Of a DNA stretch of 64,000 nt, positions 1 to 64,000 are shown piece after piece. The notes below the pieces were generated by a model that saw only the letters and a program-made list of their open reading frames with translations, had not been told where the DNA came from and did no database searches. Both the position numbers and the translations under genes were made by a program. The stretch is taken from positions 1-64,000 of IMG/VR virus record IMGVR_UViG_3300045256_000050; one strand, written 5' to 3'. The number at the start of each line of letters is the position of its first letter. Positions within the stretch are counted from its first letter, which is position 1.

Positions 1-1
1 C

Positions 2-157
2 CGAATGCTCCAAGAACGCACGGCGGCTATCCTCGGCCTCAAGACGCCTACAAGCGTCATGGTCAGCGAAACAATCGAGTCCTACGAAGATGCGGAGTTG
101 AAAGAGTTCGTGTGCGTGCCGTCCGATAAGGCCGAATACAGAGAGGATCAAAAGTGA
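2..157 (+). CDS. Partial hypothetical protein (3' end)
   Basis: Open frame from the window edge to TGA at 155-157. Confidence 0.5.
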   Translation, partial: RMLQERTAAILGLKTPTSVMVSETIESYEDAELKEFVCVPSDKAEYREDQK

Positions 158-164
158 GTACCCG

Positions 165-305
165 ATGCGCTCTAAACGCCCTCGCAAGTTTATTAACATG
201 CGGGGAGCGTTCACCATCGGGTTACTAACAAACACCCCGGCACTGTACATCCTGGCGGCAGTGGCGGCACTGTCCGCCTACCTTTCGATGCGAAAGCATC
301 TCTGA
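165..305 (+). CDS. Small membrane protein (46 aa)
   Basis: ATG at 165, hydrophobic C-terminal half, stop is the TGA of the repeat at 303. Confidence 0.55.
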   Translation: MRSKRPRKFINMRGAFTIGLLTNTPALYILAAVAALSAYLSMRKHL

Positions 306-321
306 CACCGACTGGAGAGCC

Positions 322-507
322 ATGAAGGACGCACAAACCATCCACGACATCACCCGGTACATCACCCGGACACACGACCTGAGCGACAGCGATAAGCTCG
401 CCGTCGCCCTGGAACTAATCGAGTCCATCCCCAGAGCCTTCGAGTTCGAGGACGGGCTGCGGAAGGCGGTGGAGCGGGAACGCCTGACACCGGCTGGACA
501 AGCGTAA
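322..507 (+). CDS. Hypothetical protein
   Basis: GGAG RBS; reads through the repeat and stops at its TAA (LTPAGQA*). Confidence 0.75.
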   Translation: MKDAQTIHDITRYITRTHDLSDSDKLAVALELIESIPRAFEFEDGLRKAVERERLTPAGQA

Positions 508-526
508 GAAGGGCACAAAGGAATCA

Positions 527-698
527 CACCACGGTCCTCGGGCACGACCCGTAGGATAGAACCTCAGCCATCAGGACGCACGCCAAGCGGCCTGTGAGGG
601 TTCGCATACCACCGCAAAGCCACCGGGCAATGCGGCCGTGCGTCCACAAGGGGCGACCGGGCGATTTAACCAAGAGGTATGGCAACCGTGCCGTGGTG
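527..698 (+). ncRNA. Candidate structured ncRNA
   Basis: Nested helices CACCACGG 527-534/CCGTGGTG 691-698 and GGACGCACG 574-582/CGTGCGTCC 637-645; crossing pair CATACC 605-610/GGTATG 676-681; no convincing ORF. Confidence 0.45.
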
Positions 699-705
699 CG
701 TTATC

Positions 706-775
706 ATCGCAGTGTCAGTATTCGGTAACGGCCCTCTGTCGGAGGGAGTAGCGGGTTCGATCCCCGCCTGCGATG
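706..775 (+). tRNA. tRNA-Asp(GTC), atypical D-arm, no encoded CCA
   Basis: Acceptor ATCGCAG/CTGCGAT, anticodon loop CTGTCGG, T-arm GCGGG-TTCGATC-CCCGC, discriminator G. Confidence 0.65.
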
Positions 776-935
776 CTCAGTGAATAAGGTTTCCTACGGA
801 CCCCGAAGGGGATTCACGCCCGTAGGTGTAAAGGTTACACGGTGAAAATCCGTGATGTGACGCTACCCCTGTTCACTGAATACACAACTGACACCCACTG
901 GAAGAACGTCACCCACAACCCCACGGAGAAACGGA

Positions 936-1211
936 ATGCTCACCCTCGTCGGTCGTCTGCTCGGTCTGTTCGTCCTGCTCCTCGGCCTCGGCCTGCTCGT
1001 CGGCGGCGTCTACCTCGGCATCTGGGAGATGCTGGTCGGTGGCATCATCGACATCATCAACCAAGTGAAAGCCCCGTCCACCGACGCCGGGACCGTGGCG
1101 TGGGCCATCGTCAAAATCATCTTCTTCGAGCTACCCATCGTCGTCGGGTTCTGGCTCGGCATCATCCTCATGACGTTCGGCGGCACCGCCCTGTTCCACA
1201 AGTCCCGCTAA
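936..1211 (+). CDS. Membrane protein (2-3 TM segments)
   Basis: GGAG RBS, long hydrophobic segments. Confidence 0.8.
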   Translation: MLTLVGRLLGLFVLLLGLGLLVGGVYLGIWEMLVGGIIDIINQVKAPSTDAGTVAWAIVKIIFFELPIVVGFWLGIILMTFGGTALFHKSR

Positions 1212-1220
1212 AACCCACAC

Positions 1221-1250
1221 CCACAACCCCGGCTAAAACCGGGGTTGTGG
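1221..1250 (+). terminator. GC-rich hairpin (terminator or processing signal)
   Basis: CCACAACCCCGG-ctaaaa-CCGGGGTTGTGG; no U-tract. Confidence 0.45.
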
Positions 1251-1306
1251 AACTCCTGACACCCACTGTAGCAGCGTAACAACCGCCTAACCAACGAGTC
1301 ACACAC

Positions 1307-1732
1307 ATGACCACGATTACCACGGCCGACTACGCTGCACTGAAGGCGAAAATCGACGCCTACCACAACTCCATGAGAACCCTGTTCCCCAACCAGAACG
1401 GGTTCACCCCCGAACAAATCAAGCAAATCGTCAAGCACGCCCGCATCGACCGGGAACCGACCAACGACGAACGGAGCAAGGTCGAAACCTACGAGTTCTG
1501 CCACAACCCGCCGGATCGGTACTTCCTCTACATCAACGAGAACGACAAGACGGCAACCACCTGGACCGGCGAAATCCTCGGCACCGTCTACCTCGGACAC
1601 GCCTACCGGGATAACTTCGGCGGCAAGCGGCGTAGCGTCACCGTCCGGGCCGTCAACGGCTACACCTACCACGGCACCTACTTCTGCTCCACCGGGAACT
1701 ACGCCCGGATCAAGCGGAGCAAAGCCGCCTGA
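1307..1732 (+). CDS. Hypothetical phage protein
   Basis: Lies between repeats; stop is the repeat TGA. Confidence 0.85.
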   Translation: MTTITTADYAALKAKIDAYHNSMRTLFPNQNGFTPEQIKQIVKHARIDREPTNDERSKVETYEFCHNPPDRYFLYINENDKTATTWTGEILGTVYLGHAYRDNFGGKRRSVTVRAVNGYTYHGTYFCSTGNYARIKRSKAA

Positions 1733-1776
1733 CACCGACCGGGGAAGCGTAACAACCGCCTAACCAAGAGAAACAC

Positions 1777-2022
1777 ATGAAGAAAGCTCCGAAGCTCACC
1801 CCGGAACAACTGGCGAAGGCCGTCGCCCAAACCTACGCCTACCTCGAAGGTGACACCGGCAAGGTACACGGCAGCTACGACGGCGGCGGCTGGATCACCG
1901 TCACCGGACACAACCTCCCCGCCCACCCCGATCTGAGGGACAAGTACCCGAACGGGTGGAGCATGATGGAACGCATCCGCACCAGTGAGGCACGTCAGCG
2001 GCTCATCGAAGCCTGCCGCTGA
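1777..2022 (+). CDS. Hypothetical protein
   Basis: Lies between repeats; stop is the repeat TGA. Confidence 0.8.
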   Translation: MKKAPKLTPEQLAKAVAQTYAYLEGDTGKVHGSYDGGGWITVTGHNLPAHPDLRDKYPNGWSMMERIRTSEARQRLIEACR

Positions 2023-2061
2023 CACCGGCTGCCGAAGCGTAACAACCCACACGAGACACAC

Positions 2062-2391
2062 ATGGACCCGATCAAGGCCCAACTGGAACAAGCCGGGTAC
2101 ACCAACGTCGTCGCCATTCGCAAAGGGCGATGGTACACGGCGACCAAGAACAACGACCCGTGTGCCATCCTCTACCAGCACGACAACGCATGGCACTGGT
2201 TCCACGCCGTTCACCAAGCAACCGCCAGCGGTAGCTCCGCAAGCCAAGCGGCCAACGGCGGGCTGGGGGACGCAATCAGCGACGACGACGACATGAAGCA
2301 GTACAAGCGGATGATCCGCCAAACCCCGCCCGGTATCCTCGATCTGGCCGGAGTGTTCGCCGCCTACTGCCAAGTCCAGAACGACAACTGA
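2062..2391 (+). CDS. Hypothetical protein
   Basis: Lies between repeats; stop is the repeat TGA. Confidence 0.8.
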   Translation: MDPIKAQLEQAGYTNVVAIRKGRWYTATKNNDPCAILYQHDNAWHWFHAVHQATASGSSASQAANGGLGDAISDDDDMKQYKRMIRQTPPGILDLAGVFAAYCQVQNDN

Positions 2392-2407
2392 CACCGACTG
2401 GAGGGGC

Positions 2408-2530
2408 ATGAAAGTCACACTGCTCGCCGCAATGCTCGGACCGCCAGCATTCCTCGCAATGCTGGCCTACCTGCAAAGCCTCCTGACACCGACTGCAACG
2501 GCACAACCCAACCCCAAAGGAACACGATGA
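2408..2530 (+). CDS. Small hydrophobic peptide (40 aa)
   Basis: GGAGG RBS, ATG at 2408, reads through the repeat, ATGA overlap with the next gene. Confidence 0.45.
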   Translation: MKVTLLAAMLGPPAFLAMLAYLQSLLTPTATAQPNPKGTR

Positions 2531-2808
2531 AGGCCACCAACGAAGGCACCGGGCACAACCGCACCATCCGCCTCACCGGACTGCCCGGCACCAACGGCAC
2601 CCTGACGGAACTGACAATCACCGTCAACTACACCAACACCCCCAACGACGGCAGTACGCTCGACAAGGCCGTCACCCTGGATAGCGTCGTCATCCCGGAA
2701 CTGCTCCGGGCCATCAACGCCACCGGGCAACTCGACACGTTCTTCTCCGGCCTCAAGCCCAACACCGGGGACGCCTTCAAGCCCGAAACCGACGCCCGGC
2801 CGGGCTAA
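2527..2808 (+). CDS. Hypothetical protein
   Basis: AAGGA RBS, protein-like composition. Confidence 0.8.
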   Translation: MKATNEGTGHNRTIRLTGLPGTNGTLTELTITVNYTNTPNDGSTLDKAVTLDSVVIPELLRAINATGQLDTFFSGLKPNTGDAFKPETDARPG

Positions 2809-2817
2809 AGTCAACCT

Positions 2818-2890
2818 GTCGCATTCGTCTAGCGGTCTAGGACACTGCCCTTTCAAGGCAGTAACACGGGTTCGAGTCCCGTATGCGACA
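2818..2890 (+). tRNA. tRNA-Glu(TTC), no encoded CCA
   Basis: Full cloverleaf: acceptor GTCGCAT/ATGCGAC, D-arm GTCTAGCGGTCTAGGAC, anticodon arm CTGCC-CTTTCAA-GGCAG, T-arm ACGGG-TTCGAGT-CCCGT. Confidence 0.93.
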
Positions 2891-2912
2891 CTAATAACAA
2901 CCGGAGCGAACC

Positions 2913-3110
2913 ATGAAGTGTGCCAGAACAGCGTGCCAAACCCCACTAGACGGCGAGCAACACATCGCCATCTGGAACGAACCGAGTACCGGCCAACCCC
3001 GGCTATACTGCGTGTTCTGCGGCATGAAAATCATCCGGGGCAACGAACACGATACCCTCAAGCTACAACACGAACTCCGGGAACCCCTGACACCGACTGA
3101 CGAAGCGTAA
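2913..3110 (+). CDS. Small Zn-finger-like protein
   Basis: CxxxxC and CxxC motifs; ends in the repeat (LTPTDEA*). Confidence 0.75.
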   Translation: MKCARTACQTPLDGEQHIAIWNEPSTGQPRLYCVFCGMKIIRGNEHDTLKLQHELREPLTPTDEA

Positions 3111-3136
3111 CCAACACCCCACCGAAGGACACGAAG

Positions 3137-3856
3137 ATGCTCACGTTCAGCAAGGCCAGTGAGTTCATCAGCAAGGGCCGCAAGAAGACGGAGCGGAAGC
3201 TGGCGGGTAGCACGGTCGCCCGCATCGTGGACGACAACACCATCGCCGTCAAGCTGTACGACACGGACATCGTTCTCATCCACCGGAACGGGAACTACAC
3301 CCTCAATACCGGCGGCTGGCGGACCGTCACCACGAAAGAACGGATCAACGAGTACACCCCCGCCCGCCTGTACCAAGAGAAAGGCAACTGGTACATCGGT
3401 GACACCGAGTTCACTGAGGGAATGGTGGTCGATTCCACCGGGAAGATCGTCAAGGGCGGCAACGTCCGGGCCGCTAAGAAGCGGACGAAACTCATGGCCG
3501 ACGTGAAGCGGTACATCAACGGGTTCGCCGCACAAGCCGTCAAGAACGGGGGACTGGAAAAGCCCGGCAGCGGGGATTGCCTCATCTGCCAAATCGGGTG
3601 CCAACACCCCCAACAGGACAACCCGGAAAGCCACGTCCTAGACCACATTCGGGAAAACTACTACGTCCCGAGTCTGCTGGTACTGGCTATCCGCCACCGC
3701 AACCCGAACGAGTCCGCCGTGCCTATCGTCTGGGGCATCTGCGACCGGGAAGTGAAGGAAGGCAATACCAAGTACCTGAAAACGGTACTCCGGGCATACT
3801 TCCGCAAGATCATGCCGAAGCTGACGCAAGCCGTGACACCGACTGTGGCAGCGTAA
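3137..3856 (+). CDS. Hypothetical phage protein
   Basis: AAGGA RBS; ends in the repeat (VTPTVAA*). Confidence 0.85.
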   Translation: MLTFSKASEFISKGRKKTERKLAGSTVARIVDDNTIAVKLYDTDIVLIHRNGNYTLNTGGWRTVTTKERINEYTPARLYQEKGNWYIGDTEFTEGMVVDSTGKIVKGGNVRAAKKRTKLMADVKRYINGFAAQAVKNGGLEKPGSGDCLICQIGCQHPQQDNPESHVLDHIRENYYVPSLLVLAIRHRNPNESAVPIVWGICDREVKEGNTKYLKTVLRAYFRKIMPKLTQAVTPTVAA

Positions 3857-3886
3857 CAACAACACACCCCAACAAAGGGTAACACG

Positions 3887-4381
3887 ATGGGCCGCACGAT
3901 GCAACGGATTCGGAACAAGCCGGGCAGCACACACCAAGCCCGGCGACACTTCCACAAGTGTTCCCGAATCGGGAACATCATCAAAGTGGAAGCCGTCCGG
4001 TACACCGCCATGTTCCTCAGTCAAGACAAAACCCACCGCTACCCGATTACTAACGAAGTCATCCGGGTAACGGGCACACACGGCACCGTCCGACTACACG
4101 GCCTCTGCTGGGGCTACGGCGGAACCGGACCGTCCGCCCTCCGGGACTTGCTACTCTTCCTCGGACTAAAGGAAGGGCACGCCCGGCTCGCAGCGTTCAA
4201 CACCCACCGACGGCAACACTCGCAAATCGGGGTAGACTGGACCCTGGAGTTCAACACGACCGACGGGCTAGGCCGACCGGGGTACGTCGTCCTGACACCG
4301 GCCGAAGGGGAGAAGCGGGGCTGGCAACGGTCAGAGGCTCTGGTCGAGCTACCCCCCGTCACCCTACTCGGCAGGGAGTAA
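3887..4381 (+). CDS. Hypothetical phage protein (WGYGGTGP motif)
   Basis: ORF follows a repeat and RBS. Confidence 0.75.
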   Translation: MGRTMQRIRNKPGSTHQARRHFHKCSRIGNIIKVEAVRYTAMFLSQDKTHRYPITNEVIRVTGTHGTVRLHGLCWGYGGTGPSALRDLLLFLGLKEGHARLAAFNTHRRQHSQIGVDWTLEFNTTDGLGRPGYVVLTPAEGEKRGWQRSEALVELPPVTLLGRE

Positions 4382-4382
4382 G

Positions 4383-4601
4383 ATGGACCCGACGTGCGGC
4401 ACACTCGCCCGGATGATCTTCAACATGGTGCGGGACGACTACGACCCCCGCCCCACCATCTACCGATGCGTCATGCTCATATCCCCCGAACACCGGCGGG
4501 ACGTGGCTAAGGCTATGGCCGACGACTTCCGACGCCATAGCCGGGAAGATAAGGAAATCGGTTCCCACGTCATCATCGGCTGGCTCGCCGGTATTAACTG
4601 A
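4383..4601 (+). CDS. Hypothetical protein
   Basis: GGGAG RBS, coupled to the upstream gene. Confidence 0.65.
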   Translation: MDPTCGTLARMIFNMVRDDYDPRPTIYRCVMLISPEHRRDVAKAMADDFRRHSREDKEIGSHVIIGWLAGIN

Positions 4602-4876
4602 GGATACGGCTAATAATCACCCGGTTATTAGCCGACCTGACACCGGCTGGTGAGGGGCAGGACAGTAAGCAGCAACCGCCCAAAACGACACGAATTGCCA
4701 CGATTGTAACTTGACAACCGTTCCGCCCTGGAAGGCCACTGGAAAATGTCAAGTTACAGACGGGATGCTGGCAAGCTGTCAGGAAGGGTAAGATGGGCGG
4801 TCTAAGGCCCGCCGACTGTCTCGTTGCCACGCACGCACACGCACGAGAGTTGATTAAGAAACATTACTCAACGTGC
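4602..4876. other. Candidate replication origin region
   Basis: Non-coding; inverted repeats CGGCTAATAA/TTATTAGCCG (about 4607-4634) and TGTAACTTGACA 4705-4716/TGTCAAGTTACA 4747-4758; C-rich to G-rich skew switch. Confidence 0.45.
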
Positions 4877-4926
4877 TGACACCGGCTGTCGTGGTGTTAA
4901 GAAACAACCAACCGGGGTAGAGTAAC

Positions 4927-5559
4927 ATGCGTCAAGCGAAGGTGAACCTGTACTCGGTGAACGAACTGACGGGCAAGGCGAAGGACAAGGCAATCGAAGC
5001 CGGTCGGGAGTGGCATAACGCCACGTTCGATTCGGCCGAGATGACGGAACAACTGAAGGAGTACGCCCACGAGAAGCACGGCGTCAAGGCCGACGACGTG
5101 AACTGGTCGATTTCCTTCAGTCAAGGCGACGGTGTGGCGTTCTACGGCACCATCGACCTAGACGAACTGGCGAAGAAGCACGAGAACGTCAAGAAGCTGG
5201 TGGACGCCGCCGCCGAGATCGACGTGACCCTGAGCGTCACCAGTGAGGGGCGGAACAACCGCTATCACCACTGGAACAGCATGAGTGTGACGGCCGAGCA
5301 TGACACCGGCTATCGGTACAGTGAGAGGTTCGCCGACGACGACGAGACGCCGCTGATGGAGAAGGCGGACAAGCTCGCCACGGAGCTACAGGAAGCGGTC
5401 GCCGAGATTCTGAAGGCGGCAAGCCGTGACACCCATAGCTGGGGCGAGAAGTGCGTCCTGGCCGACAGTGAGGATTCGGCCATCGTGGAACTGCTGGAAG
5501 AGAACGAGTGGGAGTTCGACGTGAACGGGAAGCCGTTCGGCCACCCGGAAGCGGAGTAG
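4927..5559 (+). CDS. Conserved-looking acidic phage protein
   Basis: N-terminal 'LYSVNELTGKAKDKAIE' and C-terminal 'NEWEFDVNG' patterns resemble a widespread phage/plasmid hypothetical family. Confidence 0.85.
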   Translation: MRQAKVNLYSVNELTGKAKDKAIEAGREWHNATFDSAEMTEQLKEYAHEKHGVKADDVNWSISFSQGDGVAFYGTIDLDELAKKHENVKKLVDAAAEIDVTLSVTSEGRNNRYHHWNSMSVTAEHDTGYRYSERFADDDETPLMEKADKLATELQEAVAEILKAASRDTHSWGEKCVLADSEDSAIVELLEENEWEFDVNGKPFGHPEAE

Positions 5560-5739
5560 TGTACAAACAACCATCCCCCGGAGCGGCAATCTCCGGGGGA
5601 TGGTGCGGCAAGTGGCAGAACAGGCAGTCAACGGGGAGTTGACAACTACACTTTAACCGCCAAACGCCCCGTGTCAACTTTTCCCGGAATCTGACACCGG
5701 ATGTCGGGGAGCAACGACAACCCAAGAGAGGGTCAGACG

Positions 5740-6111
5740 ATGTTCTGGGGCAGCATTCAAGAGCGGGAGCAGTGGGAGTACGAAGCGGGCATGGCGAACG
5801 AGTGGCAGAACGCCTTCGCCGTGTCGCAGATGGAACGCAAGCCCGACGACCGGGCGGCGGCTGAGGAACTGGTTTCTCTCGGCCGTTACGTCGTGGTGCG
5901 TGAGGGGGTGGTTTTCTGCCCCCGGACCGACGCCAGCATGGGCACCGCCGTCTACATGCTGGGGGACTTCGAGACGCACGACGAAGCCCTGGAGATGGCA
6001 CGGGAAGAGGGCCGGGACGACGACGGGGATTCGTGGGTGCGGGTGATGACGCCGACGCCGGTAATCCTCAACCCGCCGACCCCGCTAAACCCGTCGGATA
6101 TCCCGTTCTGA
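5740..6111 (+). CDS. Hypothetical protein with an SSB-like DIPF C-terminus
   Basis: CCCAAGAGAGGG RBS module, ATG at 5740; stop is the repeat TGA. Confidence 0.8.
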   Translation: MFWGSIQEREQWEYEAGMANEWQNAFAVSQMERKPDDRAAAEELVSLGRYVVVREGVVFCPRTDASMGTAVYMLGDFETHDEALEMAREEGRDDDGDSWVRVMTPTPVILNPPTPLNPSDIPF

Positions 6112-6167
6112 CACCGACTGCAAGAGGGCGGGGCAACTTGCCCCGCCTAACCAACTCAAGGTGACTG

Positions 6168-6668
6168 ATGCACGCTTCCAAGCTGGCCGAACTGACTGCC
6201 GAAGTGAACGCCGTGAATCTGGCGAACGGGTACGCCAACGAGTTGTTGCCGCCGCTGCTGGAGTTCTTCACCCCGCTGGTCGGGCAGAAGATCGTCAAGG
6301 CGGACGGCTCGCTCTTGGCGAAGCTGGAGAGCAAGCTGCCGAAGTTCCCGGCGGTGACGGGTCGGCCGGGGCAACACCCGCACGCCACGGTGATGACCTA
6401 CCGGCACCGCAGCGACTACTCGCTCGCCTGGACGGTCAAGGTGTGTTGGCCGATCCCGCCGCACACCTGCACCTACTACGAGCGGACGCTGTACGTCGGG
6501 GACATGAGCGGCGACGTGCTGAAGGAGATGACGAAGCACCGGGAGCCGTGGAAAACGGACTACACGGTCGAGGCCGCTGTCGCCGCAATCGAGAAGTACG
6601 AAGCGGCGAAGAAGGCGGCGGACGACGCCCGTTCGGCGTGCTGGCCGTTCGAGAAGTTCATCCGGTAA
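6168..6668 (+). CDS. Hypothetical protein
   Basis: AAGGTG RBS after a repeat. Confidence 0.8.
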   Translation: MHASKLAELTAEVNAVNLANGYANELLPPLLEFFTPLVGQKIVKADGSLLAKLESKLPKFPAVTGRPGQHPHATVMTYRHRSDYSLAWTVKVCWPIPPHTCTYYERTLYVGDMSGDVLKEMTKHREPWKTDYTVEAAVAAIEKYEAAKKAADDARSACWPFEKFIR

Positions 6669-6783
6669 GGTGGTGGGAATTTGAGGCGGGGACTTAAACC
6701 CGCCTCTTTCCCAACGCAACATAACAAACATTATCGGACGTTGACACCGGCTGGAGCGGCGTAACCTTCACTGAGGACACGAG

Positions 6784-6972
6784 ATGAGCCTGCCAGTACG
6801 GGACGACGTGAAGACGGTTCAGTACCACCGTAACCCGACGCCGAGCGAAGTGCGGTTCGGCCACGGGGCCATTCACTACCGGGACTTCCCCAAAGAGGAA
6901 GTCATGAAGCCGGACGGCACGCTGAAAAAGTGGTTCGTGGCGAAGGACGACGGGCTGAGGTACTACCGCTGA
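6784..6972 (+). CDS. Hypothetical protein
   Basis: CACTGAGG RBS module; stop is the repeat TGA. Confidence 0.8.
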   Translation: MSLPVRDDVKTVQYHRNPTPSEVRFGHGAIHYRDFPKEEVMKPDGTLKKWFVAKDDGLRYYR

Positions 6973-7016
6973 CACCGGCTGTCGAGACGTAACCAACACC
7001 CAATAAAGGGACTGAC

Positions 7017-7325
7017 ATGAGCGTCCGCTACCGTCGCATCTCGAAGGCTGAGGCCCGCAAGCTGTTCAATCAGGGGAACCACCCGATCTTCCTCTGTCCG
7101 TGCAAGTTCCGCCCGGAGGGGCCGTTCAGCATGGCTGCGATGGTAGCGGGGCGTGAGTACCTGGAGAAAGCGAAGGGGTACGAGAAGCACAAGGATAGCC
7201 CGGTGTGGGCCGGGACTGTCGAGGCGACGGCGTGGAACCTGATGTACGACAACTGGAAGTTCTACAACGCCACCTACGAAACCGGCTACTACGCCCACTA
7301 CTACGTCCAAGAGGACGTTGGCTGA
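7017..7325 (+). CDS. Hypothetical protein
   Basis: Lies between repeats; stop is the repeat TGA. Confidence 0.8.
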   Translation: MSVRYRRISKAEARKLFNQGNHPIFLCPCKFRPEGPFSMAAMVAGREYLEKAKGYEKHKDSPVWAGTVEATAWNLMYDNWKFYNATYETGYYAHYYVQEDVG

Positions 7326-7371
7326 CACCGGCTGCAAGAGAGCGAACGACACACCCAACCTGGAGAGAGTG

Positions 7372-7650
7372 ATGGCGAAGGCGATCAAGGCGAGCGACAA
7401 GCCCCTGGTGCTGACGGCGGTGCGGGGCTACCGCAAGGAGTTGTTCCACAAGGCCCGCAGCGGGGTGTACACCTTCCGGGTGTACGGCAGCGGCAAGGAG
7501 TGGTTCATCGCCATCGACACGGGGTCGAAGGTGGTGCGGCTGACGAGCGGCAAGGTGTTCGGCAAGAAGTCCACGGCCATCGGGTTCGTGTTCGCCCGGT
7601 ACGGCCAGAAGGCCACCGAGTTCCGGGCGGCGGCGAAGCTGGCGGCGTGA
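7372..7650 (+). CDS. Basic hypothetical protein
   Basis: GGAG RBS, start moved to ATG 7372; followed by a GC hairpin at about 7657-7705. Confidence 0.75.
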   Translation: MAKAIKASDKPLVLTAVRGYRKELFHKARSGVYTFRVYGSGKEWFIAIDTGSKVVRLTSGKVFGKKSTAIGFVFARYGQKATEFRAAAKLAA

Positions 7651-7761
7651 TACAAGCCCGGCCCGCTACCCGGAGAAACATCGAGAGTCACGGTAGCGGG
7701 CCGGGTGAGTGACACCGGCTGAAGGGGTGTGAGTGAGACACACCCCTTCACTGAGGCCAGC

Positions 7762-8160
7762 ATGTTCCGCAAGTTCCAGACGCTAGTGCCGGACGGCAAG
7801 TATCTCAAGCACGTTTACGACGTGCCGAAGGAGGCCGGGTTCTACGTCCTGAAGTACAAGGAAGGGCACGAAGAACGGGTCTACCTGGACACGCCGAAGC
7901 ATCACCACAGCGAAGTCTACAGCTACCCGGCGACGTACTTCAACTACCGAGACAAGCCGGACTGCGGGATGGACATGGGCCAGTATGTGTGGGTGAACAG
8001 CTACACCACGCACGGCCCGGTCGAGTGGCGTCGGATGGAACCGAAGGAGGCGTTAGAGTTCTCCTGTGCCCTGTTCCGGTTCGGTCGTCCGTCGTGGGCA
8101 CATCCGCACGGCCGCAAACCGCTGACTCTGGCAGACGTGACACCGGCTGAAGTGGCGTAA
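7762..8160 (+). CDS. Hypothetical protein
   Basis: CACTGAGG RBS; ends in the repeat (VTPAEVA*). Confidence 0.8.
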   Translation: MFRKFQTLVPDGKYLKHVYDVPKEAGFYVLKYKEGHEERVYLDTPKHHHSEVYSYPATYFNYRDKPDCGMDMGQYVWVNSYTTHGPVEWRRMEPKEALEFSCALFRFGRPSWAHPHGRKPLTLADVTPAEVA

Positions 8161-8189
8161 CGAACACCAACCCAAGAGAGGGGACGACG

Positions 8190-8591
8190 ATGAGCCGGAG
8201 CTACAACGCTTTCAACCACAAGGCTTGGGCTGAGGCGGGGCTGAAGGACTACGGGGACTTCGCCGACATGGTGGAGTTCGTGAACCAGACGGAGTACGGC
8301 GACGGGCAGTTGGAAGGCGAGTGGTACTACTGCGACGACGAAACCCGGACGATCTACACCGGGACGTTCGGCAACTACAACTCGCCGGGGGCGGACAGCT
8401 ACACCAACGCCGACGTGTACGACGAGGACGAGATCGACGAGTACAACGCCGAAAAGGCGAAGCTCGAAGCTCAGGACGAGTACAGCGACGAGCAGCACGA
8501 AATCTGGGACGCCGAAGACGAAGAGGGTGAGGACGGCGACGAGGACGGTGACACCGGCAGTGAGTGGGCAGAGAGGCCGATGGGACCGTAA
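8190..8591 (+). CDS. Highly acidic protein (possible DNA mimic)
   Basis: Very D/E-rich with aromatic residues. Confidence 0.8.
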   Translation: MSRSYNAFNHKAWAEAGLKDYGDFADMVEFVNQTEYGDGQLEGEWYYCDDETRTIYTGTFGNYNSPGADSYTNADVYDEDEIDEYNAEKAKLEAQDEYSDEQHEIWDAEDEEGEDGDEDGDTGSEWAERPMGP

Positions 8592-8606
8592 CCAAGAGGG
8601 GCTACG

Positions 8607-8813
8607 ATGCGGGTGTTAGCGAAGACGTTCGGCTGGTTGCTCGTGAGCGGTGCGATCATCTTCACGAGCAACCTGTACAGCGGAGTGGAGTGGAGAACCG
8701 CCCTTTACGGGGCGGCGGTGGCGAAGATCGGGACGACCATCGCCTACTTCCTGTACGAAGTCGCCTTCGAGAAGGGTTGGAAGAAGAAGGTGACACCGAC
8801 TGTCGAGACGTAA
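8607..8813 (+). CDS. Small membrane protein (DUF2061-like)
   Basis: R-x-L-A-K-T-x-x-W start, two hydrophobic segments, Y-F-L-Y-E end. Confidence 0.7.
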   Translation: MRVLAKTFGWLLVSGAIIFTSNLYSGVEWRTALYGAAVAKIGTTIAYFLYEVAFEKGWKKKVTPTVET

Positions 8814-8837
8814 CGACAACCCAAGAGAGGGAAGACG

Positions 8838-9269
8838 ATGGGCAAGATGGTGCTGAAGGCCGGGACCAAGCGGGCCATCCACGTCTACACGAAGGTGCTG
8901 GTGGAGCGGATGAAGGAGGACAAGGGCCAGATGCTCTGGCTCGTCCGCTCCTCGCTCCACGACTACAAGAAGGCGATCATCTGTCGCCGGGTGGAGTGGA
9001 ACGGGCCGTGCAGCGGTGAGGACTTGTTCGGCAAGGCGTTGCCGGGCACGGGTGGGCGGGGCGTGGCGATCCTGTTCACTGAGGCCGAGTTGACCCTGCA
9101 CTTCGACGGGGACAAGGCCGAGATCATCGACATGGACGACGACGCCAAGCCCGCCGAGAAGAAGCCCGAACCGCCGCCGGTGGTGGTGAAGGTGGAGAAG
9201 CCCGATCCCCGCCCGGTTCGGCCGGGGGTGCGGATCATCAACCGGCGGACGCTTCAGCCGGTTGGTTAA
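8838..9269 (+). CDS. Hypothetical protein
   Basis: CCCAAGAGAGGG RBS module. Confidence 0.8.
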   Translation: MGKMVLKAGTKRAIHVYTKVLVERMKEDKGQMLWLVRSSLHDYKKAIICRRVEWNGPCSGEDLFGKALPGTGGRGVAILFTEAELTLHFDGDKAEIIDMDDDAKPAEKKPEPPPVVVKVEKPDPRPVRPGVRIINRRTLQPVG

Positions 9270-9388
9270 CAGCAAACTGAGGGGAGCGGGGGCCGTCCCC
9301 CGCTCTCTGACACCGACTGTCGTGGTGTGGTGGTGAGTCGAGTACCGGGGCGAATGAAAGCCCCAAACCCAACCTGAGAGGGATTCGC

Positions 9389-9730
9389 ATGAGCAGCAAC
9401 GCCGTGGCCGGGAAGTACGTCAACGTCCGCATCGAGGGGGCGACCGACGCCGACGTGTTCGCCGCCGCCGACCAGATGGGGGTGTGGACCCCGCCGAACG
9501 TCAAGGTGTACGACAAGCGGGACAACACCGGGGTGTTCATCTACGGCCGGAAGTACCTCGCCCAGACGGCGACGGTGCCCGCCCCGGCCCCGCAGCGGGT
9601 GCAGCCCCGGACGGTGAGCCGCCAGCGGCCCCCGGTCGTCCACGCCCCGACGGGCCGGGGCTACATCGACGACGCCGACGAGCGGGAGTGGGAGAACGCC
9701 ACGGGGCGGGACGGCCGACCGGCCTTCTGA
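9389..9730 (+). CDS. Hypothetical protein
   Basis: Stop is the repeat TGA. Confidence 0.75.
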   Translation: MSSNAVAGKYVNVRIEGATDADVFAAADQMGVWTPPNVKVYDKRDNTGVFIYGRKYLAQTATVPAPAPQRVQPRTVSRQRPPVVHAPTGRGYIDDADEREWENATGRDGRPAF

Positions 9731-9791
9731 CACCAACTGGTGAGGGGCGGGGAGATGATCCCCGCCCCTTCTTCTTTCACTGAGGACACAC

Positions 9792-10103
9792 ATGCGTCGG
9801 ATGCTGCTGGTTGGTGCGGTGCTGGGGCTGGCGAGCATGGGCCGGGCGGATGACAAGATCGTGGTGAAGGACAACAAGGGCACGACGATCATCATCAACG
9901 GGCCGGTGATCGTGAGCGGCAACAACAACATCGTGCAAATCGGCTCGGGCAACAAGGTGATCGTGAACAGCCCCGGAGCGGTGCAGAAGGGCACGAAGAA
10001 TGCCCCGTCCCGTGCTGGCTCCGTGTCAAAGCCGTGTGACGAGCAGGCCCAACGGCACGAGCAGCAGGTCGCCGCCTGGATGGCGATGATGGGCAAGCGG
10101 TGA
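9792..10103 (+). CDS. Secreted protein with short G-N-N-x-V/I beta repeats
   Basis: Signal-peptide-like N-terminus (MRRMLLVGAVLGLASMGRA); stop is the repeat TGA. Confidence 0.8.
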   Translation: MRRMLLVGAVLGLASMGRADDKIVVKDNKGTTIIINGPVIVSGNNNIVQIGSGNKVIVNSPGAVQKGTKNAPSRAGSVSKPCDEQAQRHEQQVAAWMAMMGKR

Positions 10104-10146
10104 CACCCCCTGACGAGGCGTCCTAGAACCCCCGGAGATCGAGAGC

Positions 10147-10416
10147 GTGGCAGGCAAGACGAAGACCAACAAGGTTCATTACATCCCGTCGTCGGAAGTG
10201 TTCGACGGCCGTCCGTTCGCCAAGCAGGCGTTGGAGGACAGCGGGCTGTACACCTACGGCGAGAATGACATCTCGCTGGTGAGCCGTGACAAGCTTATCG
10301 AAGGACTCGAAGGGCTGGACATCGAGGACGACGACGTGCAAGAAGAGGTAGACGGGGCTGTCGAGTACCTGCAAGGACTGCCCGCAACGATCTACATCGA
10401 CCTTGAGGACATGTGA
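10147..10416 (+). CDS. Acidic hypothetical protein
   Basis: GTG start; stop is the repeat TGA. Confidence 0.75.
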   Translation: MAGKTKTNKVHYIPSSEVFDGRPFAKQALEDSGLYTYGENDISLVSRDKLIEGLEGLDIEDDDVQEEVDGAVEYLQGLPATIYIDLEDM

Positions 10417-10473
10417 CACCGGCTGTCGAAGCGTAACGAAGACCACAACACACTACCCAAGAGAGGGGCGACG

Positions 10474-10770
10474 ATGAACAAGATGCCGAAGATCAGCAGC
10501 TACGGCCCGTACAGCGGCAACTACGGGACGCACTGCATGCAGGTGGAGATCGGGAGCGTCACGCTGTACTTCAGCTACCAGACGCTCATCGCCTTCAGCA
10601 CCCCGGAGGGCCGGGTGGTGAGCAAGAACTGCTGGGGGCCGACGACCGGGAAGCACCTGAACAGCATCGACGGGGGCGACAAGAAGTCCCGGCTGGACCG
10701 GGACGAGTTCGAGGCCAAGTGGAAGGAAGTCGCCGAGCGGTTCAACGTCGAACCCGCCCTGACCATCTGA
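10474..10770 (+). CDS. Hypothetical phage protein
   Basis: 'FSYQTLIAF...TTGKHLN' motif typical of a widespread phage ORFan family; stop is the repeat TGA. Confidence 0.85.
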   Translation: MNKMPKISSYGPYSGNYGTHCMQVEIGSVTLYFSYQTLIAFSTPEGRVVSKNCWGPTTGKHLNSIDGGDKKSRLDRDEFEAKWKEVAERFNVEPALTI

Positions 10771-10822
10771 CACCATCTGTAACCGGGGCGGGGAATCACC
10801 CCCGCCCCTCAACCCTGGAGAG

Positions 10823-11026
10823 ATGAACGTGTTCCCGGCTGTCACCGAAGCGACTCACAAGGAACTGGCCCAACTACGCTACGCCCAGAAGGTAGCGGGG
10901 GCGTGGCTCGCAAACGAAGTCGCCGATACCGACCACTACGGGCGGCGTAAGTCGGTGGTGGAGATGAGCAAGGCCGACAAGCGGGCGAAGAAGCTACAGA
11001 AGAAGCTCGCCCGACGGGCAGCCTGA
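10823..11026 (+). CDS. Hypothetical protein
   Basis: GGAG RBS; stop is the repeat TGA. Confidence 0.75.
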   Translation: MNVFPAVTEATHKELAQLRYAQKVAGAWLANEVADTDHYGRRKSVVEMSKADKRAKKLQKKLARRAA

Positions 11027-11080
11027 CACCGACCGCTAGGGGGCGAGGACGACTCGCCCCCTTCACTCACTGAGGCGACG

Positions 11081-11332
11081 ATGGAAAGCCACTACGAGAT
11101 CAACGTCAGCAAGTGCGAGAACCCCGGCACGAAGATCGGGACGCCCCGCTACAAACACTTCTTCGCCACGGCCCCCCGCAGCATCAAGAGCAAGCACGAG
11201 TTGCGGGTGTTGCTCGACGAGTTCAAGGCGAAGTTCCCGGAACCCGAGTACCTGATTACGGCGACGTACAACGAGTGCATCGGGTACAGCGTGGACACGA
11301 GCGACGAGCGGCTGACGGTGGACAAGTCCTGA
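11081..11332 (+). CDS. Hypothetical protein
   Basis: CACTGAGG RBS; stop is the repeat TGA. Confidence 0.8.
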   Translation: MESHYEINVSKCENPGTKIGTPRYKHFFATAPRSIKSKHELRVLLDEFKAKFPEPEYLITATYNECIGYSVDTSDERLTVDKS

Positions 11333-11365
11333 CACCGGCTGTCGGGGCACCAACGAGGACAACCG

Positions 11366-11728
11366 ATGAGCTTCCTGACCAAGCGGGCCGACAGCTACGC
11401 CAAAGTCGCCGAGAACTACCGGCGGCTCGAAGGGGTGTGCATCAAGTTCGGGCTGGTGCCCAAGAGCGGCGACCTGTTCACTGAGGAAAGCTGGCCGATC
11501 CCCGTCCATGAGGACGACCGGCCGCTGGAATACTGGCCGAGTGAACGGGTGGGCAGCGTGCTGTTGACGAAGCCGGGCACGTTCCCGGAACACGTCGCAG
11601 CGGTGCGGGTGAACGCTGACGGCTACTACGGCCACGTCATCGGGGCGGGTGGCAATCACGACCTGTACGCAAGCGACCTGGAGCATCTGCTGCAACGGGC
11701 CGGGCTGACACCGGCTGCCGGGGTGTAA
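11366..11728 (+). CDS. Hypothetical protein
   Basis: GAGGA RBS; ends in the repeat (LTPAAGV*). Confidence 0.8.
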   Translation: MSFLTKRADSYAKVAENYRRLEGVCIKFGLVPKSGDLFTEESWPIPVHEDDRPLEYWPSERVGSVLLTKPGTFPEHVAAVRVNADGYYGHVIGAGGNHDLYASDLEHLLQRAGLTPAAGV

Positions 11729-11744
11729 CCAAGAGGACAACGAG

Positions 11745-12041
11745 ATGCCAGTGATCGTGAAGTACGACAACGGGTTCGACACGAAGCTGCTCAAGGCTGA
11801 CAAGCTCGAAGCTCTGGTCAGCCAGCACGGTTCGCCGACGTTCGACACGGCACGCAACCTGTGGGTGTTCGCCGACGGCACCACCTACCTGTTCAAGAAC
11901 CCGTTCCCCGGCGACCGGCGGACCGTGACCGGGTTCTCGGTGGTGCCCTGGACGGACGGCGACCGTGACCTGCGAGAGAAGCTGAGCCGCCCCGACCCGA
12001 TCCGGCGGTGCTGCTGGTGCCGCTGCTACCACTACAACTGA
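11745..12041 (+). CDS. Hypothetical protein with a Cys-rich C-terminus
   Basis: GAGGA RBS; stop is the repeat TGA. Confidence 0.75.
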   Translation: MPVIVKYDNGFDTKLLKADKLEALVSQHGSPTFDTARNLWVFADGTTYLFKNPFPGDRRTVTGFSVVPWTDGDRDLREKLSRPDPIRRCCWCRCYHYN

Positions 12042-12066
12042 CACCGGCTGCTGAGGCGTGGAGGAC

Positions 12067-12250
12067 AGCATGGTAAACGCAAGAGACGGGCCGGGTTGAG
12101 TGACGGTCGTCATTCAACAATACTCTGTGTGGGAGACTGAGCATGACCCGTGCAAGGCCACCGCCGGTATAACTCAACCTGTCGCATACCGGATTCGCAC
12201 CGAAGGCAACCTGCGAGCCACGAACCCACCGGAAAGGAGCGTGTACCATG
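12067..12250 (+). ncRNA. Candidate structured ncRNA occupying a cassette slot
   Basis: Closing helix CATGGTAAACGC (about 12068-12079)/GCGTGTACCATG (12239-12250); inner helix GGGTTGAGT/ACTCAACCT; alternative CCGGTAT/ATACCGG; no good ORF. Confidence 0.5.
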
Positions 12251-12359
12251 AAGCGGTCGTAACCCTTACCTCATGATGATCGGCCGGGGCGGGGAGGAGA
12301 CTAACCCGCCCCCTTCTGACACCGACTGTCGAAGCGTAACAACACCAGAGGACGGGACG

Positions 12360-12557
12360 ATGGACACGAGCAAGCTGAGCGGCTGGCAGCGTCAGGTTCG
12401 GCAGAACATCCGCAACGCCTTCCTCACCGCCACCCGTGCGGAGTTGGAGAAGGCGTTGAGCAACTACCCCGATGACTTCAGTAAGGAGTGCATCCGGGAG
12501 ATCATCGCCGAGTGCGATGCGGCCGGGGTGGACAATGCCGGTAAGCGGCCTGCCTGA
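12360..12557 (+). CDS. Hypothetical protein
   Basis: GAGGA RBS, ATG at 12360; stop is the repeat TGA. Confidence 0.75.
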   Translation: MDTSKLSGWQRQVRQNIRNAFLTATRAELEKALSNYPDDFSKECIREIIAECDAAGVDNAGKRPA

Positions 12558-12604
12558 CACCGGCTGTCGGGGTGTGAGACGGACAACCCAAGAGAGGGAA
12601 GACG

Positions 12605-13141
12605 ATGCAGATTGTCAACGGCAAGCTCGTGCTGGGCAAGAAGAACTGCAACTGCGGCGACGGCACCGTGTCCACCCGAGTGACCTGCAAGTCGTGCAAC
12701 GGCAGCGGGCGGGGCAAGCGGGGCGGGGCGAGGGGGTGCAAACCGTGCTACGGCAACGGCACCACCTACGACCACGACAAGCGGAGCGTGTGCCCGCAGT
12801 GCAACGGCAACTTCAAGGATCACGACGACGAAGATACCTGCGACTACCTTCCCGCCGGGGTGTTCGCCGGGTTCACCTTCCGGGTCTACTACGGCGGGCA
12901 GATGACCATCGGTGAGGCGTTGATGGGGCTGGGCTGTGTGTTCTCGTGTGGCGACTACGGGGCCGCATGGAAGGAACGCAACGACGAGAAGTTGATCGCC
13001 GACGTGCGACAGCACAGCGGGGTGCAAGCCACGAAGGTTGTCGATAAGGACAACAACGTGGCCGACCACATCGGGATTTTCGTGACGCCGAGCGGGTACA
13101 CGGTGAAGCCGGTGTTCGTGACACCGGCTGTCGGGGTGTGA
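12605..13141 (+). CDS. DnaJ-type zinc-finger (CxxCxGxG repeats) protein
   Basis: CNCGDG, CKSCNGSG, CKPCYGNG, CPQCNG motifs; ends in the repeat (VTPAVGV*). Confidence 0.85.
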   Translation: MQIVNGKLVLGKKNCNCGDGTVSTRVTCKSCNGSGRGKRGGARGCKPCYGNGTTYDHDKRSVCPQCNGNFKDHDDEDTCDYLPAGVFAGFTFRVYYGGQMTIGEALMGLGCVFSCGDYGAAWKERNDEKLIADVRQHSGVQATKVVDKDNNVADHIGIFVTPSGYTVKPVFVTPAVGV

Positions 13142-13200
13142 TAGGGACGGACAACGGGGGCGAGCAACACCGCTCGCCCCTCACCTTCACTGAGGCGACG

Positions 13201-13446
13201 ATGACCCCGACGAAGCACAACATCATCATCGACGGCGACGTTTCGGCGAGCGACCTGATCGACTCGTGGAACAACGGGAACAAGAGCTACGTTCTGGACA
13301 AGTTGGAGAACGACCACGCCGGGCTGACGGCTCTGGTTCTCGTGAGCGGGGCGACCGACAAGCGGCTGAGTCTCGCCGCCTGCAACGAGATCACCAACAA
13401 GCTGATCGACCGGCGGCGGGAGATGATGCTTCGGGCCGAGCGGTGA
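13201..13446 (+). CDS. Hypothetical protein
   Basis: CACTGAGG RBS, ATG at 13201; stop is the repeat TGA. Confidence 0.8.
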   Translation: MTPTKHNIIIDGDVSASDLIDSWNNGNKSYVLDKLENDHAGLTALVLVSGATDKRLSLAACNEITNKLIDRRREMMLRAER

Positions 13447-13482
13447 CACCGGCTGTCGTCGTGTAACCAAGAGGACACGACG

Positions 13483-13758
13483 ATGGTCAAGCTCAACGCT
13501 CGCACCCGGATGTTGGTCAACGACGCTCTGCACGACATGTGCAAGCGTCGTCACCGCTCGATCCCCCTGTCCGACATCACTTCGCTGCTCGCCACCCACG
13601 GGCTGAAGATTGAGGAATGTATCCTCACCGGCCGGGTCGGCAACGCACAGATTGACGTGCTGACCACCGACGGGCAGGACGTGAATAGCTGGCTGGTGCT
13701 GTCGTGGATGAAGGGCGACATCGACCACCAGTGGGAAGTGAACGCCTACCTGTCCTGA
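13483..13758 (+). CDS. Hypothetical protein
   Basis: GAGGA RBS; stop is the repeat TGA. Confidence 0.8.
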   Translation: MVKLNARTRMLVNDALHDMCKRRHRSIPLSDITSLLATHGLKIEECILTGRVGNAQIDVLTTDGQDVNSWLVLSWMKGDIDHQWEVNAYLS

Positions 13759-13814
13759 CACCGGCTGCTAGGGGGCGAGGAAGACACTCGCCCCCTTCAC
13801 TGAGGACAACGCTC

Positions 13815-14039
13815 ATGACGATTCAGGCTCCCGCCCCGTTCCACGACGGCACGTTCGTCCTGCACAAGATCGAACTCAACGGGCACAAGTATTCCGCATG
13901 GTTCGGCAAGGACGGGGTTGTGTTCTCGGCCGAGCGGTTCAGCCGGGACAATCAGAAGACGTTCAACGTCCCGCTCAACCGTCAGAAGAACGTGGCCGAG
14001 CAGTTGACCAAGATCGGCAAGCGGTACACGGGCCGCTGA
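13815..14039 (+). CDS. Hypothetical protein
   Basis: CACTGAGG RBS, ATG at 13815; stop is the repeat TGA. Confidence 0.8.
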   Translation: MTIQAPAPFHDGTFVLHKIELNGHKYSAWFGKDGVVFSAERFSRDNQKTFNVPLNRQKNVAEQLTKIGKRYTGR

Positions 14040-14084
14040 CACCGGCTGTCGAAGTGTAAGAAACCCACACACTGAGGACGAACG

Positions 14085-14312
14085 ATGTACGCTCTGCTCG
14101 CCGAGTTCCGCCGGGGCAACAAGTACAACATCACCCTCAAGACGGGCAACGACGTGGCGAAGCTGGCCGACCTGGGGTGGATCGTGTTCGACGACCCGGC
14201 GGTGCTGGTCGCCGAGATGGAGAGCGGCAAGAAGATGCTCAACATGAAGTACGAGAAACGGGAGCAGATCATCGCCTACCTCCGGGCGATGACACCGGCT
14301 GTGGCGGTGTAA
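14085..14312 (+). CDS. Hypothetical protein
   Basis: CACTGAGG RBS; ends in the repeat (MTPAVAV*). Confidence 0.8.
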   Translation: MYALLAEFRRGNKYNITLKTGNDVAKLADLGWIVFDDPAVLVAEMESGKKMLNMKYEKREQIIAYLRAMTPAVAV

Positions 14313-14335
14313 GGCAACCCAAGAGAGGGACGACG

Positions 14336-14605
14336 ATGGCCTACCGCCTGACGCTGACGAAGGGTGAGCGGGATGCGATTGACTGGATCGGTCATCGCTA
14401 CCGCCACGGCGACGAGTTCTATCGCCTGCTGATGGAATGCACGGCGACCCCGGACGACGCCGATTGGGACGACGAGCGGGATATCGAGTACACGATCCCC
14501 GAACACGTCGCCTGGACGATGGGCGAGATCATCGACGAAGGGCTGGACTGCTTCGCCGACGAACTGTGCAGCAAGCTCCGGGCCTTCCGCAACCGCATCG
14601 TGTGA
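14336..14605 (+). CDS. Acidic hypothetical protein
   Basis: CCCAAGAGAGGG RBS, ATG at 14336; stop is the repeat TGA. Confidence 0.8.
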   Translation: MAYRLTLTKGERDAIDWIGHRYRHGDEFYRLLMECTATPDDADWDDERDIEYTIPEHVAWTMGEIIDEGLDCFADELCSKLRAFRNRIV

Positions 14606-14662
14606 CACCGGCTGCTAGGGGGCGAGGACAACCCTCGCCCCTCACCTTCACCGAGAGAAGAC

Positions 14663-14920
14663 ATGAACCGCACCCCGAGCATCCTGTCCGGCCTCCGCAC
14701 CGCCACCGTCGCCCCGGTCGCCCCGGTCAACGTGAGCCACAAGCGGGTTGACCTGTTCAACAGCATGTGCAACGGCACCGAGATCACGATCATGTCCCGG
14801 CCCGACGGCAAGTACCACACGGGCATCGTGACCAGCATCGCCCGTGAGGACGGCAGCGGGTACAAGTTCCTGGTCCGCCTGCACAACAGCCCGACGATCC
14901 ACTACGTCGTGATGATGTGA
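14663..14920 (+). CDS. Hypothetical protein
   Basis: Stop is the repeat TGA. Confidence 0.8.
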   Translation: MNRTPSILSGLRTATVAPVAPVNVSHKRVDLFNSMCNGTEITIMSRPDGKYHTGIVTSIAREDGSGYKFLVRLHNSPTIHYVVMM

Positions 14921-14966
14921 CACCGGCTGACGGGGCGTAACGATCACCCGCACTGAGGACACGACG

Positions 14967-15161
14967 ATGGCGAAGAAGATGCACACGACGGCCCCCATCA
15001 AGGACAAGGGGGCCGAGTTGTTCGCTCCGATCAAGCTCAGCGTTGGGCTGGGCCGGGTCGGGCACCAGCAGCACACCGGCGGCACCGGGTTCCACAACAG
15101 CCGGAAGCGGGCTGGCAACCGCTCGCAGCAGACCCGCAAGGCGGTCGCCGAGTACGCCTGA
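14967..15161 (+). CDS. Small basic protein
   Basis: CACTGAGG RBS; stop is the repeat TGA. Confidence 0.8.
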   Translation: MAKKMHTTAPIKDKGAELFAPIKLSVGLGRVGHQQHTGGTGFHNSRKRAGNRSQQTRKAVAEYA

Positions 15162-15197
15162 CACCGCCTGTGGTGGTGTAAGAAACCCAAGAGAGGG

Positions 15198-15452
15198 ATG
15201 CAGATGAGTCGTGAACGCTCGCTGGTTCGTGCGATCCGTGAAGTCAAGGTGCGGAAGCACCACCGTGACCTTGCCAAGCTGATCGCCGACCAGATGGACC
15301 CCGAGAACGTCGGGATCGACGGCCGACCGATCTACCGCAACGTCCACGTCGCTCGCCGCCACCTGCTGATCGACTGGCAGAAGTCGTTCCGCAAGCGTCG
15401 GTGCCGACGGTGTGCCCGGCGAGTCGCCAAGTGCGAACTCCGGGCTGCGTGA
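15198..15452 (+). CDS. Arg-rich small protein
   Basis: CCCAAGAGAGGG RBS; stop is the repeat TGA. Confidence 0.75.
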   Translation: MQMSRERSLVRAIREVKVRKHHRDLAKLIADQMDPENVGIDGRPIYRNVHVARRHLLIDWQKSFRKRRCRRCARRVAKCELRAA

Positions 15453-15528
15453 CACCGGCTGTAGGGGTGTGAGAGGGGCGGGCGAGTGACCCGCCCCTGA
15501 CCTGCGACCTTCACTGAGGACACGACAC

Positions 15529-15942
15529 ATGGCGACCCGGCTCTACCCGCACACGAAGAACACCGTCATCATCGAGAAGCTGCTGGGCGTGCCCGAAGGC
15601 ACGGCCCTCCGGCACGCCGCCCTCAACGAGCCGTTCAAGCAGGCGAAGGCCAAGCTCAACGAGGGGTTCGCCGACCTGACGCTGGAGCAGCAGGCCGAGC
15701 GGCGGCGGGAGTACATGCGACTGGACGAGGCCGAGTGGGACGCCAACAACTCCAGCGAGGAGATCGCCAAGTACGACGGGTTCTTAACCTTCGGGTGGGG
15801 CCGGGTGGTGCATCGGCACTGCTCCGAGCCGAGCGGCTACACCAACGACCCGGTGCTGGTCGCCCAAATCCTCCGGGCACAGGGGGTGACGCTCCCGCCC
15901 GACGTGAAGATCGAAGACCTGGAAGGGCTGGGGTGGTGCTGA
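15529..15942 (+). CDS. Hypothetical protein
   Basis: CACTGAGG RBS; stop is the repeat TGA. Confidence 0.8.
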   Translation: MATRLYPHTKNTVIIEKLLGVPEGTALRHAALNEPFKQAKAKLNEGFADLTLEQQAERRREYMRLDEAEWDANNSSEEIAKYDGFLTFGWGRVVHRHCSEPSGYTNDPVLVAQILRAQGVTLPPDVKIEDLEGLGWC

Positions 15943-16009
15943 CACCGGCTGTAGGGGTGTGAGAGGGGCGGACGAGTGAGCCGCCCCCACACCCAAGAGA
16001 GGGAACACG

Positions 16010-16342
16010 ATGGCGACCCGCAACCGCTGGAACAAGTGGAACATCCGGGCCAAGCTGAAGACCGACTTCAAGTGGTGCCGCCGGGCACTGATCGTGCTGT
16101 ACCAGCGGCAGACCGCTGACGAGCAGTCGGCCACCCGGACCAAGCACGACAACGACCGGGGCTTCAACCAGCCCGACGCCCGGCGGGGCAGCGAACTCGC
16201 CCGCAAGGCCATGACGCCGGTGCTGTTCGAGCCGTGGGAAGTGATCGAGGCCCGCAAGCTCCTGATGAAGTACGCCGGGCAACTCGCCCGGATCGCCAAC
16301 GAGAAGGAGCGGGCGGCGAAGGCCCGGCCGGTGACGGTGTGA
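16010..16342 (+). CDS. Conserved phage hypothetical protein
   Basis: 'RALIVLYQRQTADEQ...N.RGF..PDA...KYAGQL' motif seen in many phage proteins; stop is the repeat TGA. Confidence 0.85.
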   Translation: MATRNRWNKWNIRAKLKTDFKWCRRALIVLYQRQTADEQSATRTKHDNDRGFNQPDARRGSELARKAMTPVLFEPWEVIEARKLLMKYAGQLARIANEKERAAKARPVTV

Positions 16343-16424
16343 CACCGGCTGAGGGGGTGTGAGAGAGACGGACAACGGGGCGGGTGAGTGACCCGCCCCT
16401 CACCTTCACTGAGGACAGACGACG

Positions 16425-16619
16425 ATGCCGACCTTCGGACTCAAGCACAACATCGGCAGCAACACGACCACCGCCGGGAAGTTCGACAGCAGCGGCCTGA
16501 CCTACCTCGGCATGCTGAGCGGTGAGAAGGAGATCAAGTGGACGACGATGACCCTGGCGGCGGGCATCTACCACATGTACACGAACGGCAGCGAGATGTA
16601 CCTGTTCCCGGAGCAGTGA
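16425..16619 (+). CDS. Hypothetical protein
   Basis: CACTGAGG RBS; stop is the repeat TGA. Confidence 0.8.
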   Translation: MPTFGLKHNIGSNTTTAGKFDSSGLTYLGMLSGEKEIKWTTMTLAAGIYHMYTNGSEMYLFPEQ

Positions 16620-16687
16620 CACCGGCTGAGGGGGTGTGAGAGAGGGGCGGGCGAGTGACCCGCCCCCTTCACTAAGGAGCATCGCAC

Positions 16688-16870
16688 ATGTCGAAGTACA
16701 ACGTCCGCCGCCTGAACCACCTGCTCGCCAAGCACACCGCCTTCCGCTCGCTCGCCGACCTGCTCACGAGCGTGGCCGGTGGCTACACCCCGACGATCAT
16801 CTGCCGCACCTGCCAGCACGGCGAACTCGTCCGCCTGCTCCGGGACAACGGGGTGGCTGTCCGGGTCTGA
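16688..16870 (+). CDS. Hypothetical protein
   Basis: AAGGAG RBS; stop is the repeat TGA. Confidence 0.75.
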   Translation: MSKYNVRRLNHLLAKHTAFRSLADLLTSVAGGYTPTIICRTCQHGELVRLLRDNGVAVRV

Positions 16871-16916
16871 CACCGGCTGAGGGGGTGTAACGAGGACACA
16901 ACGGAGGACGCAAGAC

Positions 16917-17402
16917 ATGGCGACGAAGACCAAGACGGCCACGGTCCCGACGACGACGGTGCTGGACGAGACGAAGGCCGGTCGCAAGCGGGCGACGAAG
17001 GCCAAGCCGGTGACGGGTCACACCGGCAAGCAGAAGATGGCCCTGGTGCTGGGCGGGGCCGCAACGTTCGTCCTGGCCCTGAGCGTCTGGGAAGTGACGA
17101 CGGCCCTGACGACGCTCACGAAGATGCCCCTGGTGATCGCCGCACTGATGGCGGTGGGGATCGACGTGGTGATGGTGCTGTGCGAGATGGCGGTGATCGC
17201 CGCCCCCGACACGGACGCCGCCCGGTGGGGTAAGCGGTACGTCGGAACGACGGTCGGCCTCAGCATGTTACTCAACGGGCTGGCCGCTACGCAGCACGCC
17301 GAGGGGATGTGGTGGCTGCTCGCTGCCCCGGTCGGTGCGATCATGCCGGTGCTGGTCTACATGGCCTTCCGGGTGGCGGGCAGCCTGTACGTTAACAAGT
17401 GA
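16917..17402 (+). CDS. Four-TM membrane protein (DUF2637/SpdA-like)
   Basis: Four hydrophobic helices, 'GID' and 'LSMLLNG' motifs; last gene of the array. Confidence 0.8.
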   Translation: MATKTKTATVPTTTVLDETKAGRKRATKAKPVTGHTGKQKMALVLGGAATFVLALSVWEVTTALTTLTKMPLVIAALMAVGIDVVMVLCEMAVIAAPDTDAARWGKRYVGTTVGLSMLLNGLAATQHAEGMWWLLAAPVGAIMPVLVYMAFRVAGSLYVNK

Positions 17403-17421
17403 CACCCTGCGAGTTGAGTAA

Positions 17422-17456
17422 CAACAGCCCGCACTCGGCGGGCTGTTGCATTTTTT
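17422..17456 (+). terminator. Rho-independent terminator closing the array
   Basis: CAACAGCCCGC-actcg-GCGGGCTGTTG followed by a T-tract. Confidence 0.8.
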
Positions 17457-17619
17457 GTTTCTAAACAATTTCGGGCCGATGTTACAAAAAAAGTACCCAG
17501 GGGCAGGCTGCCCTGCGGATACCGCACCACCCTTTCTTTATATGTCGAAGTCCAAAAATTCCGCCGCCCAGGATTTTACCCCCGGCCGCTTAGGACTCGT
17601 TATTAACCGTACTTAGGAC

Positions 17620-17934
17620 ATGGCTGAGACAGACAACAAGCGGACGGTTGCCGCAACCTTATTCAACTGGAAAGCTGCTGACTACCCCGATCAGGCCGAA
17701 CCCGGCCAGACGTGGCGGATTGCGGAGGGGCATTTGGGCTTCGCTTGCCCCGGCTGTGGCCGGTGGGGAGCGATCCGGGTGGGAAGTCCGAAGCCTGCCG
17801 AAAGCCCGTCCTGGGGCATCCTAGAAGGTTCTACGGACGATCCGACGACGTTATCCCTGACGCCCTCGATCAACTGCGTGGGGTGTTGTGGCTGGCACGG
17901 GTATTTGACGAAGGGTATTTACAGGTCTTGCTAA
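17620..17934 (+). CDS. DUF6527-like protein
   Basis: CPGCG ... LSLTPSI ... CGWHGYL motif pattern. Confidence 0.7.
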   Translation: MAETDNKRTVAATLFNWKAADYPDQAEPGQTWRIAEGHLGFACPGCGRWGAIRVGSPKPAESPSWGILEGSTDDPTTLSLTPSINCVGCCGWHGYLTKGIYRSC

Positions 17935-17944
17935 TAGATAAGAC

Positions 17945-19945
17945 ATGTCACTGAACCCCGTAGAAATCGAATTCCGCAAGCCGGGCAGCTTCGGCTACAA
18001 CCAAGCCCTCGCCCGTTTGCTCGGCGACTCCTTCCGCCCCAACCAGATTAGCAATTCGTTGCCACAAGTCTTGAACGGGGCGGGAGGCGGTGGAGGAGGC
18101 GGTGGAAACCCGTTCTTCAGTAACTTCGTGGCGACCTATGACTTGCCGAACGGGATCGCCCATCTGACGTGGGAGAATCCGACGACGCCCATCGACGGGT
18201 TGCGACTGGAGTGCAGCGACTCGACCGAGTACCAGACGACGGACTACTCGGACACGAGTCTGACTTCGCTCGACATCCCGATCAACCTAAACGTGTACGA
18301 CAGCAACTCGCTCACTTGGCACCTGTGCAGTCTGGTGGGCGGCGATCTCGGGACTTGCATTGACAGCGAGATGTTCTTCGCCCCGGCCCCAGAGTTCGTG
18401 AAGGCGGGGTACGACCCGGATTCGTTTGCTATTAACATCGGGTGGACGTACCCGATTGACACGTCGTATGTGAAGTATTGGGAAATCCGGGAGGACTCGC
18501 TGTTCTACAACCAGCAGGTGTTCTCGGGGACGTTCGCCTCCTTCTCGGCGGACCCGCAGTGGGTCGGGCAGACGCTCAACTTCTACGTCATTGCGTACAT
18601 GGCTTCGGGCCGCATCCTGTACAGTCAGCCGGGCTTCGCCAACCCTGTGACCCTGGGCAGCCTGAACCCGGTGGTGCTGGGGGTAGAGGCCCACTGGAAC
18701 CCGGACACGGGCAACGCCGACCTGTCGTGGCTGGACATGCGGAATTACGGCACGTTCGACGAGTACGAGTTGAGTTCCAACACCGACGGCCACTACGTCA
18801 ACCAGACGACGCCGAAAGACCAGACTTCGTTGAGCATCCCGCTGAACATCTCCGACTACACGAGCCAGATGATAATCTGGACGTTCAAGACGCTGACGAC
18901 GGGCAACGGGTTCAGCGGGGACGCCTTCGCCTACATGTACTGGACGCCGCAGATTCAAAACCTGACGGCCAACTTCGTCGAGGGGGACGGCACCTACATC
19001 CAGTTGAACTGGAGTTACCCGTACACCGACGTGTCGCTGATCGACCACCTGCACGTTACGGAAACGACGTTCGGGATCGAGTTCGACATCACGGACCTGA
19101 ACAGCACCGGGTACGCCCTGAACTTCGACGAGGCGTGGCGTAACAGCACGATGAACTTCCAAATCCAGTCCATCGGGACGACGCCGGGCTGGGTGAGCGA
19201 CTACGCCGTGGCGTCGGTCAGCATCCCGCCTGCTAATATCAACTACGGCAACAACCCCGGCATTATTAACAGCCTGACGCTGGAGGAGAACACCCCGGCT
19301 CAGTTGTCCTCCATCTCGCCGCACTCGGTCGTGATGGACGGGTTCAACCTGATTGCGATCACGTTCAACGACCAGGGGTTGTTCAACAAGCGGGGTTCGA
19401 TAGCGTTGTGGTTCAACGCCGCCACGATGGGCGACATCTTCGGGTACGGGTTGTTCAGCACGGCGTACAATGCGAGCGGCGGTATCAACCTGGGGCTGAC
19501 GAGCAGCGGCGACATCGTGTACGGACAGGCGGTGGGCGAGTTGATGGTGACTTACGACTACGACGGGTTGGACTTGTTGTCCAACTGGCACCACGTCGTC
19601 CTGACGTGGGATCAGTTCAACGTCGAGGGGACGAATTTCAACACCTACAACCTGTTCATCGACGGGGTGCAGGTGGTCAGCGACGGGCAGGTGATCGGCG
19701 AGGTTGAGCTTGAGAACAACTTCCCGGTGATCGGGGCGGCGAGCGGCGGGCTGAGCGTCTTCCAGGGGAACATCGATCAGGTCATCTACTCGATGAACAC
19801 GTTCTACGGGGCGCAGGTGACGGACATCTACAACGGGTCGTTCGTGCCGGGGAACGAGGAGCGGGTGGTGTACACGTTCGAGGGCGACCAGGACGGGGCG
19901 AATCAGATCATCGACCACTCCGTCAACTACAGTCCGCCGAGCTAA
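17945..19945 (+). CDS. Virion-associated protein with Ig/FN3-like repeats and a C-terminal LamG/ConA-like lectin domain
   Basis: 'WHHVVLTWD...LFIDGV...FQGNIDQV' LamG signature; acidic and beta-rich. Confidence 0.85.
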   Translation: MSLNPVEIEFRKPGSFGYNQALARLLGDSFRPNQISNSLPQVLNGAGGGGGGGGNPFFSNFVATYDLPNGIAHLTWENPTTPIDGLRLECSDSTEYQTTDYSDTSLTSLDIPINLNVYDSNSLTWHLCSLVGGDLGTCIDSEMFFAPAPEFVKAGYDPDSFAINIGWTYPIDTSYVKYWEIREDSLFYNQQVFSGTFASFSADPQWVGQTLNFYVIAYMASGRILYSQPGFANPVTLGSLNPVVLGVEAHWNPDTGNADLSWLDMRNYGTFDEYELSSNTDGHYVNQTTPKDQTSLSIPLNISDYTSQMIIWTFKTLTTGNGFSGDAFAYMYWTPQIQNLTANFVEGDGTYIQLNWSYPYTDVSLIDHLHVTETTFGIEFDITDLNSTGYALNFDEAWRNSTMNFQIQSIGTTPGWVSDYAVASVSIPPANINYGNNPGIINSLTLEENTPAQLSSISPHSVVMDGFNLIAITFNDQGLFNKRGSIALWFNAATMGDIFGYGLFSTAYNASGGINLGLTSSGDIVYGQAVGELMVTYDYDGLDLLSNWHHVVLTWDQFNVEGTNFNTYNLFIDGVQVVSDGQVIGEVELENNFPVIGAASGGLSVFQGNIDQVIYSMNTFYGAQVTDIYNGSFVPGNEERVVYTFEGDQDGANQIIDHSVNYSPPS

Positions 19946-19949
19946 AACA

Positions 19950-19979
19950 AAACAGCCCAGGATTTCTCCTGGGCTGTTT
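19950..19979. terminator. Bidirectional terminator hairpin
   Basis: AAACAGCCCAGG-atttct-CCTGGGCTGTTT between convergent genes. Confidence 0.7.
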
Positions 19980-20075
19980 GCGGGGGCAAGACGGTTTCCC
20001 GTCGCCGATCCACCACCCAATGAGACAGCATTGGGACTGCACACGCATCTTATTACGAACTCGGCCGGTGTCAAG

Positions 20076-20375
20076 TCACTTCGAGGCCGAGATGTTCATT
20101 TCTTTGGCCTTAAGCTCCGTAAGAAATTTGATGAGCCGGTCAACGTCGGCCGCACCTGCTTCCGTGCTAGAGTACCGGGTCATCTGGACGAGTTCCTGAA
20201 TGACGGCCCAGCCGAGGGACGAGAGCGGGCTGTCGGGGGAACCCAGGAAGGTGTTGGTCTTGATCGGGACTTCGAGGACGGTCCGGCCGTTGTGCTTCAC
20301 CCCCGTGGAGTAGAGGCGGATGAAGACCTTTACGTCTTCGGCTTGTTGCAAGGCGGGACTGGATTGCGTGGACAT
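20076..20375 (-). CDS. Hypothetical protein
   Basis: GGAG RBS; part of a minus-strand run. Confidence 0.7.
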   Translation of the reverse strand: MSTQSSPALQQAEDVKVFIRLYSTGVKHNGRTVLEVPIKTNTFLGSPDSPLSSLGWAVIQELVQMTRYSSTEAGAADVDRLIKFLTELKAKEMNISASK

Positions 20376-20548
20376 CCGTGTCTCCTGTTTGTGACGAAAA
20401 GCGTGTCGTGAATGGCGACGACGCAGTGGATTATCATACCGACAACCCAGAGGGCCATCAAGCCCATGAAGATGAAGAACAGCCCCGTCATGACGAGTGC
20501 GGCGGGCATCGCCATGAGCAGGGCGATGGAGAAGACGAACTCAGCCAT
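20330..20548 (-). CDS. Small membrane protein
   Basis: Hydrophobic, coupled to the upstream gene. Confidence 0.6.
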   Translation of the reverse strand: MAEFVFSIALLMAMPAALVMTGLFFIFMGLMALWVVGMIIHCVVAIHDTLFVTNRRHGCPRNPVPPCNKPKT

Positions 20549-21122
20549 CCTTCTTAACCCACTTCCCGTTCACCCAATTCCCCATCTCCCACCGGCCCTC
20601 GACCCGCCGCACCCGGAAGAGGCAGTATTTACGAGGAAGGAAGGCGGCGTACTTGGGGGTGCCGCTTCGGGGGTCGTTGAACTTGCGGATTTGGCAGCCG
20701 TCGAACACGGTGCTGGTGAAGAGGCTGGGCTTCCCGGCGGCGACCCACTCCTGGTGGACCGCTGTCGTGATCTCCCGCACCCGCTTGCCCCGGAAGACGG
20801 CGATCTCGTCTTCCTCGTCGTTCAGTAAAGAGATGAAGTCGGCCTTGCAGGTTTCCGGGTGGTCACGGCCCTTCTTCCATTCGGTGCCGTCCCGGTTCTC
20901 GTACAGGTCTTGCAGCAGGTCGCCCTTGCCGCTCTTTTGGTTCGGGTCACGGGCCTTCATTTGCCACGACGCCCGATCCCTCCAGCCGTCGATTCCCAGG
21001 AGGATGTCTTCCTCCTGGGAGGCTTTCTCAATGCCCAGGGCCGAGCGGACCACCCGCTCCCGCCGCTCGGCCCCGTCGGCGATGCGTTCTTCTATGTCTT
21101 TGTCGGCGGTGAATTCAGCCAT
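20541..21122 (-). CDS. Hypothetical protein, possible PD-(D/E)xK nuclease fold
   Basis: 'EDILLGIDGW...WQMKAR' pattern. Confidence 0.7.
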   Translation of the reverse strand: MAEFTADKDIEERIADGAERRERVVRSALGIEKASQEEDILLGIDGWRDRASWQMKARDPNQKSGKGDLLQDLYENRDGTEWKKGRDHPETCKADFISLLNDEEDEIAVFRGKRVREITTAVHQEWVAAGKPSLFTSTVFDGCQIRKFNDPRSGTPKYAAFLPRKYCLFRVRRVEGRWEMGNWVNGKWVKKDG

Positions 21123-21139
21123 CCGTGGCCGTCCTTCCT

Positions 21140-21802
21140 TCAGATTGGGTTGTGTGAGGCCGAGAACTCCGTGGAGGGCGGCGGAATGACGAGGGCGTTC
21201 AGCTTCTCTTCCGCCTCCCGCTTCCAGGCTTCGATCTGGGCGGGGTCTTTACTGATGGGCGAGCAGACTTTGGCGTAGGTGGAGTCTTCGTAGGTGGCGA
21301 AGGCGTGTGCCCCGGCGTTCTTCATCTTCCGTCGGATGATGAAGTCCACGCCCTGAAGCTCGTCGAGGGCGGATGTCGGCCGCTTGTAGCGGGTCCACCA
21401 CCGCTTGAGGCGAGCGAGGAAGTGCCACCACTTCGGCTCGGGGGGAGGGCAGGGGTGCGTGACCCACCCCTCAAGGATGGTCTGGTAGAGCCACTTGGAG
21501 GCGGCGAGGATGCGGACTCCCTGTTCCGGGTGTGCCCGGTCGATCATGGCGATGAAGTGCTTCTCGATGGGCCGGAGGGCACGGGCGAACTCGTTGTAGT
21601 CCCGCCGGGACTTCTCGGTGGCGGCGTTCTCGGCGTCCTTGTAGAAGACGTTCCGCAGGTCGCAGATGGGGCAGGGGATTTTGTTCTTGAAGGCGGTGCA
21701 GGAGTATTGTTTGTTTTTGAGGGTGTGGATGGAGTGGGAGACGGGCTGGACCGGGATGAAGCGGACGACGGCGGGACTGTTGTTGTCGATGGTGAAGATC
21801 AT
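21140..21802 (-). CDS. T4 gp32-like ssDNA-binding protein (Zn-binding)
   Basis: 'VRFIP...H...YSC...CPICD...GVDFII' pattern of gp32-like proteins. Confidence 0.7.
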   Translation of the reverse strand: MIFTIDNNSPAVVRFIPVQPVSHSIHTLKNKQYSCTAFKNKIPCPICDLRNVFYKDAENAATEKSRRDYNEFARALRPIEKHFIAMIDRAHPEQGVRILAASKWLYQTILEGWVTHPCPPPEPKWWHFLARLKRWWTRYKRPTSALDELQGVDFIIRRKMKNAGAHAFATYEDSTYAKVCSPISKDPAQIEAWKREAEEKLNALVIPPPSTEFSASHNPI

Positions 21803-21914
21803 GTATGGAGTCCTTATTCGCCCCTGGGGCGATTGGGGTGATTCCGTTGTTACGTTAAGGGTCGGCTGCGGGCGGTTTTGTTAGTAGGTTATTGGTCTGG
21901 TGTCCCTCCATCAG

Positions 21915-22205
21915 TTAGAGGTTCATGAAAACCGGATCACGGAGTTCGACGGGGATTTCGACCTTGTGGAGAACGGTGAAGTCTTTGATGAACAACTTCC
22001 TCACGTCCATTTCCACAATCGAGTCCTTCTTTTGTGGCGGGGTGTTCTCCTGGTTCAAGCTCGTCTCGGTCGCCACGAACATGATGTGCGGGCGTTGGCT
22101 GCTGAAGCCGATGACGGCCTGGAAGTCGCCTTCGGGAGCTTTCCAGAGGACGTGCATGCCAGACTTGTGCATCGACTTCAGCCAGTCCACTTGTTCGTCT
22201 TGCAT
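21915..22205 (-). CDS. Hypothetical protein
   Basis: GGAG RBS. Confidence 0.7.
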   Translation of the reverse strand: MQDEQVDWLKSMHKSGMHVLWKAPEGDFQAVIGFSSQRPHIMFVATETSLNQENTPPQKKDSIVEMDVRKLFIKDFTVLHKVEIPVELRDPVFMNL

Positions 22206-22250
22206 TAGTGCAACTCTCCGTGTCAGCCCCGTGTCTTTCTCGTGTGCGTC

Positions 22251-22514
22251 TTACACTTGAGCGATGACGGGGGTGTGAGGAGTAACATACCTCGTGTATG
22301 TCTTGCCGTCAACCGTCCGCCGCAGCCGGACCCGCTTGCGGTCCTTCGTGGTGTCCATGTGGGCCTCGCTCCACACGATCTTGCTGTTTGGGAGCGAAAA
22401 GGCGGTGGTCTTGGTGTGGCCCAGGGCGACCTTAACCGCCGTTGAGTTCACGGATGAAGTTGCTGATGGAGTCGTCGGGGTCGTAATCGTCGGCATCGTC
22501 ACGAACATGTCCAT
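22251..22514 (-). CDS. Hypothetical protein (start uncertain)
   Basis: Fills the gap in the minus-strand run. Confidence 0.5.
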   Translation of the reverse strand: MDMFVTMPTITTPTTPSATSSVNSTAVKVALGHTKTTAFSLPNSKIVWSEAHMDTTKDRKRVRLRRTVDGKTYTRYVTPHTPVIAQV

Positions 22515-22773
22515 CGGGAGTCTCCTTTCGCATTTCGCACATGATCCGGTAGAACTCGTCCCACGCCTTGTCCTGCCGGTGTTCAGACGAGGCGTTGTTA
22601 CAGAAGCCGTTCTTGTCGAAGCTGGCGATGACGTAGCCCTCGCCGCCGGGGAACTTCTTGTAGTCTTCCTCCCGGACCAGGATCAGGGCTTCCGCCCCGT
22701 GGAAGAAGTTGGCGAGCCGGTCGCCGAGGCCGATGTGCTGGATTTCCAGGTCGGCGTTGTACTTGTACTTCAT
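22432..22773 (-). CDS. Hypothetical protein
   Basis: Start MKYKYNAD at 22773, ATGA overlap. Confidence 0.7.
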   Translation of the reverse strand: MKYKYNADLEIQHIGLGDRLANFFHGAEALILVREEDYKKFPGGEGYVIASFDKNGFCNNASSEHRQDKAWDEFYRIMCEMRKETPDGHVRDDADDYDPDDSISNFIRELNGG

Positions 22774-23102
22774 GGCTTCCCTACGGCGTAAGCCCTCCAG
22801 GGGAACGACCAGCCAATCTCGCCGTGCCACCAGAGGATGTGGTAGTAGAACCGCCCCGGCCGCTTCTTGATGCAGAGGCCGGTGGACTCCCGGCTGACCG
22901 TGACCCGGAGCGAGTGTCCGTAATAGTAGAACCACGTTCCCGGATTGAATAGGGTGGACATCGTGGCCTTCATCAATCCCCAGAACCAGTTGACTTGGAC
23001 GTGTTCGCCGCCACGGTAGACCGTCTTGGTACGGAGGCCGCTGAGCAGCACGGTGCGAACGCTGTCGTCGCAGGGGGTCTTCTTGTAGAGCCAGCGGAAC
23101 AT
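22770..23102 (-). CDS. Hypothetical protein
   Basis: Start MFRWLY at 23102, coupled to neighbours. Confidence 0.65.
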   Translation of the reverse strand: MFRWLYKKTPCDDSVRTVLLSGLRTKTVYRGGEHVQVNWFWGLMKATMSTLFNPGTWFYYYGHSLRVTVSRESTGLCIKKRPGRFYYHILWWHGEIGWSFPWRAYAVGKP

Positions 23103-23103
23103 T

Positions 23104-23346
23104 TCAGAACTCCATCGCCGGGCCGCACAGGGAGCGGCGGTTCGTGTCCGGGTGAATGACTTCGATCCACTCCTGCCGCTCAACGCTCTTGTCGAGCAAG
23201 CGGTTCGGCAGCTTCGCCCCTTCGGCCCGGCCGAACTCTTCTGCCTCGTCTTGGGTCGGGAAGTGAGCGACGTAGATGTCCGGCCCGTGGTTCCAGGTCT
23301 TGATGACGATGTAGAAGCCTTGCTTTCGTAAAGCCTGGATGTCCAC
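23104..23346 (-). CDS. Hypothetical protein
   Basis: GAGGA RBS, GTG start. Confidence 0.7.
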   Translation of the reverse strand: MDIQALRKQGFYIVIKTWNHGPDIYVAHFPTQDEAEEFGRAEGAKLPNRLLDKSVERQEWIEVIHPDTNRRSLCGPAMEF

Positions 23347-23365
23347 CGATTGTCCTCGCTATTAG

Positions 23366-23379
23366 TCTACATACTGGTA
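23366..23379 (+). promoter_or_regulatory. Candidate phage late promoter TCTACATACTGGTA
   Basis: Identical 14-mer at 35184-35197; TANATA core recurs just upstream of many structural-type genes. Confidence 0.5.
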
Positions 23380-24428
23380 TGACTCTGCCATGCCAATTTT
23401 TCCGCTGCAAAAAGAGCGGCTACATCTATTGCGTCGAGGGCAAGATACGCACGGCACCCTCGGACCGCCGTGCGTATCTTGCCGCCGTAACGGTCTGCCA
23501 ACTGTTCACGCCAAGTCCGGTTCGTGGCGTTGGCGGCTCGTATCGTACTGGCCGAGGCGGTGCGGTCCTTGCGGGGTCGGCTAATGTCTCCATTGTACCA
23601 GGAGATGCGGGGGATGTAATCTCGGAAGTGGCACTCGGCGGTGGGGAGGTTTCAGGACAGGCGTTAAGAACTGTTAACTACCGCCTCACTCCGACGGGTG
23701 GTGAGTTGGCGGCTGGGCAGGCGTTAAGAACTGTTAACTATCGAATCACTCCGACGGGCGGCGGGTTGGTGGCGGGTCAGGCTCCGAACTCCGTGGATTC
23801 GGCAAGTTCGGCTCCGGCGTTGACTGGCTTCAGTGTATCTCAGTTGCCGCAGGACGGTAGCGGGTTCGAGTACACCTGGGACGTGGTGCCCGGCTGGTAC
23901 ATGCACTTCCAGCCGAAACTCAACGGCGTGGACTTCTTTGATGAGTATGCGATTTGGGACGACACGACGGTGCCGCCCGTCTCTGACAGTTGGGGAGAGG
24001 AAATCTCGCCTGGGAACTTTGGCCCTGGGGACTTCGTGTATGGAAATACCTATTACTTCCGTGCCCGCAACCAGGACACGTCTTACAGTCCGCCGTCGCC
24101 GACTCAGTTCAGCCCGTGGGTGGACTACAGCTTTGTTTGCAACACCGTCCCGGACTTCGTTCGTGGCTTCGGTGTGACGAACCAGACTACCCAGCAGATA
24201 TTCCGGTTGGACTGGACGACGGCTCAACCGAACCTGACGATCAACATCTACCTGGAAGTTAACGGGGGTGGGTTCAATCAAATCCTTTCGGTGCCCGGCA
24301 CCAAGCCGATTGACTATGATGCCGGTGCGCCTTTCTTGGTCGGCACGACGTTGCGGTTCGAGGCCGAGTTCACTGACGGCGTAACAACCAGCAGCTTCCG
24401 TAACGGCCAGACCATCACCGTTACTTAA
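23379..24428 (+). CDS. Putative virion protein with 20-aa internal repeats and FN3-like domains
   Basis: GQALRTVNYRxTPTGG repeated; 'YYFRARN' FN3-like motif. Confidence 0.75.
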   Translation: MTLPCQFFRCKKSGYIYCVEGKIRTAPSDRRAYLAAVTVCQLFTPSPVRGVGGSYRTGRGGAVLAGSANVSIVPGDAGDVISEVALGGGEVSGQALRTVNYRLTPTGGELAAGQALRTVNYRITPTGGGLVAGQAPNSVDSASSAPALTGFSVSQLPQDGSGFEYTWDVVPGWYMHFQPKLNGVDFFDEYAIWDDTTVPPVSDSWGEEISPGNFGPGDFVYGNTYYFRARNQDTSYSPPSPTQFSPWVDYSFVCNTVPDFVRGFGVTNQTTQQIFRLDWTTAQPNLTINIYLEVNGGGFNQILSVPGTKPIDYDAGAPFLVGTTLRFEAEFTDGVTTSSFRNGQTITVT

Positions 24429-24651
24429 CCCTGAGTCCTGACCGTTCGGGCTTGCTCAACCAGCCCATGCCGTCGAGTAGGCAGGCGGTGTGCCGGATGC
24501 TCTCGGCCACCTTCGTGTCGTGTTGGGCGTCGAGGACGAGGTTGCAGAGGATGTTGGCGAGTTCGCCTTTGCGTGCCGCTTCCTCCAGCTTGATGCCGAA
24601 CAGAAGCTCGATCTCGTTCATGGTTTGCAGGATGCGGGGAGTGTACGACAT
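24421..24651 (-). CDS. Hypothetical protein
   Basis: GGAG RBS. Confidence 0.7.
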   Translation of the reverse strand: MSYTPRILQTMNEIELLFGIKLEEAARKGELANILCNLVLDAQHDTKVAESIRHTACLLDGMGWLSKPERSGLRVK

Positions 24652-24860
24652 AGCATCTCCAGGTGAAGGTACTCACGATGACCAACGCACTGCTTCTCAG
24701 GATCGGGCTGCTCCCACTGCATCCCGACCTGCCCGCCAGGGATTGAGTGACACCCGATGGGGATGTCCTTGCTTCCGCCGCCGTTCTCGATTGTCTCTAC
24801 CCATTCGCCGCTGCCGTCGTACAACGGGGACTCTCGGTTGAAGGGGCAGGTCTTACACAT
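24618..24860 (-). CDS. Cys-rich protein (DUF6283-like)
   Basis: CKTCPF...CHS...CVG motif. Confidence 0.55.
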   Translation of the reverse strand: MCKTCPFNRESPLYDGSGEWVETIENGGGSKDIPIGCHSIPGGQVGMQWEQPDPEKQCVGHREYLHLEMLCRTLPASCKP

Positions 24861-25489
24861 GGCTCGTTCAGACACAGCACTTGCTCCGGGTTGGGGAACT
24901 CGGACTCCAGTTGCTCGGTGTACCGCTGGTAGCCGTCCGCAGTCGGGTCGTACTTCCGCTGCACCTGGACGTGTAGGTGTGGGAACCAGTTGCCGTTGTG
25001 CGGGTAGCTGCCGACTTCGCCGAGCATGTGCCCCTTCTCGTAGCTGCGACCGACGAAGCCGTAGGCGTTCCACAGGTGGGCGAAGGTGACGAACAGGGTG
25101 CCCGTCTCGAAGGTGCCCATCTGGAAGATCATGCGGGTGCCCCAGCCGCCGGTGCGGTCCGGGTCTTCTTCCATTAAGATGAGGCGTCCCGGACCGGGTA
25201 GGTAGACGGGCGTGTCGGGCGGGACGTTGTAGTCCACGCCGACGTGGATCGTGTGGCCGGGCTTTTGGTAGTGACCCCGCCAGAGCCACATCCGGTCTTC
25301 CATCCAGCCGCCGTAGGAGAAGTCGATCCCGTCACGGGCGTGGAGTCCCTTGACCCAGGTTTCACAGGTCTTGGGATCGAGGAGTGGGTTGGTGAACAGG
25401 TTGGTGTTCTGCTGCGACTCTTCGTCGAGGTTCAGGTGCTTCCACTTGCGGTCTTTGTACTGAGGGAACAGTAGGTGGTGCAGCATCAT
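24797..25489 (-). CDS. M23-family metallopeptidase
   Basis: HVGVD and PHLH zinc-binding motifs. Confidence 0.85.
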   Translation of the reverse strand: MMLHHLLFPQYKDRKWKHLNLDEESQQNTNLFTNPLLDPKTCETWVKGLHARDGIDFSYGGWMEDRMWLWRGHYQKPGHTIHVGVDYNVPPDTPVYLPGPGRLILMEEDPDRTGGWGTRMIFQMGTFETGTLFVTFAHLWNAYGFVGRSYEKGHMLGEVGSYPHNGNWFPHLHVQVQRKYDPTADGYQRYTEQLESEFPNPEQVLCLNEPCVRPAPSTESPRCTTAAANG

Positions 25490-25520
25490 TACCTCGTGTC
25501 AAGTTACGTCAAGTTACATT

Positions 25521-25694
25521 TTACCCGCTGACTCGTCGGCCGTAATTTGAGGCACCGACTCGGAGTAGGATTTCCCGGTAGACCTTCGTCCAGTCGGGGC
25601 GGGTGTTCTCTTTGAGGAAGGCGTCGAGGCCAAAGCCGTACTGTTTACAGAGGGCCACGCAGTCTTGGCGGGTCTTGGGTTGGGTCTTGCTCAT
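25521..25694 (-). CDS. Small hypothetical protein (57 aa)
   Basis: Open frame MSKTQPKTRQDC..., TATATA upstream. Confidence 0.5.
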   Translation of the reverse strand: MSKTQPKTRQDCVALCKQYGFGLDAFLKENTRPDWTKVYREILLRVGASNYGRRVSG

Positions 25695-25698
25695 GCCC

Positions 25699-25866
25699 TT
25701 ATATATCGGGCACGTCGGGGTTGTCTAATGTGGGCAACGGCCCCTTACCGCTGAGTAAGCGGTAGAGGCCGTAGAAGTAGTATACCGCCTGGAAGCCGAT
25801 TGTAACGAGGAGCGGCAGCAGATTGCCGTCGAGGGAGGCGAGCCAAGCGGACCAGGGGAACGGCAT
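25699..25866 (-). CDS. Small membrane protein (55 aa)
   Basis: TGATG coupling with the upstream gene; hydrophobic. Confidence 0.5.
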   Translation of the reverse strand: MPFPWSAWLASLDGNLLPLLVTIGFQAVYYFYGLYRLLSGKGPLPTLDNPDVPDI

Positions 25867-26054
25867 CACTGGCCCCAGAGCTTCGTGTCTTGGTGGACAA
25901 AGCCGTCGGTCACGATGACGCTGAGGTTCACGTCATCGTCCTTCGTCGTGTCCACCACGTTCAGGCCGAACGAGCGGAGGACGGCGTTGAACTTGTCGAT
26001 GATGGCGAGGGCGTCATCGTCGTAGTTGATAATAATCTTGTGTGCTTGAGCCAC
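25866..26054 (-). CDS. Hypothetical protein
   Basis: GAGGA RBS, GTG start. Confidence 0.65.
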   Translation of the reverse strand: MAQAHKIIINYDDDALAIIDKFNAVLRSFGLNVVDTTKDDDVNLSVIVTDGFVHQDTKLWGQ

Positions 26055-26241
26055 TGTAGTTCCTCATGCGTAGCGGCTCGGTCTGGTTGGCACCGAGCCA
26101 GGACTTTGCGACAATGATGAACGTCCACACGAACATCACGATGCAGAGGATCGGCCAGACGAGCAGCCAGTCGTTGAAGTCCATGTTCGCTCTCCTGAAA
26201 GGGCGAAACTTGTTCTACCACCGGCTGCCGTCTGGGGCAAG

Positions 26242-28188
26242 TTATTTCTTGTGTTTGCAGCCCGGCAGGTGGCCCTGCAAGAACAGGTTCGGGCACTTGC
26301 ACTCGTCCGTGGCGTCGGCGATCTGCTCGATGGCGGCGATGCCACGAGTGTCGATGGTCACTTCGCCGAGGACTTCCACGTCCTTCCCCTTGTAGCCCTC
26401 GCAGTAGTCGATGATGACCGTCGGCGACTTGCTGCGGTCCGCCCGGCCGACCATCTGTGCGATATCGGCCTGGGTCGGTTCGACGTGCTTGCCGTCGATG
26501 ATGTTCAACCCCTTCTCCAGCGGAATCTTCGTCTTCAGGGCTTCGGCCGGGACCACCTTCGTCGGGCTGTTCGCCGGGTAGTGTTCCGGCATGACGATGG
26601 GCTGCACGCCGGGCGGCAGGTTCGTCAGTTCGCCGAACTTGACATCGTGCCACTTCACGACCGGCTCGGCCAGGATGTCGTACATCGACCCGGCGGCTTC
26701 CGGCTTGTTCTTCAGGAACTCGTCGAAGACCGGGAAGCCGGTGTGCGACTTCCTCTCGATGACGCCATCATCCTTGCCCTTCCAGGTCATGAGTCGGGTG
26801 ATGTCGCCCATGACGACTCGGGCGTGGCCCGGCCCGTCGGTGAACTCCACGAGGATGTCGCCGCCCAGGAATTCCTTTGTGATCTTACCCTTCCGGTCCT
26901 TGTACTCCATGCCGTCGGCGAAGTACGTTACTTCGTCGTTCAGCTTCGGCATGTTCGGCCGGTTGGTGATCGCCAGCTTGAAGGCGTCAAACCCGCACGG
27001 TTCTTCGTGAGCGGCTTGGTTGTCGAGCATCACGAACACCCAATCGTCCTTCTTCTTGCCGACGCTGACGACGGTGCCCTCCTGCCCCTTGCTCGACCCG
27101 TGCCGCAGGATCACCCGGTCGTATCGCTGGAACTCCGTCGCTACAGGGAGTTTCGTAACTTGACATTCGTGACAAGTTACGGACTTCATCATGTAGTTGC
27201 AGAGGTTGATGGCGAACCGCTTCGGGCCGAAGGCGGGCCACGTCTTGCCGTCGTCGATGGCGGCGATCTGGCCGTGTTCGCCCTTGTGTTCGCCGTTGAG
27301 GATTTCGACGTAATCCCCGACGGCGTAGAGGTTACGTTCCCTGATCTCCCCGCCTCGCAGCTTCTCCATGTACTCCAGGCTGGCGGGAAGCGGCTCCTGC
27401 ATCAGCTTGACGGTTCGCATGTACTCCTTCTTCATCACCGGATGGATGCCTTCACTGACGCCGTGCATGACCCGGAACTGCTGGCTTTCCGGGGACGGCT
27501 TGACGCAGGTGACGGTCTTGGCTTCCGGGATGTCCAGAAGGTCGGCCATGTCGGCACACGCCTTCTGCATCGCCTCCTTGCGTGCCTCCGTGGCCTTCTT
27601 CATATAGATGCTGTCGCCTTCGTGGAAGACGAAGTATTCCTGCGGTTCCAGGGGGTTCGGCTTGGTGAAGAGATTGCAGATGGTCAGCCACGCCTCTTCG
27701 ATGCGGAACGGCCATGCGTCCTTGCCGCTGTGAATGGAGAGGGCGGTGAACTGCCGCTTGTACGCCTCGATCTTCTTCTCTTGCTTCTTGCAGATCGCCT
27801 TGCGGATGGCGTCACATTGTTCTTCGAGGAAGCCGACTTCGACGAGCATCTGGTTGGCTTCGGCGACTTCCTTCGTCCGCTCCATCACCTTGTCCATGAC
27901 GCCGAGGCGGTGCCGCAGGGTTTCCCGGCCTGCGATGGGCGGGAGGAAGCGGATGGTCTGCCCCTTCAGGTTGTTGATGTCGAACATCTTCTTGTCAACG
28001 ACCTTGCCGTCTTCACCAATGACAGTGGGTTCGGCGACGGCATCGGCAGCCTCGACGGCTTCGCCGTAGGCCCGCTTGATGTCGGACATGGGGATGCTGG
28101 TTGTTTTCTTGGGGTCGTCGTTCATGTATGTCTCCCGGTGAGCGTTGAGCCAGAGGGCACGAGCCGCAGCGTATGAGTAGTGAGTCAT
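26242..28188 (-). CDS. Large multidomain protein with tandem KOW/SH3-like motifs
   Basis: 'VGDYVEILNGEHKGEHGQI', 'DRVILRHGSSKGQEGTVV' and a third similar unit; start moved to 28188 (ATGA overlap). Confidence 0.8.
   Translation of the reverse strand: MTHYSYAAARALWLNAHRETYMNDDPKKTTSIPMSDIKRAYGEAVEAADAVAEPTVIGEDGKVVDKKMFDINNLKGQTIRFLPPIAGRETLRHRLGVMDKVMERTKEVAEANQMLVEVGFLEEQCDAIRKAICKKQEKKIEAYKRQFTALSIHSGKDAWPFRIEEAWLTICNLFTKPNPLEPQEYFVFHEGDSIYMKKATEARKEAMQKACADMADLLDIPEAKTVTCVKPSPESQQFRVMHGVSEGIHPVMKKEYMRTVKLMQEPLPASLEYMEKLRGGEIRERNLYAVGDYVEILNGEHKGEHGQIAAIDDGKTWPAFGPKRFAINLCNYMMKSVTCHECQVTKLPVATEFQRYDRVILRHGSSKGQEGTVVSVGKKKDDWVFVMLDNQAAHEEPCGFDAFKLAITNRPNMPKLNDEVTYFADGMEYKDRKGKITKEFLGGDILVEFTDGPGHARVVMGDITRLMTWKGKDDGVIERKSHTGFPVFDEFLKNKPEAAGSMYDILAEPVVKWHDVKFGELTNLPPGVQPIVMPEHYPANSPTKVVPAEALKTKIPLEKGLNIIDGKHVEPTQADIAQMVGRADRSKSPTVIIDYCEGYKGKDVEVLGEVTIDTRGIAAIEQIADATDECKCPNLFLQGHLPGCKHKK
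27150..27166. repeat. Dispersed motif GTTTCGTAACTTGACA, copy 1
   Basis: Exact copies at 51823-51838 and, reverse-complemented, at 30845-30860. Confidence 0.85.
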
Positions 28189-28421
28189 GTGCGGTACTTG
28201 GCGTACTTCTTCTGGATGTAGGGGTCGTGCGGGAACTCTTCGAGCATCCTCAGCCCGGCCCGCCTGTCCAAGCGGTGTAACAGGAAGCAGGCCGGGGTGA
28301 GGAGTGCGACGACGGCGAGGAAGTAGAGGATCGGGAGGAAGCTGAGCTTGACGATGGACAACATCAGCACGAAGCCGATGACGAGCCAGCCGTTCAGGTT
28401 CGGTCCTTCCACGATCTTCAT
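28185..28421 (-). CDS. Small membrane protein
   Basis: Two hydrophobic segments. Confidence 0.7.
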   Translation of the reverse strand: MKIVEGPNLNGWLVIGFVLMLSIVKLSFLPILYFLAVVALLTPACFLLHRLDRRAGLRMLEEFPHDPYIQKKYAKYRT

Positions 28422-28424
28422 GAC

Positions 28425-28871
28425 TCACTCGCTTTCGTAGTTCACGGCTTCAACCTCGAACGGGGCTTGGTGGTAGCCGTAGTGCAGAACTTGTTCCAGG
28501 TAGAGGGCCAGGAACGTCATCATGTCGCCCACCCTTTCGACCTGAAGGACGTGCCCGAGTTCGTGGCGAATGAGCCGGGGCGTTTCGTGTCCTTCAGTAA
28601 TCAGGATGCCGTACCCGAGGGTAAGTCCGGCAGCCATCTCGATGTCGAGCAGGTCTTTACTCAGTAGCTCCAGCCCTTCCGGCGGTGGGGGCATCTGTGC
28701 TACAGTTAGCACACGAACGAGATCGGGGCGTAGGATTCCGATTTTGGACGCAAACGCAGTCTCGTCCGGGGTGAGTTCTCTGCCGTGGGCGAGGACGTTG
28801 GCTCGGTTGGCCTCGGCCCAGGGTATGACGGCAGGCAGAATCTCACTCAGCGGCAGCGGGTTCGACGGCAT
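28425..28871 (-). CDS. HExxH metallopeptidase-like protein (DUF4157-like)
   Basis: 'GLTLGYGI...LIRHELGHVLQ...PFEVEA'. Confidence 0.8.
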   Translation of the reverse strand: MPSNPLPLSEILPAVIPWAEANRANVLAHGRELTPDETAFASKIGILRPDLVRVLTVAQMPPPPEGLELLSKDLLDIEMAAGLTLGYGILITEGHETPRLIRHELGHVLQVERVGDMMTFLALYLEQVLHYGYHQAPFEVEAVNYESE

Positions 28872-29181
28872 CGGTCTTCTCCTCCACAGTGGCGTCCGGG
28901 GGAGCGGTTGTGGGCGTGGGGGTGGCGGCGGGCTTGTCCTCTTTGCCCGAGGACAATTCTACCAACCAACCGATCTTGTTGCCGCTGAACTTGGCCGGAA
29001 TGTTGGTCGGCAGGGTGGCGAGCTTGGTGATCTCGCTCCACGGGATGACCGGGAGCTTCCGCTTGCCCTTGTGGAAGGCGACACCGGCCTCGGACACGGT
29101 GACGCACACGTCACCCTTGCACCCGTTGATGTCTTCGACCGTCAGTTCCCGCACAACGGGCTTGGTGAGCTTGGTTGCCAT
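28843..29181 (-). CDS. Hypothetical protein
   Basis: GAGGAG RBS; first gene after the promoter. Confidence 0.8.
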   Translation of the reverse strand: MATKLTKPVVRELTVEDINGCKGDVCVTVSEAGVAFHKGKRKLPVIPWSEITKLATLPTNIPAKFSGNKIGWLVELSSGKEDKPAATPTPTTAPPDATVEEKTDAVEPAAAE

Positions 29182-29219
29182 TTCTCTCCTCGTGTGGTTA
29201 GTGCCGTCTAGGCAGGGTT

Positions 29220-29248
29220 AAGATACAGCCCACTCCCGCTGGTGTCAA
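29220..29248 (-). promoter_or_regulatory. Sigma70-type promoter
   Basis: Minus strand TTGACA-N17-TATCTT upstream of the leftward operon. Confidence 0.65.
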
Positions 29249-29343
29249 ATCAAACCGCCCGGTTCAGGGCTGACCTGAATGGGTTTTCGTCACAAACAAC
29301 ACCCGCTGAGGCTAGATATTAGGAGTTCGTATTGGAGAAACAA

Positions 29344-29766
29344 ATGCGGGATTTCAATGAGTTCCTTATCGAGAACGACCAGCGGGTGTTCAACGAGATT
29401 TTCGGCAAGATCGCCGGTGCCCTGGGGATGGGCGGGCCGGAGTGGGTCGGCTACCTGAAGAAGCTGTCGGCCACCCCGGAGGGTCCGGTCGCCCAGCAGA
29501 TGCTCAAGATGTTCACTAAAGGCGTGGACCCGAAGGATTACATGTGGGTCAAGCAGAATCAGAACGACGTGTTCCGCTTCCTCCAGAAGCACCGGAACAA
29601 CCTGGAAGGGATGGGTGTGAACGTAGACGGGTTGATTAAGAAGCTGGGAATCTACGACCCGACCGACTTGGCGATCAAGCAGTCCGGCAATGCTGGCTGG
29701 CTCGGCAACCGGAACGTTTCGGCTCACGACAACCACGCCACGGCGAACGTCAAGAGCCTTCGCTAA
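29344..29766 (+). CDS. Hypothetical protein with a capsid-targeting-like N-terminus
   Basis: GGAG RBS; MRDFNEFLIE start. Confidence 0.75.
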   Translation: MRDFNEFLIENDQRVFNEIFGKIAGALGMGGPEWVGYLKKLSATPEGPVAQQMLKMFTKGVDPKDYMWVKQNQNDVFRFLQKHRNNLEGMGVNVDGLIKKLGIYDPTDLAIKQSGNAGWLGNRNVSAHDNHATANVKSLR

Positions 29767-30101
29767 AACCCGTCTCTCTTCCAATTCACCTTTGGCCTAC
29801 AAGTCCTCTCCCAGAAGTACCAACACGTCCGGGCGAGGGCTTGTATGTTTTCCGGCAGTTCTTCGAGCAGGAAGCGGATGTGGTTGATGAGGGTGCAGGG
29901 CCACTCCTGGCAAATCTCCTCGTTCCGCAGGTAGCAGATCAGGACGCCGGGGGTGACGGGTTCGTATTCACCAAAGTCATTCGCCCAGATCGGGCTGTCG
30001 TGCTGGATGGGGTCTTCGACGCCGCCCCAGATCGACCGAACGAGTAGTTGTTCGGGGGTGGTCAGGTCGCAGGAAAAGTCGGGGTGGATCGCTGTGCGCA
30101 T
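29763..30101 (-). CDS. Hypothetical protein
   Basis: Convergent ORF with plausible composition. Confidence 0.65.
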   Translation of the reverse strand: MRTAIHPDFSCDLTTPEQLLVRSIWGGVEDPIQHDSPIWANDFGEYEPVTPGVLICYLRNEEICQEWPCTLINHIRFLLEELPENIQALARTCWYFWERTCRPKVNWKRDGF

Positions 30102-30528
30102 ACCAGGGGCCGTAAGGTGAAAGACAACAGATCATAGTAAAGACTAAATCTCTATCTGTTATAATAGAGAGCGCCCGGTAGGGCGCAGCCTCGACTATGA
30201 CCCATGCACTCAGTAAAGTGCGCATGGCGTCGTACTTCCACAGTCAAGTGGTTTTAAGTAGCTGTTGTGTTTGGGTTTCCAAACCTTCTCCGCTGCACGC
30301 TACCCCGATTGACTAGGCGTGCATTTACGGCATTAAGGGGTGCGGAGTCGGAATACCTCCACCCGGCGATTGGGTCTGAGTCGTCTGGTTACAACTACCC
30401 TGGTCCCCGAAGGGTCGCTAAGGTTTTTCTTCGCCCACCCCCTGGCGGCTACTCGGCCGGGGCTTCGGGCGCACAGTTCCCAGACATCTTAAACAACAAA
30501 TCGGCCCCGTCAACACTACTTTCAAAAT

Positions 30529-31008
30529 ATGCTGACCCAACTCACCGAAAACCACGTTGACGCCGTTCTGGGCATCTGCCAGCAGTGCTACCCCAACCCC
30601 GAGTATTGGGAGACTCGCACCAACGTCATGACTAAGCTGCACAACTACTCGCCGGGCTGCATCGGGTGGGAGGAGGACGGCAAGCTCGTCGCTTACTACC
30701 TGTTCTGGCCGTGGAACAAGGTCCGCTCCTACCCGCTCGACCGGGAGGACTGCTGGCTCAACAACCAGCAGCCGACGGTCATGTACAGCCACGACATCTG
30801 CATACTTCCATCATACCGTGGAAAAGGAATTGCGCAAGAGCTTTTGTCAAGTTACGAAACCCAGGCGAGGGAACTCGGCCTGCGGGTCGGCGTAGGTACT
30901 GCCGTGCGTGGGACTTGGGTGTTGTGGAAGAGATGGGGCTGGGAGCCGGTCGAGCGGGTGAACTACGGCCCGGAAGAGGCGTGGCTAATTTTGAAGTTTC
31001 TCTCTTGA
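30529..31008 (+). CDS. GNAT-family acetyltransferase
   Basis: Motif A 'ICILPSYRGKGIAQELL' and C-terminal 'WKRWGW'. Confidence 0.85.
   Translation: MLTQLTENHVDAVLGICQQCYPNPEYWETRTNVMTKLHNYSPGCIGWEEDGKLVAYYLFWPWNKVRSYPLDREDCWLNNQQPTVMYSHDICILPSYRGKGIAQELLSSYETQARELGLRVGVGTAVRGTWVLWKRWGWEPVERVNYGPEEAWLILKFLS
30845..30860. repeat. Dispersed motif TGTCAAGTTACGAAAC, copy 2
   Basis: Reverse complement of the 27150 and 51823 copies. Confidence 0.85.
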
Positions 31009-31076
31009 CTTCTTGTTACGCTTCTGGTTTATTACACAACTCAAGTTGAAAGTAACGAAACACAAGGAAGTGTAAC

Positions 31077-31811
31077 ATGGCAAAGCTGAACCAGATCATC
31101 GCCGTCGTCAACGGCAAGAAGACCAAGACCCAGAAGCAGGTCACGGACGTTTACCACAACCTCCAGAAGCCGACCTTGTTCGAGGGCATCTCCCGGACCT
31201 ACCGCCCGTCCGACGAGGACGGCGAGACGTTCCCGCCGGAAAAGAAGCTCGTTCAGTACAAGGTGCAGGACGCCGTTCGGGAAGTCCGTGAGGCTCTTAC
31301 GGAACTCTGGGACGTGACCGCAACCCAGGATTGGGCGAACTGCAAGGCCGTCGCCGACGTGAAGGTGGACGGGAAGGTTCTGTTGCTCAAGGTGCCGGTG
31401 ACTCACCTGCTGTTCCTTGAGAAGCAGTTGACCGACCTGCACACGTTCGTGTCCAAGCTGCCGACGCTCGACTCGGCCGAAAAGTGGAACTTCTCCCAGG
31501 AGGCCGACGCCTTCCAGTCCGAGGAGTCCCGCACGAACAAGACCAAGAAGGTCATGCGGAACCACGTCAAGGCTGCGGCCACGGACAAGCACCCGGCCCA
31601 GGTCGATGTCTATACTGAGGACGTGAAGGTGGGCGAGTGGGCCACGATCAAGTTCTCGGGTGCGATCCAGGTCAAGAAGAAGAACGAGATGCTGGAGCGG
31701 GTCGCCAAGCTCCAAGAGGCGGTCAAGTTCGCCCGTGAAGAGGCGAACAACCTTGAGGTCGAAAACCAGTCCGTCGCCGCCCCGGTGCTGGACTTCGTGT
31801 TCGGCAAGTAA
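31077..31811 (+). CDS. Conserved helical hypothetical protein (MAKLNQIIAV family)
   Basis: Strong resemblance to a bacterial conserved family (...ISRTYRP...LLFLEKQL...HPAQV...VKFAREEAN). Confidence 0.9.
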   Translation: MAKLNQIIAVVNGKKTKTQKQVTDVYHNLQKPTLFEGISRTYRPSDEDGETFPPEKKLVQYKVQDAVREVREALTELWDVTATQDWANCKAVADVKVDGKVLLLKVPVTHLLFLEKQLTDLHTFVSKLPTLDSAEKWNFSQEADAFQSEESRTNKTKKVMRNHVKAAATDKHPAQVDVYTEDVKVGEWATIKFSGAIQVKKKNEMLERVAKLQEAVKFAREEANNLEVENQSVAAPVLDFVFGK

Positions 31812-31837
31812 GGCCAGAACAAAATTTGTGACCCAAA

Positions 31838-31874
31838 AACACCCCAGCCGTTGACCCTTGTCCGGCTGGGGTGT
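31838..31874 (+). terminator. Hairpin, possible terminator
   Basis: ACACCCCAGCCG...CGGCTGGGGTGT. Confidence 0.5.
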
Positions 31875-31936
31875 ATCGTTATGAGAACACTCGATGACTA
31901 TCTCGCCCCCGCCATAACGCACTTTGGGTTCCGAAG

Positions 31937-33070
31937 ATGTGGGATGTTTTCACGGATGTCTCTGGGTTCGTTCCTCGCCGAGTCTGCGGTGCCTGGACGA
32001 ACGAGTTGATCGCACTGCATAACGTCTCTGACATTCTGATCGGGGTTTCATATCTCCTCATCCCCCTGTTCATCTGGAAATTCGTCCGGGCGAAACCGGG
32101 GATGAAGTTCTCCCTGATCTTCTACGCCTTCTGTGACTTCATCGTGTCGTGCGGCCTGACACACTTCATGGATGTGGCCCTCTTCTACTGGCCCAACTAC
32201 AGGCTGGCCGGGATCATCAAGCTGGTCTGCGGGGTTGTTTCCTTCAGTACAGTCATCCTGCTGTTCAGAATGTACCCACTCGCCGTCAAGATGATCCAGA
32301 CGCCGAGGGAGATACGGGAGAGGACCGAGACGCTATCCCAGAAGAACGACGCCCTGGAGAAGCAGAACGGGCATCTTGTCTTCGAACAAAAAGCGAAGGA
32401 CGACTTCCTGGCGATCCTCGGCCACGAACTCCGCAACCCACTCGCCGCCGTTTTCAACGCAAAACAACTTCTGGAACGGGACTCGGCCAAGAGCCGGGAA
32501 CTCGGGATGAAGATACTGGAGAACCAGATCGACCACCTGAACCGGCTGGTGGACGACATCATCAACGTCGCTCGTGCCGTCCAGGGTCGGCTGGAGTTGA
32601 GGCAGGACAAAACGTGTGCCCGTCAGATCATCGAGCGGGCGATGGAACTCGCCGCAGCCACCATCAAGAAGCACAAGTGCGTGGTGAGTGTCGAACAACC
32701 GCCGGAAGACCTGTGCTTTGTTGCCGATGAGATGCGCATGGCTCAGGTTGTGAGCAACCTGCTTACCAATGCTGCGAAGTATGGGCACGAAGGCGGCAAA
32801 ATCGAAGTTACTGTTACCTGCGAGGGTGGTATACTCCACCTATCAGTTCGAGATTACGGCATCGGCATCGGGCCGGAGAAGCTGGACACCATCTTCGGAC
32901 TCTGTGTCCGAACGGAACGTGCTGCCAAGAAGGCGGACGGTATGGGCGTCGGACTGGCGATGGTCCGGGCGATTGTCGAGCTTCATGGCGGTCATGTCAG
33001 TGCTAAGAGCAACGGCGTCGAGCAAGGGGCTGAGTTCCTGGTCACGATACCAATCACGGAGGTAGCATGA
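31937..33070 (+). CDS. Sensor histidine kinase with an ethylene-receptor-like 3-TM input domain
   Basis: H-box HELRNPL, N-box NLLTNAAKY, G1 DYGIGI, G2 GMGVGL; N-terminal SDILIGVSYLLIP...FIVSCGLTH resembles the ETR1 ligand-binding domain. Confidence 0.9.
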   Translation: MWDVFTDVSGFVPRRVCGAWTNELIALHNVSDILIGVSYLLIPLFIWKFVRAKPGMKFSLIFYAFCDFIVSCGLTHFMDVALFYWPNYRLAGIIKLVCGVVSFSTVILLFRMYPLAVKMIQTPREIRERTETLSQKNDALEKQNGHLVFEQKAKDDFLAILGHELRNPLAAVFNAKQLLERDSAKSRELGMKILENQIDHLNRLVDDIINVARAVQGRLELRQDKTCARQIIERAMELAAATIKKHKCVVSVEQPPEDLCFVADEMRMAQVVSNLLTNAAKYGHEGGKIEVTVTCEGGILHLSVRDYGIGIGPEKLDTIFGLCVRTERAAKKADGMGVGLAMVRAIVELHGGHVSAKSNGVEQGAEFLVTIPITEVA

Positions 33071-33408
33071 ACATCGTCCTTGTAGAAGACCACGACGACA
33101 TCGCCGACTCCAGCATGATGCTTCTCGATATGCTCGGGCATCAAGTCACGAGGGTGAAGACGGGCCTGGAAGCTGTGGAGTTGGCGAAGTCGGTGGTGCC
33201 TGACTGCTTCATCGTGGACATTGGCCTTCCCGACATCCCCGGCACCGAGGTTTGTAAGCGAATCCGCTGCCAGCCCGCTCATTACAAAACGCTGATGGTG
33301 GCGGTGAGCGGCTACGACATCAGCAACGAGGCGAAGGAGATCGGCTTCGATCAGGCGTTCAAGAAACCCGTCGATTACACCCGTCTCTTCCCGGCCGTCA
33401 CGAACTAA
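33067..33408 (+). CDS. Single-domain response regulator (CheY-like)
   Basis: VEDHDD, DIGLPD, SGY and KPV receiver motifs; ATGA overlap with the kinase. Confidence 0.92.
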   Translation: MNIVLVEDHDDIADSSMMLLDMLGHQVTRVKTGLEAVELAKSVVPDCFIVDIGLPDIPGTEVCKRIRCQPAHYKTLMVAVSGYDISNEAKEIGFDQAFKKPVDYTRLFPAVTN

Positions 33409-33412
33409 ACGA

Positions 33413-33447
33413 AAGAACCCCCGGTGATGCCGGGGGTTCTTCCTTTT
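33413..33447. terminator. Bidirectional terminator
   Basis: AAGAACCCCCGG-tgatg-CCGGGGGTTCTT between convergent genes. Confidence 0.75.
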
Positions 33448-33458
33448 GGGAACTCCGC

Positions 33459-34406
33459 TTACCGCCTGCTGCCCTGGTAGCGACGGCGGCGGGGTTGCTG
33501 CTCCTGCTCGTCGTCACCGCCTCGGCTGCGGTTGCTGGAGCGACGGCCGTTGTTGTCGTTCTCCTCGTCGTCCTCGTTGCGGCGGGAGCGGCGGTTGTCC
33601 TGCTCGTCGTCCTGCTGGCGGCGACGGCCCTGCTGCTGGCCGTTCTCGCTGCGGCCGTACCGCTGCTGCCACGTCTCCCGCCCGCCCCGGACGAAGTTCC
33701 CGTCGTCGTCCTTGCGGCGGCGGCTGTGGGCACCCGTCTCCGGGTCGGCCTCTTGTTCCTCTTGCTGCTGCTGCCGCCGCTGCTCGTACCGCTGTTCGTC
33801 GTCCGAGATCGTCTCGTCGATCTCGTTGCCGAACTTGCGAACCCTCCCCCGCCCGTCGTAGCCGTGCCGCATGTGGCGGGCGTCGGACAGGGCTTCCGTC
33901 TCGTTCTCCTTCAGGCGGCGGTCGTTCTCCTCGTCCCGGACCCGGCCCCGGCCGTCGTAGCCGTTGCGCATCTCACGGGCGTCCTTGATGGCCTGCGTCT
34001 CGTGGCCCTTGAGCCGGTGGTCCCACTGGTCATCTTCTTCCCGATCCTGGGAACGGGACTGCCCACGGTTGGAGGACGCCGCCCGACGCTGCTGTTGCCC
34101 TTCGTCCTGCTGGCGGCTGCGGGACTGGTTGCCGCCCTGGTTGCGGCTGGTGCCCCGCCGCTGGTGGTCCCGCTCCATCTCCTCCATCATCTCGTAGGTG
34201 TCCTCGAAGCACTCCTGCACTTCGGTGACGCCCTCGAAGTCCACGTCCGGGAAGTTGTCGAGGATGTCGAGGATTTCGTCCGGGGCACGGTTGTCCTGGG
34301 CGATCTCGAACAGGTCTTCCGTGCCACAGGGGTACTTGGCACCCCGGAGGTAGCGTTGGAGTTCGATGGGGGAGATGCCCGACTTGCCCTTGCTGCGAGT
34401 TGCCAT
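33459..34406 (-). CDS. DUF2795-domain protein with a hydrophilic repetitive tail
   Basis: 'SPIELQRYLRGAKYP...A.DN.A' DUF2795 pattern; duplicated 33-aa unit ending GYDGRGRVR. Confidence 0.8.
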   Translation of the reverse strand: MATRSKGKSGISPIELQRYLRGAKYPCGTEDLFEIAQDNRAPDEILDILDNFPDVDFEGVTEVQECFEDTYEMMEEMERDHQRRGTSRNQGGNQSRSRQQDEGQQQRRAASSNRGQSRSQDREEDDQWDHRLKGHETQAIKDAREMRNGYDGRGRVRDEENDRRLKENETEALSDARHMRHGYDGRGRVRKFGNEIDETISDDEQRYEQRRQQQQEEQEADPETGAHSRRRKDDDGNFVRGGRETWQQRYGRSENGQQQGRRRQQDDEQDNRRSRRNEDDEENDNNGRRSSNRSRGGDDEQEQQPRRRRYQGSRR

Positions 34407-34623
34407 GCCTTGCTCCTAGAGAGGTTTGCTGGGCGGGCGACGAGGAAAAGGTGTTGCAGCTACCGTGCCAGTACACCATTTGTTCCCGAGAAGTAAAATC
34501 CGCCTCTCCGTCAAAATGAGCAGCGAACTTCCCACTTTGGGGACGGGAATTTCTATTCCAAAACAAACCCCGTTTTGTTAATCTACACGTCGGTCCTCTT
34601 ACACCACAAAGGCAGGGACGCCA

Positions 34624-35121
34624 ATGAACCCGACGGACGTTGACTACTTGAAGATGGCCTACGAAGCGGCACGCCGCAGCCCCGACCCCTCCACCCAGAA
34701 CGGGGCCGTGATCCCCTACGAGGCGTGCGGCCAGATCAATGCCCTCAGTGCATGCAACGAGTTCCCGGAGAACGTGGAGTTGACTGAGGAAAGGCTGGTC
34801 CGCCCCCTGAAGTACAACTTCATCGAACACGCCGAGCGGAACGTGATCTACCTCGGAGCCAAGTACGGCATCGCCCTGGCCGGGAAGACGATGTACGTCC
34901 CGTGGTTCGCCTGCTCGGACTGTGCCCGTGGGATCATCTGTTCGGGAATCAAGCGGGTGTGCGGCCACAAGCGGATGCTCGACGCCACCCCGCCCCACTG
35001 GAAAGAGTCCATCGCCCACGCCATGACCATGCTGAAAGAGGCGGGCATCGAGATGGACTTGATCGAGGAGAAGCTGAACATCGAACCCATCAAGTTCAAC
35101 GGCGAACTGTGGGTGCCTTAA
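34624..35121 (+). CDS. dCMP deaminase
   Basis: SPDPSTQNGAV, HAERN and CSDC zinc motifs. Confidence 0.9.
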   Translation: MNPTDVDYLKMAYEAARRSPDPSTQNGAVIPYEACGQINALSACNEFPENVELTEERLVRPLKYNFIEHAERNVIYLGAKYGIALAGKTMYVPWFACSDCARGIICSGIKRVCGHKRMLDATPPHWKESIAHAMTMLKEAGIEMDLIEEKLNIEPIKFNGELWVP

Positions 35122-35220
35122 TAATCGGTTAATAACGCAGGAAAGAAATCTCGGCCGGGCCAGGGTAGCCCGGCCGTCTTTTTTCTACATACTGGTAGGC
35201 CACCAACCAGTGAGAGGAGT

Positions 35221-36048
35221 ATGCTTCGTGAAACCTTCAAAGCCAACCGCAAGTGGATTCTCTTCACCTACACGGTAATGCTCGCCGAGTTCGCCCTGTT
35301 CGCCATGATGCCCTGGCTGTTGGGGATGGCGGTGGACGGGCTGCTCGAAAAGAACCACAACAACTTCTACCTGTACGGCGGGTTGAGCGTGGTGGGCCTC
35401 GTGGTCGGCATCCTACGCCGCCAGATGGACACCCGAGTGTTCATGGGGATTTGGAAGAGGCAGGCCGTCGAAACGATTGACGGGATGCAGAAGCGGGAGG
35501 TAGAGGGGGCGAGAATTATTAGCCGCTACCGGCTGGTGGGCACATTCGCAGACTTCTTCGAGACGACCGTCCCGACTGCCGTTGGGGCGGTCGTTGACAT
35601 TGGTGTGGCCTTCTTCATGCTGTTCGCCGCCCTGGAGTGGGGCGGGCTGGTGCCCTTCCTGACGGCCCTGGTGGCGATGGTGGTGTACTATCTCGTAGCG
35701 AAGCGTATTCTGGTTATCGACCGGACCCTGCAAAAACTTAAGGAAAAAACCGATGAAAAAATCCTTGAATCCGGGGAGAGCGTGGAGCCGGAGTTCGATG
35801 GGATGCGGAAGGAGTGGGTCCGTCGGAGCGATATGGAGGCACTGTCCTGGGGGTTGAACGATCTCTTCTGGGTGGTCTGTGAAGTGTTCACGGTGTACTG
35901 GTTGCTGGACGGCGGGGAGAGCGTGGGCACGGTGATGGCGGCGATTGTGTATGTGGACCGCCTGTTCAGCCGGACGAGCATGCTGGCCGGGTACTTCAAC
36001 CACCAGCAGGAGATCAAGATGGTCAAGGAAGTGCTGGAAGAGGACTAA
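35221..36048 (+). CDS. ABC transporter six-TM membrane domain protein (no ATPase domain)
   Basis: 'PWLLGMAVDGLL...RRQMDTRVF' ABC_membrane_3-like pattern. Confidence 0.75.
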   Translation: MLRETFKANRKWILFTYTVMLAEFALFAMMPWLLGMAVDGLLEKNHNNFYLYGGLSVVGLVVGILRRQMDTRVFMGIWKRQAVETIDGMQKREVEGARIISRYRLVGTFADFFETTVPTAVGAVVDIGVAFFMLFAALEWGGLVPFLTALVAMVVYYLVAKRILVIDRTLQKLKEKTDEKILESGESVEPEFDGMRKEWVRRSDMEALSWGLNDLFWVVCEVFTVYWLLDGGESVGTVMAAIVYVDRLFSRTSMLAGYFNHQQEIKMVKEVLEED

Positions 36049-36057
36049 TATAACAGG

Positions 36058-37032
36058 ATGGAGCGGTTTGCGAACAATCTCAGAACTACCGTCAATCAGA
36101 TCGGCGGCATCAACAATAGCTCGAACCCGGTGACTTTCACCGTGGCCGATGCTACCGGGTTCCCGTCGTCCGGCAACTTCCGAATCATCATCGACAGCGA
36201 GATCATGCTGGTGACTTCCGTCTCCGGCAACAACTTCACCGCCACCCGTGCCCAGGAGGGGACGGTGATCGCCAAGCACGACCACACCGCCCCGGTCTAC
36301 CACCTGTTCACTGCGGGGGCGTTGACGGCGGCTTGCTCGGATACCGTCCAGAGCGGGCAGTACGCCCAACTCCCGGCCAGCCCCGAGCGGGGGCGACTGT
36401 ACGTCCCGAACAACGACCAGGACTGGCAGGTGGGTCAGGCGTCGGGGTGGATGCCGGTCGGGCCGATGATTAAGATGACGTACCCGGACAACAGCCTGTA
36501 CTCCTGGGTGAACCAGGGCAGTACGACGATCACGCAGAACGGGCACCACATCATCATGACCGGGGATAACCACACGTTCGGCACCCGGTACGCCCGGATG
36601 AAGACGGCCCTGACGCCGCCGTTCCGGTACACGCTGATCTTCACCGCCAACGTCGAGAACATCTTCACCCGGAACTCGGCCTGTGGGATTATCCAGCGGG
36701 AGTCCAGTACCGGGAAGTGTATTACCATCGAGCAGTCCTACGGGGTGAACTTCCTGCGGTTCGGCGTGTTGTATTTCAACACCGTCACGAGCTTTAACAG
36801 CATGCTCTACGGGTGGACGGATTACCCGCACCCGAAGTTCATGCGGTTCCTCCAGGTTCACGACGACGGGACGAACGTGAACTACAACCTGTCCTACGAC
36901 GGCATCTTCTACGAAACCATCTACAGCCGGGGGCGGACGACCCTGATTACGGCCGACCAGATCGGCTTTGAACTCGGGGAAACGGTGGACGGCCTGAACA
37001 AGATGATCGTCTGGAGTATCGAAGAGGGCTAA
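36058..37032 (+). CDS. Tail fibre/receptor-binding-like protein, paralog 1
   Basis: N-terminal 'FPSSGNFRIIIDSEIMLVTSVSGNNFTATRAQEGT' virion-attachment-like module. Confidence 0.75.
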   Translation: MERFANNLRTTVNQIGGINNSSNPVTFTVADATGFPSSGNFRIIIDSEIMLVTSVSGNNFTATRAQEGTVIAKHDHTAPVYHLFTAGALTAACSDTVQSGQYAQLPASPERGRLYVPNNDQDWQVGQASGWMPVGPMIKMTYPDNSLYSWVNQGSTTITQNGHHIIMTGDNHTFGTRYARMKTALTPPFRYTLIFTANVENIFTRNSACGIIQRESSTGKCITIEQSYGVNFLRFGVLYFNTVTSFNSMLYGWTDYPHPKFMRFLQVHDDGTNVNYNLSYDGIFYETIYSRGRTTLITADQIGFELGETVDGLNKMIVWSIEEG

Positions 37033-37997
37033 TGGAAAGATTCACTAATAATGCGTTCACGACCCTGGCCGGTGCCATCGACGAGAGTACGACCCCCGTC
37101 ACCTTCGCCGTCGCCAGTGCGTCCGCATTTCCCACGGCAGGCAACTTCCGCATTGTGGTTGATAGTGAAATCCTCCTGGTGACTTCCGTCTCGGGGAACA
37201 ACTTCACTGCGACGAGGGGTGCGGAAGGCAGCCCGATCCAGGCCCATGCGGTCGGGGCCGGGGTGCGGCACGTCTTCACTGCGGGGGTGTTGACACAAGT
37301 CCTCGCCGACAACATCACCACCGGGCCGTATGCGAGTCTGCCGTCCTCTGCGGGGCGAGCGGGCCGGATGTACGTTCCGACCGACGAATATGTGGTTATG
37401 GTGAGCGACGGGTCGAACTGGCTTCGGTACGGCCCCATCTATCCGGTGACACGGCCGAACTTCTCCGGGGCGACTCAGGTTAACTTCTCGGGCACGACGT
37501 ACAGCCAGACGGCGTTCGGTGCCCAGATTGTCCAGGTGGGCGGGGCTGGAGGTACGAGGCGTGGGGTGTTCAAGAGTACGATCACCGCCCCGTACAAGAT
37601 CACCATGATTTACAGTCAGACGGGTTCGCTGCCGGGGGATACCCGGACGGCGGGTTTGGCTATCCGGGATTCGGCGACCGGGAAGTTGGTCACGTTCGAG
37701 ATAGCGATGGCGTTCGGGGCTTGCGGCGTTCACCAGTGGAACTCGCCCACGTCGTTCAACAACTCACCGCTGGGCTGGGGTTCGATTGAGTACACGGCGG
37801 GGTGGATCAAGTTCCTCCAGATTCACGACGACGGGACGAACCACAGGTTCAACTTCTCGGCGGACGGTATTTATTGGGACACGCTTTACACCCAGAGCAA
37901 GACGGCGTGGCTGGCAACCCCCGACCAGTACGGGTTCATTGTGGGCGAGGGGTCGGCGACGACGAACGTCCTGAGCTTTAAGGAGGAGAGTGCGTAA
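37032..37997 (+). CDS. Tail fibre/receptor-binding-like protein, paralog 2
   Basis: Same N-terminal module and HDDG(T/A)N C-terminal motif. Confidence 0.75.
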   Translation: MERFTNNAFTTLAGAIDESTTPVTFAVASASAFPTAGNFRIVVDSEILLVTSVSGNNFTATRGAEGSPIQAHAVGAGVRHVFTAGVLTQVLADNITTGPYASLPSSAGRAGRMYVPTDEYVVMVSDGSNWLRYGPIYPVTRPNFSGATQVNFSGTTYSQTAFGAQIVQVGGAGGTRRGVFKSTITAPYKITMIYSQTGSLPGDTRTAGLAIRDSATGKLVTFEIAMAFGACGVHQWNSPTSFNNSPLGWGSIEYTAGWIKFLQIHDDGTNHRFNFSADGIYWDTLYTQSKTAWLATPDQYGFIVGEGSATTNVLSFKEESA

Positions 37998-38971
37998 TGG
38001 CCGTTGAAGTGTTTGGTAACAACGCAGTCTCGTACCTGACGGCTGCCCTGGATAGCTCGACCGACCCGGCACCGATCTCCGTTCACAACGGTTCGGTGTT
38101 CCCGAGGAGTGGGAACTTTCGCATCCAGATCGACAGTGAAATCCTCCTGGTGACATCCGTCTCCGGGAACACGTTCACCGCCAGCCGTGCCCAGGAGGGG
38201 ACGCAGATCGTCGCTCACGAGAACGGATCGACCGTCAAGCACATCTTCACGGCCGGAGGATTGAATAAGGCGTTGGACGAGTCCGTTGTCGTCAGCAGCT
38301 ACTCTGCCTTGCCGTCTGCCGGGAGGGCGGGACGGGTTGCCTTCACTAGCGACGACCGGGTGATGTTGTTCAGTGACGGGTCGAACTGGTTGCCTTATGG
38401 CCCGTTCACCCGGTTCTACCCGCCGGTGCTGTCGGACTTAACCTGGGTCAACCAGGGGGCGTCGAGAACGGCTACCCAGCTTGGCACGGTGTTCAACATA
38501 AACAGCACGTTGCCGAACGGCAGTTCGAACCGAGGGGGTTTGGTGAAGACGGCCCTCACGCCCCCGTTCAAGCTGACGATCTGCTACACCATTAACAAGC
38601 GGGTGATGGCCGAGAGCTTCTTTTCGGGCGGGATCATGGAGTACGAGTCGTCGTCCGGGAAGTTCATCACCTGGGAGCAGGGCACGTTCAACTTCATCAA
38701 CATCGGGGTTCACACCTGGAACAACGGCACTTCGTTCGCCGGGACGATCTACGGGTGGGCACCCTACGACGAGCCGACGTACCTGCGGTTCATGCAGATT
38801 CACGACGACGGGGCGAACGTGAACTACAACTTCAGCTACGACGGGATCGGCTGGTACACGCAGTACAGCCGTGCCCGGACGAGCTTCATCAACGCCGACA
38901 AGTACGGGGTGATGCTGTCCGAGGGGCAGGGGAGCGTCACCGTCTTCAGTTTCAAGGAAGAGTCGGCCTAA
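37997..38971 (+). CDS. Tail fibre/receptor-binding-like protein, paralog 3
   Basis: Same architecture; shares the SFKEESA end with paralog 2. Confidence 0.75.
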   Translation: MAVEVFGNNAVSYLTAALDSSTDPAPISVHNGSVFPRSGNFRIQIDSEILLVTSVSGNTFTASRAQEGTQIVAHENGSTVKHIFTAGGLNKALDESVVVSSYSALPSAGRAGRVAFTSDDRVMLFSDGSNWLPYGPFTRFYPPVLSDLTWVNQGASRTATQLGTVFNINSTLPNGSSNRGGLVKTALTPPFKLTICYTINKRVMAESFFSGGIMEYESSSGKFITWEQGTFNFINIGVHTWNNGTSFAGTIYGWAPYDEPTYLRFMQIHDDGANVNYNFSYDGIGWYTQYSRARTSFINADKYGVMLSEGQGSVTVFSFKEESA

Positions 38972-39061
38972 GCGTTAGTAAATGAATTACTAAATCCCCC
39001 TGGCGGAAGCGGGGCGAAAACGCTATTCTATTTCTGAACCCTTTCGAAAGGAAAACACCAC

Positions 39062-39406
39062 ATGGCGAAACAATCCAAGATTCTGTTGCCCGAAGGCGTA
39101 GAAGATAAGGTCGAAGATCAGGAACAGACCCAGGACGAGGAGAACGTCAAGGAAGTCGAGATCAACTACCCGGCCACCGAGCGGGACGAAGAGTGTTTCT
39201 TCCTCATGTACCACATGGGCATGGCCCCGTCCGAAGCCTATGCCCTGAAGGACGATCACCGCCGCTGGCTGATGGCCCGGTTCATCGGGCAGAAGCAGAT
39301 GGAGCGGGAGATGGTGGAGCGGAACCGCCTCGCACAAGCGGTCATGGCTAACCCGCAAGGGCCACCGGCCGGTATGGGCATACCCAATCTCAGGGTGCAA
39401 CGGTAA
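39062..39406 (+). CDS. Hypothetical protein (possible tail assembly chaperone-like)
   Basis: AAGGA RBS; 'FFLMYHMG...EAYAL....RRW' pattern. Confidence 0.7.
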   Translation: MAKQSKILLPEGVEDKVEDQEQTQDEENVKEVEINYPATERDEECFFLMYHMGMAPSEAYALKDDHRRWLMARFIGQKQMEREMVERNRLAQAVMANPQGPPAGMGIPNLRVQR

Positions 39407-40043
39407 TGTAGGTCTTCGGGAGGATTTCGGTCGCCCGTAGAAGAACCTTCATGTAGTCCGAGGACTTGCCGAACATCGAGTCCACCCGGTAGTCCTCGCC
39501 CGAGCAGTTCCCGTCGTGGCCCCAGGCCAGCAGGAAGTGTTCGTTATCCACGTTGTAGTATTGGCCGTCGGCCGGGTCCGAGAAGATCATCTGCTTCTCG
39601 GTGTAGCCGATGGCGACCATGTAGTGCCAAGTTTTCTTCCCGGACCGGACGAGTACGATCACCGGCCGGTCCTGGGATACCTCGTATTTCAACTCGTCGA
39701 AGTTGTCGTTCTTTAACGTGGCCCGGATGCCGTGCTGCTTCAGCACCCGGACGATGTAGTCCGGGGCGGTCATGCCCACTTCGTCGCCGCCGGTGCCGAA
39801 CCAGTGGGTCTTGGTCATCTGCTTGACCTGCTCGATGGTCACGTCCTGCCCGTAGTGGCGTAACACCATCGCCGTGCTGGTCGGGCCGCAGGTGATGCTG
39901 TCGGGCTGTTGTGCGGTCGGGAAGTTCGGGATGGCGTGGGCGGGCGGGTAGTCGAAGTGTTCCGGTATAGAACCGACGATTACAGCCATGACGAACAGCA
40001 CGGCCCCGAACAGGCCGAGCCATTTCTTTTTGATGGTAATCAT
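39390..40043 (-). CDS. C39-family cysteine peptidase with an N-terminal membrane anchor
   Basis: QQPDSITCGPTS catalytic Cys, WHYMV His, DPA; GAGGAG RBS before ATG 40043. Confidence 0.85.
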   Translation of the reverse strand: MITIKKKWLGLFGAVLFVMAVIVGSIPEHFDYPPAHAIPNFPTAQQPDSITCGPTSTAMVLRHYGQDVTIEQVKQMTKTHWFGTGGDEVGMTAPDYIVRVLKQHGIRATLKNDNFDELKYEVSQDRPVIVLVRSGKKTWHYMVAIGYTEKQMIFSDPADGQYYNVDNEHFLLAWGHDGNCSGEDYRVDSMFGKSSDYMKVLLRATEILPKTYITVAP

Positions 40044-40102
40044 GTTCTCCTCCTCATGAAGAACGTTTTCTGTAGTTATTCTTATTTTCCTCCTTTCCGG
40101 TG

Positions 40103-40130
40103 TTGACATTCTGTAAGAAGCGGCTATACT
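40103..40130 (+). promoter_or_regulatory. Sigma70-type promoter driving the ncRNA locus
   Basis: TTGACA-N16-TATACT. Confidence 0.7.
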
Positions 40131-40137
40131 GAGGGGC

Positions 40138-40291
40138 AGAGTGCAAGCTAAAGGTGAATCTCAAGCTAACCTGCTTGGCAATCAGTGTTGGTTCGAATCC
40201 AACTCCCGCTACTTCGCCCAAACGAGTACATAGCGGGATACCCCAATGGCAGAGGGTAAGCCGGGCTATCTCAGCCACAGACTATCACTCT
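40138..40291 (+). ncRNA. Circularly permuted tRNA-like RNA 1 (Y-RNA/YrlA-like)
   Basis: T-arm GTTGG-TTCGAAT-CCAAC, then a loop-closed acceptor-like stem TCCCGCTA/TAGCGGGA, then a D-arm containing TGG; ends pair (AGAGTG/CACTCT). Confidence 0.65.
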
Positions 40292-40314
40292 AAGCTAAAA
40301 GATTGGCAGGTGTT

Positions 40315-40468
40315 CCCTTAATCGAGTGCCAGTGTTTACAACCCTGAGATGCGTGTTCGAATCACGCCTCCCTCGCTCTCGCCCAAACTACTTACGAGGG
40401 AGTGGTCATAATGGAAATGGTACAGGGTAGATAGATTGAATAACTGGCTTAAACGGATACAGTAAGGG
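40315..40468 (+). ncRNA. Circularly permuted tRNA-like RNA 2 (Y-RNA/YrlA-like)
   Basis: T-arm GCGTG-TTCGAAT-CACGC, stem CTCCCTCG/CGAGGGAG, D-arm, ACCCTG/CAGGGT, outer stems GCCAGT/ACTGGC and CCCTTA/TAAGGG. Confidence 0.7.
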
Positions 40469-40518
40469 GACTCGCAGTAATTGTACCATGCCGTTTTCAC
40501 TACTAATGAAAATTCTCG

Positions 40519-40556
40519 GGCCAGGGGGCGGGCTATGCCTCCTGGCCTCTTTTTTT
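40519..40556 (+). terminator. Rho-independent terminator
   Basis: GGCCAGGGGGC...GCCTCCTGGCC plus a T-tract. Confidence 0.8.
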
Positions 40557-40566
40557 GAAAGCACTT

Positions 40567-40890
40567 ATGTTCGCTGAAGAAGAACTGCTCGCCACCAAGA
40601 AGCCCGCCGTGTACTGCCCGGACGGGAAGAACCAATACTTCACTTGGTTCAGGATGTACGACAACCACCCGCCGGGGTTCAGGCCGAACCTGCTGCCGGT
40701 GGAAGTGTTCGATTTGATTCGTGAACAGGAAGAACTGGATGCGACGGATGCGGAGGGGAATCCTCCCTACGCCATCGGGTTTGATACCGAGGAAGAGGCG
40801 TGGGAGGCGGCAATCACGGCCGTGCTGACCATTGCGGAGCGGAACGATCAGCGTCGTTCAGGAGATACCTCTTCCGCTTCGGCCACTTGA
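40567..40890 (+). CDS. Hypothetical protein
   Basis: Acidic ORF, ATG at 40567. Confidence 0.65.
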   Translation: MFAEEELLATKKPAVYCPDGKNQYFTWFRMYDNHPPGFRPNLLPVEVFDLIREQEELDATDAEGNPPYAIGFDTEEEAWEAAITAVLTIAERNDQRRSGDTSSASAT

Positions 40891-41314
40891 TCTTGAACGA
40901 CTTCCAGTGAATGTACTCGATCCGCTCCGGGTTCCACTCGTCGTCGAGCAGCGTAAGTACGATACTTTCTTCGTGGGCCAACAGGCCCATCGCACAGTAT
41001 TCCGGCACCAGGACGGAGTTGTTCGTGTCCAGGTCAACCGTGTAGGTGTTATTAAACGTGTCCGAGTCGTCCCGGAGATCGACGACGGCCAGGAACACCC
41101 CGCCCCGGACGACGTGGACGAGCCGCTGGCTGTTGAGCCGGTGCAGCCCCTTCACCGTGCCGCTGCCCAGGTAATCGACCGTCACCCCGACGGGGAACAT
41201 GTGTTCCATTACGGAACTGCGGTAGAGTTCGAAGGAACCGCTGTGCTGTTGTTCGACGTACTCGTGTTCGATGTAAAGCAAGTTTGCGATCTGATCGACT
41301 TCTTCCTTTTTCAT
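40814..41314 (-). CDS. dTDP-4-dehydrorhamnose 3,5-epimerase-like cupin (divergent RmlC)
   Basis: 'GTVKGLH...VVRGGVFLAVVDLRDDSDTF...VLVPEYCAMG...IKWP'. Confidence 0.75.
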   Translation of the reverse strand: MKKEEVDQIANLLYIEHEYVEQQHSGSFELYRSSVMEHMFPVGVTVDYLGSGTVKGLHRLNSQRLVHVVRGGVFLAVVDLRDDSDTFNNTYTVDLDTNNSVLVPEYCAMGLLAHEESIVLTLLDDEWNPERIEYIHWKSFKIKWPKRKRYLLNDADRSAPQWSARP

Positions 41315-41351
41315 GGCTCCCTCCATAGATAGTATAAAGGAAAAAGTCAAT

Positions 41352-42434
41352 ATGTCCAAGTCATTTACTGATTATGTTTATCGGCGACTCCTCAGTGAAG
41401 TGGAGGACGTGGGTGCCGCTACGGAAGCCCCCGCTCCTGGCGAGGACACGGTGGCCGAGAAGAAGCAAAAGGTCAAGAACGTGCAGGCGGGGTTCGCCCA
41501 GGCACGGGAAGAACTCTCGAAGATGGTGGACGCCAAGTTCGCCGAACTCGAAGGCCAACTCCAGCGGTCGTTCGGCTCGCAGCAGAAGATCAACTCCGTG
41601 GACCGGGCGAAGATCGTTCAGGTGTTAGGTAAGATCGCCGACAAGATTAACAGTTGGGGCGACAGCGACCAGGACGTTCAGTACGCCGCCCCGGCAGCGG
41701 AACAAGTGCCGACCCGTGTCCCGCCGGTCGCCGCAGAAGGCATCCGGGCGGTCAACGGGTTGCTGATCGAGGCCGAGTTGTACGTCGAGGACAACCACGG
41801 CATGAAGATTCAGTCGGTGAAGTCGTACCTGCAAAAAGTGAAGGCCGAGATCATGCAGCAGGTGGACAACACGCTGCGGGCGTTGCAGAACGACGCCGTG
41901 ATGAAGATGATGAACGACATCCACAAGAGCGTGTCCACCGTCCAGGGCATCGTCAGCGGCCAGTCGCCGTTGAACGCCACGGAGAAGATCGACGCCTACC
42001 ACAACCTACAACAGTTGGGTAACACGATTGCGATGTCGGCCGCTCCGAAGCTGAAGTTCGGCGAGCGGCTGCCGAAGTCCACCAGCCCGGTGCAGATCAT
42101 CCTCGGCGGCGGGCACGTCCTGAACTTCAACCCGTCCGACCGTGACTCGATCCAGGCGGCGATGGGCAAGTTGCGTAACCCACGGGCCGTCAAGATCAAG
42201 GTCGGTGATCGGGTCGAGACGGTGGACATCTCGAACAAGCAGCAGATGGCCGACATCATTTCCGCCGCTCAGGAGGCGATGGAGATGGGCGGGCAACAAC
42301 TGGCGGCGGCGAACAAGGTGGCGGCTCAGCCGAACGACCCGCTGAAGGCGGCTCGCCAGCCACGGAAGAAGATGTTCCCGACTCCGGCAAAGCCGTCGAT
42401 GCCGGTCGCCCTCGGGCCGGGCGTTGGTGAGTAA
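41352..42434 (+). CDS. Helical protein with a capsid-targeting-like N-terminus
   Basis: AAGGA RBS; MSKSFTDYVYRRLLSE start; TAGATA upstream. Confidence 0.8.
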   Translation: MSKSFTDYVYRRLLSEVEDVGAATEAPAPGEDTVAEKKQKVKNVQAGFAQAREELSKMVDAKFAELEGQLQRSFGSQQKINSVDRAKIVQVLGKIADKINSWGDSDQDVQYAAPAAEQVPTRVPPVAAEGIRAVNGLLIEAELYVEDNHGMKIQSVKSYLQKVKAEIMQQVDNTLRALQNDAVMKMMNDIHKSVSTVQGIVSGQSPLNATEKIDAYHNLQQLGNTIAMSAAPKLKFGERLPKSTSPVQIILGGGHVLNFNPSDRDSIQAAMGKLRNPRAVKIKVGDRVETVDISNKQQMADIISAAQEAMEMGGQQLAAANKVAAQPNDPLKAARQPRKKMFPTPAKPSMPVALGPGVGE

Positions 42435-43093
42435 TGGTTTCCATCGTTTTCTTTAACTGGAAACGCCCGGAGAACCTGACGCAGATCATAGACACGCAGT
42501 CGGCTTACGGCTGCGTGTCTGAGTTTATAGTCTTCAACAATTCTCCCGTCCCCTTCTTCCACGACAAGGCTCAGGTCTTGAACTCCACCCACGACTTCGG
42601 CCTTAAGTGCAGGTGGGCACCGGCCTGTTTCGCCACGTCCCCCATCATCTTACTCCAAGACGACGACCTGATCCTGCCCGAGATGACCATACGGATTCTG
42701 GAGGCCATGACCGTGCGTGACCCGCACCGCATCCACGGGGTCTTCGGCCGACGGATCGGTGTCGGGTACGACCGGAGGAACGCTTACGGAGCGTGCGACA
42801 TCGTGCTGAACCGTGTGTCGATGTTCCATCGGTCGGCGTTGCCGGTTATTATTCAATGTGCCAACGACTACCGGGACGCCGGGTACGAGATACCGCACAA
42901 GAACGGCGAGGACATCTTCATGTCGTATGCCGTGCGGTCCTGGCACTGGAAGCGGCCGTTCGCTTACAGGCTGCCGGTGGTCGAGTTACCGGCTGGGCAC
43001 GCTCTGTCGGACCGGCCGACGCACTTCGAGGAGAGGGTTACTATTTGTAATCAGTGTAAGGCGTTTTTCGCCGGAAGACTTCCGGCGGCATAA
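42434..43093 (+). CDS. Glycosyltransferase, GT64/EXTL2-like GT-A fold
   Basis: VFNN, QDDD and NGEDIFMS motifs. Confidence 0.75.
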   Translation: MVSIVFFNWKRPENLTQIIDTQSAYGCVSEFIVFNNSPVPFFHDKAQVLNSTHDFGLKCRWAPACFATSPIILLQDDDLILPEMTIRILEAMTVRDPHRIHGVFGRRIGVGYDRRNAYGACDIVLNRVSMFHRSALPVIIQCANDYRDAGYEIPHKNGEDIFMSYAVRSWHWKRPFAYRLPVVELPAGHALSDRPTHFEERVTICNQCKAFFAGRLPAA

Positions 43094-43111
43094 ATAGAGG
43101 AGGAGGTACTT

Positions 43112-43423
43112 ATGTTGCACCTGTTTGGTTGGTTGATTTACGGCCTGATCGTGGGCTGGATTGCAAAGAAGCTTCACCCAGGTGAAGACCCGGTAGGGTT
43201 CCTACCGACCCTGGGCATCGGCGTGGCTGGCTCTTACGTCGGTGGGTTCTTGAACTGGATGCTCGGCTACGGCGGCAGCCCGATCTCGTCGTCGGGCCTC
43301 ATCATGGGTATCATCGGCGGCGTGATCTGCTGCGTGATCTACCGCCAAGTAAAGATTCAGCAGTTCGTTAAGATTCAGGGCCGTGCGCCCCGGATGTTTG
43401 TCCCGAAAAGTGAGCAGAAATAA
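43112..43423 (+). CDS. GlsB/YeaQ/YmgE (transglycosylase-associated) membrane protein
   Basis: 'WLIYGLIVGWIAK.L.PG...TLGIGVAGSYVGG' signature. Confidence 0.88.
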   Translation: MLHLFGWLIYGLIVGWIAKKLHPGEDPVGFLPTLGIGVAGSYVGGFLNWMLGYGGSPISSSGLIMGIIGGVICCVIYRQVKIQQFVKIQGRAPRMFVPKSEQK

Positions 43424-44048
43424 GGTCTAGCATCTGCTTGCCGATTTCCGAACCCTTCAGCCCCGTCAGGTAGTTCCTGTGCGACTGGTTGAAGGGTTCT
43501 TCTTTTACCATCATCTCGGCCAGCCGGGGTAGGAACCGCATCCCCGGATACTTCTTTTTGTACGCCTCGGCGATCTCCCGTGCGTAGGCCCGCATCTCGC
43601 CCGGATCGGACAGGTAGTCCACCGGGTCTTCGTGGCTCTGGCCGGGGAAGAAGATGTGTTCCACTTCATGCTCGACGGCACTGAGCAACTTCTTCACGCC
43701 CTCGTCCGGGTTTTTGTCCACAAGCCGGGCGTTGAACGTCATGCCGGAGAACTCGCCGTTGTTGTGTTGGGTGCTGGCGGTGACGTGCGGGTCGTTAATC
43801 TGGGCAAACTGCACCGGCTTCCCCATGATCCCGTGCCCGAGTTCTTTCGGAAACAGGAGGGTGTTGCCCCGCTGTGCGTCTTTCGGCCAGACGGCTTTGA
43901 GATAGACAATAAACGGACGGCGGGCTTGATCCCTCTTGAGTTGGGAGTAAGCCTGTCGTATCATGTTGCTTAAGAAGCTGGCGACCTGCCCCGAGAGGGA
44001 CTGGTAGTCCTCGTTCAGTTTGCGAGCCAAAAACCGGGTGAATGTCAT
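43368..44048 (-). CDS. HExxH zinc-metallopeptidase-like protein with a capsid-targeting-like N-terminus
   Basis: HEVEH and 'YLSDPGEMRAY'; MTFTRFLARKLNE start. Confidence 0.75.
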   Translation of the reverse strand: MTFTRFLARKLNEDYQSLSGQVASFLSNMIRQAYSQLKRDQARRPFIVYLKAVWPKDAQRGNTLLFPKELGHGIMGKPVQFAQINDPHVTASTQHNNGEFSGMTFNARLVDKNPDEGVKKLLSAVEHEVEHIFFPGQSHEDPVDYLSDPGEMRAYAREIAEAYKKKYPGMRFLPRLAEMMVKEEPFNQSHRNYLTGLKGSEIGKQMLDLISAHFSGQTSGAHGPES

Positions 44049-44264
44049 GAATCCTCAGATGTTCTACGTCGGCGATCTCGTAGAGTGGGATACGGTTGTC
44101 GGGCCGACCAGGGGTCACATCCAAGCCGTGAAAGACGGCATGTACATCATCCACTACGGTCCCTGGGACGACGTAACCTCGTGTCCCTGCCACACCCCTC
44201 AACTCCTACGATTGATATCTAGGGGAAAGTAACGGAGTTCTGTAACTCATAAACGGAGACTAGC

Positions 44265-44894
44265 ATGGATGCGAAATGGGACGAAATCGACGCCCTGGAC
44301 TTCACTTCGGTGAAGGAGAAGCTGAAGTCGCAGAAAAGCTGGTGGTGGAAGTGGCGAAACAGCATCGACAAACTGGAGGGTGAGTACAAGCAGTTCTTGT
44401 ACTTGATCGCCACCAACCCCAGCAAGACCGTCGTGCCGTGGACGCAGCAACTCGACGACTTCTGGCACGCCCACATCCTCGATACCCGCAAGTACGAGGA
44501 GGACTGCAAGAAGATTTTCGGCCGGACGATCCACCACAACCCGCACCTACCCGTCGGGAGCTACGAGCAAAAGAAAGCGTTCAACGAAACGAAGGACATG
44601 TACCGGGCCGCTTTCGACCGGAAAAAGGGCACGGCCTACGCCGGGGATACGACGACTTCCTCGGGTGGTGATGTCGTGTTCATGCCCGTCGTGTTCTGTG
44701 GAGGCGGCTGTGCCAGTCACTCAACAACCCACTCCTCCGGCGACCACGCAGCCGCTTGCGGCACCGGCGGACACGCTGCTTCCTGTGGTGGCGGTGGAGG
44801 AGACGCAGGCGGCGGTGGCGGGGGTTGTGGTGGAGGCGGCGGTGGGTGTGGCGGCGGGGGCGGTTGCGGTGGTGGAGGGTGCGGCGGAAGCTGA
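44265..44894 (+). CDS. Glycine-rich-domain-containing (GRDP/DUF1399-like) protein with a Gly/Cys tail
   Basis: 'EYKQFLYL...DDFWHAHILDTRKY..DC...HHNP' followed by (GGGC)n. Confidence 0.85.
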   Translation: MDAKWDEIDALDFTSVKEKLKSQKSWWWKWRNSIDKLEGEYKQFLYLIATNPSKTVVPWTQQLDDFWHAHILDTRKYEEDCKKIFGRTIHHNPHLPVGSYEQKKAFNETKDMYRAAFDRKKGTAYAGDTTTSSGGDVVFMPVVFCGGGCASHSTTHSSGDHAAACGTGGHAASCGGGGGDAGGGGGGCGGGGGGCGGGGGCGGGGCGGS

Positions 44895-45055
44895 CCTTCG
44901 GGCCAAGTTCTTGCGGATCAAGGAGTCGGCGATCCGTAAGAACAACGAAGCCTGGATGATGGCGAAACACGGTCGCATCATCGCCGGGTACTGCGCCTGC
45001 TGCGGCAGGATCAGGGAACTGAACGGAATCTGCATTCACGACAAGGAGTGTTGCG

Positions 45056-45646
45056 TTGAACCAGACGGAGTACGAGACTTCACTGAAGAAGGAACTGCTC
45101 GACGTGTGCCGCCGAGTGAGCGTCGTGAGACGTGGGGAGATTACGCTGGCCTCGGGCCGAACAACTGACGTGTACTTGGACATGCGGAAGGCGATTCTCG
45201 ACGGGGCCGGTTGTGGTCTGATCGCCGAGTTGTTCCGCCTCAAAGTCGGCCAGCACTACCCCGAGCTTCAGGCGATTGGGGGCATGGGTTACGGGGCGGC
45301 ACCGCTCGTCGGTTCGTTCCTCTTCAACTGCCCGATGACGACCGGCTTCTTGGTCCGAAAAGGACAAAAGGAGTACGGGACGCAGAAGATGGTCGAAGGG
45401 GACATCAGTCCGGGGACTCGCTGCGGGCTGCTCGAAGACGTAACCACCACCGGCGGGAGCGTCCTGAGTGCGGCCATCAAGACGGCGGAAGTCACCGGGG
45501 AGCGGCCGAAGTTCGCCTTCACGGTAGTGGACCGGGGCGAGGGGGCTGTGGAGATGCTGGCCTCCCAGGGAATCACGTTGATCCCCTTGCTGACGATGGG
45601 CGAGTTGCTAGAAACTGACTTTACACCCGAACCCCGTGGGGTATAG
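45056..45646 (+). CDS. pyrE: Orotate phosphoribosyltransferase
   Basis: LASG...Y.D.R, RKGQKEYG, LEDVTTTGGS PRPP-binding loop, VDRGEG. Confidence 0.92.
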   Translation: MNQTEYETSLKKELLDVCRRVSVVRRGEITLASGRTTDVYLDMRKAILDGAGCGLIAELFRLKVGQHYPELQAIGGMGYGAAPLVGSFLFNCPMTTGFLVRKGQKEYGTQKMVEGDISPGTRCGLLEDVTTTGGSVLSAAIKTAEVTGERPKFAFTVVDRGEGAVEMLASQGITLIPLLTMGELLETDFTPEPRGV

Positions 45647-45685
45647 TGCTGTCATGCAAGTGGCCCAACCCCACGGAGGCAAAAC

Positions 45686-46240
45686 ATGCAGGTCAACGGA
45701 TACGAACTCCGGGAGGCGATGAAGCGGTGGAACACGCTCCGCAACATCGCCGCCGCCCAACACAAGGACTCGATCTTCGTCTTCGAGGGCGACGAGAACC
45801 CGTCCCTCGGCGATGTCATCAAGCGGTTCGTCGAGGCCGACAACGCCTACTCCAAGCTGCAAGAAGTGCAGCAGTGGTACAACTCGCTCGTCCAGGTCAA
45901 CTACAAGGGGCTGGACGGCAAGCCGGTCACGTCCACGCTCGCCTTCGCCGTGAAGGCCGTCGGCGGGGCGGGCCGGATCGAGAAGATGTGGCGTGACGCC
46001 TGTTCCGAGAAGCAGGATCGCTACGGCTGCTACCGTCAGGAGCGGGAGCGTGACCCGTCCAAGACCTACGCCAAGCGGGCCATTCCCATCGCCGAGGCGA
46101 TGAAGATGGCCGACCACGCCAGCAAGTACGCCATGACCCTGCGTCAAGCCATCGCCCGTGCCAACACAACCCAGGTCGAAGTGACGACCGGCAAGGGGTG
46201 CCCGATCACCCCGGAGGAACTGGAAAAGCTCCTGAGCTAA
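45686..46240 (+). CDS. Coiled-coil hypothetical protein
   Basis: GGAGG RBS; helical composition. Confidence 0.8.
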   Translation: MQVNGYELREAMKRWNTLRNIAAAQHKDSIFVFEGDENPSLGDVIKRFVEADNAYSKLQEVQQWYNSLVQVNYKGLDGKPVTSTLAFAVKAVGGAGRIEKMWRDACSEKQDRYGCYRQERERDPSKTYAKRAIPIAEAMKMADHASKYAMTLRQAIARANTTQVEVTTGKGCPITPEELEKLLS

Positions 46241-46259
46241 TCCAGGGAACCCGGCGTGA

Positions 46260-46437
46260 AGAGTAGAGACGATTACACAATTACCCTCGTAACGAAGGTG
46301 GTGGACTACTGATAGGGCTGCCGTCCGTCTCGTAGCTAAATACCCGTCAGCCGCATCCCACGGCACAGTCGGGTGATTGCAAAGGACGCCAGGGGTCGCC
46401 TACTGTAAGTCACCTGCTCGTAGCTGATCTCTACTCT
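46260..46437 (+). ncRNA. Candidate structured RNA or leader upstream of metG
   Basis: 10-bp closing helix AGAGTAGAGA/TCTCTACTCT, followed by a hairpin at 46439-46468. Confidence 0.4.
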
Positions 46438-46491
46438 CGGACCCCGGTTGGGCAACTGGCCGGGGTCCACTTTCGTACAAAGGAGGCTGCC

Positions 46492-48141
46492 GTGAACCGT
46501 TGGAACAAGTTCTACATCACCACCGCCATTGACTACCCGAACGCCCTCCCGCACAACGGCACGGCGTTCGAGAAGATCGGTGCCGACGTGCAGGCCCGGT
46601 TCCGCCGGTTCTGCGGCTTCCACCCGTTCCTCCTGATGGGGAACGACGAGAACACCGTTAAGGTGGTCAAGGCCACGCCCGAAGGGCTGACGACGCAAGA
46701 GTACGTCGATAACATGGCCGTCGCCTTCATGCACGAGTGGCAGAAGCTCGGCATCGACTACTCGGCCTTCCTCCAGACCAGCAAGGACCGGCACCGGCAG
46801 GGCGTCGAGAAGTTCATCAACGCCGTCTGGGCCAGCGGCTACATCGAGAAGCGGCCGTACACCGCCCTGTACTGCGAGGGGTGCGAGGAATTCAAGACCC
46901 CGAAGTCGCTCGACTACGCCAAGCGGTGCCCGCACCACCAGAACACCCCGGTCGTGGAAGTGACCGAGGAGAACTACTTCTTCAAGTTGTCGGCCTTCAA
47001 GGACCGGCTGCTCGACTACTACAAGAAGGCGGAAATCTTCCCGGAGGCCCGCCGCAACGAGATGCTTGACTTAGTGCAGACCGAACTGCACGACATGAGC
47101 ATCAGCCGTTCGAGCCGGGGCTGGGGCATCCCGGTGCCGTTCGACACGACGCAGACGATCTACGTCTGGTTCGACGCCCTCCTGAGCTACCTGACCGGCG
47201 TCGGGTTCGGCTGGGATTGGGGGATGTTCAAGAACCTCTGGCCCGCCGACGTGCATGTGATCGGGAAGGACATCACCCGGTTCCACTGCACCCTCTGGCC
47301 TGCGATGATTATGGCCTACAACGAGGTAGTGCAGAACCAGCACTCCATCGGCCTCGCCGAAGAACTGCCCGTGATCGACCTGCCGAAGCAGGTGTTTTCC
47401 CACGGCTTCATCTACCGGAAGAAGGGGCACGAACTCGTCCGGGAGTCGAAGACGGACGCCGAGTCGAACCTGGGGCCGCTCGTCGAGGAGTTCGGGGCCG
47501 AGGCGTACCGCTACTACTTCATGGCGAAGTGCCCGTTCGGTGCGGACGGCGAGTACAGCAGGGACCACATTCGGGAAGTGTACAACGCCGACTTGGCGAA
47601 CAACCTGGGGAACTTGGTCAACCGCTCCATCCAGATGATCGTGAAGTACGGCGGCGGGAAGTTGCCGTTCGGCAAGACGGAGAAGGTCTGGCTCGACCCG
47701 AAGACGATGACCGACTTCCGCACCGACATGGCGTTGTTCAACTACCGAGCCGCCCTGACGACCATCTGGAACATCCTGCACCGGGCGAACGAGTACATCG
47801 AGGCGAACAAGCCCTGGGAGTTGACAAAGACCGACCAGGGCAAGTGCCTGGACGTGCTGAGGGAACTCGTCGCCGCCCTGCGGATCGTGTCCCTGATGCT
47901 CAAGCCGTTCATGCCGGGGACTGCGGCCAAGATCGCCGTGGCTCTCGGTCTGAAGGACTGGCCGAACATGACCTTCGGAGACTTGGCCCGGATCGCTCAC
48001 TACAACGGAGATGGGCTGGGTGAGGTTCAAGTCGAACCCATCCAGCCGCTCTTTCCTCGTTCTGTCGCCCCGGTCCAAAAAGAACCGAAAGGACCGGGTA
48101 AGGTCAAAGGCACGCCGGGAACTGAACCGGCTGCTGGCTGA
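46492..48141 (+). CDS. metG: Methionyl-tRNA synthetase (short form) with variant signature motifs
   Basis: YITTAIDYPN, CxxCE knuckle, YVWFDAL, IGKDI.RFH, N.DLANNLGNL.NR; HIGH appears as HNGT, KMSKS as RESKT. Confidence 0.93.
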   Translation: MNRWNKFYITTAIDYPNALPHNGTAFEKIGADVQARFRRFCGFHPFLLMGNDENTVKVVKATPEGLTTQEYVDNMAVAFMHEWQKLGIDYSAFLQTSKDRHRQGVEKFINAVWASGYIEKRPYTALYCEGCEEFKTPKSLDYAKRCPHHQNTPVVEVTEENYFFKLSAFKDRLLDYYKKAEIFPEARRNEMLDLVQTELHDMSISRSSRGWGIPVPFDTTQTIYVWFDALLSYLTGVGFGWDWGMFKNLWPADVHVIGKDITRFHCTLWPAMIMAYNEVVQNQHSIGLAEELPVIDLPKQVFSHGFIYRKKGHELVRESKTDAESNLGPLVEEFGAEAYRYYFMAKCPFGADGEYSRDHIREVYNADLANNLGNLVNRSIQMIVKYGGGKLPFGKTEKVWLDPKTMTDFRTDMALFNYRAALTTIWNILHRANEYIEANKPWELTKTDQGKCLDVLRELVAALRIVSLMLKPFMPGTAAKIAVALGLKDWPNMTFGDLARIAHYNGDGLGEVQVEPIQPLFPRSVAPVQKEPKGPGKVKGTPGTEPAAG

Positions 48142-48436
48142 CCACAGCTACAGTTGCTATTGGTGCAATGCCAAGCTGGTCAACGCCGACACCATACCCC
48201 ACGAGGTTGTGGTGCGGCGTAGTCCGACGGTGTTGTACTGGCGGATCGAAACGGGCGAGATCGTCTCCTGTAAGATGGCGACGGTCGATCACCTGAAGGA
48301 GATCAGTCAGGGCGGCGGCAACGAGAGCAGCAATCTCGTTCCGTCCTGCGGAAGCTGCAACTGGCGGCGGTCGGGCGATCCCGAGAAGTTCCGTAAGAGG
48401 ATGCTGCACCATCCGTTCTACAAGGGACAGTCATGA
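48011..48436 (+). CDS. HNH endonuclease (start uncertain; overlaps the metG 3' end)
   Basis: CYWC...ATVDHL...GG.N...NLVPSCGSCN. Confidence 0.8.
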   Translation: MGWVRFKSNPSSRSFLVLSPRSKKNRKDRVRSKARRELNRLLADHSYSCYWCNAKLVNADTIPHEVVVRRSPTVLYWRIETGEIVSCKMATVDHLKEISQGGGNESSNLVPSCGSCNWRRSGDPEKFRKRMLHHPFYKGQS

Positions 48437-48633
48437 TCCGCTGGTTCCTCGGCCTCTTCAAGAAGAAGCAGAAGACGCTCGTCTGCATTCGACAGTCCCA
48501 GACGTTCCACTGGCCCGTCGGCCTGGGGGAGCAAACGCCTGGGACGTGTGCCGAGTGCGGGGCGGCGATCTTCTACGAGAAGCAGAACGAGGACTACCGG
48601 AAGATTTGCAATCGGTGCGCAGGGATGTTCTGA
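48433..48633 (+). CDS. Small Zn-ribbon protein
   Basis: CAEC and CNRC motifs; ATGA overlap. Confidence 0.7.
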   Translation: MIRWFLGLFKKKQKTLVCIRQSQTFHWPVGLGEQTPGTCAECGAAIFYEKQNEDYRKICNRCAGMF

Positions 48634-48651
48634 TTTCGCCTACATAGAAGC

Positions 48652-49305
48652 ATGTTAAGCTTCCGTGCATGGTTTGAAGTCAACTACCCGAAAGAACTCG
48701 ACGATTTCGACCCGACTGATTTCGCCGGTCGGGAAGCCTCCATTCAGCAGAGGATGAAGGAGAAGGGCGAGGACTGGTTCACCGCCGGTTCCGCCCCGAC
48801 GGACTACAAGGTCCGCCGAGCCGAAGTCATCAAAGCCTGGAACCACATCGTCAAGACCCTATTCCCCGGCGGTGAGTTCACCGGCAACCTGGACACGGGT
48901 CCGGGCAACGTGATGAACTACAGCATCAAGATGGGGCCACGGGGCGTCATCTTCTCTCTTCACGAAGACAAGTACGGCAAGAACCTGTACGCCACGGTGG
49001 ACTTCGGCTGGGACGAGATGCCCGCAGAGTTGAGCCAGAAGGACGCTGACAACGTGAGCGGCGGGGACGCCAACGTAGCCGCTAAGAGCGTTCAGCCGGG
49101 GTCCATGACTTTCATGCGTACCCTGGAGCGGTACGCTGCGGCCTGCCAGAAGTACGGCATCCGGTTCATCTTCAACGCCTCGGACGAGGGCGACACGTCA
49201 CGCCGGGTGCCGGTGTACGGGAAGGTGTTGAAGCGGGCGGGCTACGAGCCGGTGAATGTTTACCGCCGCCGTAACACATTCAAGCCAGCCGGAAGCACCT
49301 ACTGA
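48652..49305 (+). CDS. Hypothetical protein with a capsid-targeting-like N-terminus
   Basis: MLSFRAWFE start; CTACATA immediately upstream. Confidence 0.8.
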   Translation: MLSFRAWFEVNYPKELDDFDPTDFAGREASIQQRMKEKGEDWFTAGSAPTDYKVRRAEVIKAWNHIVKTLFPGGEFTGNLDTGPGNVMNYSIKMGPRGVIFSLHEDKYGKNLYATVDFGWDEMPAELSQKDADNVSGGDANVAAKSVQPGSMTFMRTLERYAAACQKYGIRFIFNASDEGDTSRRVPVYGKVLKRAGYEPVNVYRRRNTFKPAGSTY

Positions 49306-49337
49306 TCCGACGGTTATGGCTTTTCAGAAAATCCTGC

Positions 49338-49366
49338 TTGACAGCATCTCCGGCCTCTGAGATAGT
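49338..49366 (+). promoter_or_regulatory. Sigma70-type promoter
   Basis: TTGACA-N17-GATAGT. Confidence 0.5.
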
Positions 49367-49451
49367 TGGGCCACTCTACAACTTTTGTACTCGGCCCTAA
49401 CGACTCCCGTATGGAGCGGGAGCCGTCGTATCTCTAGTTGGAGGAGTACGG

Positions 49452-49721
49452 ATGGCACAGGATGTTGCGGCCAGGGACGACGACGTTGACCTGTTCGCCG
49501 ACACGGTGTTGTTTGAACCCGGCGAAGTGACGGTGGTGGACGAGAAGGCGATGGCGTTGTTACAGAAGAACCGCCGTGATCGTGTGGTGGCGACGGTCGT
49601 TCAACTGGTGATGGACATGTTCATTACGACCGGGATTCCGCCCCAATACTTCCCCGGCACGGAGCCGTTCAAGCGGCTGATGACCCAGGTTCGGGCGACG
49701 ATGATCGCCCACGACTTCTAA
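49452..49721 (+). CDS. Hypothetical protein
   Basis: GGAGGAG RBS. Confidence 0.75.
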   Translation: MAQDVAARDDDVDLFADTVLFEPGEVTVVDEKAMALLQKNRRDRVVATVVQLVMDMFITTGIPPQYFPGTEPFKRLMTQVRATMIAHDF

Positions 49722-49742
49722 TCGGTGTCCGCCCACACCGAG

Positions 49743-49775
49743 AACGGCCCGGCTGGAGTTCCAGCCGGGCCGTTT
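49743..49775. terminator. Hairpin between convergent genes
   Basis: AACGGCCCGGCTGGA/TCCAGCCGGGCCGTT. Confidence 0.65.
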
Positions 49776-49777
49776 GT

Positions 49778-50179
49778 TTACTTCTTCGGTTCGGTCAAGA
49801 TGTCCGGTACGAGCGGGACGATCCGGCTCGGTCCCAACTGCTTCTTGACGTTGTGGTACTCGTCGGCGGGAATCAGGACCGGCATGTACCCTTCGGGGTA
49901 GACGATTACCCTGTCGATCTGTCGGCCGGTGACTTTGTAGTATTCCTCCAGCCGCTTCGACGCCTCCTTCTGGGCAGGCGTGATGTCGTTCCCGTAGTAC
50001 ATCACGGTGAAGAATCCGTCGTAGTTGGCGACGGGCTTCTCGGGCATCTTCTGTGGAACGCCCTTCTCCTGAAGTTCCTTCAGTTTCTCGGGTGGGATCG
50101 GGTTCTCGAATCCCGGCTTCTCCTGCCCGAAAGCGAAAGTCAGCCCGAGTGCAAACAAACCGACGTGGACCCACTTCAT
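49778..50179 (-). CDS. Secreted hypothetical protein
   Basis: Signal peptide MKWVHVGLFALGLTFAFG; AAGGAG RBS. Confidence 0.8.
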   Translation of the reverse strand: MKWVHVGLFALGLTFAFGQEKPGFENPIPPEKLKELQEKGVPQKMPEKPVANYDGFFTVMYYGNDITPAQKEASKRLEEYYKVTGRQIDRVIVYPEGYMPVLIPADEYHNVKKQLGPSRIVPLVPDILTEPKK

Positions 50180-50198
50180 GTCTACTCCTTAGTGAAGG

Positions 50199-50672
50199 TT
50201 ACTTGGCCTTCTTCTTGGCCTTGCTCACACCGTCTGCGAACAACTCGACATCCTTCCGCCACAGACCGTGCCGCTCCACGATGGCGTTGAACTCCTCCAG
50301 GTCGTGCGGGATGATCTTCAGCTTCTTCACGCCGTCCTCGTCTTCCTCGACCCCGGCGTGACACAGTTCGTGATCGACCAGGGCCACCTTGTCCTCGTGG
50401 GACAGTTGCTCCCACACGGGCAGGGTGATCGTCATGCAGAAGAAGTCGGACGTAAAACCGTCAGCCTGATCCTCGGCAGGGGCGGCGAGGTAGGCGGGCA
50501 ACGCCCCGATCTTCCGCATGGTGCCCCATACCTGCTTGTTACCCTTGTTCGGGATTTTGTCAATGAAAACGTACTCGATCCGCACATCGACAAGATGCGG
50601 GTGGTACTCGGGGATGAGTTCTTGAGCGATTTTTTGAACATCGGGTGCAGGGGTGAACTTCTTGCCAGCCAT
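50199..50672 (-). CDS. Putative phage metallopeptidase
   Basis: 'ALVDHELCH...HDLEEF..IV.RHG.W' motif. Confidence 0.85.
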   Translation of the reverse strand: MAGKKFTPAPDVQKIAQELIPEYHPHLVDVRIEYVFIDKIPNKGNKQVWGTMRKIGALPAYLAAPAEDQADGFTSDFFCMTITLPVWEQLSHEDKVALVDHELCHAGVEEDEDGVKKLKIIPHDLEEFNAIVERHGLWRKDVELFADGVSKAKKKAK

Positions 50673-50701
50673 CTTTCGCCCTCCGTGGCGTATATAAGGT
50701 C

Positions 50702-51679
50702 ATGGACAAACGCATCGCACTTTTGGTTGTAAACCTCGCCCTGATCGTAGGAAACGTTGGTGCGTTCTTCTACCTCAAGGACAAGCACAGCCGTCGGCAC
50801 GCTGAACGGCCACCTGTTGTTCAGGTACAGCCGCCGGTCAACCCCCAGCCGGTACAGCCCACGCCGCCGCCGGAAGTCAAACCCAAGATTTCGTTTACTA
50901 TACCAAACGGGGACATGTCCTTCCAGGCCATTCGCACGCAACTCCAGACCTGGGCGAAGGAGGCTCCAAGCATTGTGGAATACGGAACTTACGGTAAGTC
51001 ACAGAACGGCACCGAGCATCCGTACATCCGGGTCGGCAAGAAGACCGGGCCGAAGGTGTTGATCCACGCCTGCATCCACGGGAACGAACACCTGTCCGCA
51101 ATGGTGGCGATGGGCGTGTTCGGTAAGATGCTCGACGCCTACATGGTCGATCCCGAGGTTACGAAACTGTTCAGCGAGCGGGACATCTATTTTGTGCCCG
51201 TGTTTTCGGTCGAGAGTTTCCAGCGGAACAGCCGTCACGACATGGGCAAAGACCCGAACCGAAACTGGAGTGACGCCCGGAACAACGACGTGCCGTCCAT
51301 TCCCTCGGTGCAGTCGATGAAGGACTTCTTCAAGGCGAACCAGTTCAAGGCCGTGATGTCGTGTCACAACTACGGCAAGGTCTACCTCTACCCGTGGGGC
51401 TACGTCCAGCAAAAAACCCCGCACGACGCCGCCTACCGCTCGATCCTGGGCGAGATGGCGAGCGTGACCGGGTACAAGTACGAGCAGCTTCTTCGTCAAT
51501 CCGCACCGCCCTACTACGGGTACGAGGCCGACTGGTACTACAAGAACGGGGCGCTCGCATTCGTGAACGAGATCGGCACCCGGTTCGAGGCCACCGGCCC
51601 GGAGATCAGGACCGAAGTCGAGAAGAACTACAAAGCGTTCATGATCTTCATCAACAAGGCTCCGGTCGCCATGCGGTAA
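50702..51679 (+). CDS. M14 zinc carboxypeptidase with an N-terminal anchor
   Basis: HGNE, DPNRNW, SCHNY, YPWG and a C-terminal catalytic E. Confidence 0.88.
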   Translation: MDKRIALLVVNLALIVGNVGAFFYLKDKHSRRHAERPPVVQVQPPVNPQPVQPTPPPEVKPKISFTIPNGDMSFQAIRTQLQTWAKEAPSIVEYGTYGKSQNGTEHPYIRVGKKTGPKVLIHACIHGNEHLSAMVAMGVFGKMLDAYMVDPEVTKLFSERDIYFVPVFSVESFQRNSRHDMGKDPNRNWSDARNNDVPSIPSVQSMKDFFKANQFKAVMSCHNYGKVYLYPWGYVQQKTPHDAAYRSILGEMASVTGYKYEQLLRQSAPPYYGYEADWYYKNGALAFVNEIGTRFEATGPEIRTEVEKNYKAFMIFINKAPVAMR

Positions 51680-51774
51680 ACGAAGGCGTCCCCGTCTTAG
51701 GAAGGACGGGGACGGAGGGGAATTGAAGTAGGACGGGATAGCGGCCTCGGAGCGTGACCCTGAACGAGTCACCT

Positions 51775-52467
51775 TCAGATAGTCTCCTCGGCCTGACGGA
51801 TGACGGGGACGGCCAGCGGGCCGTTTCGTAACTTGACATCGAACTCGTTGGTGATGTACGGCTTGCCCCAACGGTTCTTGTGCATGAAGACGGTGTGCTT
51901 GCCGTCTTCGTCTTTTTTGATCTTGAAGGCGTTGCTGGCGAAGAACATCGGGCCGTAGCCGAACGGGGCCATCTCGTTCGTCATGATGTAGGGTTCGCCC
52001 CACATGTGCATGATGACCGGCTCACGGGTCTGGACGACGCCGATGATGACCGACTGCTCACGCCAGGACTTCTGCACCAGCCGGTGCGTCAGTCGGGCCA
52101 TCACCTTCGCACGGGGCGGAAAGATGGACTCCCCTTCGGCGTTCTCGTAGCCGTAGGCGATCTCGTCCTGCATGTCGTCGTGGATTTCGAGCTTGGGCGC
52201 ACGCACGCCGAGGGCCAGTTGTTGAAGGACGTTCTCGTACTGAATGCGGTTGACGAACGCCGTCTTGCCGCTCGCCAGTCGGCCGGTGACGAGGATGAAT
52301 GAGCCGGTGTGAAGTCCGCCGCCCAGGTTGTCGTCGAATTCCGGGAACCCGGTTGGGATGCGGTCCGTCTGATAGTGTTGGGCACCGGGGTGAGCGATGG
52401 CCCGGCCGTTCAGGGCGAGGGCGGCACCGGACAGACCGAGAACCTTGAGGAAGGTGCGACGGAACAT
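51775..52467 (-). CDS. RecA/DnaB/KaiC-like P-loop ATPase with a Tat-like N-terminal signal
   Basis: MFRRTFLKVLG...AIA; IPTGFPEFDDNLGGG, GRLASGKT, KNRWG. Confidence 0.75.
   Translation of the reverse strand: MFRRTFLKVLGLSGAALALNGRAIAHPGAQHYQTDRIPTGFPEFDDNLGGGLHTGSFILVTGRLASGKTAFVNRIQYENVLQQLALGVRAPKLEIHDDMQDEIAYGYENAEGESIFPPRAKVMARLTHRLVQKSWREQSVIIGVVQTREPVIMHMWGEPYIMTNEMAPFGYGPMFFASNAFKIKKDEDGKHTVFMHKNRWGKPYITNEFDVKLRNGPLAVPVIRQAEETI
51823..51839. repeat. Dispersed motif GTTTCGTAACTTGACAT, copy 3
   Basis: 17/17 identity with 27150-27166. Confidence 0.85.
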
Positions 52468-52470
52468 GTT

Positions 52471-52725
52471 TTACCCTGCGATCTTGAGTTTGATGCCGAT
52501 CCGGCCACGTCGCCCGATCTGGATGTCTTCCAGCAGCATCGGGGTTGAGAGATAGGTCACTTGAACTGGCTCTGTTGTATCTTCGGCCCGAAAAGTCTGC
52601 AAGTGCTTTTCCTCCATGATGAGCAACACGCCGCCCGGTTCCGGGAACACGTCCAGCACGTCCGTCCGGTCGATGCTTACCACGGTTTGTCCTCGAAAAA
52701 GGAAAGCGGCGTGGGGATGAGCCAC
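52471..52725 (-). CDS. Hypothetical protein
   Basis: Fills the operon gap, GTG start. Confidence 0.6.
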   Translation of the reverse strand: MAHPHAAFLFRGQTVVSIDRTDVLDVFPEPGGVLLIMEEKHLQTFRAEDTTEPVQVTYLSTPMLLEDIQIGRRGRIGIKLKIAG

Positions 52726-52760
52726 GCCGCCATTCTATTGCCGACTTTTCGGACGTAAAC

Positions 52761-53906
52761 CTACCGGCCAGCCCCGAACCCGACTTTCCGGTCATCATTC
52801 CGGCTTCGTTCGTAGTGTTCCTTGAACGCTTTCTCCAGATTCCACTTGCCGTCGCCCAAAACCTTGTTCGTGACGAGCAGCGTGCGGATCGACTCCATCT
52901 CGGCGAAGCTGAAGTTCGTAGACCGGGAGATCAGTTTCTCCACGTCGATGTTCTCCTGAATCTCCTTCGGCCAGATGTTGACGAGCCGCCGCCGCAGGTT
53001 CTCATCCGGCCTCGGCAGCGAGATGCACTTGTCGATCCGACCCGGCCGGGTGAAAGCAGGGTCCAGGTCGCCGACCCGCTCGTTGGTCGTGAAGATACGG
53101 ACCAAGTGCGAGTCGTTGAACATCCCGTCCATCGCCGTCAGGAGCGACGTAGCCATCTTACCGTCGCCGCTCCTGCGGTTCATGTAGGTGATGTCGATGT
53201 CGTCGAAGAACGTCACCGTGTACTGATGGAACAGGTCGGTCAACTGCTGTTCCTGGTACGCCTTGTCAATGTGGGCGGCGGTGACGATCCCGAACTCGAT
53301 CCCGTGCTTGACGCACAGCCGTTGCAGGTAGCGGCAGACCATGCTCTTGCCGTTGCCCGGATCGCCGTCGAGGATGAGGCCACGCTTGATGCGGACCCCA
53401 TACTTCTCGATCTCCTTCGAGTTCATCAGGAACCCGACGGTGTTGGCGACGATATCTTCCAGAATCCCGTCGGCCAGGATCGGCGGCTGGTTGTCCTCGA
53501 ACGCCTGCTCGCACTGCCGCTGGCAGGCGAGGATGACACGGGCGGACTCGGCCTGCTTGCAGACCAGGAACCGCTCGTCGCCCCACTGCCCCCGGATGTG
53601 GACGACGGCGTAGTGGAGCGGGGCGTTGCGGCACTTGTAGAAGATGGCTCCGTAGCCGGGCTTCTTGGTGCCGTGGAGGGCGGATGCACTGATGAAAGGC
53701 AGGTCGGCGATGGGGCCGATGGTCTTAACGGGGATGTCCCGGTGCCGCCCCTCCATGTGTTCGGATGGGTAGACTCGGCTGTCGAATACTTTCAGTTGCT
53801 CGACCGAGACGTTGAAGAACTCACTTGCAATCCTGGGGAGGATTCGCTTGAGTTCCGGCCAAACCGCATTCAGGGTTTCCTGACTTGTGATTGTCGTGGT
53901 TTCCAT
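52761..53906 (-). CDS. AAA+ ATPase
   Basis: GDPGNGKS Walker A, FFDDID Walker B, TTN and DPAFTRPGRID (SRH); AAGGAGGT RBS. Confidence 0.9.
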   Translation of the reverse strand: METTTITSQETLNAVWPELKRILPRIASEFFNVSVEQLKVFDSRVYPSEHMEGRHRDIPVKTIGPIADLPFISASALHGTKKPGYGAIFYKCRNAPLHYAVVHIRGQWGDERFLVCKQAESARVILACQRQCEQAFEDNQPPILADGILEDIVANTVGFLMNSKEIEKYGVRIKRGLILDGDPGNGKSMVCRYLQRLCVKHGIEFGIVTAAHIDKAYQEQQLTDLFHQYTVTFFDDIDITYMNRRSGDGKMATSLLTAMDGMFNDSHLVRIFTTNERVGDLDPAFTRPGRIDKCISLPRPDENLRRRLVNIWPKEIQENIDVEKLISRSTNFSFAEMESIRTLLVTNKVLGDGKWNLEKAFKEHYERSRNDDRKVGFGAGR

Positions 53907-54348
53907 CGCTACCTCCTTGTAGTTGTTTTTTGGCGGCATCCCTTGCCAGCACGTCACATCGGTTGTGGATTTCGTTGTCGGCGTGTCCCTTTACTTTCTG
54001 CCATGTGACCTTGTGTTTCTCTACCAACGAGAGAAGTTTGACCCACAGGTCTTGATTCTCGACCGGCTTCCCCATCGAGGAAGTCCAGCCGTTCTTCCGC
54101 CACTTGATGTACCAGCCCTGCTTGAAGCAGTTCACGATGTAGGCGGAATCACAGTAGATCGTGAACTCGCTCGGGTCTTTGTAGTGGTCAAGACCCGAGA
54201 TGACCGCCTGGAGTTCCATGCGGTTGTTCGTCGTGTGGGGTGCGGACCCCTGAAGCACCTTCTCCTGCCCGTTCTCGATGACGATGGTCGCCCACCCACC
54301 TTGACCGGGGTTCGTCAGTGAAGAACCGTCCGTGTAAAGCTCGATCAT
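53821..54348 (-). CDS. rnhA: Ribonuclease HI
   Basis: YTDGS, TTNNRMEL, DSAY, VENQDLW, VKGH, N.RCD.LA. Confidence 0.95.
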   Translation of the reverse strand: MIELYTDGSSLTNPGQGGWATIVIENGQEKVLQGSAPHTTNNRMELQAVISGLDHYKDPSEFTIYCDSAYIVNCFKQGWYIKWRKNGWTSSMGKPVENQDLWVKLLSLVEKHKVTWQKVKGHADNEIHNRCDVLARDAAKKQLQGGSDGNHDNHKSGNPECGLAGTQANPPQDCK

Positions 54349-54575
54349 CCTTGATCTGTCCTCTCTTGGTAGTTGTTCTCTTCGAGTTCACTGAGAACGT
54401 GCCGGAGAACCAGTTCCAGGTTCCCGCCGGTCCCGTCGAACACGTCGAACTGGTTGTGGGTGATCTTTTGGCCGACGTATTTGTGTTCGGTTTTGGACCG
54501 AATCACGACGCCCACGAAAGTCTGCCGCTTGTGGAGTTCTTCGATCAGTTCTTCGGTCGTGGCAAGCTCTAGCAT
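54345..54575 (-). CDS. Hypothetical protein
   Basis: GGGAG RBS, ATGA overlap. Confidence 0.75.
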   Translation of the reverse strand: MLELATTEELIEELHKRQTFVGVVIRSKTEHKYVGQKITHNQFDVFDGTGGNLELVLRHVLSELEENNYQERTDQG

Positions 54576-54604
54576 TGGTGGCTCCCTGCCATGTTGGGTT
54601 CGGC

Positions 54605-55216
54605 TCAGCCGAACTTGTAAGTTACCGAGACGTTGACTTCGAGCGTGGGCGTGTGCAGATGGTTCGCCAGCTTGTGCTTCTTAGCATCCTTTGCCGTGAG
54701 GTAAAGGTCTAGGTGGCGGTTTTTTCGGAGCAAATCGAGGATGTAATCCTCGGGGTGCCCCAGGTGCTTTGCCATCTTTTTATACATCGTCTGGTTAAGG
54801 AATTCAAGATGCTTAACATCCTCTTTGATGTCCTCGATCTTGCCGTCCATGATGTCAGCGATGTCGTGGATCATGATGGTAGCGTCCGGGGCCATGAAGC
54901 GGTAGCCTTCGGTCCCAAACGAGAACAGGATCGCACCCGCACTCATTGCCTTCGTGCGGACGATGGTTGCGACTGGTAAACGTGCCTGTTCGATCACGTC
55001 CACCATCCCTCGGCAGCCGTAGACGCTGCCGCCGTAAGAGTCGATGATGACAGGGATTACCGGCTGGCCCGTGTTGTGGGCCTCGCTCATGTCTTCCTCA
55101 AAATCCTCGACCGCCTCCGAGTCGAACTTTGTGACCCGAACGACGACCGGCTCTTGCAGGATGTCTTCCCGGTCCTCAACAGTCAGGAGTGGATCGAGAT
55201 TGAAGATGGTGTTCAT
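54605..55216 (-). CDS. clpP: ClpP-family protease
   Basis: IDSYGGSV, AMSAG (Ser), IMIHD (His), DLYLTA. Confidence 0.85.
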   Translation of the reverse strand: MNTIFNLDPLLTVEDREDILQEPVVVRVTKFDSEAVEDFEEDMSEAHNTGQPVIPVIIDSYGGSVYGCRGMVDVIEQARLPVATIVRTKAMSAGAILFSFGTEGYRFMAPDATIMIHDIADIMDGKIEDIKEDVKHLEFLNQTMYKKMAKHLGHPEDYILDLLRKNRHLDLYLTAKDAKKHKLANHLHTPTLEVNVSVTYKFG

Positions 55217-55418
55217 TTAGTTTGGCCTTCTGCTTCTGCTTTTGGAGGTACAACATCGCACGCCGAATGCCGATTCGCACGTCGGGGTGGTGGGCGTACA
55301 GTTCACTGAAGTCGCCTTCAGTTTTTCCGTTTTCCATCAATTCGTTCAGGTCGGCTAGGAAGAGATCGATCTTCTTCCTCAATTCTTCGCTGAGTCCACG
55401 TCTTCCGTAGATTTCCAT
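55176..55418 (-). CDS. Hypothetical protein
   Basis: AGGAG RBS; sits in the operon. Confidence 0.65.
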   Translation of the reverse strand: MEIYGRRGLSEELRKKIDLFLADLNELMENGKTEGDFSELYAHHPDVRIGIRRAMLYLQKQKQKAKLNEHHLQSRSTPDC

Positions 55419-55420
55419 TG

Positions 55421-57046
55421 TTACACTACTCCTGGGATTTTTTCAAGAACGAAGTCTGGGTCTTTGTGCGGTGCGTAGTAGACGTTTACAAACTCACGCA
55501 AGTGTTCACTAATAGACTTGACCCAGATACGGCTCTGTAGGTGCTTCGTGGCGACCACGCTGGCCCACGAGTCGATGCCGATGTAGCCGCCGCACTCCTC
55601 GGCCAGCCGCCGGGCCTCACAGATGCCCACGTCCGTCTTGTTCCTTAACAGGCGGTGGTCGGGTATCTCGACGCTATCCGGCCCGATCACCACGCCCGTC
55701 ATCTTCCATCTCTCCAGCCAAGCAATCGTGTTCTCCCAATCCTGCTTGTCGAAGTTTCGGCCACGGGAGTAAGTGTTGCCGCTGGCCGGGCAGATCAACA
55801 CATACCCGCTGCCCCGCAGTTGTGTCAGGAACTCGTCCTTCTTGACGAAGCTCAACTCCTTACCGTTCTCCAAGATGTTCTGGAACTGAACCTGGATGCT
55901 GTAGTCCTCAACCTCGTGCCAGTCTTTCGGGCACAAGTCCACGCCGGTCTGCTCGAAGTGGTGGGCGAACGCCTCGGTGATCTGCCCCTTCCGGTCGAAG
56001 GCGTCGAGGTTGTGGAAGTCGCTCCAGATGGTTTCGATTTCCACGTTCGGGTGACGCTCGCCGATGAGTTGAGTCAGTTCCTTGTGGGCACGGGTGGCGA
56101 GGTAGATTTTCTTCAGTGAAGACTCGAACTTGCTCAGCATGTGCGACTTGAGAGCCAACCAGTCGCCGATGCCGCCTGTTACCACGATCTTCTCCGTGGG
56201 CGGGACGTGGTAGATGGTCGTCTTGTTGTCGATAACGGCACGGGTGCGGGTGAGGAGTTCCTGCCAGTCGTCGCAGCGGGATTGTCGTAACAGCGTGAGC
56301 GACGGATACCAGTTGCCGACCTTCCAGCGGGGGTCGTGGTAGCGGGACATCAACCCCAGCGTAGGGACGCCCATCGCCCCTGCGATGTGCAGGGCGGCGG
56401 TATCCACCGTGACCACCAAGTCCATCTGCTTAATCAACGCCGCCGTGTCGAGGAAGTTGTTCTGTTCCACGCCGTTGAGCGGGAAGTCTTCGGCGTCCCG
56501 CAGAAACCAGTTCAGGTTCGGCTGCTGTTGGATCATGAAGAATTCGGCGTTCGGCCTCAGTAAAGTCTTGAACCACTTGAGCGGGCAGGACCGTTCGAAG
56601 TTGTTGGTGTGGCTCGGGTTGCCCTCCCAGGCGATGCCGATTTTCAGCTTGTTCTCGAACCCCGCCAGCGGCCGATCCGGGGCCGTCAGGTAGTTGGCGG
56701 TGGGGATGAAGCCGAGGATGAAGGGCAGGCTCAGGGAGAGGATGTGGTAGTCGTGCGGCGGCAGGCTCTCGTCGCCTTCCTTGTCGATCCACCCGGCGAT
56801 TTTGAAGTTGTACTCGACGAGCGGACGAAGGGCGGCGTGGGCGTGGATATATAGCTCACACTCCTGCTTGAGCAGGTAAGGGATGTACCGCAGAAATTGA
56901 ATGACATCGCCACAGCCCTGTTCCCCGTAGAGGATCACTCTCTTACCTTTGAGCGGCCGGTCGCCGTTCCACCTGATGCTGTTGCAGTACAGGTAGTGGT
57001 AGTTGACCATCTTCGGGGAATTGAGCCGTAGCAGGTTGTCTTTCAT
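55421..57046 (-). CDS. Glycosyltransferase with GT9-like domain(s)
   Basis: EQGCGDVIQF, IGIAWEG, DLVVTVDTAALHIAGAMG; second domain GGIGD...YIGIDS. Confidence 0.85.
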   Translation of the reverse strand: MKDNLLRLNSPKMVNYHYLYCNSIRWNGDRPLKGKRVILYGEQGCGDVIQFLRYIPYLLKQECELYIHAHAALRPLVEYNFKIAGWIDKEGDESLPPHDYHILSLSLPFILGFIPTANYLTAPDRPLAGFENKLKIGIAWEGNPSHTNNFERSCPLKWFKTLLRPNAEFFMIQQQPNLNWFLRDAEDFPLNGVEQNNFLDTAALIKQMDLVVTVDTAALHIAGAMGVPTLGLMSRYHDPRWKVGNWYPSLTLLRQSRCDDWQELLTRTRAVIDNKTTIYHVPPTEKIVVTGGIGDWLALKSHMLSKFESSLKKIYLATRAHKELTQLIGERHPNVEIETIWSDFHNLDAFDRKGQITEAFAHHFEQTGVDLCPKDWHEVEDYSIQVQFQNILENGKELSFVKKDEFLTQLRGSGYVLICPASGNTYSRGRNFDKQDWENTIAWLERWKMTGVVIGPDSVEIPDHRLLRNKTDVGICEARRLAEECGGYIGIDSWASVVATKHLQSRIWVKSISEHLREFVNVYYAPHKDPDFVLEKIPGVV

Positions 57047-57095
57047 AATTTCCTGTTTTGCCGCATAGATAAGATACTCACTATAGGAGAGCGAT

Positions 57096-57347
57096 ATGGC
57101 CGTAAAAGATTTCTACGAATGGTGCAAGGAAAACAACCTTGACCTGAGCCTCGAAGCCACTCACAAGGAGCCGGTTCGTGGCATGAAGAAGGCACCGAAC
57201 AAGGACAAGTTCAACGGTCCTCGTGACCAGCGTGACGACCTGTCCGCCGACTACAAGGGCCACGTTGCCATGAACGGCACCGTCGAGCCGTACAAGGTCG
57301 TTGCTAAGGGCAAGGGCGGTAAGGCCGTTGCTCCGGTTGCTGGCTAA
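57096..57347 (+). CDS. Small protein with a capsid-targeting-like N-terminus
   Basis: AGGAG RBS; MAVKDFYEWCKE; TAGATA upstream. Confidence 0.75.
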   Translation: MAVKDFYEWCKENNLDLSLEATHKEPVRGMKKAPNKDKFNGPRDQRDDLSADYKGHVAMNGTVEPYKVVAKGKGGKAVAPVAG

Positions 57348-57354
57348 GGTGTGA

Positions 57355-58146
57355 TTGATGAAGAAGTGGCTCTGTGCGTTAGCACTGGTGCTGGCGGCTA
57401 CGGCCTCCGGCGTACTGCTTCTTAGTCGTCTTGCTGATGTACAGCAGCAGGTGGCTGAGCCGGAGCCGATTCGCACATTCCCTGCACTCAATTTAGAGCC
57501 GTTCCAGGTTCTATACGCTAACGAGCGGTTGACCGAGTACACCGCAGCGTACACCAGTCAGGACGGCGAAGAGGAAGTAAAAGACATTCAGTGCCCGATC
57601 CCCATGAAGGATCGGGTCTTCAATAAGACTGGTATTCAATGTGTGTATGCTTCAACTGAGATGATCGGGAGATGGGCCGAGGAACCGAAGCTCATGAACC
57701 CGCCTCTCACCAGTAGACCTGAATGTAAAAGCTACTCTTCGCCTTCCCGACTGGCGCAAGTTCTCAACAGTCTCAAAGTCAAATACGAACAGAGTTACGG
57801 TAAGCGTGACGAGGGCCGTGCCCTGATCCGAAAGGCAATGGCCGAGGGCCGTGGCTGCCTGTGGGGCGTGCCCGGTCACGCAATGGTCATCGTCCATTGG
57901 GACGAGGCTAAGAACGTATTCAAGTGGGTGGACAACTCCGACCGTTCACTGAAGGTACAGACCGGAACCATCCAGCAGTTCGAGCGGCGGTGGGACAGTT
58001 GGATTTGCGTGGTTTACGCAGACAACGACATCATCCCGCAGAAGATGAACAAGACCACCCTGCCGAATCAAATCCCCATCAAGGACCGGAATGGCGTTCA
58101 GGGCAAGTACCCGAACGACTACATCCCGTCCCCGCAGAAGAAGTAA
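57355..58146 (+). CDS. Membrane-anchored papain/C39-like cysteine peptidase
   Basis: QCVYAS (Cys), GHAMV (His), VDNS. Confidence 0.7.
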   Translation: MMKKWLCALALVLAATASGVLLLSRLADVQQQVAEPEPIRTFPALNLEPFQVLYANERLTEYTAAYTSQDGEEEVKDIQCPIPMKDRVFNKTGIQCVYASTEMIGRWAEEPKLMNPPLTSRPECKSYSSPSRLAQVLNSLKVKYEQSYGKRDEGRALIRKAMAEGRGCLWGVPGHAMVIVHWDEAKNVFKWVDNSDRSLKVQTGTIQQFERRWDSWICVVYADNDIIPQKMNKTTLPNQIPIKDRNGVQGKYPNDYIPSPQKK

Positions 58147-59070
58147 TCAAGCGTTTGCCACGAGTTCCACGGACGTGATCCGGTTGATGCCGGTTGCGGA
58201 CTCGAACCGTACTCGCATGAAGTTAATCTCCAGCCGGTCGAACGCCGTGACCGGAGTCCATGTCCACTCCACCACCGAGTACGAACCTGTCGTGGCCGAC
58301 GAGAACGATTGGCTGCGTGGCGTGAAGCCCGGAGCTTCCACGACGAGGCTGGCCCCGATGAGGGCCGGGGCCGACGTGTTCTTCACGCAGATACGGAGCG
58401 TGACCGAACTGTAAGATTGCGGCGTGCCGTCCGGGAGAACGTCGAAGGCGAACTCCTGGGTGGTGTTCGTGTCGTCGTAGATGTAGCTGCCGTCGCCGTC
58501 GTTGGCGTCCACGGGCGTGCGAATCTTCTCCCACTTGTGGCCCATCGCCGGGACACGCTTCCAGCCGGTGCCGGGGGCGGTGATGATGTTCGCCCCCAGG
58601 TCGTCGTTGGGCCGCAGGGTGAACGGCGGGCCGAGGAGGAAGTCCCGGACATCCGTGATGTTCTGGATGGCCCGCAGGGCGGTGCGGGAGTGACGGCCCG
58701 GATTGAGGGTCATCCGCTCGGCGATGTCGTAGAGTTCGTCCACAGCGTTGACGTTGAGCCATGTGGCACTCGTGTTCATGGCGAGGTACGGGACGCTGTT
58801 ACGATAAATCTGTAGGTTGTAGACGTTATCGTTGTTCATGACCGTCTGGCTGAGCCGGTATTCCCAGAGGACTTGTGGGCGGTACGGGTCGGTGCAGATG
58901 GTCAGGTCACGCTCGTAGGCGTAGTATTCCCCTGGCGCAACGAGCGACCAGTTGACGCCGAAGAGTTCGGTCTTCATGATGAGTTCCCGGACCAGCATCT
59001 CGTTGTACAGGAAGTCGAGTTCCTTCTTGTTGTTCTGGTCGATGGGAAGACTAGGAATTCTTTGGCTCAT
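58147..59070 (-). CDS. Hypothetical, probable virion protein
   Basis: Long ORF with a beta-rich C-terminal domain. Confidence 0.75.
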   Translation of the reverse strand: MSQRIPSLPIDQNNKKELDFLYNEMLVRELIMKTELFGVNWSLVAPGEYYAYERDLTICTDPYRPQVLWEYRLSQTVMNNDNVYNLQIYRNSVPYLAMNTSATWLNVNAVDELYDIAERMTLNPGRHSRTALRAIQNITDVRDFLLGPPFTLRPNDDLGANIITAPGTGWKRVPAMGHKWEKIRTPVDANDGDGSYIYDDTNTTQEFAFDVLPDGTPQSYSSVTLRICVKNTSAPALIGASLVVEAPGFTPRSQSFSSATTGSYSVVEWTWTPVTAFDRLEINFMRVRFESATGINRITSVELVANA

Positions 59071-59365
59071 ATATCATTTCTCTCAGGAAGATTCGGTAAC
59101 ACTTGCTGTACGCCTGCCCCCAGGCGGCACCGTGGGTGTAGTTCCCCGGCTTGTCCCAGGCCAGGACGTGTGCCATCTCGTGAATTAGCGTCTCTAGGGC
59201 AAGTTCTTCGGAAAGGTCTTTACTGATGCGGATGCGAAATGTGCCGTCTTCGAGCTTCAGGCAGTCGCCGTGGCAGTCTTGGGGAACACGCACCCGTCTG
59301 ACCGAGAATGTATACTCGGGCAAACACCGCCGGTACATGTTTACGACCTTCCTAAATTGCCCCAT
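59051..59365 (-). CDS. SprT-like HExxH metalloprotein
   Basis: LIHEMAHV...HGAAW. Confidence 0.8.
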   Translation of the reverse strand: MGQFRKVVNMYRRCLPEYTFSVRRVRVPQDCHGDCLKLEDGTFRIRISKDLSEELALETLIHEMAHVLAWDKPGNYTHGAAWGQAYSKCYRIFLREMIYEPKNS

Positions 59366-59403
59366 GAGAGGTATTTAGGAAGGTCGTGATGGGAAATCAG
59401 AAG

Positions 59404-60054
59404 TTACAGCTTAACGTGGTAGACCTTGACTAATAACGGGTCCAGTTCGGCTTGGAGTTCACCGAACGAGACGACGTGTTCGTCCCGGTCTTCCCAGATG
59501 TGAATCTCTTCCAGGTCCGTCCAGAGGGCAACGAACTGGTCGATAATCCACTTCTTCCACGGGAAGGTTTCCTGTGGCTTCGGACCTTTTGCCAGCTTAA
59601 TAGCCGGACCGTCGTTCCCGAGGAGGAACAACTGTACCTTCGGATCGACCCACCGGAAAGTACCGTTACCGACCTTCTCGACCTGGGCGAGCTTCCCGTC
59701 GTGGATGACCCGGTAGACTTGCTGGGCAAGCCCAGCGTGTCGGCCGGTCATGATGACGGTCGCCCGTTCGGGGTCGGCGGCGGACTTCCTCAATGCCTCC
59801 ACGGTTTCCGTGATGAACCACTCCGGCGTCAGCGGGTCCGGGCAGAGCGGCGGTTGCATCGTCTCCGCACGCCCGTACCAGCCCTGCCGCATCGGAATGA
59901 ACTTCCCGTGCTTTGCCGACAGTTCCTTCGACAAGCTCTTGGAGATTGCCCAGGGGATGCCGGTAGCCTTCTCGTATTGCTTACGAGTTTCGGGGGTATC
60001 GACGGGGTTCTTCCACAGAGTCCCGTCGAGATCGAAGATGTCTAAGTATTTCAT
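59404..60054 (-). CDS. HAD-superfamily phosphatase (Swiss-Army-Knife RNA-repair-like HAD)
   Basis: FDLDGTL, MTGR, WKK and WEDR motifs. Confidence 0.8.
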   Translation of the reverse strand: MKYLDIFDLDGTLWKNPVDTPETRKQYEKATGIPWAISKSLSKELSAKHGKFIPMRQGWYGRAETMQPPLCPDPLTPEWFITETVEALRKSAADPERATVIMTGRHAGLAQQVYRVIHDGKLAQVEKVGNGTFRWVDPKVQLFLLGNDGPAIKLAKGPKPQETFPWKKWIIDQFVALWTDLEEIHIWEDRDEHVVSFGELQAELDPLLVKVYHVKL

Positions 60055-60105
60055 GACGGCACCCGTGGTCATCGAGGTTTTAGCTCAATATACCACGGGC
60101 GTCGG

Positions 60106-61626
60106 TTATTGTAAAGACTTCCGCAGGAGCGACCGGAACATTTGCAGTTCCATCTCCCGCTTCTTCTGAGTTGCGTCTTCAGTGCGGAGTTGACCGGAGA
60201 ACGGGTCTTTGAGGGACGCAAAGGCGTCGGTCACTTCACCGTTACCGTTGATCGGCTCGACTCTTGGGGAGTTGAGGTAGGCCACGAATGCGTCGGCCAA
60301 GCTGTCGGGTTTGCCGCCGACCTTCGTCAACCACGCCCGAATCTTTCGGGTCGGAACGCCCGAAGTCATGATGGCGTCCGTCATTTCGGCGAGCGAGTTA
60401 GCGTCCACTTCCGGGGACAGGCCCAGGGTCTTCACCAAAACAACGATCTTCTTCACGTCTTCCGGGCGGACGCCTTCGAGTTGTCGGACGATCACGCCTT
60501 CCGGCAACTTCTGCATCATCCACGCAATCGGGGCGTGGCGGTCGCCGATCTCCCGCAGGCCGCTCGGCATCTCCATGTTCAGGTCGCCGCCCACTTCTGG
60601 TGGGAACAGGTGATCCGTAACACCGAGAACGCTCAGGAGCTTCAGGAACTTCCGGGGGTCGATGTCCTCGTAGCCCATGCCCTTCATGAACTCGTCCATA
60701 GCGGCCTTTCGGTCCACCTTAGCGAGCAGCGGGGCAGCCTTGCGGATCATCTCGGTTTCTTCGTCGCTGATGGACGCCGGATCGCCGTAGCGGGCCATCA
60801 TCCGGGCGAACCGGAGGATACGCATCGGGTCTTCACTGAACTTGGCGTCGAACCCGCCGATGGGCGAGATACGACCGGCCTTCAGGTGGTGGAGTCCGCC
60901 GAAGAAGTCGCTCAGTTCCTTGTTCGGGCCGTTGTCGTTGCCGAGCAACAGGTACATCGAGTTGATGGTGAAGTCACGGCCAGCCGCATCGTCTGCGTGC
61001 GTGCCGTTCATGATGTCGCCCTCTTTGCTCCGGGTGAACACGCTCAGGTCGAACTCGTCGTTGCGAACCTTAACACCGAAGCTGTACGGACGACCGCCGG
61101 AGTCCTTCTTCTTCACCCAGAACACCTGCTGAGCGGCCGGTTGTTCGCCGCCGAGTCCGCCCGCCTGCATGGACGAGTTCGGGCCGTTGTCCGGCTGGCC
61201 GTTCTCGCCGATGAACTTGAACTTGTTCTGGGTGAGGATGTGGTACACTTCGTCGGGGCTGGCGTCCGTCACCAGTTCGATGTGACGGGGCTTGCGGCCC
61301 GTCAGGTGGTCACGGAGCGCACCGCCGGTCAGGTACAGTTTCTTGCTGCCCACCTTGACCGGCTTGTCCTCGCCCGTCTTCGGGTCTTTGCTCCAGCCCC
61401 AATTCGCACTCTTCTTGAAAGCTCGCACGAGCGGTGCGAGATTCTTGTTCTTCCCGAAGTGTTCGGAGTTCGTGTCGTCGGAAACGGTAAAAGGCGGCAG
61501 GTCGTTGCCGTCGCCCAGGGAGATTCGTGAAGTCAACGGCTCCTCGCCAGCACCACCGGCACTGCCGAGGCCGTTTCTCGCCTTCTGTTCTTCGACGAAT
61601 TCCCGGAATGTTCTCTTCTTTAGCAT
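60106..61626 (-). CDS. CCA-adding enzyme/poly(A) polymerase family protein with a substituted catalytic DxD
   Basis: GGALRDHL, RDFTINSM, EDPMRILR; the DxD position reads H-I-E. Confidence 0.85.
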   Translation of the reverse strand: MLKKRTFREFVEEQKARNGLGSAGGAGEEPLTSRISLGDGNDLPPFTVSDDTNSEHFGKNKNLAPLVRAFKKSANWGWSKDPKTGEDKPVKVGSKKLYLTGGALRDHLTGRKPRHIELVTDASPDEVYHILTQNKFKFIGENGQPDNGPNSSMQAGGLGGEQPAAQQVFWVKKKDSGGRPYSFGVKVRNDEFDLSVFTRSKEGDIMNGTHADDAAGRDFTINSMYLLLGNDNGPNKELSDFFGGLHHLKAGRISPIGGFDAKFSEDPMRILRFARMMARYGDPASISDEETEMIRKAAPLLAKVDRKAAMDEFMKGMGYEDIDPRKFLKLLSVLGVTDHLFPPEVGGDLNMEMPSGLREIGDRHAPIAWMMQKLPEGVIVRQLEGVRPEDVKKIVVLVKTLGLSPEVDANSLAEMTDAIMTSGVPTRKIRAWLTKVGGKPDSLADAFVAYLNSPRVEPINGNGEVTDAFASLKDPFSGQLRTEDATQKKREMELQMFRSLLRKSLQ

Positions 61627-61676
61627 AACTATGACTCCACCTTCCTTTATTCTAGTTATGAGCCACGCACTCAATC

Positions 61677-62078
61677 TTAGGGAACCGAAGGCGGGTTCAG
61701 ACCGAGTTTGTATAGTACGAAAGCGGCGATGACGATCCAGCAGAGTTGGATTACGAAGCCCCAGATCGACGCCCACCGGCCTTCGTTGCCTTTGGAAGTG
61801 TGTTCGAGGGCCATGAGCCGCTTATCAATCTCGTTCAACTTGTCTGCGTGCGCAGCGACTTCGGTGAACACGGCGTTCGTGTTCCTCGACTCCAGCACCA
61901 CGATCCGCTGGACTGTTTCGTTGTAGAGCTTGTTAAGGGTTTCCAAGCGGGTGTCCTGCTCGACCTGCTTAGTCTGGATAGACTTGACCCGCTCGTCGAT
62001 CCGAGTGCTGAGTTCAAACAGCTTTTGGATGTTCTCCGACGCTTGGGTCAATATCTGCATTTGTAGGTCTTCACGCAT
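61677..62078 (-). CDS. Coiled-coil protein with a C-terminal TM segment
   Basis: Heptad pattern and hydrophobic tail. Confidence 0.8.
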   Translation of the reverse strand: MREDLQMQILTQASENIQKLFELSTRIDERVKSIQTKQVEQDTRLETLNKLYNETVQRIVVLESRNTNAVFTEVAAHADKLNEIDKRLMALEHTSKGNEGRWASIWGFVIQLCWIVIAAFVLYKLGLNPPSVP

Positions 62079-62131
62079 GGTATTCCCCTAATATGTGGCT
62101 TCGCAGCTATATACCATTAACAGGAGCAAAG

Positions 62132-62641
62132 ATGGCAGAAACCAAGCAAGAAGTTAAGGTTGAGGAAGTGGATGAGGACGTGTTCGCCATCCCGACGGCC
62201 GAAGTTATGGAAGACATGGGCGAGATCATGCCGACCATGAACGTCAACCCGTCCCTCCCCGCCCCGCAGCAAGAAGAGAAGTGCATCGTAGAAGACGAGA
62301 AGATTCTGGGCCTCTACGACGAGATTCTGGTCAACTGTCGAGACGACCGAAAGCAATGTGACGAAATCCTCGTTCAGTTAATCAACATGGTGCTGAACGA
62401 CGGTGACGCCTCCAGTGCGACGAAGGAGGCGATGGTCAACGTCCTCAAGGCGAAGACCGACGTGAGTGACAAGATGGCGAAGGTCGCCGATCTGATGACT
62501 CGTATTAAGCTCAAGGACAAGGACACGTTCCCACGCTACCTCGCCGCTCACCAGCACAACAACGTGACGATTGAGAGTAACAACACGAAGCGTGACATCC
62601 TCAAGGCACTTCAGACCGCAAAGAAAAAGGGTGGCAAATGA
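62132..62641 (+). CDS. Hypothetical protein (possibly terminase-small-subunit-like)
   Basis: AGGAG RBS; helical core then 'NNVTI...RDILK' tail; family not confirmed. Confidence 0.75.
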   Translation: MAETKQEVKVEEVDEDVFAIPTAEVMEDMGEIMPTMNVNPSLPAPQQEEKCIVEDEKILGLYDEILVNCRDDRKQCDEILVQLINMVLNDGDASSATKEAMVNVLKAKTDVSDKMAKVADLMTRIKLKDKDTFPRYLAAHQHNNVTIESNNTKRDILKALQTAKKKGGK

Positions 62642-63924
62642 CAAACAGAATCAATGAGATGTACTGGCTCGCCGAAATGGACATTCCGGCCGCAGGTGGT
62701 CAGCCCGACCCCGGTGCCGGTGGTCCGCCCACGTCGATGCCGGGCGGGCCGGGCGACCCGATGGCTCAGAACCCAGGCCAGTTGCCGCCGCAAGGTGGCG
62801 GCTCGCCCGTCCCACAGCAAGAGCCGATGGAAGAACCGGACGCCCCGGACATGCCGGACATGGGCGAAGACGTGAACTTCGAGACATGGAAGAAGGAGTA
62901 CATGAAGGCGTCCGTCAAGGGCGACCCGAACGTGCTGCTCGACATGATTGGTCAGGTGCGTGACAAGGAACTCGACCCGAACCCCCGTAAGTTCGTGGAA
63001 GACAACCTCCAGGTCTGTTTCCTCCGTCAGCACCAAGACTTCCTCATCCCGTCGAAGAAGCTCCGCACGATGGTCAAGGATCAACTCGACCGGACGGCCC
63101 CTGGTACTTCACTGATTCAATACTTGACACAGGTACTCGACGAGTCCCCGCTGGTCGCACAAATCCTCCTGAAGCTCCCGAACACGGGCGGCGGCAAGGG
63201 TGACTACCACCGGAAGTTCCTGGCGGCGATGCTCGGGGCCGTTCAGGTCGGTAGCGGTGCTGGCAACGAAGACTTGGTTTACAACGAGAAGGATTACAGC
63301 ATCCTGGTCAGCACCCGGTTCAACACCCGCTGGGGTGACGTGAACCTGGGCCGCTGGTCGATGAAGGAAGACGACGCTCAGCGGTACTTGAAGCCCGCCG
63401 AACTGCAACGCCTCGAAGGCGGCAGCCCGGAGGAGCGTGACGTTCTGCGTCGGCGTGTCGTGATGGAATCCATCTCCGAGACGTTCAAGCTGCGGGCGTA
63501 TTTGATTAACGCCGTGTCGGACGACGGCACCATCGGCCACCTGGGACTCGACCTGGGGAACTGCCTGCGTGCCGCCTACACCGACGGCAAGCTCGTGGTG
63601 CGGACGAAGGACAGTGACGCCCGGAGTGCGTTCATTGACGAAGAGGGTCAGGTCGTGCCGATCCCGGACATGAACATCTACTACGTCAAGCAGGCCGAAG
63701 ACATGGACGAGAAGGGCCAGCAGGACACGGAAGAGATCGAGTTCATCGCCTACCGGGACGGGAACCTGTACCTGACCGCCCAGCCGGACGTGTTGAAGGA
63801 AGCCGCCAGCACCTTGCAGGGGTTGGTGTACAAAGAGACGCCGTTCCAGGGCAACCCGACCGATCTGGTTCGGATCAGCCGGTGCGTGCCGTCGGCAGCA
63901 GAAGTCCTCATGAAGCAGTGCTAA
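62638..63924 (+). CDS. Hypothetical protein with a Pro/Gly/acidic N-terminus, probable head protein
   Basis: 428-aa ORF, ATGA overlap. Confidence 0.8.
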   Translation: MTNRINEMYWLAEMDIPAAGGQPDPGAGGPPTSMPGGPGDPMAQNPGQLPPQGGGSPVPQQEPMEEPDAPDMPDMGEDVNFETWKKEYMKASVKGDPNVLLDMIGQVRDKELDPNPRKFVEDNLQVCFLRQHQDFLIPSKKLRTMVKDQLDRTAPGTSLIQYLTQVLDESPLVAQILLKLPNTGGGKGDYHRKFLAAMLGAVQVGSGAGNEDLVYNEKDYSILVSTRFNTRWGDVNLGRWSMKEDDAQRYLKPAELQRLEGGSPEERDVLRRRVVMESISETFKLRAYLINAVSDDGTIGHLGLDLGNCLRAAYTDGKLVVRTKDSDARSAFIDEEGQVVPIPDMNIYYVKQAEDMDEKGQQDTEEIEFIAYRDGNLYLTAQPDVLKEAASTLQGLVYKETPFQGNPTDLVRISRCVPSAAEVLMKQC

Positions 63925-64000
63925 CCTATGGCAAGTAGTGACAGCCGCAAGGCGACGGAAGATTTAGTGAAGGGCTTTAAGGATGTGTTCTCTCGGTACA

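What the first reader, a model, noticed from the sequence alone, without database searches (positions are those of the whole stretch)
5692..16680. Interchangeable leader modules (hairpin plus RBS) follow the repeat and evolve locally
Seen: after the 23-mer comes one of a few stock leaders. (a) CCCAAGAGAGGG then ATG, at 5721, 8171, 8821, 10456, 12587, 14318, 15186 and 15992. (b) An optional GC hairpin (GGGGCG...CGCCCC) plus CACTGAGG, at about 6769, 7749, 9778, 11068, 13188, 13798, 14070, 14951, 15512 and 16406. (c) GCGTAACAACCGCCTAACCAA at about 1274 and 1747. Nearby copies are often the most alike: 15450/15940/16340/16617 form one group and 11024/13756/14603 another. Inference: the mobile or duplicated unit is repeat plus translation signal, homogenised by local recombination, so a newly inserted ORF gets ready-made expression signals.
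Basis: partly seen in the sequence, partly recalled or inferred. Interest (0 to 1): 0.65.

Follow-up and report, generated by a model that had tools for sequence, protein, structure and literature searches.

The report
Gene-punctuating repeat units in huge phage
A 17-kb block of about 45 small unrelated genes in a huge T4-like phage is punctuated after almost every gene by one invariant 12-base box followed by stock hairpin and ribosome-binding leaders. This resembles the promoter/stem-loop cassettes known to shuffle genes in T4-type phages, but the signal is different and unusually strict.

Summary
The window is the first 64 kb of a 245-kb virus record, a T4-like huge phage that probably infects Gemmataceae (Planctomycetota). 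From 165 to 17402, about 45 small + strand ORFs with no paralogy are separated by one unit. The unit starts with a 12-mer box, TGACACCGRCTG (35 exact copies, none elsewhere in the 245 kb). A weaker second half, GGYGTRA, is an imperfect inverted copy of the box start. Then come an optional GC stem-loop without a U-tract and one of a few Shine-Dalgarno leaders placed 5-10 nt before ATG.

The box supplies the stop codon. 28 ORFs end at its TGA and 8 end at a second stop at positions 21-23. The other 9 have their own earlier stop, separated from the next box by a hairpin, an RNA gene or another ORF.

Similarity is confined to the stretch from TGA to ATG. The hairpin and the CACTGAGG leader are linked, not free modules.

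The same units occur in a related phage and in a small island of a Limnoglobus genome. The best reading is PeSL-like regulatory and recombination cassettes. What reads the box (DNA or RNA level) is unresolved, and it is not a canonical sigma-70 promoter.

The parts
165..17402 (+). Unidirectional array of about 45 small ORFs (25-239 aa) separated by repeat units. It runs to the left end of the contig region, so its true 5' boundary is unknown.
   Evidence: ORF and repeat tables. No paralogues. Almost no Pfam hits and 8 PHROGs of unknown function.
303..17422 (+). 47 intergenic or terminal copies of the box TGACACC(GRCTG). Starts: 303, 485, 889, 1257, 1730, 2020, 2389, 2484, 3088, 3834, 4293, 4638, 4877, 5692, 6109, 6742, 6970, 7323, 7710, 8138, 8549, 8791, 9308, 9728, 10101, 10414, 10768, 11024, 11330, 11706, 12039, 12317, 12555, 13119, 13444, 13756, 14037, 14290, 14603, 14918, 15159, 15450, 15940, 16340, 16617, 16868, 17400. 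Four further copies lie wholly inside ORFs (1851, 3400, 5301, 5427).
   Evidence: position weights: 1-7 invariant, 8-12 near invariant, then G15, G17, G18, G20, T21, A23.
8791..8840 (+). Typical hairpin-less unit with leader (a): box, second half CGTAAC, spacer, CCCAAGAGAGGG, 6 nt, ATG. The upstream ORF 8607-8813 ends at the second stop (positions 21-23).
13756..13817 (+). Typical hairpin unit with leader (b): box (its TGA is the stop of ORF 13483-13758), a 10-bp GC stem-loop directly after the 12-mer, TTCACTGAGGAC, then ATG.
   Evidence: One search gives -26.5 kcal/mol with z = -3.8.
15450..16690 (+). The locally similar group: units at 15450, 15940, 16340 and 16617, 88-96% alike over about 48 nt. 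It includes one hairpin combined with an (a) leader (15940).
303..324 (+). Compact unit in which the SD (GGAG) overlaps the end of the box and the ATG sits at unit positions 20-22. A twin lies at 2389-2410.
1257..1779 (+). They belong to the CA-rich, weak-SD leader style of the first 4 kb.
17400..17455 (+). Terminal degenerate copy of the unit at the stop of the last ORF. No gene follows, only the one canonical intrinsic terminator of the region (stem 17422-17448 plus a T-run).
508..888 (+). Non-coding 'cassette' flanked by boxes 485 and 889. It contains a tRNA-like element (acceptor-like arms at 705 and 768, T-arm GGTTCGATCC at 754).
   Evidence: Not called by ARAGORN or Rfam.
12042..12316 (+). 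Non-coding 'cassette' flanked by boxes 12039 and 12317. It has two mini-ORFs with SD (12070, 12248) and a terminal GC hairpin. Its 3' part is 76% conserved in contig L005.
   Evidence: No Rfam hit. Fold z = -0.18.
2818..2890 (+). tRNA-Glu (UUC) embedded in the array.
20047..20074 (-). Isolated copy of the 23-mer on the - strand, 5 nt after the stop of a - strand gene. Here a T precedes the box, and it reads as TTGACA, 16 nt, TAAGAT. It faces the bidirectional terminator at about 19950.

Best explanation
The array is the 'ORFanage' (hyperplastic, probably early) region of a T4-like huge phage. Its genes are separated by one modular expression cassette.

Shown by sequence:
- Each unit ends translation of the upstream ORF. 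It carries stops in two frames: TGA at positions 1-3 and TAA/TGA at 21-23.
- Each unit restarts translation with one of a few Shine-Dalgarno leaders fixed 5-10 nt before ATG.
- About a third of units carry a stable GC stem-loop that lacks a U-tract.

Inferred:
- The invariant 12-mer, with its degenerate inverted half, is the recognition site of one sequence-specific factor. That factor acts once per gene on transcription, as a reiterated phage-specific promoter/activator site or an operator. This is the role sigma-70 promoters play in T4-type PeSLs and repressor sites play as stoperators.
- The stem-loops act as attenuators and RNA-end stabilisers, not full terminators.
- The 40-85-nt units are portable homology. 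Recombination between them moves or replaces ORFs and locally homogenises neighbouring units, so any ORF placed between two units is expressed.
For: Phage identity:
- T4-like portal, baseplate and tail genes.
- Terminase.
- A sigma-like ORF with region 2 only.

The box:
- 35 exact 12-mers, all in one orientation, all within 17 kb and none elsewhere in 245 kb.
- Information content profile.

Relation to ORFs:
- 36 of 45 ORFs end inside the unit. Frame A holds 28 of 45 against an expected third (p = 7e-5).
- The ORFs are unrelated ORFans.
- Self-similarity is limited to the stretch from TGA to ATG.

Structure and termination:
- Leaders with hairpins fold with z = -3 to -5.5.
- The stems differ by changes on both arms (GCGGG/CCCGC, GCGAG/CTCGC, GTGTG/CACAC).
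- There is only one U-tract terminator, at the array end.

Conservation:
- Between strains, changes fall on the positions that also vary between copies.
- The same box, second half and CTTCACTGAGGA leader sit 41-48 nt before ATGs in a Limnoglobus island, even where 100-350 nt of non-coding DNA lies upstream. This ties the unit to downstream gene expression.
- The box is not enriched in 151 Gemmataceae genomes, so it is not a general host signal.

Precedent:
- PeSLs run from stop codon through promoter and GC stem-loop to SD and ATG, and they mediate shuffling (PMC2839356, PMC4122927).

Local patterns:
- Array-wide gradients and local similarity.
Against: - No canonical sigma-70 promoter is predicted at any unit. 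Any -10-like TAAC lies only 15 nt from the TGACA and lacks the final T. Units whose hairpin starts right after the 12-mer lack even that.
- Host-type promoters in the same genome and next to the island look canonical.
- In two compact units (303, 2389) the SD overlaps the box, so there the box must lie inside the mRNA.
- The copy at 17400 has no downstream gene.
- The strong preference for the box's TGA as the actual stop is not required by a DNA-level site.
- No candidate reader was found. There is no phage RNA polymerase, MotA, RegB or integrase in the 245 kb, though about half the genome is missing.
- No transcript data could be obtained.
- No direct evidence of cassette gain or loss between strains was found.
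Confidence: 0.5

Rival explanations
1. RNA-level punctuation. The array is one long transcript. The box is read on the RNA by a phage or host endoribonuclease or RNA-binding protein that cuts or marks the message just after each stop codon. The GC stem-loops protect the new ends. Non-coding RNAs flanked by two boxes are released in the same way.
For: - The box is anchored to the upstream stop codon (36 of 45 ORFs), not at a fixed distance from the next ATG (7 to 90 nt).
- It is present after the last gene before the terminator (17400).
- Two boxes flank each non-coding segment (485/889, 4638/4877, 12039/12317).
- In compact units the box is necessarily transcribed.
- The hairpins lack U-tracts.
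- The base of the (b) hairpins pairs CUG of the box with CA(C/G) before UGAGG. The Limnoglobus unit shows a compensatory C to G there.
Against: - The box has no structure of its own, and its left half never varies, so there is no covariation.
- Eight ORFs translate through it and would lose their stop if it were cut before position 23.
- In the island, several units are not next to an ORF end.
- No RegB-like or other candidate nuclease was found.
- No Rfam family matches.
Confidence: 0.25
2. The box is mainly a DNA recombination site. It would be an integron-attC-like or REP-like mobile unit, inserted or exchanged by a dedicated recombinase or a Y1 (IS200/IS605-type) transposase. Expression signals would be secondary.
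For: - The layout is n cassettes with n+1 repeats and a degenerate terminal copy, and non-coding segments are also flanked by boxes.
- ORFs never have their own stop within 35 nt upstream of a box, as if junctions form exactly at its left edge.
- Five of the six box copies that an ORF reads through (1851, 3400, 5301, 5427, 8549) are in the one frame without a stop.
- One of them (3400) is a box plus (b) leader plus ATG patch, at a place where a 35%-identical homologue has a different, 4-aa longer stretch.
- A Y1 transposase is encoded at 202440-202808.
Against: - No tyrosine integrase is found in 245 kb.
- Hairpin-less units have no attC-like paired core sites.
- The Y1 gene looks like an ordinary IS200-type tnpA with a TnpB-like ORF nearby. 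It has no box copies around it, and its flanking hairpin is unrelated.
- Strict conservation of the SD leaders and their spacing to ATG points to selection on expression.
Confidence: 0.1
3. A stoperator-like silencing system. A repressor binds the box after every gene and blocks elongating RNA polymerase. This keeps a toxic host-takeover block silent in lysogeny or late in infection.
For: - The site is asymmetric and strongly conserved, in one orientation relative to transcription, in short intergenic spaces overlapping stop codons. This matches what is described for Cluster A mycobacteriophages (PMC9283540).
- The 23-mer is an imperfect palindrome (TGACACC ... GGYGTRA; perfect in one island copy).
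- Longer palindromes with TTGACA/TGTCAA arms lie at 4706-4757 and 5637-5679.
Against: - The sites are confined to 17 kb rather than spread over the genome.
- No integrase or recognisable repressor was found.
- A T4-like phage is expected to be lytic.
- The density of one site per gene exceeds any known stoperator set.
Confidence: 0.1
4. Neutral concerted evolution, or an assembly artefact. The repeats would be non-functional relics of serial duplication.
For: Neighbouring units can be nearly identical (15450 vs 15940: 46 of 48), and variant states follow a gradient.
Against: - The same 14.6 kb is 100% identical in an independent assembly from another sample.
- The ORFs between units are unrelated, so this is not tandem gene duplication.
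- The invariant positions stay invariant in a 92%-identical strain and in a distant island.
- Stops in two frames and fixed SD spacing indicate selection.
Confidence: 0.03

Closest known systems
PeSL (promoter-early stem-loop) regulatory cassettes of T4-type phages (Arbiol et al. 2010, PMC2839356; Comeau et al. 2014, PMC4122927)
   Same: - The host is a T4-like phage, and the units lie in a region of small ORFans.
- The unit runs from the upstream stop codon, through a conserved box and a GC-rich stem-loop at variable positions, to SD and ATG.
- Units flank unrelated ORFs and offer about 50-100 bp of homology for shuffling.
   Different: - The conserved box is not a sigma-70 -35/-10 promoter and has no AT-rich upstream part.
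- It begins with the stop codon itself and provides stops in two frames.
- It follows almost every gene (47 copies in 17 kb) and is far more strictly conserved (12 of 12 in 35 copies).
- Promoter activity, terminator activity and mini-circles are untested here.
Start-associated sequences (SAS) and extended SAS of Cluster K mycobacteriophages (Pope et al. 2011, PMC3203893)
   Same: - A short conserved SD-containing box lies at a fixed short distance from start codons of non-structural genes, in one orientation.
- About half the copies have imperfect inverted repeats just upstream. The left arm is better conserved than the right.
- The function is unknown.
   Different: - The consensus and the host are different.
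- SAS occur 11-19 times per genome, on a subset of genes.
- There is no stop-codon-anchored box.
- Here at least three SD leader types share one upstream box.
Stoperators of Cluster A mycobacteriophages (PMC9283540, PMC6550527)
   Same: Asymmetric 13-14-bp sites, many per genome, in one orientation relative to transcription, in short intergenic spaces.
   Different: - Stoperators are spread over the whole genome of temperate phages and are bound by a known immunity repressor.
- Here the sites are confined to one block, and no repressor or integrase was found.
Halovirus HF2 intergenic repeats (PMC8707807)
   Same: Classes of conserved intergenic repeats (29 and 58 bp) precede genes and are conserved in position among related viruses. 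They were shown to carry promoters.
   Different: HF2 is an archaeal virus, its repeats hold AT-rich promoter motifs, there are far fewer copies, and they are not tied to stop codons.
Integron gene cassettes (attC) and REP/BIME elements with RAYT transposases (from general knowledge, not tested against a database here)
   Same: Arrays of promoterless unrelated ORFs are each followed by a repeat. REPs are GC-rich palindromes just after stop codons that stabilise or attenuate mRNA.
   Different: - There is no integrase, no attC-type paired core sites, and no palindrome in most units.
- The Y1 transposase in the genome is not associated with the boxes.

Membership tests
PeSL cassettes of T4-type phages | Located between small non-essential ORFs in a hyperplastic region of a T4-like phage genome | tested here: met
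   T4-like portal, baseplate and tail genes. 45 small ORFan genes in one block.
PeSL cassettes of T4-type phages | Contains a sigma-70 consensus early promoter (-35, -10, AT-rich upstream region) | tested here: not met
   No sigma-70-type site at any unit (2 sites against 2.5 expected, neither at a unit). The base before TGACA is C/G in 48 of 51 copies. There is no AT-rich stretch.
PeSL cassettes of T4-type phages | GC-rich stem-loop at variable position within the unit | tested here: met
   12 units have a 7-11-bp GC stem after the box. In 7 intergenic regions the stem lies before the box. z = -3 to -5.5.
PeSL cassettes of T4-type phages | Unit spans from upstream stop codon to SD and start codon of the next gene | tested here: met
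PeSL cassettes of T4-type phages | Mediates recombination (indels between close relatives at the units, mini-circles) | tested here: inconclusive
   L005 carries the same units around ORFs absent from the 245 kb. It may come from an unsampled part of the array. The only syntenic relative piece (L006) shows no indel of a cassette. Mini-circles cannot be tested with these tools.
Stoperators (Cluster A mycobacteriophages) | Many asymmetric sites in one orientation relative to transcription, in short intergenic spaces | tested here: met
Stoperators (Cluster A mycobacteriophages) | Distributed over both arms of the genome and bound by the phage immunity repressor of a temperate phage | tested here: not met
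   Confined to 303-17400, with one isolated copy at 20073. No integrase. Binding is not testable.
SAS/ESAS (Cluster K mycobacteriophages) | 13-bp consensus GGGATAGGAGCCC 3-8 bp upstream of start codons | tested here: not met
   The consensus differs. Only the principle is shared: conserved SD boxes CCCAAGAGAGGG and CACTGAGG lie 5-10 nt from ATG.
Integron cassette array | IntI tyrosine recombinase and attC sites with paired inverse core sites forming a folded bottom strand | tested here: not met
   PF00589 is absent from the 245 kb (half of the genome is missing). Hairpin-less units of 36-60 nt have no inverted core sites.
REP/BIME with RAYT | Palindromic units flanking or associated with a Y1 transposase that mobilises them | tested here: inconclusive
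   A Y1 transposase is present (E = 5e-37). It is 185 kb away, IS200-like, and has no box near it. Most units are not palindromes.
Intrinsic (rho-independent) terminators | GC stem-loop followed directly by a U-tract | tested here: not met
   Only 17422-17455 qualifies, with a borderline case at 9742-9770. The other unit hairpins are followed by CTTCAC or similar.

The most novel reading that the evidence does not exclude
The box is a private gene-punctuation signal read by a dedicated, still unidentified phage factor. That factor starts, stops or cuts transcripts once per gene. The small island in the Limnoglobus genome, next to a tRNA gene and carrying the same box and leader in front of its own genes, would be a satellite-like or defence element that listens to this phage signal and switches on when such a phage infects.
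Probability: 0.12. Interest if true: 0.8.

Novelty: new variant of a known kind. Interest (0 to 1): 0.6.

Why it matters
Phage ORFan blocks hold most of the unknown host-takeover and anti-defence genes, and how they are expressed and exchanged is poorly understood outside T4 and a few actinophages. This array shows that the regulatory-cassette principle also exists in a huge T4-like phage of a little-studied host group, probably Planctomycetota. Here the signal is not a sigma-70 promoter, it doubles as the stop codon in two frames, and it is unusually regular.

- The box gives a clean handle for finding the factor that reads it.
- It defines gene boundaries in similar metagenomic phages.
- It offers portable expression parts for planctomycete genetics.
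- The shared units in a host-genome island open a testable link between a phage's expression code and a chromosomal element.

Tried and rejected
Transcript evidence and RNA families:
- Rfam found only tRNA-Glu in 1-18000.
- The non-coding segment 12051-12316 does not fold better than shuffles.

Searches for a reader or recombinase:
- None of the following was found in the 245 kb: T7-like RNA polymerase, RNAP beta, tyrosine integrase, RegB, MotA.
- The controls for three of these families rang nowhere, and half of the genome is missing, so absence is weak.

Searches for further arrays:
- IMG/VR holds only the same phage from another sample.
- A looser box-plus-leader pattern gave only single chance hits.
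- The metagenome scan gave two short contigs of a relative and one chance hit.
- 151 Gemmataceae genomes show background frequency only.
- A 34-35% homologue of ORF 3137-3856 in another phage (L009) sits in a genome without any such units.

Readings considered and rejected:
- Sigma-54, ECF-type and T7-type promoters: spacing and key bases do not fit (reasoned from the consensus sequences, not from a tool).
- A stop-codon readthrough or SECIS role: the frames are inconsistent.
- An RNA hairpin ACACC/GGYGU within the 23-mer: the left arm is invariant and 45% of copies have an A.C mismatch.
- Depletion of TGACACC outside the array: 7 observed against 10-40 expected, but rank 44 of 420 same-composition words, so it is not compelling.

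Host assignment:
- MetRS is only 45-50% identical to Gemmataceae MetRS. The host assignment therefore rests mainly on the island.

Full report
**What the window is.** The window is the first 64 kb of a single 244,986-bp IMG/VR virus record. The record is linear and CheckV rates it 48% complete.
- It encodes a terminase, a T4-type portal (Gp20) interrupted by an intein, a gp5-like baseplate spike and a P2-I/gp6-like baseplate protein.
- It also encodes a sigma-like protein with region 2 only, MetRS, a CCA-adding/poly(A) polymerase-like enzyme and a histidine kinase.
- It is therefore a huge T4-like myovirus.
- An 80-kb contig from another sample is 100% identical over window 2928-17549, so the array is not an assembly artefact.

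**Checking the observation.**
- CCCAAGAGAGGG occurs 8 times, only on the + strand and only in the array. It ends 6-7 nt before the start codon.
- CACTGAGG occurs 13 times on the + strand. Ten copies are leaders 5-10 nt before ATG and three lie inside ORFs.
- The 21-mer of class (c) occurs at 1274 and 1747.
- The underlying repeat is far beyond chance. There are 58 matches to TGACACCGRCTG with up to 2 mismatches against 15.3 +/- 4.2 in shuffles, and 49 of them are on the + strand between 303 and 16868.
- The exact 12-mer occurs 35 times in the array and nowhere else in the 245 kb on either strand.

**Anatomy of the unit.** Aligned on TGACACC, positions 1-7 are invariant in 51 copies and 8-12 are nearly so (G, R, C, T, G).
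- After 2-4 free positions comes a weaker block: G15, G17, G18, Y19, G20, T21, R22, A23.
- This second half is an imperfect inverted copy of the first (TGACACC against GGYGTRA). One copy in a relative is a perfect palindrome.
- The unit then continues in one of three ways: straight into a spacer, into a GC stem-loop of 7-11 bp that starts either at about position 16 or after position 26-38, or, in two compact units (303, 2389), straight into SD and ATG.
- Finally comes an SD leader. The types are CCCAAGAGAGGG (8 copies), (C)TTCACTGAGGAC (10 copies plus one CACTAAGGAG), AACCAAGAGG(A/G) (3 copies), several GGAG/GAGAG forms, and CA-rich weak-SD leaders in the first 4 kb.

**Relation to the genes.** I curated 45 + strand ORFs of 25-239 aa between 165 and 17402.
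- 28 end at the TGA that opens the box.
- 8 read through the box in the next frame and end at the TAA/TGA at positions 21-23. This gives them a common tail of the type TPAVGV.
- 9 have their own earlier stop.
- Frame A is over-used (28 of 45 against one third, p = 7e-5; 28:8 against frame B, p = 6e-4).
- No ORF has its own stop within 35 nt upstream of a box.
- Seven intergenic regions carry a GC hairpin before the next box: after the own stops at 1211, 4601, 5559, 6668, 7650 and 9269, and at the end of the non-coding cassette at about 12285-12310. The other three own-stop ORFs (2808, 4381, 8591) are followed by a tRNA gene or directly by the next ORF.
- Non-coding stretches (508-888, 4650-4876, 12042-12316) are flanked by a box on each side.
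- The last ORF still ends in a recognisable but degenerate unit (17400). It is followed only by the single canonical terminator of the region (17422-17455).

**What is repeated is the spacer, not the genes.**
- All-against-all BLASTP of 44 ORFs gives no hit at E <= 0.01.
- Pfam gives three marginal hits and PHROGs eight families of unknown function.
- Self-BLASTN of the array gives 47 HSPs. Nearly all start at the box (within about 10 nt) and stop at the ATG (+3). A few run 9-30 nt into the 5' ends of ORFs (13118-13224 vs 16339-16454; 14918-14993 vs 16868-16940).

**Local similarity.**
The nearest-neighbour test is marginal (p = 0.02) and driven by 15450/15940/16340/16617. The group 11024/13756/14603 is real but interleaved with other types.
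- Over the whole array the signal is significant though modest (r = -0.15, p = 0.003; nearest neighbour p = 0.001).
- Variant states of the repeat itself form gradients. Position 19 is C in the first two thirds and T in the last third (p = 3.5e-4). Position 9 is A early and G late (p = 1.4e-3).
- Hairpin and leader type are associated, not independent. 8 of 11 (b) leaders carry the hairpin against 1 of 8 (a) leaders (p = 0.02). This fits the fact that the CA of TTCAC pairs with the TG that ends the box at the base of the stem.

**Structure, promoters, terminators.**
- Hairpin units fold at -24 to -34 kcal/mol, with z = -3 to -5.5 for the shorter ones. Hairpin-less units do not differ from shuffles.
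- Stems differ between units by changes on both arms, so pairing is what is kept.
- None but the final one has a U-tract.
- No unit scores as a sigma-70 promoter. The base before TGACA is C or G in 48 of 51 copies. The best -10-like element (TAAC) is 15 nt away and lacks the final T.
- Canonical promoters do exist in this genome and beside the island. Examples are TTGACA-17-TATCTT at 29247(-), the isolated box copy at 20073(-) that reads TTGACA-16-TAAGAT, and TTGACC-16-TAAATC before the island's tRNA.

**Relatives.**
- A metagenome scan found two short contigs from one ENA assembly. L006 is 92% identical and syntenic to 13648-14537. Its differences in the three units fall on the positions that also vary among copies, and the invariant positions are unchanged.
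- L005 has three units with the same box, second half, hairpin and (a)/(b) leaders around ORFs that have no match in the 245 kb. It also has a 76% copy of the 3' part of the non-coding segment 12233-12360. It may come from a part of the array not covered by our contig, so it shows more units but not necessarily shuffling.
- A genome scan found a roughly 4.3-kb island next to a tRNA gene in a Limnoglobus sp. MAG (Gemmataceae). It has about ten TGACACC copies.
- Four of them are full units (box, GYGTAAC or GTCAAC, hairpin or not, CTTCA(C/G)TGAGGA or GGAG) placed 41-48 nt before ATGs. Some follow 100-350 nt of non-coding DNA.
- One ORF there ends at the box TGA, followed by a hairpin.
- The island shares only a D12-class adenine methylase (44% identity) with the phage.
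- The box is at background frequency elsewhere in that 6.3-Mb genome and in 151 Gemmataceae genomes.
- No other IMG/VR contig has an array.
- The host is therefore probably a member of Gemmataceae. MetRS identity of 45-50% is compatible but not decisive.

**Interpretation: what is shown.** The units end translation in two frames and restart it with standard SD leaders. Their core positions are under purifying selection across strains and in a distant element.

**Interpretation: what is inferred.** The closest model is the PeSL of T4-type phages. That is a cassette from stop codon through early promoter and GC stem-loop to SD and ATG. It flanks ORFans and mediates their shuffling (PMC2839356, PMC4122927).
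- The phage is T4-like, the block is an ORFanage, and the layout matches, so I take this as the best frame.
- The difference is the conserved box. It is not a sigma-70 promoter, it is much more strictly conserved, and it starts with the stop codon.
- I favour a DNA-level reading by a dedicated factor, as a reiterated promoter/activator site or an operator.
- One reason is that the island units are tied to downstream genes rather than to upstream stops.
- The 23-mer is also an imperfect palindrome, and an isolated copy with a T in front forms a good sigma-70 promoter.
- This is only a moderate preference. The stop-codon anchoring, the compact units whose SD overlaps the box, the terminal copy without a downstream gene, and the pairs of boxes around non-coding segments fit an RNA-level processing or 3'-end signal at least as well.
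- A pure recombination-site reading is kept alive by four observations: the n+1 layout, the sharp left junctions, the box copies read through by ORFs mostly in the stop-free frame, and a box-plus-leader patch inside a conserved protein.
- Against it, there is no integrase, and the one Y1 transposase in the genome is not associated with the boxes.

**Limits.** No transcript or read data could be obtained. Half of the genome is missing, including the upstream end of the array. Only about 2 kb of a close relative was available. All functional statements beyond translation stop and start are therefore inference.

Noticed in passing
window 705-775 (within non-coding 508-888): tRNA-like element: 8-bp acceptor-like pairing (CATCGCAG / CTGCGATG), a canonical T-arm (GGTTCGATCC) and an anticodon-like stem with only a 5-nt loop. 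ARAGORN and Rfam do not call it.
   Followed up: partly
window 12070-12262 and L005 (reverse strand) about 60-220: Two mini-ORFs with SD, MVNARDGP(G)* and MKRS*, are conserved between the window and a related contig inside an otherwise diverged non-coding segment that ends in a GC hairpin. This may be a leader-peptide or regulatory element. The fold is not better than shuffles.
   Followed up: partly
window 4706-4757 and 5637-5679: Two long intergenic regions each hold an inverted repeat with TTGACA/TGTCAA arms (GTAACTTGACA ... TGTCAAGTTAC; AGTTGACA ... TGTCAACT). They are candidate operators or divergent promoters that may head the transcription units of the array.
   Followed up: no
window 20047-20074 (- strand) to about 19950: An isolated copy of the 23-mer that forms a good sigma-70-type promoter (TTGACA-16-TAAGAT) and points at a bidirectional terminator about 85 nt away. 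It may produce a small RNA.
   Followed up: no
window 3400-3423, inside ORF 3137-3856: Box start plus TTCACTGAGG plus an in-frame ATG lie inside a protein. Its 35%-identical homologue in another phage (L009) has a different, 4-aa longer stretch exactly there. This may be a gene-conversion patch from a unit.
   Followed up: partly
window 2818-2890: tRNA-Glu (UUC) sits inside the ORFan array without flanking boxes.
   Followed up: yes
G000:C1:118489-121065 (L022): The T4-like portal gene carries an intein (Intein_splicing domain between residues 156 and 333).
   Followed up: no
G000:C1:202440-202808 (-) and about 203959 onward (+) (L039): An IS200/IS605-type Y1 transposase (E = 5e-37) and, about 1 kb away, the start of a TnpB-like ORF. 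The contig's right end also looks TnpB-like. No array boxes lie nearby.
   Followed up: partly
L004:1357-2280 (-) = G000:C1 about 151027-151950: A sigma-like ORF of 307 aa with only region 2 detectable, at its C-terminal end. This recalls T4 gp55-type late sigma factors.
   Followed up: partly
L013 (Limnoglobus MAG JBGSJI010000149.1), island about 49.1-52.9 kb of the contig: The island lies next to a tRNA gene. It holds a 453-aa fusion of two HTH-like repeats with a D12 adenine methylase, and three box-like TGACACC copies lie in frame within it, two of them near the joins between these parts. The last unit precedes an ORF that matches only the C-terminal part of the alpha/beta hydrolase fold.
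   Followed up: partly
window 1-4000 versus 4000-17400: The first 4 kb of the array has negative GC skew (-0.11 to -0.13), CA-rich leaders with weak SD and CGTAAC-type second halves. The rest has positive skew and GAGG leaders. This suggests two sub-blocks of different history.
   Followed up: partly
window 31937-33070, 46492-48141, 60106-61776: Auxiliary genes of cellular type: a histidine kinase with an ethylene-receptor-like N-terminal domain, methionyl-tRNA synthetase, and a CCA-adding/poly(A) polymerase family enzyme.
   Followed up: no

What the first reader, a model, noticed from the sequence alone, without database searches (positions are those of the whole stretch)
27150..51839. An exact 16-bp sequence embedded in three unrelated genes in three different reading frames
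Seen: TGTCAAGTTACGAAAC occurs on the sense strand of the KOW-motif gene (27150-27165, read CQVTKL), the GNAT gene (30845-30860, read LSSYET) and the RecA-like ATPase gene (51823-51838, read DVKLRN). The different frames mean the constraint acts on the nucleic acid, not the protein. The core GTCAAGTTAC also forms the inverted repeat at the putative origin (4705-4758), a tandem pair at 25498-25517, and a near-copy beside the 27150 site (27170-27180). Three exact AT-rich 16-mers in 64 kb of GC-rich DNA are not expected by chance. Inference: binding sites for a genome-organising protein (parS/matS-like, initiator or repressor) or an RNA-level signal.
Basis: partly seen in the sequence, partly recalled or inferred. 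Interest (0 to 1): 0.72.

Follow-up and report, generated by a model that had tools for sequence, protein, structure and literature searches.

The report
Conserved DNA-binding sites embedded in phage genes
An 11-16 bp DNA word scattered through an uncultivated 245-kb phage, inside three genes and between others, is kept letter for letter in distantly related phages and is most likely the binding site of a small phage-encoded two-helix-turn-helix regulator whose own gene starts with two copies of it.

Summary
TGTCAAGTTACGAAAC occurs exactly three times in the 244,986-bp virus genome. All three copies lie in the window, on the sense strand of three unrelated genes, in three reading frames. The core TGTCAAGTTAC has 8 exact copies (GTCAAGTTAC 9) against about 0.06 expected.

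The copies are under selection at the nucleotide level. In four KOW-gene homologues sharing only 35-47% protein identity, the palindrome GTAACTTGTCA-N4-TGTCAAGTTAC keeps every synonymous position. The tandem pair before the M23 peptidase gene is invariant in three such phages.

Outside the window, at 199,724-199,758, two more copies abut the start codon of a 106-aa protein with two helix-turn-helix motifs. Both copies are invariant in six relatives.

Best reading: these are double-stranded DNA operators of this self-regulating bipartite HTH protein, a small dispersed regulon like phage P1 C1 or plasmid RK2 KorA. Binding is inferred, not shown.

No RNA structure or Rfam family fits, and no fixed -10 element accompanies the motif. 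An origin or partition role stays open: the global GC-skew minimum (4728) falls between the arms of the 4705-4758 inverted repeat, about 3 bp from its centre.

This is a new member of a known kind, of moderate interest.

The parts
27150..27165 (-). Exact 16-mer TGTCAAGTTACGAAAC inside the KOW-motif gene, read CQVTK(L). It is the right arm of a 26-bp palindrome.
   Evidence: The codons TGT CAA GTT are identical in four homologues of 35-47% protein identity.
27170..27180 (+). Near-copy TGACAAGTTAC, the left arm of the KOW palindrome (sense strand GTA ACT TGT CA). The single mismatch is forced, because a perfect arm would create an in-frame TGA stop.
   Evidence: The codons GTA ACT TGT are identical in all four homologues.
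30845..30860 (+). Exact 16-mer inside the GNAT acetyltransferase gene (read LSSYET). A single site.
   Evidence: It is absent from the L032 homologue (LLTVFEE there), so it is lineage-specific.
51823..51838 (-). Exact 16-mer near the 3' end of the RecA/DnaB-like ATPase gene (read DVKLRN, using the rare codons TTA and CGA). A single site.
   Evidence: It is kept exactly in relative L035 (84% nucleotide identity).
25497..25517 (+). Tandem pair TGTCAAGTTAC-GTCAAGTTAC. Together with the ribosome-binding site it fills the 34-nt gap between a 57-aa gene and the M23 peptidase gene. It is antisense to the direction of transcription.
   Evidence: The pair is invariant in G000, L031 and L032.
4705..4716 (-). 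Left arm (TGTAACTTGACA on the + strand) of the inverted repeat in the 325-bp non-coding gap 4602-4926.
   Evidence: The global cumulative GC-skew minimum (4728) lies between the arms.
4747..4758 (+). Right arm TGTCAAGTTACA of the same inverted repeat.
20069..20079 (+). One-mismatch copy TGTCAAGTCAC overlapping the stop codon of gene 20076..20375 (-). The syntenic place in relative L031 holds a perfect palindrome GTAACTTGACA-TCAG-TGTCAAGTTAC.
26242..28125 (-). KOW-motif, Cys-rich gene (627 aa) that hosts the deeply conserved palindrome.
30529..31008 (+). GNAT acetyltransferase gene that hosts a single site.
51775..52467 (-). RecA/DnaB-like P-loop ATPase gene that hosts a single site.
24797..25486 (-). 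M23 peptidase gene. Its ribosome-binding site and start codon directly follow the tandem pair, so it is a candidate regulated gene.

Best explanation
TGTCAAGTTAC, in its full form TGTCAAGTTAC-R-AAA-Y, is a double-stranded DNA recognition site for a sequence-specific phage protein. The most likely binder is the 106-aa protein encoded at genome 199,758-200,078, outside the window. It has two helix-turn-helix subdomains joined by a flexible linker. A monomer of that kind would read an asymmetric site of 11-16 bp, one HTH per half. This explains why copies work singly, as direct repeats (10- and 19-bp period), or as inverted repeats (4- and 30-bp spacers).

Two full sites lie between a conserved promoter-like block and the protein's own ATG, so the protein probably represses its own gene. 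A tandem pair sits directly before the ribosome-binding site of the M23 peptidase gene. An inverted pair sits in the non-coding gap at 4.7 kb in the early-gene array. These probably block or modulate transcription there. The intragenic copies (KOW palindrome, GNAT, ATPase) are further binding sites written into coding sequence using rare codons. They may act as roadblocks, looping partners or titration sites.

Shown: the copies exist, they are far beyond chance, and they are under nucleotide-level purifying selection. A conserved two-HTH protein gene carries conserved copies at its start. Inferred: that this protein is the binder, and that the outcome is transcriptional repression.
For: 1. Counts are far above chance.
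2. In the KOW gene, six of the seven invariant, degenerate amino-acid columns within the motif keep one identical codon in four homologues of 35-47% identity. Elsewhere the figure is 18 of 94 (p = 6e-4). The two 11-mers are the two longest runs of nucleotide identity in the whole gene alignment: 11 and 11 nt, the next being 7. The frozen codons are non-preferred ones (GTA 7%, ACT 10%, TGT 31%, CAA 27%, GTT 18% of their synonymous sets).
3. The tandem pair before the M23 gene is invariant in three diverged phages.
4. At 199,724-199,758 two copies abut the ATG of a protein with HTH_23 (aa 16-34) and HTH_7 (aa 46-85). In six relatives both 15-mers are invariant while the 4-nt spacer between them varies.
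5. Both predicted recognition helices (VSERTVRRW and NVSHxAISKI) and the linker GWGPKL are invariant in the six proteins.
6. The AlphaFold2 model shows two helical subdomains. The nearest solved folds are bipartite DNA-binding domains (Cbp1, SETMAR/Mos1/Tc3, Pax). Atlas look-alikes are small phage two-HTH DNA binders.
7. The motif and the HTH gene co-occur. KOW and HTH homologues come from the same run, SRR29270595, and from the same SRR284940xx series.
8. The motif lies in either orientation relative to transcription and the copies share no RNA fold, which points to recognition of duplex DNA.
9. All unpaired sites (GNAT, ATPase, and the ATPase homologue in L035) carry the full 16-mer, whereas in paired sites outside the HTH leader, at most one arm does. 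This fits binding-energy logic.
Against: No binding test was possible: the complex prediction was not folded. The Foldseek matches are weak (E >= 0.1, TM about 0.3) and the model is of moderate quality (pLDDT 70). The HTH protein is not more conserved than its structural neighbours. No canonical sigma-70 promoter was found next to any site, so the operator-promoter geometry is unknown. The promoter-like motifs I propose (ATAGATA, TATATA) are themselves only inferred. The role of the lone intragenic sites is unexplained, and the GNAT site is not conserved in L032. A host factor or another phage protein could be the binder.
Confidence: 0.55

Rival explanations
1. Replication-origin or genome-organisation signal. 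The inverted repeat at 4705-4758 marks an origin (iteron-like), or the dispersed copies act as centromere, looping or condensation sites in the manner of parS/matS. They would be bound by the same HTH protein or by another one.
For: The genome-wide cumulative GC-skew minimum is at 4728, between the arms of the inverted repeat and about 3 bp from its centre. This is in a 325-bp non-coding gap although the genes on both sides are co-directional. Seven of nine exact core copies lie within 4.7-52 kb. Intragenic, nucleotide-conserved binding sites are known for origins and for parS (established knowledge: ori-lambda inside gene O; Bacillus parS inside spo0J).
Against: No locus has more than two copies, and none has an adjacent AT-rich unwinding region. 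The skew is positive over about 235 of 245 kb, so it is not a classic bidirectional pattern. The minimum would fall somewhere in this gap anyway if the two gene modules differ in composition. The HTH protein has no ParB N-terminal domain. The core is asymmetric, unlike parS or matS. The sites at the HTH and M23 leaders abut start codons, which suggests control of expression.
Confidence: 0.15
2. Promoter element. The motif would be recognised by a phage activator or sigma-like factor, in the manner of the T4 MotA box or late promoters, so that the intragenic copies are internal promoters.
For: The phage has a T4-like portal, tail sheath and terminase. T4 middle promoters often lie inside upstream genes (established knowledge). 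The HTH protein has weak Sigma70_r4_2 similarity (E = 2e-4, below the Pfam cut-off). The reverse-complement orientation contains TTGACA and TAACTT.
Against: No -10-like element lies at a fixed distance in either orientation (by eye). The ATPase copy would drive only an antisense or convergent transcript. At the HTH gene the copy touches the ATG, and in the M23 leader it touches the ribosome-binding site. The orientation relative to downstream genes is inconsistent. At 106 aa the protein is too small for a sigma factor.
Confidence: 0.12
3. RNA-level signal: a processing site, translational operator or hairpin recognised in the mRNA.
For: The tandem copies sit in 5' leaders directly before the ribosome-binding site or ATG. 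The KOW palindrome can form an 11-bp RNA hairpin.
Against: The mRNA would carry the motif in sense at three genes and in antisense at the two leaders. The single sites share no fold, with z-scores from -0.6 to +1.4. There is no Rfam match. The palindrome shows no compensatory change, only frozen sequence identical to that of the other loci.
Confidence: 0.05
4. Packaging recognition. The HTH protein would be a small terminase and the copies pac-type sites.
For: There are weak PHROG hits to small-terminase HTH regions (phrog_7067, phrog_57) and Atlas look-alikes carrying Terminase_5. Pac sites often lie in or beside the small-terminase gene (established knowledge).
Against: The gene is 83 kb from the large terminase gene (115,235-117,028). 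The protein lacks an oligomerisation domain. Eleven dispersed sites in both orientations are not a pac architecture.
Confidence: 0.05

Closest known systems
Phage P1 C1 repressor and its dispersed asymmetric operators (from my own knowledge, not tested here)
   Same: A phage-encoded repressor reads an asymmetric site of about 17 bp as a monomer. The sites are scattered over the genome, singly or as overlapping or inverted pairs, and include sites that control the repressor gene itself.
   Different: No sequence relationship was detected; Pfam gave only generic HTH families. This phage is a T4-like jumbo myovirus with no evidence of lysogeny. Several sites lie inside coding sequence, and one has been conserved there across deep divergence.
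RK2/IncP KorA and KorB global regulators (from my own knowledge)
   Same: A small autoregulated HTH protein (KorA is about 100 aa) acts through a handful of near-identical operators across a replicon. Some KorB sites lie far from any promoter.
   Different: The KorA and KorB operators are palindromes bound by dimers, whereas this core is asymmetric and the protein has two HTH motifs. There is no ParB-type domain.
Bipartite (paired/Tc3/mariner-type) HTH DNA-binding domains, and the Cbp1 CRISPR-repeat-binding protein
   Same: Two three-helix subdomains joined by a linker, each reading part of a long asymmetric site. These are the best Foldseek and Pfam resemblances.
   Different: The matches are weak (E >= 0.1). 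There is no transposase catalytic domain. The sites are not ends of a mobile element, since flanking sequence is unrelated and the host genes are intact.
ParB-parS and MatP-matS chromosome-organising sites
   Same: Few, highly conserved, partly intragenic sites of 13-16 bp, unevenly placed along the replicon.
   Different: The defining protein domains are absent and the site is not palindromic. See the membership tests.

Membership tests
Autoregulated phage/plasmid global regulator with dispersed operators (functional class; P1 C1 or KorA type) | The regulator gene is preceded by its own operator copies. | tested here: met
   Two full sites lie at 199,724-199,758 and abut the ATG of the two-HTH gene. 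Both are invariant in six relatives.
Autoregulated phage/plasmid global regulator with dispersed operators (functional class; P1 C1 or KorA type) | Near-identical operator copies at several other loci, kept by selection. | tested here: met
   There are 11 sites with at most one mismatch in the genome. The KOW and M23-leader sites are conserved in phages of 35-47% KOW-protein identity.
Autoregulated phage/plasmid global regulator with dispersed operators (functional class; P1 C1 or KorA type) | The protein binds the operator and changes transcription. | not testable with these tools
   The complex prediction was not folded and gives no evidence. EMSA, footprinting or reporter assays are needed.
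Autoregulated phage/plasmid global regulator with dispersed operators (functional class; P1 C1 or KorA type) | Sequence homology to C1 or KorA. | tested here: not met
   Pfam, PHROGs and the PDB profile search returned only generic HTH families; the best PDB hit was the RcsB HTH at E = 0.1.
ParB-parS partition system | The binder carries a ParB N-terminal (CTPase) domain next to its HTH. | tested here: not met
   The 106-aa protein has only HTH matches. No other candidate was searched for across the genome.
ParB-parS partition system | A palindromic 16-bp site. | tested here: not met
   The core TGTCAAGTTAC is asymmetric. Palindromes arise only by pairing two copies.
ParB-parS partition system | Sites clustered around the replication origin. 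| tested here: inconclusive
   Seven of nine exact copies lie within 4.7-52 kb and one pair sits at the GC-skew minimum. The origin itself is unknown.
Iteron-type origin (for example ori-lambda in gene O) | An array of three or more direct repeats beside an AT-rich region. | tested here: not met
   No locus has more than two copies, and no adjacent AT-rich tract was seen.
T4 MotA-box middle promoter | The box is followed at a fixed distance of about 12 bp by a TAnnnT -10 element, and a MotA homologue is present. | tested here: not met
   There is no common downstream element and the scans found no sigma-70-like promoter tied to a motif copy; the one weak match lies on the M23 tandem pair with its -10 over the start codon. 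The HTH protein has no MotA family hit.
Bipartite paired/Tc3-like HTH DNA-binding domain | Two HTH subdomains joined by a linker in one polypeptide. | tested here: met
   HTH_23 at aa 16-34 and HTH_7 at aa 46-85. The model has helices 4-20 and 25-34, then 50-61, 66-73 and 77-84, with a low-confidence linker.
Bipartite paired/Tc3-like HTH DNA-binding domain | Significant structural or sequence match to solved members. | tested here: inconclusive
   The top Foldseek hits are of this kind, but with E from 0.1 to 2 and TM about 0.3. Sub-domain matches reach probability 0.9-1.0.
Structured RNA element (Rfam family or conserved hairpin) | A shared secondary structure or covariance-model match. | tested here: not met
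   The only Rfam match in the window is a tRNA. The fold z-scores are not significant.

The most novel reading that the evidence does not exclude
The motif is the organising signal of a jumbo-phage chromosome rather than a plain operator. The inverted repeat at the exact GC-skew minimum would be the replication origin or centromere. The two-HTH protein, a transposase-like DNA-binding module without a catalytic domain, would anchor or bridge it to the dispersed intragenic copies. The KOW-gene palindrome would then be a dual-coded structural site that has frozen both a zinc-knuckle peptide and its codons across the whole phage lineage.
Probability: 0.13. Interest if true: 0.75.

Novelty: new member of a known kind. 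Interest (0 to 1): 0.5.

Why it matters
This gives a concrete, testable regulatory circuit in an uncultivated lineage of T4-like jumbo phages from hot-spring mats and sludge, where almost every gene is of unknown function. The circuit has one candidate regulator, eleven sites and at least two candidate target genes. One target is an M23 peptidase that may take part in cell-wall attack.

It is also a clean natural case of overlapping codes. A protein-binding palindrome is written into a conserved Cys-x-x-Cys peptide and held at every synonymous position over deep divergence. It deviates from perfect symmetry only where symmetry would create a stop codon. Such sites are useful markers for annotating related metagenomic contigs, and they caution against reading synonymous conservation as neutral.

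Tried and rejected
1. Close relatives in the phage collection: none by megablast or by tblastn with the KOW protein. The large terminase's best hit is 47.5% identical, to an uncultured huge phage.

2. IMG/VR: it holds only a copy of the same phage. The other 16-mer hits there show no similarity to this genome, so they look like chance matches.

3. Metagenome-contig scans with the KOW protein and with its alignment found nothing.

4. Genome-contig scans for the palindrome and for the tandem pair found nothing, so there is no host or prophage clue.

5. A fragment search for partial KOW proteins found nothing.

6. Laying relatives' contigs on 25400-31000 showed relatives at about 85-91% identity. 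The variant table was truncated (516 rows not shown), so it cannot be used for the motif positions. It only shows that the alignments of two runs break at 30838-30940, around the GNAT copy.

7. The protein-DNA complex prediction was not folded.

8. Sigma-70 promoter scans at four site regions found nothing usable.

9. Reading the reverse complement (TTGACA, TAACTT) as -35/-10 boxes was rejected because no spacing works.

10. Mobile-element ends were rejected. The flanks of the three 16-mers are unrelated and the host genes are intact and conserved.

11. The IHF consensus matches only at TCAA (by eye).

12. Codon rarity alone is only mildly unusual: each site falls in the rarest 4-10% of windows.

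13. A literature search for the motif returned only unrelated primers.

14. The genome has no paralogue of the HTH protein.

Full report
**What the window is.** The window is the first 64 kb of a single-contig virus record of 244,986 bp and 58% G+C. The sequence comes from hot-spring or microbial-mat metagenomes. It encodes a T4-like large terminase, a portal protein (with an intein), a baseplate wedge protein and a tail sheath. It has no close relative among deposited phages: the terminase's best match is 47.5% identical, to an uncultured huge phage. No gene finder is offered, so I called genes with a codon-usage model trained on long ORFs with high GC3. This gave 336 genes covering 90% of the genome.

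**Checking the observation.** The 16-mer TGTCAAGTTACGAAAC is at 27150-27165 (-), 30845-30860 (+) and 51823-51838 (-), and nowhere else in the genome. Each copy is on the sense strand of its gene:
- the KOW-motif gene, 26242..28125 (-);
- a GNAT acetyltransferase, 30529..31008 (+);
- a RecA/DnaB-like ATPase, 51775..52467 (-).

The three reading frames differ. Sequence outside the 16 bases is unrelated. The core GTCAAGTTAC has nine exact copies in the genome, and eight of them extend to TGTCAAGTTAC. From base composition I expect about 0.06 copies of the 11-mer. No shuffle or Markov simulation came near the observed counts. Allowing one mismatch adds only 20069-20079, so this is a small family of near-exact sites rather than a degenerate motif.

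**A pair outside the window.** Two further copies, TGTCAAGTTACAAAAC and TGTCAAGTTACAAAAT, lie 19 bp apart at 199,724-199,758. They sit in the divergent gap between a 139-aa gene and a 106-aa gene, and the second copy touches the ATG of the 106-aa gene. That protein has two helix-turn-helix motifs: HTH_23 at residues 16-34 and HTH_7 at residues 46-85. Its best PHROG is 'DNA binding protein'. An AlphaFold2 model (pLDDT 70) shows two small helical subdomains joined by a disordered linker. The nearest solved folds, all weak (E >= 0.1), are bipartite DNA-binding domains: Cbp1, SETMAR/Mos1/Tc3 and Pax. Atlas look-alikes are small phage two-HTH proteins.

**Relatives of the HTH locus.** Five homologues of the HTH protein, 78-85% identical, were found in Logan and JGI assemblies, and their contigs keep the same gene order. 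In the alignment of the intergenic region, both 15-mers TTTTGTAACTTGACA are invariant in all six phages. The four bases between them vary (CGCA, TCCA, CACA, TCGG), as do other flanking positions. In the six proteins, both presumed recognition helices and the linker GWGPKL are invariant.

**Relatives of the KOW locus.** Three KOW-gene homologues of only 35-47% protein identity were found and their DNA was fetched. All three keep the palindrome GTAACTTGTCA-N4-TGTCAAGTTAC at the same place in the gene, and one even keeps the exact 16-mer. The site encodes V-T-C-x-x-C-Q-V-T, which is also conserved as a peptide. The codons GTA ACT TGT .. .. TGT CAA GTT are identical in all four genes, although they are disfavoured codons in this genome. 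Neighbouring conserved residues (L, F, R, V) change their codons freely.
- Six of the seven invariant, degenerate amino-acid columns in the motif keep one codon in all four genes, against 18 of 94 elsewhere (one-sided Fisher p = 6e-4).
- The two 11-mers are the two longest runs of nucleotide identity in the whole gene alignment: 11 and 11 nt, the next being 7.
- The single departure from perfect symmetry (TGTCA against TGACA) is forced, because the symmetric base would create an in-frame TGA.

**The tandem pair at 25.5 kb.** The same three contigs keep the tandem pair in the syntenic place. The gap between the upstream small gene and the next gene consists of little more than stop codon, two copies, ribosome-binding site and ATG, and the 20-nt double site is invariant. 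In this genome the downstream gene is an M23 peptidase. Relative L031 has one more site: a perfect intergenic palindrome with the same 4-nt spacer. It lies where this genome has the one-mismatch copy at 20069.

**The two lone intragenic copies.** The ATPase copy is kept exactly, rare TTA and CGA codons included, in a relative of 84% nucleotide identity. The codon before it changed from GAT to GCT without touching the motif. That whole stretch is conserved, however, so this is not significant by itself. The GNAT copy is absent from the distant homologue in L032 (LLTVFEE instead of LLSSYET), so it is a younger gain or an older loss.

**DNA or RNA.** The motif lies in sense at the three genes and in antisense at both leaders, and in both orientations at the palindromes. 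The loci share no RNA fold (z from -0.6 to +1.4) and there is no Rfam match. The palindrome shows frozen sequence rather than compensatory change. Recognition of duplex DNA by a protein is therefore the economical reading.

**Promoter or operator.** No sigma-70-like promoter sits usefully at any site, and no -10-like element lies at a fixed distance in either orientation. The genome does have candidate promoter words enriched upstream of genes:
- cATAGATAa: 11 of 15 copies are intergenic and correctly oriented, 8-72 nt before a start codon;
- TATATA(a): about 20-35 nt before many start codons, reminiscent of T4 late promoters.

One ATAGATA lies 63 nt before the HTH ATG, inside a conserved block, so the two sites would fall in the transcribed leader. 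A TATATA lies 9 nt before the 57-aa gene that precedes the tandem pair. These placements fit operators or roadblocks better than promoter elements, but they are inference.

**Mechanism proposed.** A monomer with two HTH units would read one asymmetric site, the core plus the RAAAY extension. This accounts for the free arrangement of the copies: singles, direct repeats of 10- and 19-bp period, and inverted repeats with 4- and 30-bp spacers. It also accounts for a regularity in the data. Every unpaired site carries the full 16-mer. Outside the HTH leader, paired sites carry it in at most one arm. The protein would repress its own gene, gate the M23 peptidase gene and act at the 4.7-kb gap in the early-gene array. 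The role of the intragenic copies (roadblock, looping partner or titration site) is open. The closest functional analogues I know are P1 C1 with its dispersed asymmetric operators and RK2 KorA/KorB. This comparison is from my own knowledge. No homology was found.

**What keeps the origin idea alive.** The genome-wide cumulative GC-skew minimum is at 4728, within 3 bp of the centre of the 4705-4758 inverted repeat, in a 325-bp gap between co-directional genes. Against it, there are only two copies, no AT-rich tract, and a skew profile that is positive over about 235 kb rather than split in two halves. I give this rival about 0.15.

**Limits.** Only fragments of the relatives' genomes are available, so co-occurrence of motif and HTH gene rests on shared samples (38, 51). 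The read-laying output was truncated and is not used for the motif positions. The host is unknown.

**Verdict.** The most likely function is a set of operators for an autoregulated bipartite HTH regulator (confidence about 0.55; about 0.85 for 'a protein-binding site on duplex DNA' in general). This is a new member of a known kind of system. It is of moderate interest, chiefly for the deeply conserved dual-coded palindrome and as an entry point into an unstudied jumbo-phage lineage.

Noticed in passing
window 303-16880 (about 40 copies on the + strand) and 20062 (-): The element TGACACCGRCTG-N5-GYGTRA recurs after most small genes of the co-directional early array, and in about half the copies its TGA is the stop codon of the preceding gene. 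It is by far the most repeated word in the genome (26 exact 12-mers). It could be a promoter, a processing site or a cassette junction.
   Followed up: partly
window 4728; whole genome: The cumulative GC skew has its global minimum at 4728, between the arms of the 4705-4758 inverted repeat, and its maximum at 239,837. Only about 10 kb of the genome has negative skew.
   Followed up: partly
genome-wide, for example window 25700, 50691, 62108, 17934, 41325 and 57065: Two words are enriched just upstream of start codons: TATATA(a), about 20-35 nt upstream and like a T4 late promoter, and cATAGATAa, 8-72 nt upstream. They are candidate phage promoter classes.
   Followed up: partly
window 2818-2890 (+): A tRNA gene (Rfam RF00005, 66 bits) among the early genes.
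   Followed up: no
window 26242-28125 (-): The KOW-motif protein (627 aa) is Cys-rich. Besides the CxxC at the palindrome, its homologues have C-terminal CKCG/CTCP modules. It has only four homologues in 5.8 billion proteins, and its function is unknown.
   Followed up: partly
window 4607-4634 and 19952-19980: Two strong hairpins. CGGCTAATAA-N8-TTATTAGCCG follows gene 4383..4601. AACAGCCCAGG-N-CCTGGGCTGTT lies between the convergent genes 17945..19945 (+) and 20076..20375 (-). Both are likely terminators.
   Followed up: no
genome 118,489-121,065 (L014:18489-20000 and onward): The T4-like portal gene carries an intein splicing domain (Pfam Intein_splicing, E = 6e-11).
   Followed up: no
L023-L025 (JGI 3300045256, JGI 3300045107 and Logan SRR35386017): A related phage with much lower G+C (45-47% against 58%) occurs in the same JGI sample (3300045107) as the 100%-identical IMG/VR contig of this phage. 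It keeps the HTH-leader sites unchanged.
   Followed up: partly
window 31077-31811 (+): A DUF7873 protein (Pfam E = 4e-106) lies just downstream of the GNAT gene. It has homologues of 32-51% identity scattered among Gordonia, Arthrobacter, Rhizobium, Vibrio and cyanobacterial phages.
   Followed up: no

What the first reader, a model, noticed from the sequence alone, without database searches (positions are those of the whole stretch)
29344..61626. Six unrelated proteins share a T4-like capsid-targeting N-terminus
Seen: MRDFNEFLIE (29344), MSKSFTDYVYRRLLSE (41352), MTFTRFLARKLNE (44048, minus), MLSFRAWFE (48652), MAVKDFYEWCKE (57096) and MLKKRTFREFVEE (61626, minus) share (S/T/D)-F-x-x-(F/W/Y)-x-x-x(n)-E, and most follow a TANATA motif. 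Known: T4 internal proteins begin with a capsid-targeting sequence (MKTYQEFIAE type) that is cleaved after Glu by the prohead protease. Inference: these proteins are packaged in the head and injected, including a metallopeptidase-like protein and the CCA-enzyme homolog.
Basis: partly seen in the sequence, partly recalled or inferred. Interest (0 to 1): 0.6.

Follow-up and report, generated by a model that had tools for sequence, protein, structure and literature searches.

The report
T4-type capsid address tags, expanded
A 245-kb uncultured hot-spring phage with a T4-type head puts the same short N-terminal tag that phage T4 uses to load proteins into its capsid on at least 14 unrelated late proteins (about 55 in a 595-kb relative), which suggests that these huge phages inject a large protein kit with their DNA.

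Summary
All six proteins start at the stated codons with M-x(1-5)-F-x-x-[F/W/Y]-hydrophobic...E. A scoring matrix trained only on a relative (LR756511, 595 kb) finds 14 such N-termini in this 245-kb genome against 0.37 expected (up to 19 by eye) and 57 in the relative. T4 has 3, XacN1 5, RSL1 0 and phiKZ 1.

The tagged proteins are unrelated beyond the tag. Orthologues at 28-58% identity keep it, as do 117 of 119 homologues of the CCA-enzyme-like protein.

The conserved positions are the ones shown by experiment to matter in T4 IPIII. The aromatic pair (Tyr4, Phe7) is needed for targeting. The hydrophobic-x-Glu (Ile8, Glu10) is needed for cleavage.

The genome encodes a T4-type portal, a gp21-type protease, a scaffold-like protein, a gp23 capsid protein and a gp55-like late sigma factor. 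A TANATA box, the 3' core of T4's TATAAATA late promoter, precedes 14 of 19 tagged genes against 42 of 322 others (p = 1.4e-8). In the relative p = 7e-25.

Packaging, cleavage and injection remain inferred, because there is no cultured relative and no RNA or proteome data. The metallopeptidase label rests on an HExxH motif alone. Verdict: a new variant of a known system, of fairly high interest.

The parts
29344..29766 (+). Gene for a 140-aa protein of unknown function. Tag MRDFNEFLIE occupies 29344-29373 (Phe4, Phe7, then L-I-E10).
   Evidence: Translation. Start agreed by the gene caller. PSSM 13.0 bits. No Pfam or PHROG family. IMG/VR holds only an identical copy.
29313..29318 (+). TAGATA late-promoter-like box, starting 31 nt before the start codon of 29344. 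A GGAG Shine-Dalgarno site follows.
41352..42434 (+). Gene for a 360-aa protein of unknown function. Tag MSKSFTDYVYRRLLSE occupies 41352-41399 (Phe5, Tyr8, then L-S-E16).
   Evidence: PSSM 10.0 bits. No family.
41326..41331 (+). TAGATA box, starting 26 nt before 41352. It lies downstream of the alternative ATG at 41313, which favours 41352 as the start.
43368..44048 (-). Gene for a 226-aa protein with an HEVEH motif. Tag MTFTRFLARKLNE occupies 44010-44048 (Phe3, Phe6, then L-N-E13).
   Evidence: PSSM 9.0 bits. In three homologues of 83-89% identity the only varying tag residues are 8-10. In the AF2 model (mean pLDDT 67) the tag is the start of a long N-terminal helix. No fold match.
48652..49305 (+). 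Gene for a 217-aa protein of unknown function. Tag MLSFRAWFE occupies 48652-48678 (Phe4, Trp7, then W-F-E9).
   Evidence: PSSM 13.6 bits. Aligned with four homologues and the 28%-identical paralogue at genome 203378-203863, the invariant N-terminal columns are M1, F4, W7 and E9.
48641..48646 (+). TACATA box, starting 11 nt before the start codon, with no Shine-Dalgarno site. This is the leaderless class of late genes.
57096..57347 (+). Gene for an 83-aa protein. Tag MAVKDFYEWCKE occupies 57096-57131 (Phe6, Trp9, then C-K-E12). It has a paralogue at genome 191280-191507(-).
   Evidence: PSSM 12.9 bits. Orthologues start MVKTFMQWAEE, MKNFIEWCKE and MLDFIEWCVL in LR756511 and on contigs of 667 and 622 kb.
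57066..57071 (+). TAGATA box, starting 30 nt before 57096. An AGGAG Shine-Dalgarno site follows.
60106..61626 (-). Gene for a 506-aa protein like a tRNA nucleotidyltransferase (CCA enzyme or poly(A) polymerase). Tag MLKKRTFREFVEE occupies 61588-61626 (Phe7, Phe10, then F-V-E12). After the tag comes a linker of variable length, then the nucleotidyltransferase domain.
   Evidence: PF01743 at 7.5e-15. phrog_2244 at 3.4e-30. PSSM 18.0 bits. 117 of 119 full-length homologues (45-93% identity) have aromatic-x-x-aromatic in the first 16 residues. The first Glu follows with Leu or Phe at P3 in 98 of 119. The linker to the conserved LGDGN motif varies from 15 to 40 residues.
59404..60072 (-). Neighbouring gene for a HAD_SAK_1 phosphatase of the RNA-repair kind. 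It forms a conserved pair with the CCA-like gene. It has no tag here but has one in LR756511 (MNLNFRQYVE).
   Evidence: Synteny.

Best explanation
The shared N-termini are capsid-targeting sequences of the T4 kind.

Proposed mechanism:
1. The tagged genes are transcribed late, from gp55-type TANATA promoters.
2. The first 8-16 residues form a short amphipathic helix. Its two aromatic side chains, three residues apart, dock the protein onto the scaffolding core of the assembling prohead.
3. After the gp23 shell closes, the gp21-type prohead protease cuts after the first hydrophobic-x-Glu, which is residue 8-13 in most carriers. This frees the mature protein inside the head.
4. The protein stays with the packaged DNA and enters the host with it at the next infection.

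Shown here:
- The motif exists, sits strictly at the N-terminus, is under selection, and is carried by unrelated proteins.
- It matches the T4 determinants position by position.
- A T4-type head-assembly gene set is present.
- The tagged genes are linked to late-promoter-like boxes.

Inferred: docking to the core, cleavage, retention in the head and injection.

The cargo is mostly small proteins of unknown function, as with the T4 internal proteins. It also includes an RNA-repair-type nucleotidyltransferase, so a reasonable further guess is a pre-loaded anti-defence and takeover kit.
For: 1. Specific enrichment at N-termini. This genome has 14 hits against 0.37 expected, and the relative has 57. 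Controls: RSL1 0/313, phiKZ 1/355, T4 3/264, XacN1 5/545.

2. Match to the functional map of the T4 tag. In IPIII (MKTYQEFIAE), residues 4 and 7 carry targeting and residues 8 and 10 carry processing (PMC9026906; tag sequence also in PMC8442874). Here the fixed positions are the aromatic pair at i and i+3, then hydrophobic-x-Glu. The first Glu lies within 6 residues of the second aromatic in 79-86% of carriers, against 31-39% of other proteins. P3 is mostly W, L, F, Y or I. This Glu comparison is partly circular, because the matrix that selects the carriers already rewards Glu 2-3 residues after the second aromatic.

3. The matrix, trained on the huge phage, picks out T4 IPI in the T4 genome.

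4. T4-type head genes lie in T4 order: gp20 portal (PF07230), a 610-aa unknown protein, Peptidase_S77 (6.6e-26), a 307-aa helical Glu-rich scaffold-like protein with 24 hydrophobic-x-Glu sites, and Gp23 (7.5e-84). The capsid protein's own propeptide aligns T4's L-T-E|A cut site with M-N-E|A here and F-N-E|I in the relative.

5. The carriers are unrelated. The tag codons differ (47% mean nucleotide identity), so selection acts on the peptide.

6. The tag outlasts divergence. Orthologues at 29-58% identity keep it. In one paralogue pair at 28% identity, F4, W7 and E9 are invariant. 117 of 119 CCA-like homologues keep it while the linker behind it varies freely.

7. Late-gene context. TANATA lies within 60 nt upstream of 14/19 tagged genes against 42/322 others (p = 1.4e-8). 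In the relative the figures are 45/57 against 144/972 (p = 7e-25), and TAAATA is the most enriched hexamer in an unbiased search. The same box precedes the tail sheath gene, a tail-fibre-like gene and the head-module gene, and a gp55-like late sigma factor is encoded.

8. None of the 44 small genes of the putative early block (1-17.5 kb) carries the tag.
Against: - There is no direct evidence of packaging or cleavage. No cultured relative exists (best capsid-protein match among cultured phages is 33% identity). No RNA runs hold the sequence. No virion proteome exists.
- The complex prediction of scaffold with tag could not be run.
- The scaffold assignment rests on gene position and composition only; it matches no family.
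- The matrix is not perfectly specific. It also hits the DNA primase of the relative, where the aromatic pair belongs to the zinc-ribbon domain.
- In the 57096 family, conservation continues past the tag.
- Some carriers have the first Glu far from the tag, or a poor P3 residue.
- The mature parts are not markedly basic, unlike T4 IPII and IPIII, and one is extremely acidic (net charge -62).
- That TANATA is a late promoter is itself inferred from T4 and from the genes it precedes.
- The early-block test has little power: about 2 carriers would be expected, and 0 were seen.
Confidence: 0.65

Rival explanations
1. The tag is a docking helix for some other common partner, not the prohead core. 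Candidates are a phage or host chaperone, a cytoplasmic protease or adaptor that times degradation, or a hub protein. The likeness to the T4 tag would then be convergence on a generic amphipathic aromatic helix.
For: The motif is short and of a common helical type. The cargo is not basic as in T4. Some carriers are enzymes that would also be useful late in the cytoplasm.
Against: The match extends to the processing half of the T4 tag, hydrophobic-x-Glu at residue 8-13, which a mere docking helix does not need. Enrichment is seen in phages with T4-type heads and is absent in RSL1 and phiKZ. The tagged genes share late promoters with structural genes.
Confidence: 0.15
2. The set is mixed. Only some of the N-termini are true targeting tags. 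The others (for example the 57096/191507 family, 41352 and 44048) have an aromatic N-terminal helix that belongs to their own fold and are not packaged.
For: The primase is a clear false positive of the matrix. The 57096 family is conserved beyond the tag. 41352 and 44048 score lowest of the six (10.0 and 9.0 bits). In the AF2 model of the 44048 protein, the tag runs on into a 37-residue helix.
Against: Only 0.4 hits are expected by chance in this genome, and the control genomes give 0-1, so false positives should be few. In homologues of the 44048 protein, the varying tag residues are just those between the aromatic pair and L-N-E.
Confidence: 0.15
3. The signal acts at the nucleic-acid level, as a shared 5' coding element for translation start on late, often leaderless, mRNAs, or as a recombination cassette copied together with the promoter.
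For: Many tagged genes have a promoter box 10-11 nt before the start codon and no Shine-Dalgarno site. On such mRNAs the first codons could matter for initiation.
Against: The tag codons vary freely: Ser is TCA, AGC or AGT, Thr is ACA or ACG, Phe is TTC or TTT, and mean nucleotide identity is 47%. The same peptide motif is kept in genomes of 58% and 42% G+C. Tagged genes with a normal Shine-Dalgarno leader have it too. Most leaderless late genes lack the tag.
Confidence: 0.03
4. Chance, or an artefact of wrongly called starts.
For: Starts are predicted, not measured. The motif is short.
Against: The enrichment is 38-fold with a matrix trained on another genome. It is replicated in the relative, in three further contigs and in 119 database homologues. 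Control genomes give 0-1 hits. The six starts are the first or best-supported starts.
Confidence: 0.01

Closest known systems
[quoted passage not shown]
   Same: - A tag of 9-19 residues strictly at the N-terminus of otherwise unrelated, mostly small, late proteins.
- An aromatic pair three residues apart (T4 Tyr/Phe4 and Phe7), followed by hydrophobic-x-Glu.
- The phage encodes a gp21-type protease that cuts after Glu, and a gp20/gp22/gp23-type head.
- Tagged genes are often in small tandem groups.
   Different: - The consensus is F-x-[E/D/Q]-[W/F/Y] with Trp common, not Y-Q-E-F.
- The spacing between Met and the first aromatic varies (1-5 residues).
- There are 14-19 carriers here and about 55 in the relative, against three in T4 and about ten kinds across the T-evens.
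- Carriers include large proteins (up to 1121 aa) and an RNA-repair-type enzyme.
- The mature parts are not notably basic.
- The lineage is very distant (capsid protein 28.5% identical to gp23).
- Nothing has been shown biochemically.
[quoted passage not shown]
   Same: Short N-terminal propeptides ending in L-x-E. The large subfamily of the CCA-like proteins ends its tag in ...K-L-L-R-E, the same L-L-R-E as the gp24 sequence read from the T4 genome.
   Different: gp24 lacks the aromatic pair and is a shell protein, not cargo.
Long propeptides of the ejection and inner-body proteins of phiKZ-like giant phages (phiKZ, 201phi2-1, SPN3US; PMC5694885)
   Same: Many different proteins are loaded into a large head and trimmed after Glu by a gp21-related protease. 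The cargo includes enzymes.
   Different: Those propeptides are 80-275 residues long, with no shared short tag and an (S/A/G)-x-E cut site. phiKZ gives only 1 hit in 355 proteins with the matrix used here.
CCA-adding enzyme / poly(A) polymerase family (PF01743), as part of 'Swiss Army Knife' RNA-repair gene sets with HAD_SAK_1
   Same: The protein at 60106-61626(-) has the nucleotidyltransferase head domain and sits next to a HAD_SAK_1 phosphatase. The pairing is kept across the clade.
   Different: It has an extension of about 130 residues before the catalytic domain, which begins with the tag and a variable linker. Its activity and substrate are unknown.

Membership tests
T4-type capsid targeting sequence | Short leader (about 10-19 residues) at the extreme N-terminus of the precursor | tested here: met
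   The motif starts at residue 3-7. The first Glu after it is at residue 8-13 in 12 of 14 carriers here and in 48 of 57 in the relative. Internal windows give 0.1% hits.
T4-type capsid targeting sequence | Targeting determinants: aromatic residues at the positions of IPIII Tyr4 and Phe7 (i and i+3) | tested here: met
   All six proteins, and all 14-19 carriers, have [F/Y]-x-x-[F/W/Y]. The T4 map is taken from PMC9026906. T4 sequences were read from NC_000866.
T4-type capsid targeting sequence | Processing determinants: hydrophobic residue at P3 and Glu at P1 (IPIII Ile8 and Glu10) | tested here: met
   P3 of the first Glu is L, F, W or M in 10 of 14 carriers here, and W, L, F, Y, I or V in 46 of 57 in the relative. 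In the CCA-like family it is L or F in 98 of 119. A minority deviate, for example C-K-E in 57096.
T4-type capsid targeting sequence | Carried by proteins with no other similarity to each other | tested here: met
   Only one homologous pair among the 19 once the first 16 residues are removed.
T4-type capsid targeting sequence | The phage encodes the gp21-type prohead protease and a gp20/gp23 head | tested here: met
   PF03420 at 6.6e-26, PF07230 at 5.7e-70 and PF07068 at 7.5e-84, lying in T4 gene order.
T4-type capsid targeting sequence | A gp22-type scaffolding core for the tag to bind | tested here: inconclusive
   The 307-aa gene between the protease and capsid genes is helical and Glu-rich, has 24 hydrophobic-x-Glu sites, and is conserved in the relative (44% identity). 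It matches no Pfam or PHROG family.
T4-type capsid targeting sequence | Made late, while proheads assemble | tested here: inconclusive
   This is indirect. The tag is strongly linked to TANATA boxes, which also precede tail and head genes, and a gp55-like sigma factor is encoded. There are no expression data.
T4-type capsid targeting sequence | The protein is found in proheads and virions, its leader is removed by the protease, and it is ejected into the host | not testable with these tools
   The phage is uncultured, from hot-spring and microbial-mat metagenomes. No proteome exists.
CCA-adding enzyme / poly(A) polymerase (PF01743) | Nucleotidyltransferase head domain | tested here: met
   PF01743 at 7.5e-15, above the curated cut-off. 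phrog_2244, tRNA nucleotidyltransferase, at 3.4e-30.
CCA-adding enzyme / poly(A) polymerase (PF01743) | CCA-adding activity on tRNA 3' ends, as opposed to poly(A) or another nucleotidyltransfer | not testable with these tools
   Family membership does not fix the substrate. The HAD_SAK_1 neighbour points to RNA repair.
Zincin metallopeptidase (protein at 43368-44048) | HExxH zinc-binding motif in an active-site helix that follows a beta-sheet | tested here: inconclusive
   HEVEH at residues 127-131 lies in helix 114-133, after four strands, in a model of mean pLDDT 67.
Zincin metallopeptidase (protein at 43368-44048) | Recognisable similarity in sequence or fold to a known peptidase family | tested here: not met
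   No Pfam or PHROG hit. The best Foldseek E-value is 1.6, with only weak rows for minigluzincins. VIA-align gives no peptidase, best Z 5.9.

The most novel reading that the evidence does not exclude
The T4 capsid address tag is an ancient, portable label shared across the whole T4-like head lineage. One clade of huge phages, with contigs up to 667 kb, has used it to pre-load the capsid with dozens of different proteins. The load includes an RNA-repair pair (a CCA-type nucleotidyltransferase and, in some members, a HAD phosphatase). These would be delivered with the DNA as a ready-made kit that counters host defences, for example tRNA-cutting nucleases, before any phage gene is expressed. If so, the injected proteome of uncultured huge phages can be read directly from their genomes.
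Probability: 0.4. Interest if true: 0.78.

Novelty: new variant of a known kind. Interest (0 to 1): 0.63.

Why it matters
Proteins injected with phage DNA act before any phage gene is read. In T4, all three internal proteins turned out to be inhibitors of host restriction enzymes (PMC12373910).

If the tag works here as it does in T4, a simple N-terminal pattern lists the injected proteins of an uncultured huge-phage clade. That list has 14-19 proteins in this genome and about 55 in a 595-kb relative, nearly all of unknown function. It is a short list of candidate anti-defence and takeover factors, and it goes some way to answering what huge phages do with their extra genes.

It would also show that the T4 tag is much older and more widespread than the T-even phages in which it was defined. 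And it would offer new tags, tolerant of high G+C and possibly of heat, for loading foreign proteins into capsids.

In the searchable literature I found no paper that links capsid targeting sequences with metagenomic huge phages. That library is incomplete.

Tried and rejected
- **Relatives by DNA.** Megablast of 8.5 kb of the window against phage records found nothing.
- **Relatives in IMG/VR.** The search for related loci with the 44048 and 29344 proteins found only an identical 80-kb IMG/VR contig of the same phage.
- **Family scans.** Pfam and PHROGs found no family for five of the six proteins, nor for ten further tagged proteins.
- **Word-based homologue searches.** Only close relatives (76-89% identity) turned up for the 44048 and 48652 proteins. 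This search cannot see distant relatives, so it does not show that none exist.
- **Fold of the 44048 protein.** The AF2 model has mean pLDDT 67. Foldseek against PDB gave no significant match and VIA-align wide gave none. The peptidase label is therefore not confirmed.
- **ESM Atlas.** No usable hit for the 1121-aa tagged protein.
- **Expression.** No RNA run holds the sequence, so read laying was not used and no transcript starts could be checked.
- **XacN1 virion proteome (PMC5852040).** The paper's text names a chitinase (ORF272) as packed in virions. An upstream ATG in that gene would give MKNNPFIKWFE behind an AATAAATA box, but the deposited start is 24 codons further down and the matrix score is -1.5. 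I treat this as inconclusive and do not count it as evidence.
- **Basic charge of the cargo, as in T4 IPs.** Not seen.
- **Not used.** No genetic code other than table 11 was used.

Full report
**What the window is.** The window is the first 64 kb of a single 244,986-bp virus contig with 58% G+C. It comes from hot-spring and microbial-mat metagenomes. An IMG/VR contig holds an identical piece of it. It has no near relative among deposited phage records. Its capsid protein is 75% identical to that of the uncultured 595-kb phage LR756511.1 and at most 33% identical to that of any cultured phage, such as XacN1, cyanophages or T4.

**Checking the observation.** I called genes with a codon-usage model trained on the genome, which gave 341 genes.

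Reading all 341 N-termini shows that the six are part of a larger set. About 19 proteins begin M-x(1-5)-[F/Y]-x-x-[F/W/Y]-hydrophobic and reach a Glu soon after.

To avoid fitting a pattern to the data it is tested on, I fetched the whole of LR756511 and called its 1,038 genes. It holds about 55 proteins that begin MKTFxEWLE-like. I trained a 9-column scoring matrix on that genome alone. Applied to this genome, the matrix gives 14 N-termini at 8 bits or more, against 0.37 expected from 11,200 internal windows.

The same pipeline gives these rates elsewhere:

| Genome | N-termini at 8 bits or more |
|---|---|
| This genome | 14/338 |
| LR756511 | 57/1029 |
| T4 | 3/264 |
| XacN1 | 5/545 |
| Ralstonia phage RSL1 (same size and G+C, head not T4-like) | 0/313 |
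| phiKZ | 1/355 |

**Are the carriers unrelated, and is the signal in the peptide?** With the first 16 residues removed, only one pair among the 19 is homologous by BLASTP. The codons that encode the tag differ freely, with 47% mean nucleotide identity. The same peptide pattern is kept in genomes of 58% and 42% G+C. So selection acts on the peptide and not on a DNA cassette or an mRNA element.

**Conservation.**
- Five carriers have orthologues in LR756511 at 29-58% identity, and each orthologue has the tag. In one case it is kept although the flanking N-terminal region does not align.
- The 48652 protein was aligned with four homologues and with its 28%-identical paralogue. M1, F4, W7 and E9 are invariant, while a 26-residue gap follows directly behind them.
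- The CCA-enzyme-like protein has more than 120 homologues of 45-93% identity, on contigs up to 667 kb. Of the full-length ones, 117 of 119 have the aromatic pair in the first 16 residues. The first aromatic is Phe in 110.
- In that family the first Glu comes 2 or 5 residues after the second aromatic, with Phe or Leu at P3 (F-V-E or L-R-E) in 98 of 119. The linker to the first conserved motif of the enzyme varies from 15 to 40 residues.
- Three further contigs (667, 622 and 275 kb) keep the gene pair of CCA-like enzyme and HAD phosphatase. On the two largest contigs, tagged orthologues of the 57096 and 64133 proteins lie next to it.

**What the tag resembles.** I read the T4 genome itself. IPII and IPIII begin MKTYQEFIAE, IPI begins MKTFKEFTSTTTPVSTITE, and gp24 begins MAKINELLRE. 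The matrix trained on the huge phage picks out IPI.

The literature states that MKTYQEFIAE is the capsid targeting sequence and that it is cut off once inside the head (PMC8442874). Amber-suppressor mutagenesis of IPIII placed targeting at residues 4 and 7 and processing at residues 8 and 10 (PMC9026906). Those are Tyr4 and Phe7, the aromatic pair three residues apart, and Ile8 and Glu10, the hydrophobic-x-Glu. These are exactly the positions that are fixed in the present motif.

Here the first Glu after the motif falls at residue 8-13 in most carriers, with W, L, F, Y or I at P3.

**Is the machinery present?** The genome has the following genes, in T4 order:
- a gp20 portal, which here is interrupted by an intein
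- a 610-aa protein of unknown function
- a Peptidase_S77 (gp21-type) protease
- a 307-aa helical, Glu-rich protein with 24 hydrophobic-x-Glu sites, which I take to be the scaffold
- a Gp23 capsid protein

The whole module is syntenic in LR756511. Aligning the capsid propeptides puts T4's L-T-E|A cut site opposite M-N-E|A here and F-N-E|I in the relative. This fits a protease that accepts hydrophobic-x-Glu.

**Timing.** TANATA occurs only 138 times on both strands of the genome, yet 56 genes have it within 60 nt upstream in the sense direction. Those include 14 of the 19 tagged genes against 42 of the 322 others (odds ratio 18.7, p = 1.4e-8). Four of the six window genes have an exact box, and the other two have near-matches.

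In LR756511, an unbiased hexamer search upstream of tagged genes returns TAAATA, TATATA and TAGATA as the top words. TANATA precedes 45 of 57 tagged genes against 144 of 972 others (p = 7e-25).

TAAATA is the 3' core of T4's late promoter TATAAATA; this is established knowledge about T4. The box also precedes the tail sheath gene, a tail-fibre-like gene and the head-module gene, and a gp55-like late sigma factor is encoded. None of the 44 small genes of the block at 1-17.5 kb, which looks like the early region, has the tag or the box. That early-block test has little power on its own.

**Mechanism proposed.** The tagged proteins are expressed late. The amphipathic N-terminal helix docks to the scaffolding core through the two aromatic side chains. 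The shell closes, and the gp21-type protease cuts after the first hydrophobic-x-Glu. The mature protein is kept in the head and ejected with the DNA.

Shown here are the motif, its selection, its position-by-position match to the T4 determinants, the head gene set and the promoter link. Docking, cleavage, retention and injection are inferred. I put the probability at 0.65.

**Rivals.**
- The tag docks to another partner (0.15). This does not explain the conserved Glu site or the restriction to phages with T4-type heads.
- The set is mixed, with some non-tags among the six (0.15). The DNA primase of the relative is a proven false positive of the matrix. In the 57096 family, conservation runs past the tag. 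In the AF2 model of the 44048 protein, the tag continues into a long helix.
- The signal acts at the mRNA level (0.03). This is contradicted by the codon variation.
- Chance or wrongly called starts (0.01).

**The cargo.** Most carriers are small, with a median of about 130 aa in the relative, and have no known family. This is also true of the T4 internal proteins.

The protein at 60106-61626(-) is a PF01743 nucleotidyltransferase with an N-terminal extension of about 130 residues that starts with the tag. Its neighbour is a HAD_SAK_1 phosphatase of the RNA-repair kind, which itself carries a tag in LR756511 but not here. Injected RNA-repair enzymes that pre-empt host nucleases acting on tRNA are an attractive idea, but it is untested.

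The 'metallopeptidase-like' protein has an HEVEH motif in a helix that follows a small sheet, but it has no family or fold match. The label is unconfirmed.

**Comparison and novelty.** This works like the T4 capsid targeting sequence and meets every defining feature that sequence can test. The biochemical features are untestable here.

It differs from T4 in several ways:
- the consensus (F-x-x-W is common)
- the variable offset from the initial Met
- the scale, with 14-19 and about 55 carriers against three in T4 and about ten kinds among the T-evens (PMC12373910)
- the cargo, which includes enzymes and proteins of up to 1121 aa
- the lineage, a deep branch of T4-like huge phages

It also differs from the phiKZ-like phages, whose cargo carries long, dissimilar propeptides (PMC5694885).

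I found no paper that links capsid targeting sequences to metagenomic huge phages. I rate this a new variant of a known kind, with interest 0.63.

**Limits.**
- No RNA or proteome data exist.
- Gene starts are predictions.
- The large profile search was not used.

Noticed in passing
window 17945, 25694(-), 48652, 50702; genome-wide 15 genes; LR756511 52 genes: There is a class of apparently leaderless late genes. The TANATA box starts exactly 10-11 nt before the start codon, and these genes lack a Shine-Dalgarno site (mean score 0.16, against 2.25 for genes with the box further upstream). By T4 spacing, transcription would start at or next to the ATG. T4 itself has no such class.
   Followed up: partly
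L010:489-3065 (genome 118489-121065): The gp20-type portal gene is 858 aa long and carries an intein splicing domain (PF14890) ahead of the Portal_T4 domain. The portal of LR756511 is the same length (857 aa) and 59% identical along its whole length.
   Followed up: no
window 59404-61626 (-); L056, L057, L058: The CCA-type nucleotidyltransferase and the HAD_SAK_1 'Swiss Army Knife' RNA-repair phosphatase form a conserved gene pair on huge-phage contigs of 275-667 kb. A ClpP-like protease gene and, on two of the three contigs, a histidine-phosphatase gene lie within about 10 kb.
   Followed up: partly
window 46492-48141 (+): The phage encodes a full-length methionyl-tRNA synthetase (PF09334 at 7.5e-72, with the anticodon-binding domain).
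   Followed up: no
L007:16665-17912 (genome 200665-201912) and L010:3568-5400 (genome 121568-123400): A 415-aa tagged protein has a D/E/G-rich tract of about 270 residues (net charge -62), followed by Lys-rich repeats of the form KK-x-P-x-F-x-KKG. The same kind of repeat occurs in the 610-aa protein encoded between the portal and protease genes. This hints that both are head-core components.
   Followed up: no
T4 genome NC_000866: 18966-19130(-) and 114210(+): T4 gene 61.1 (54 aa, MKTFKEFIKE...) and a 76-aa open frame at 114210 (MLLEFKQFLYE...) have N-termini as CTS-like as those of the internal proteins. As far as I know, they are not listed among the T4 internal proteins.
   Followed up: no
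window 1-17500 (+): A block of 44 small genes (median 98 aa), all on the + strand, has no TANATA box and no tagged protein. It is probably the early region.
   Followed up: partly
LR756511 242240-243133 (-): The 595-kb relative has a second, diverged copy of the prohead protease (297 aa, 37% identical to this phage's protease) far from its head module. This recalls the protease paralogue described in SPN3US (PMC5694885).
   Followed up: no
L008:6688-7665 (genome 210688-211665, -): A 325-aa protein behind a TANATA box matches phrog_3677, 'protease', at 3.6e-76. It is a further late protease-like gene of unknown role.
   Followed up: no
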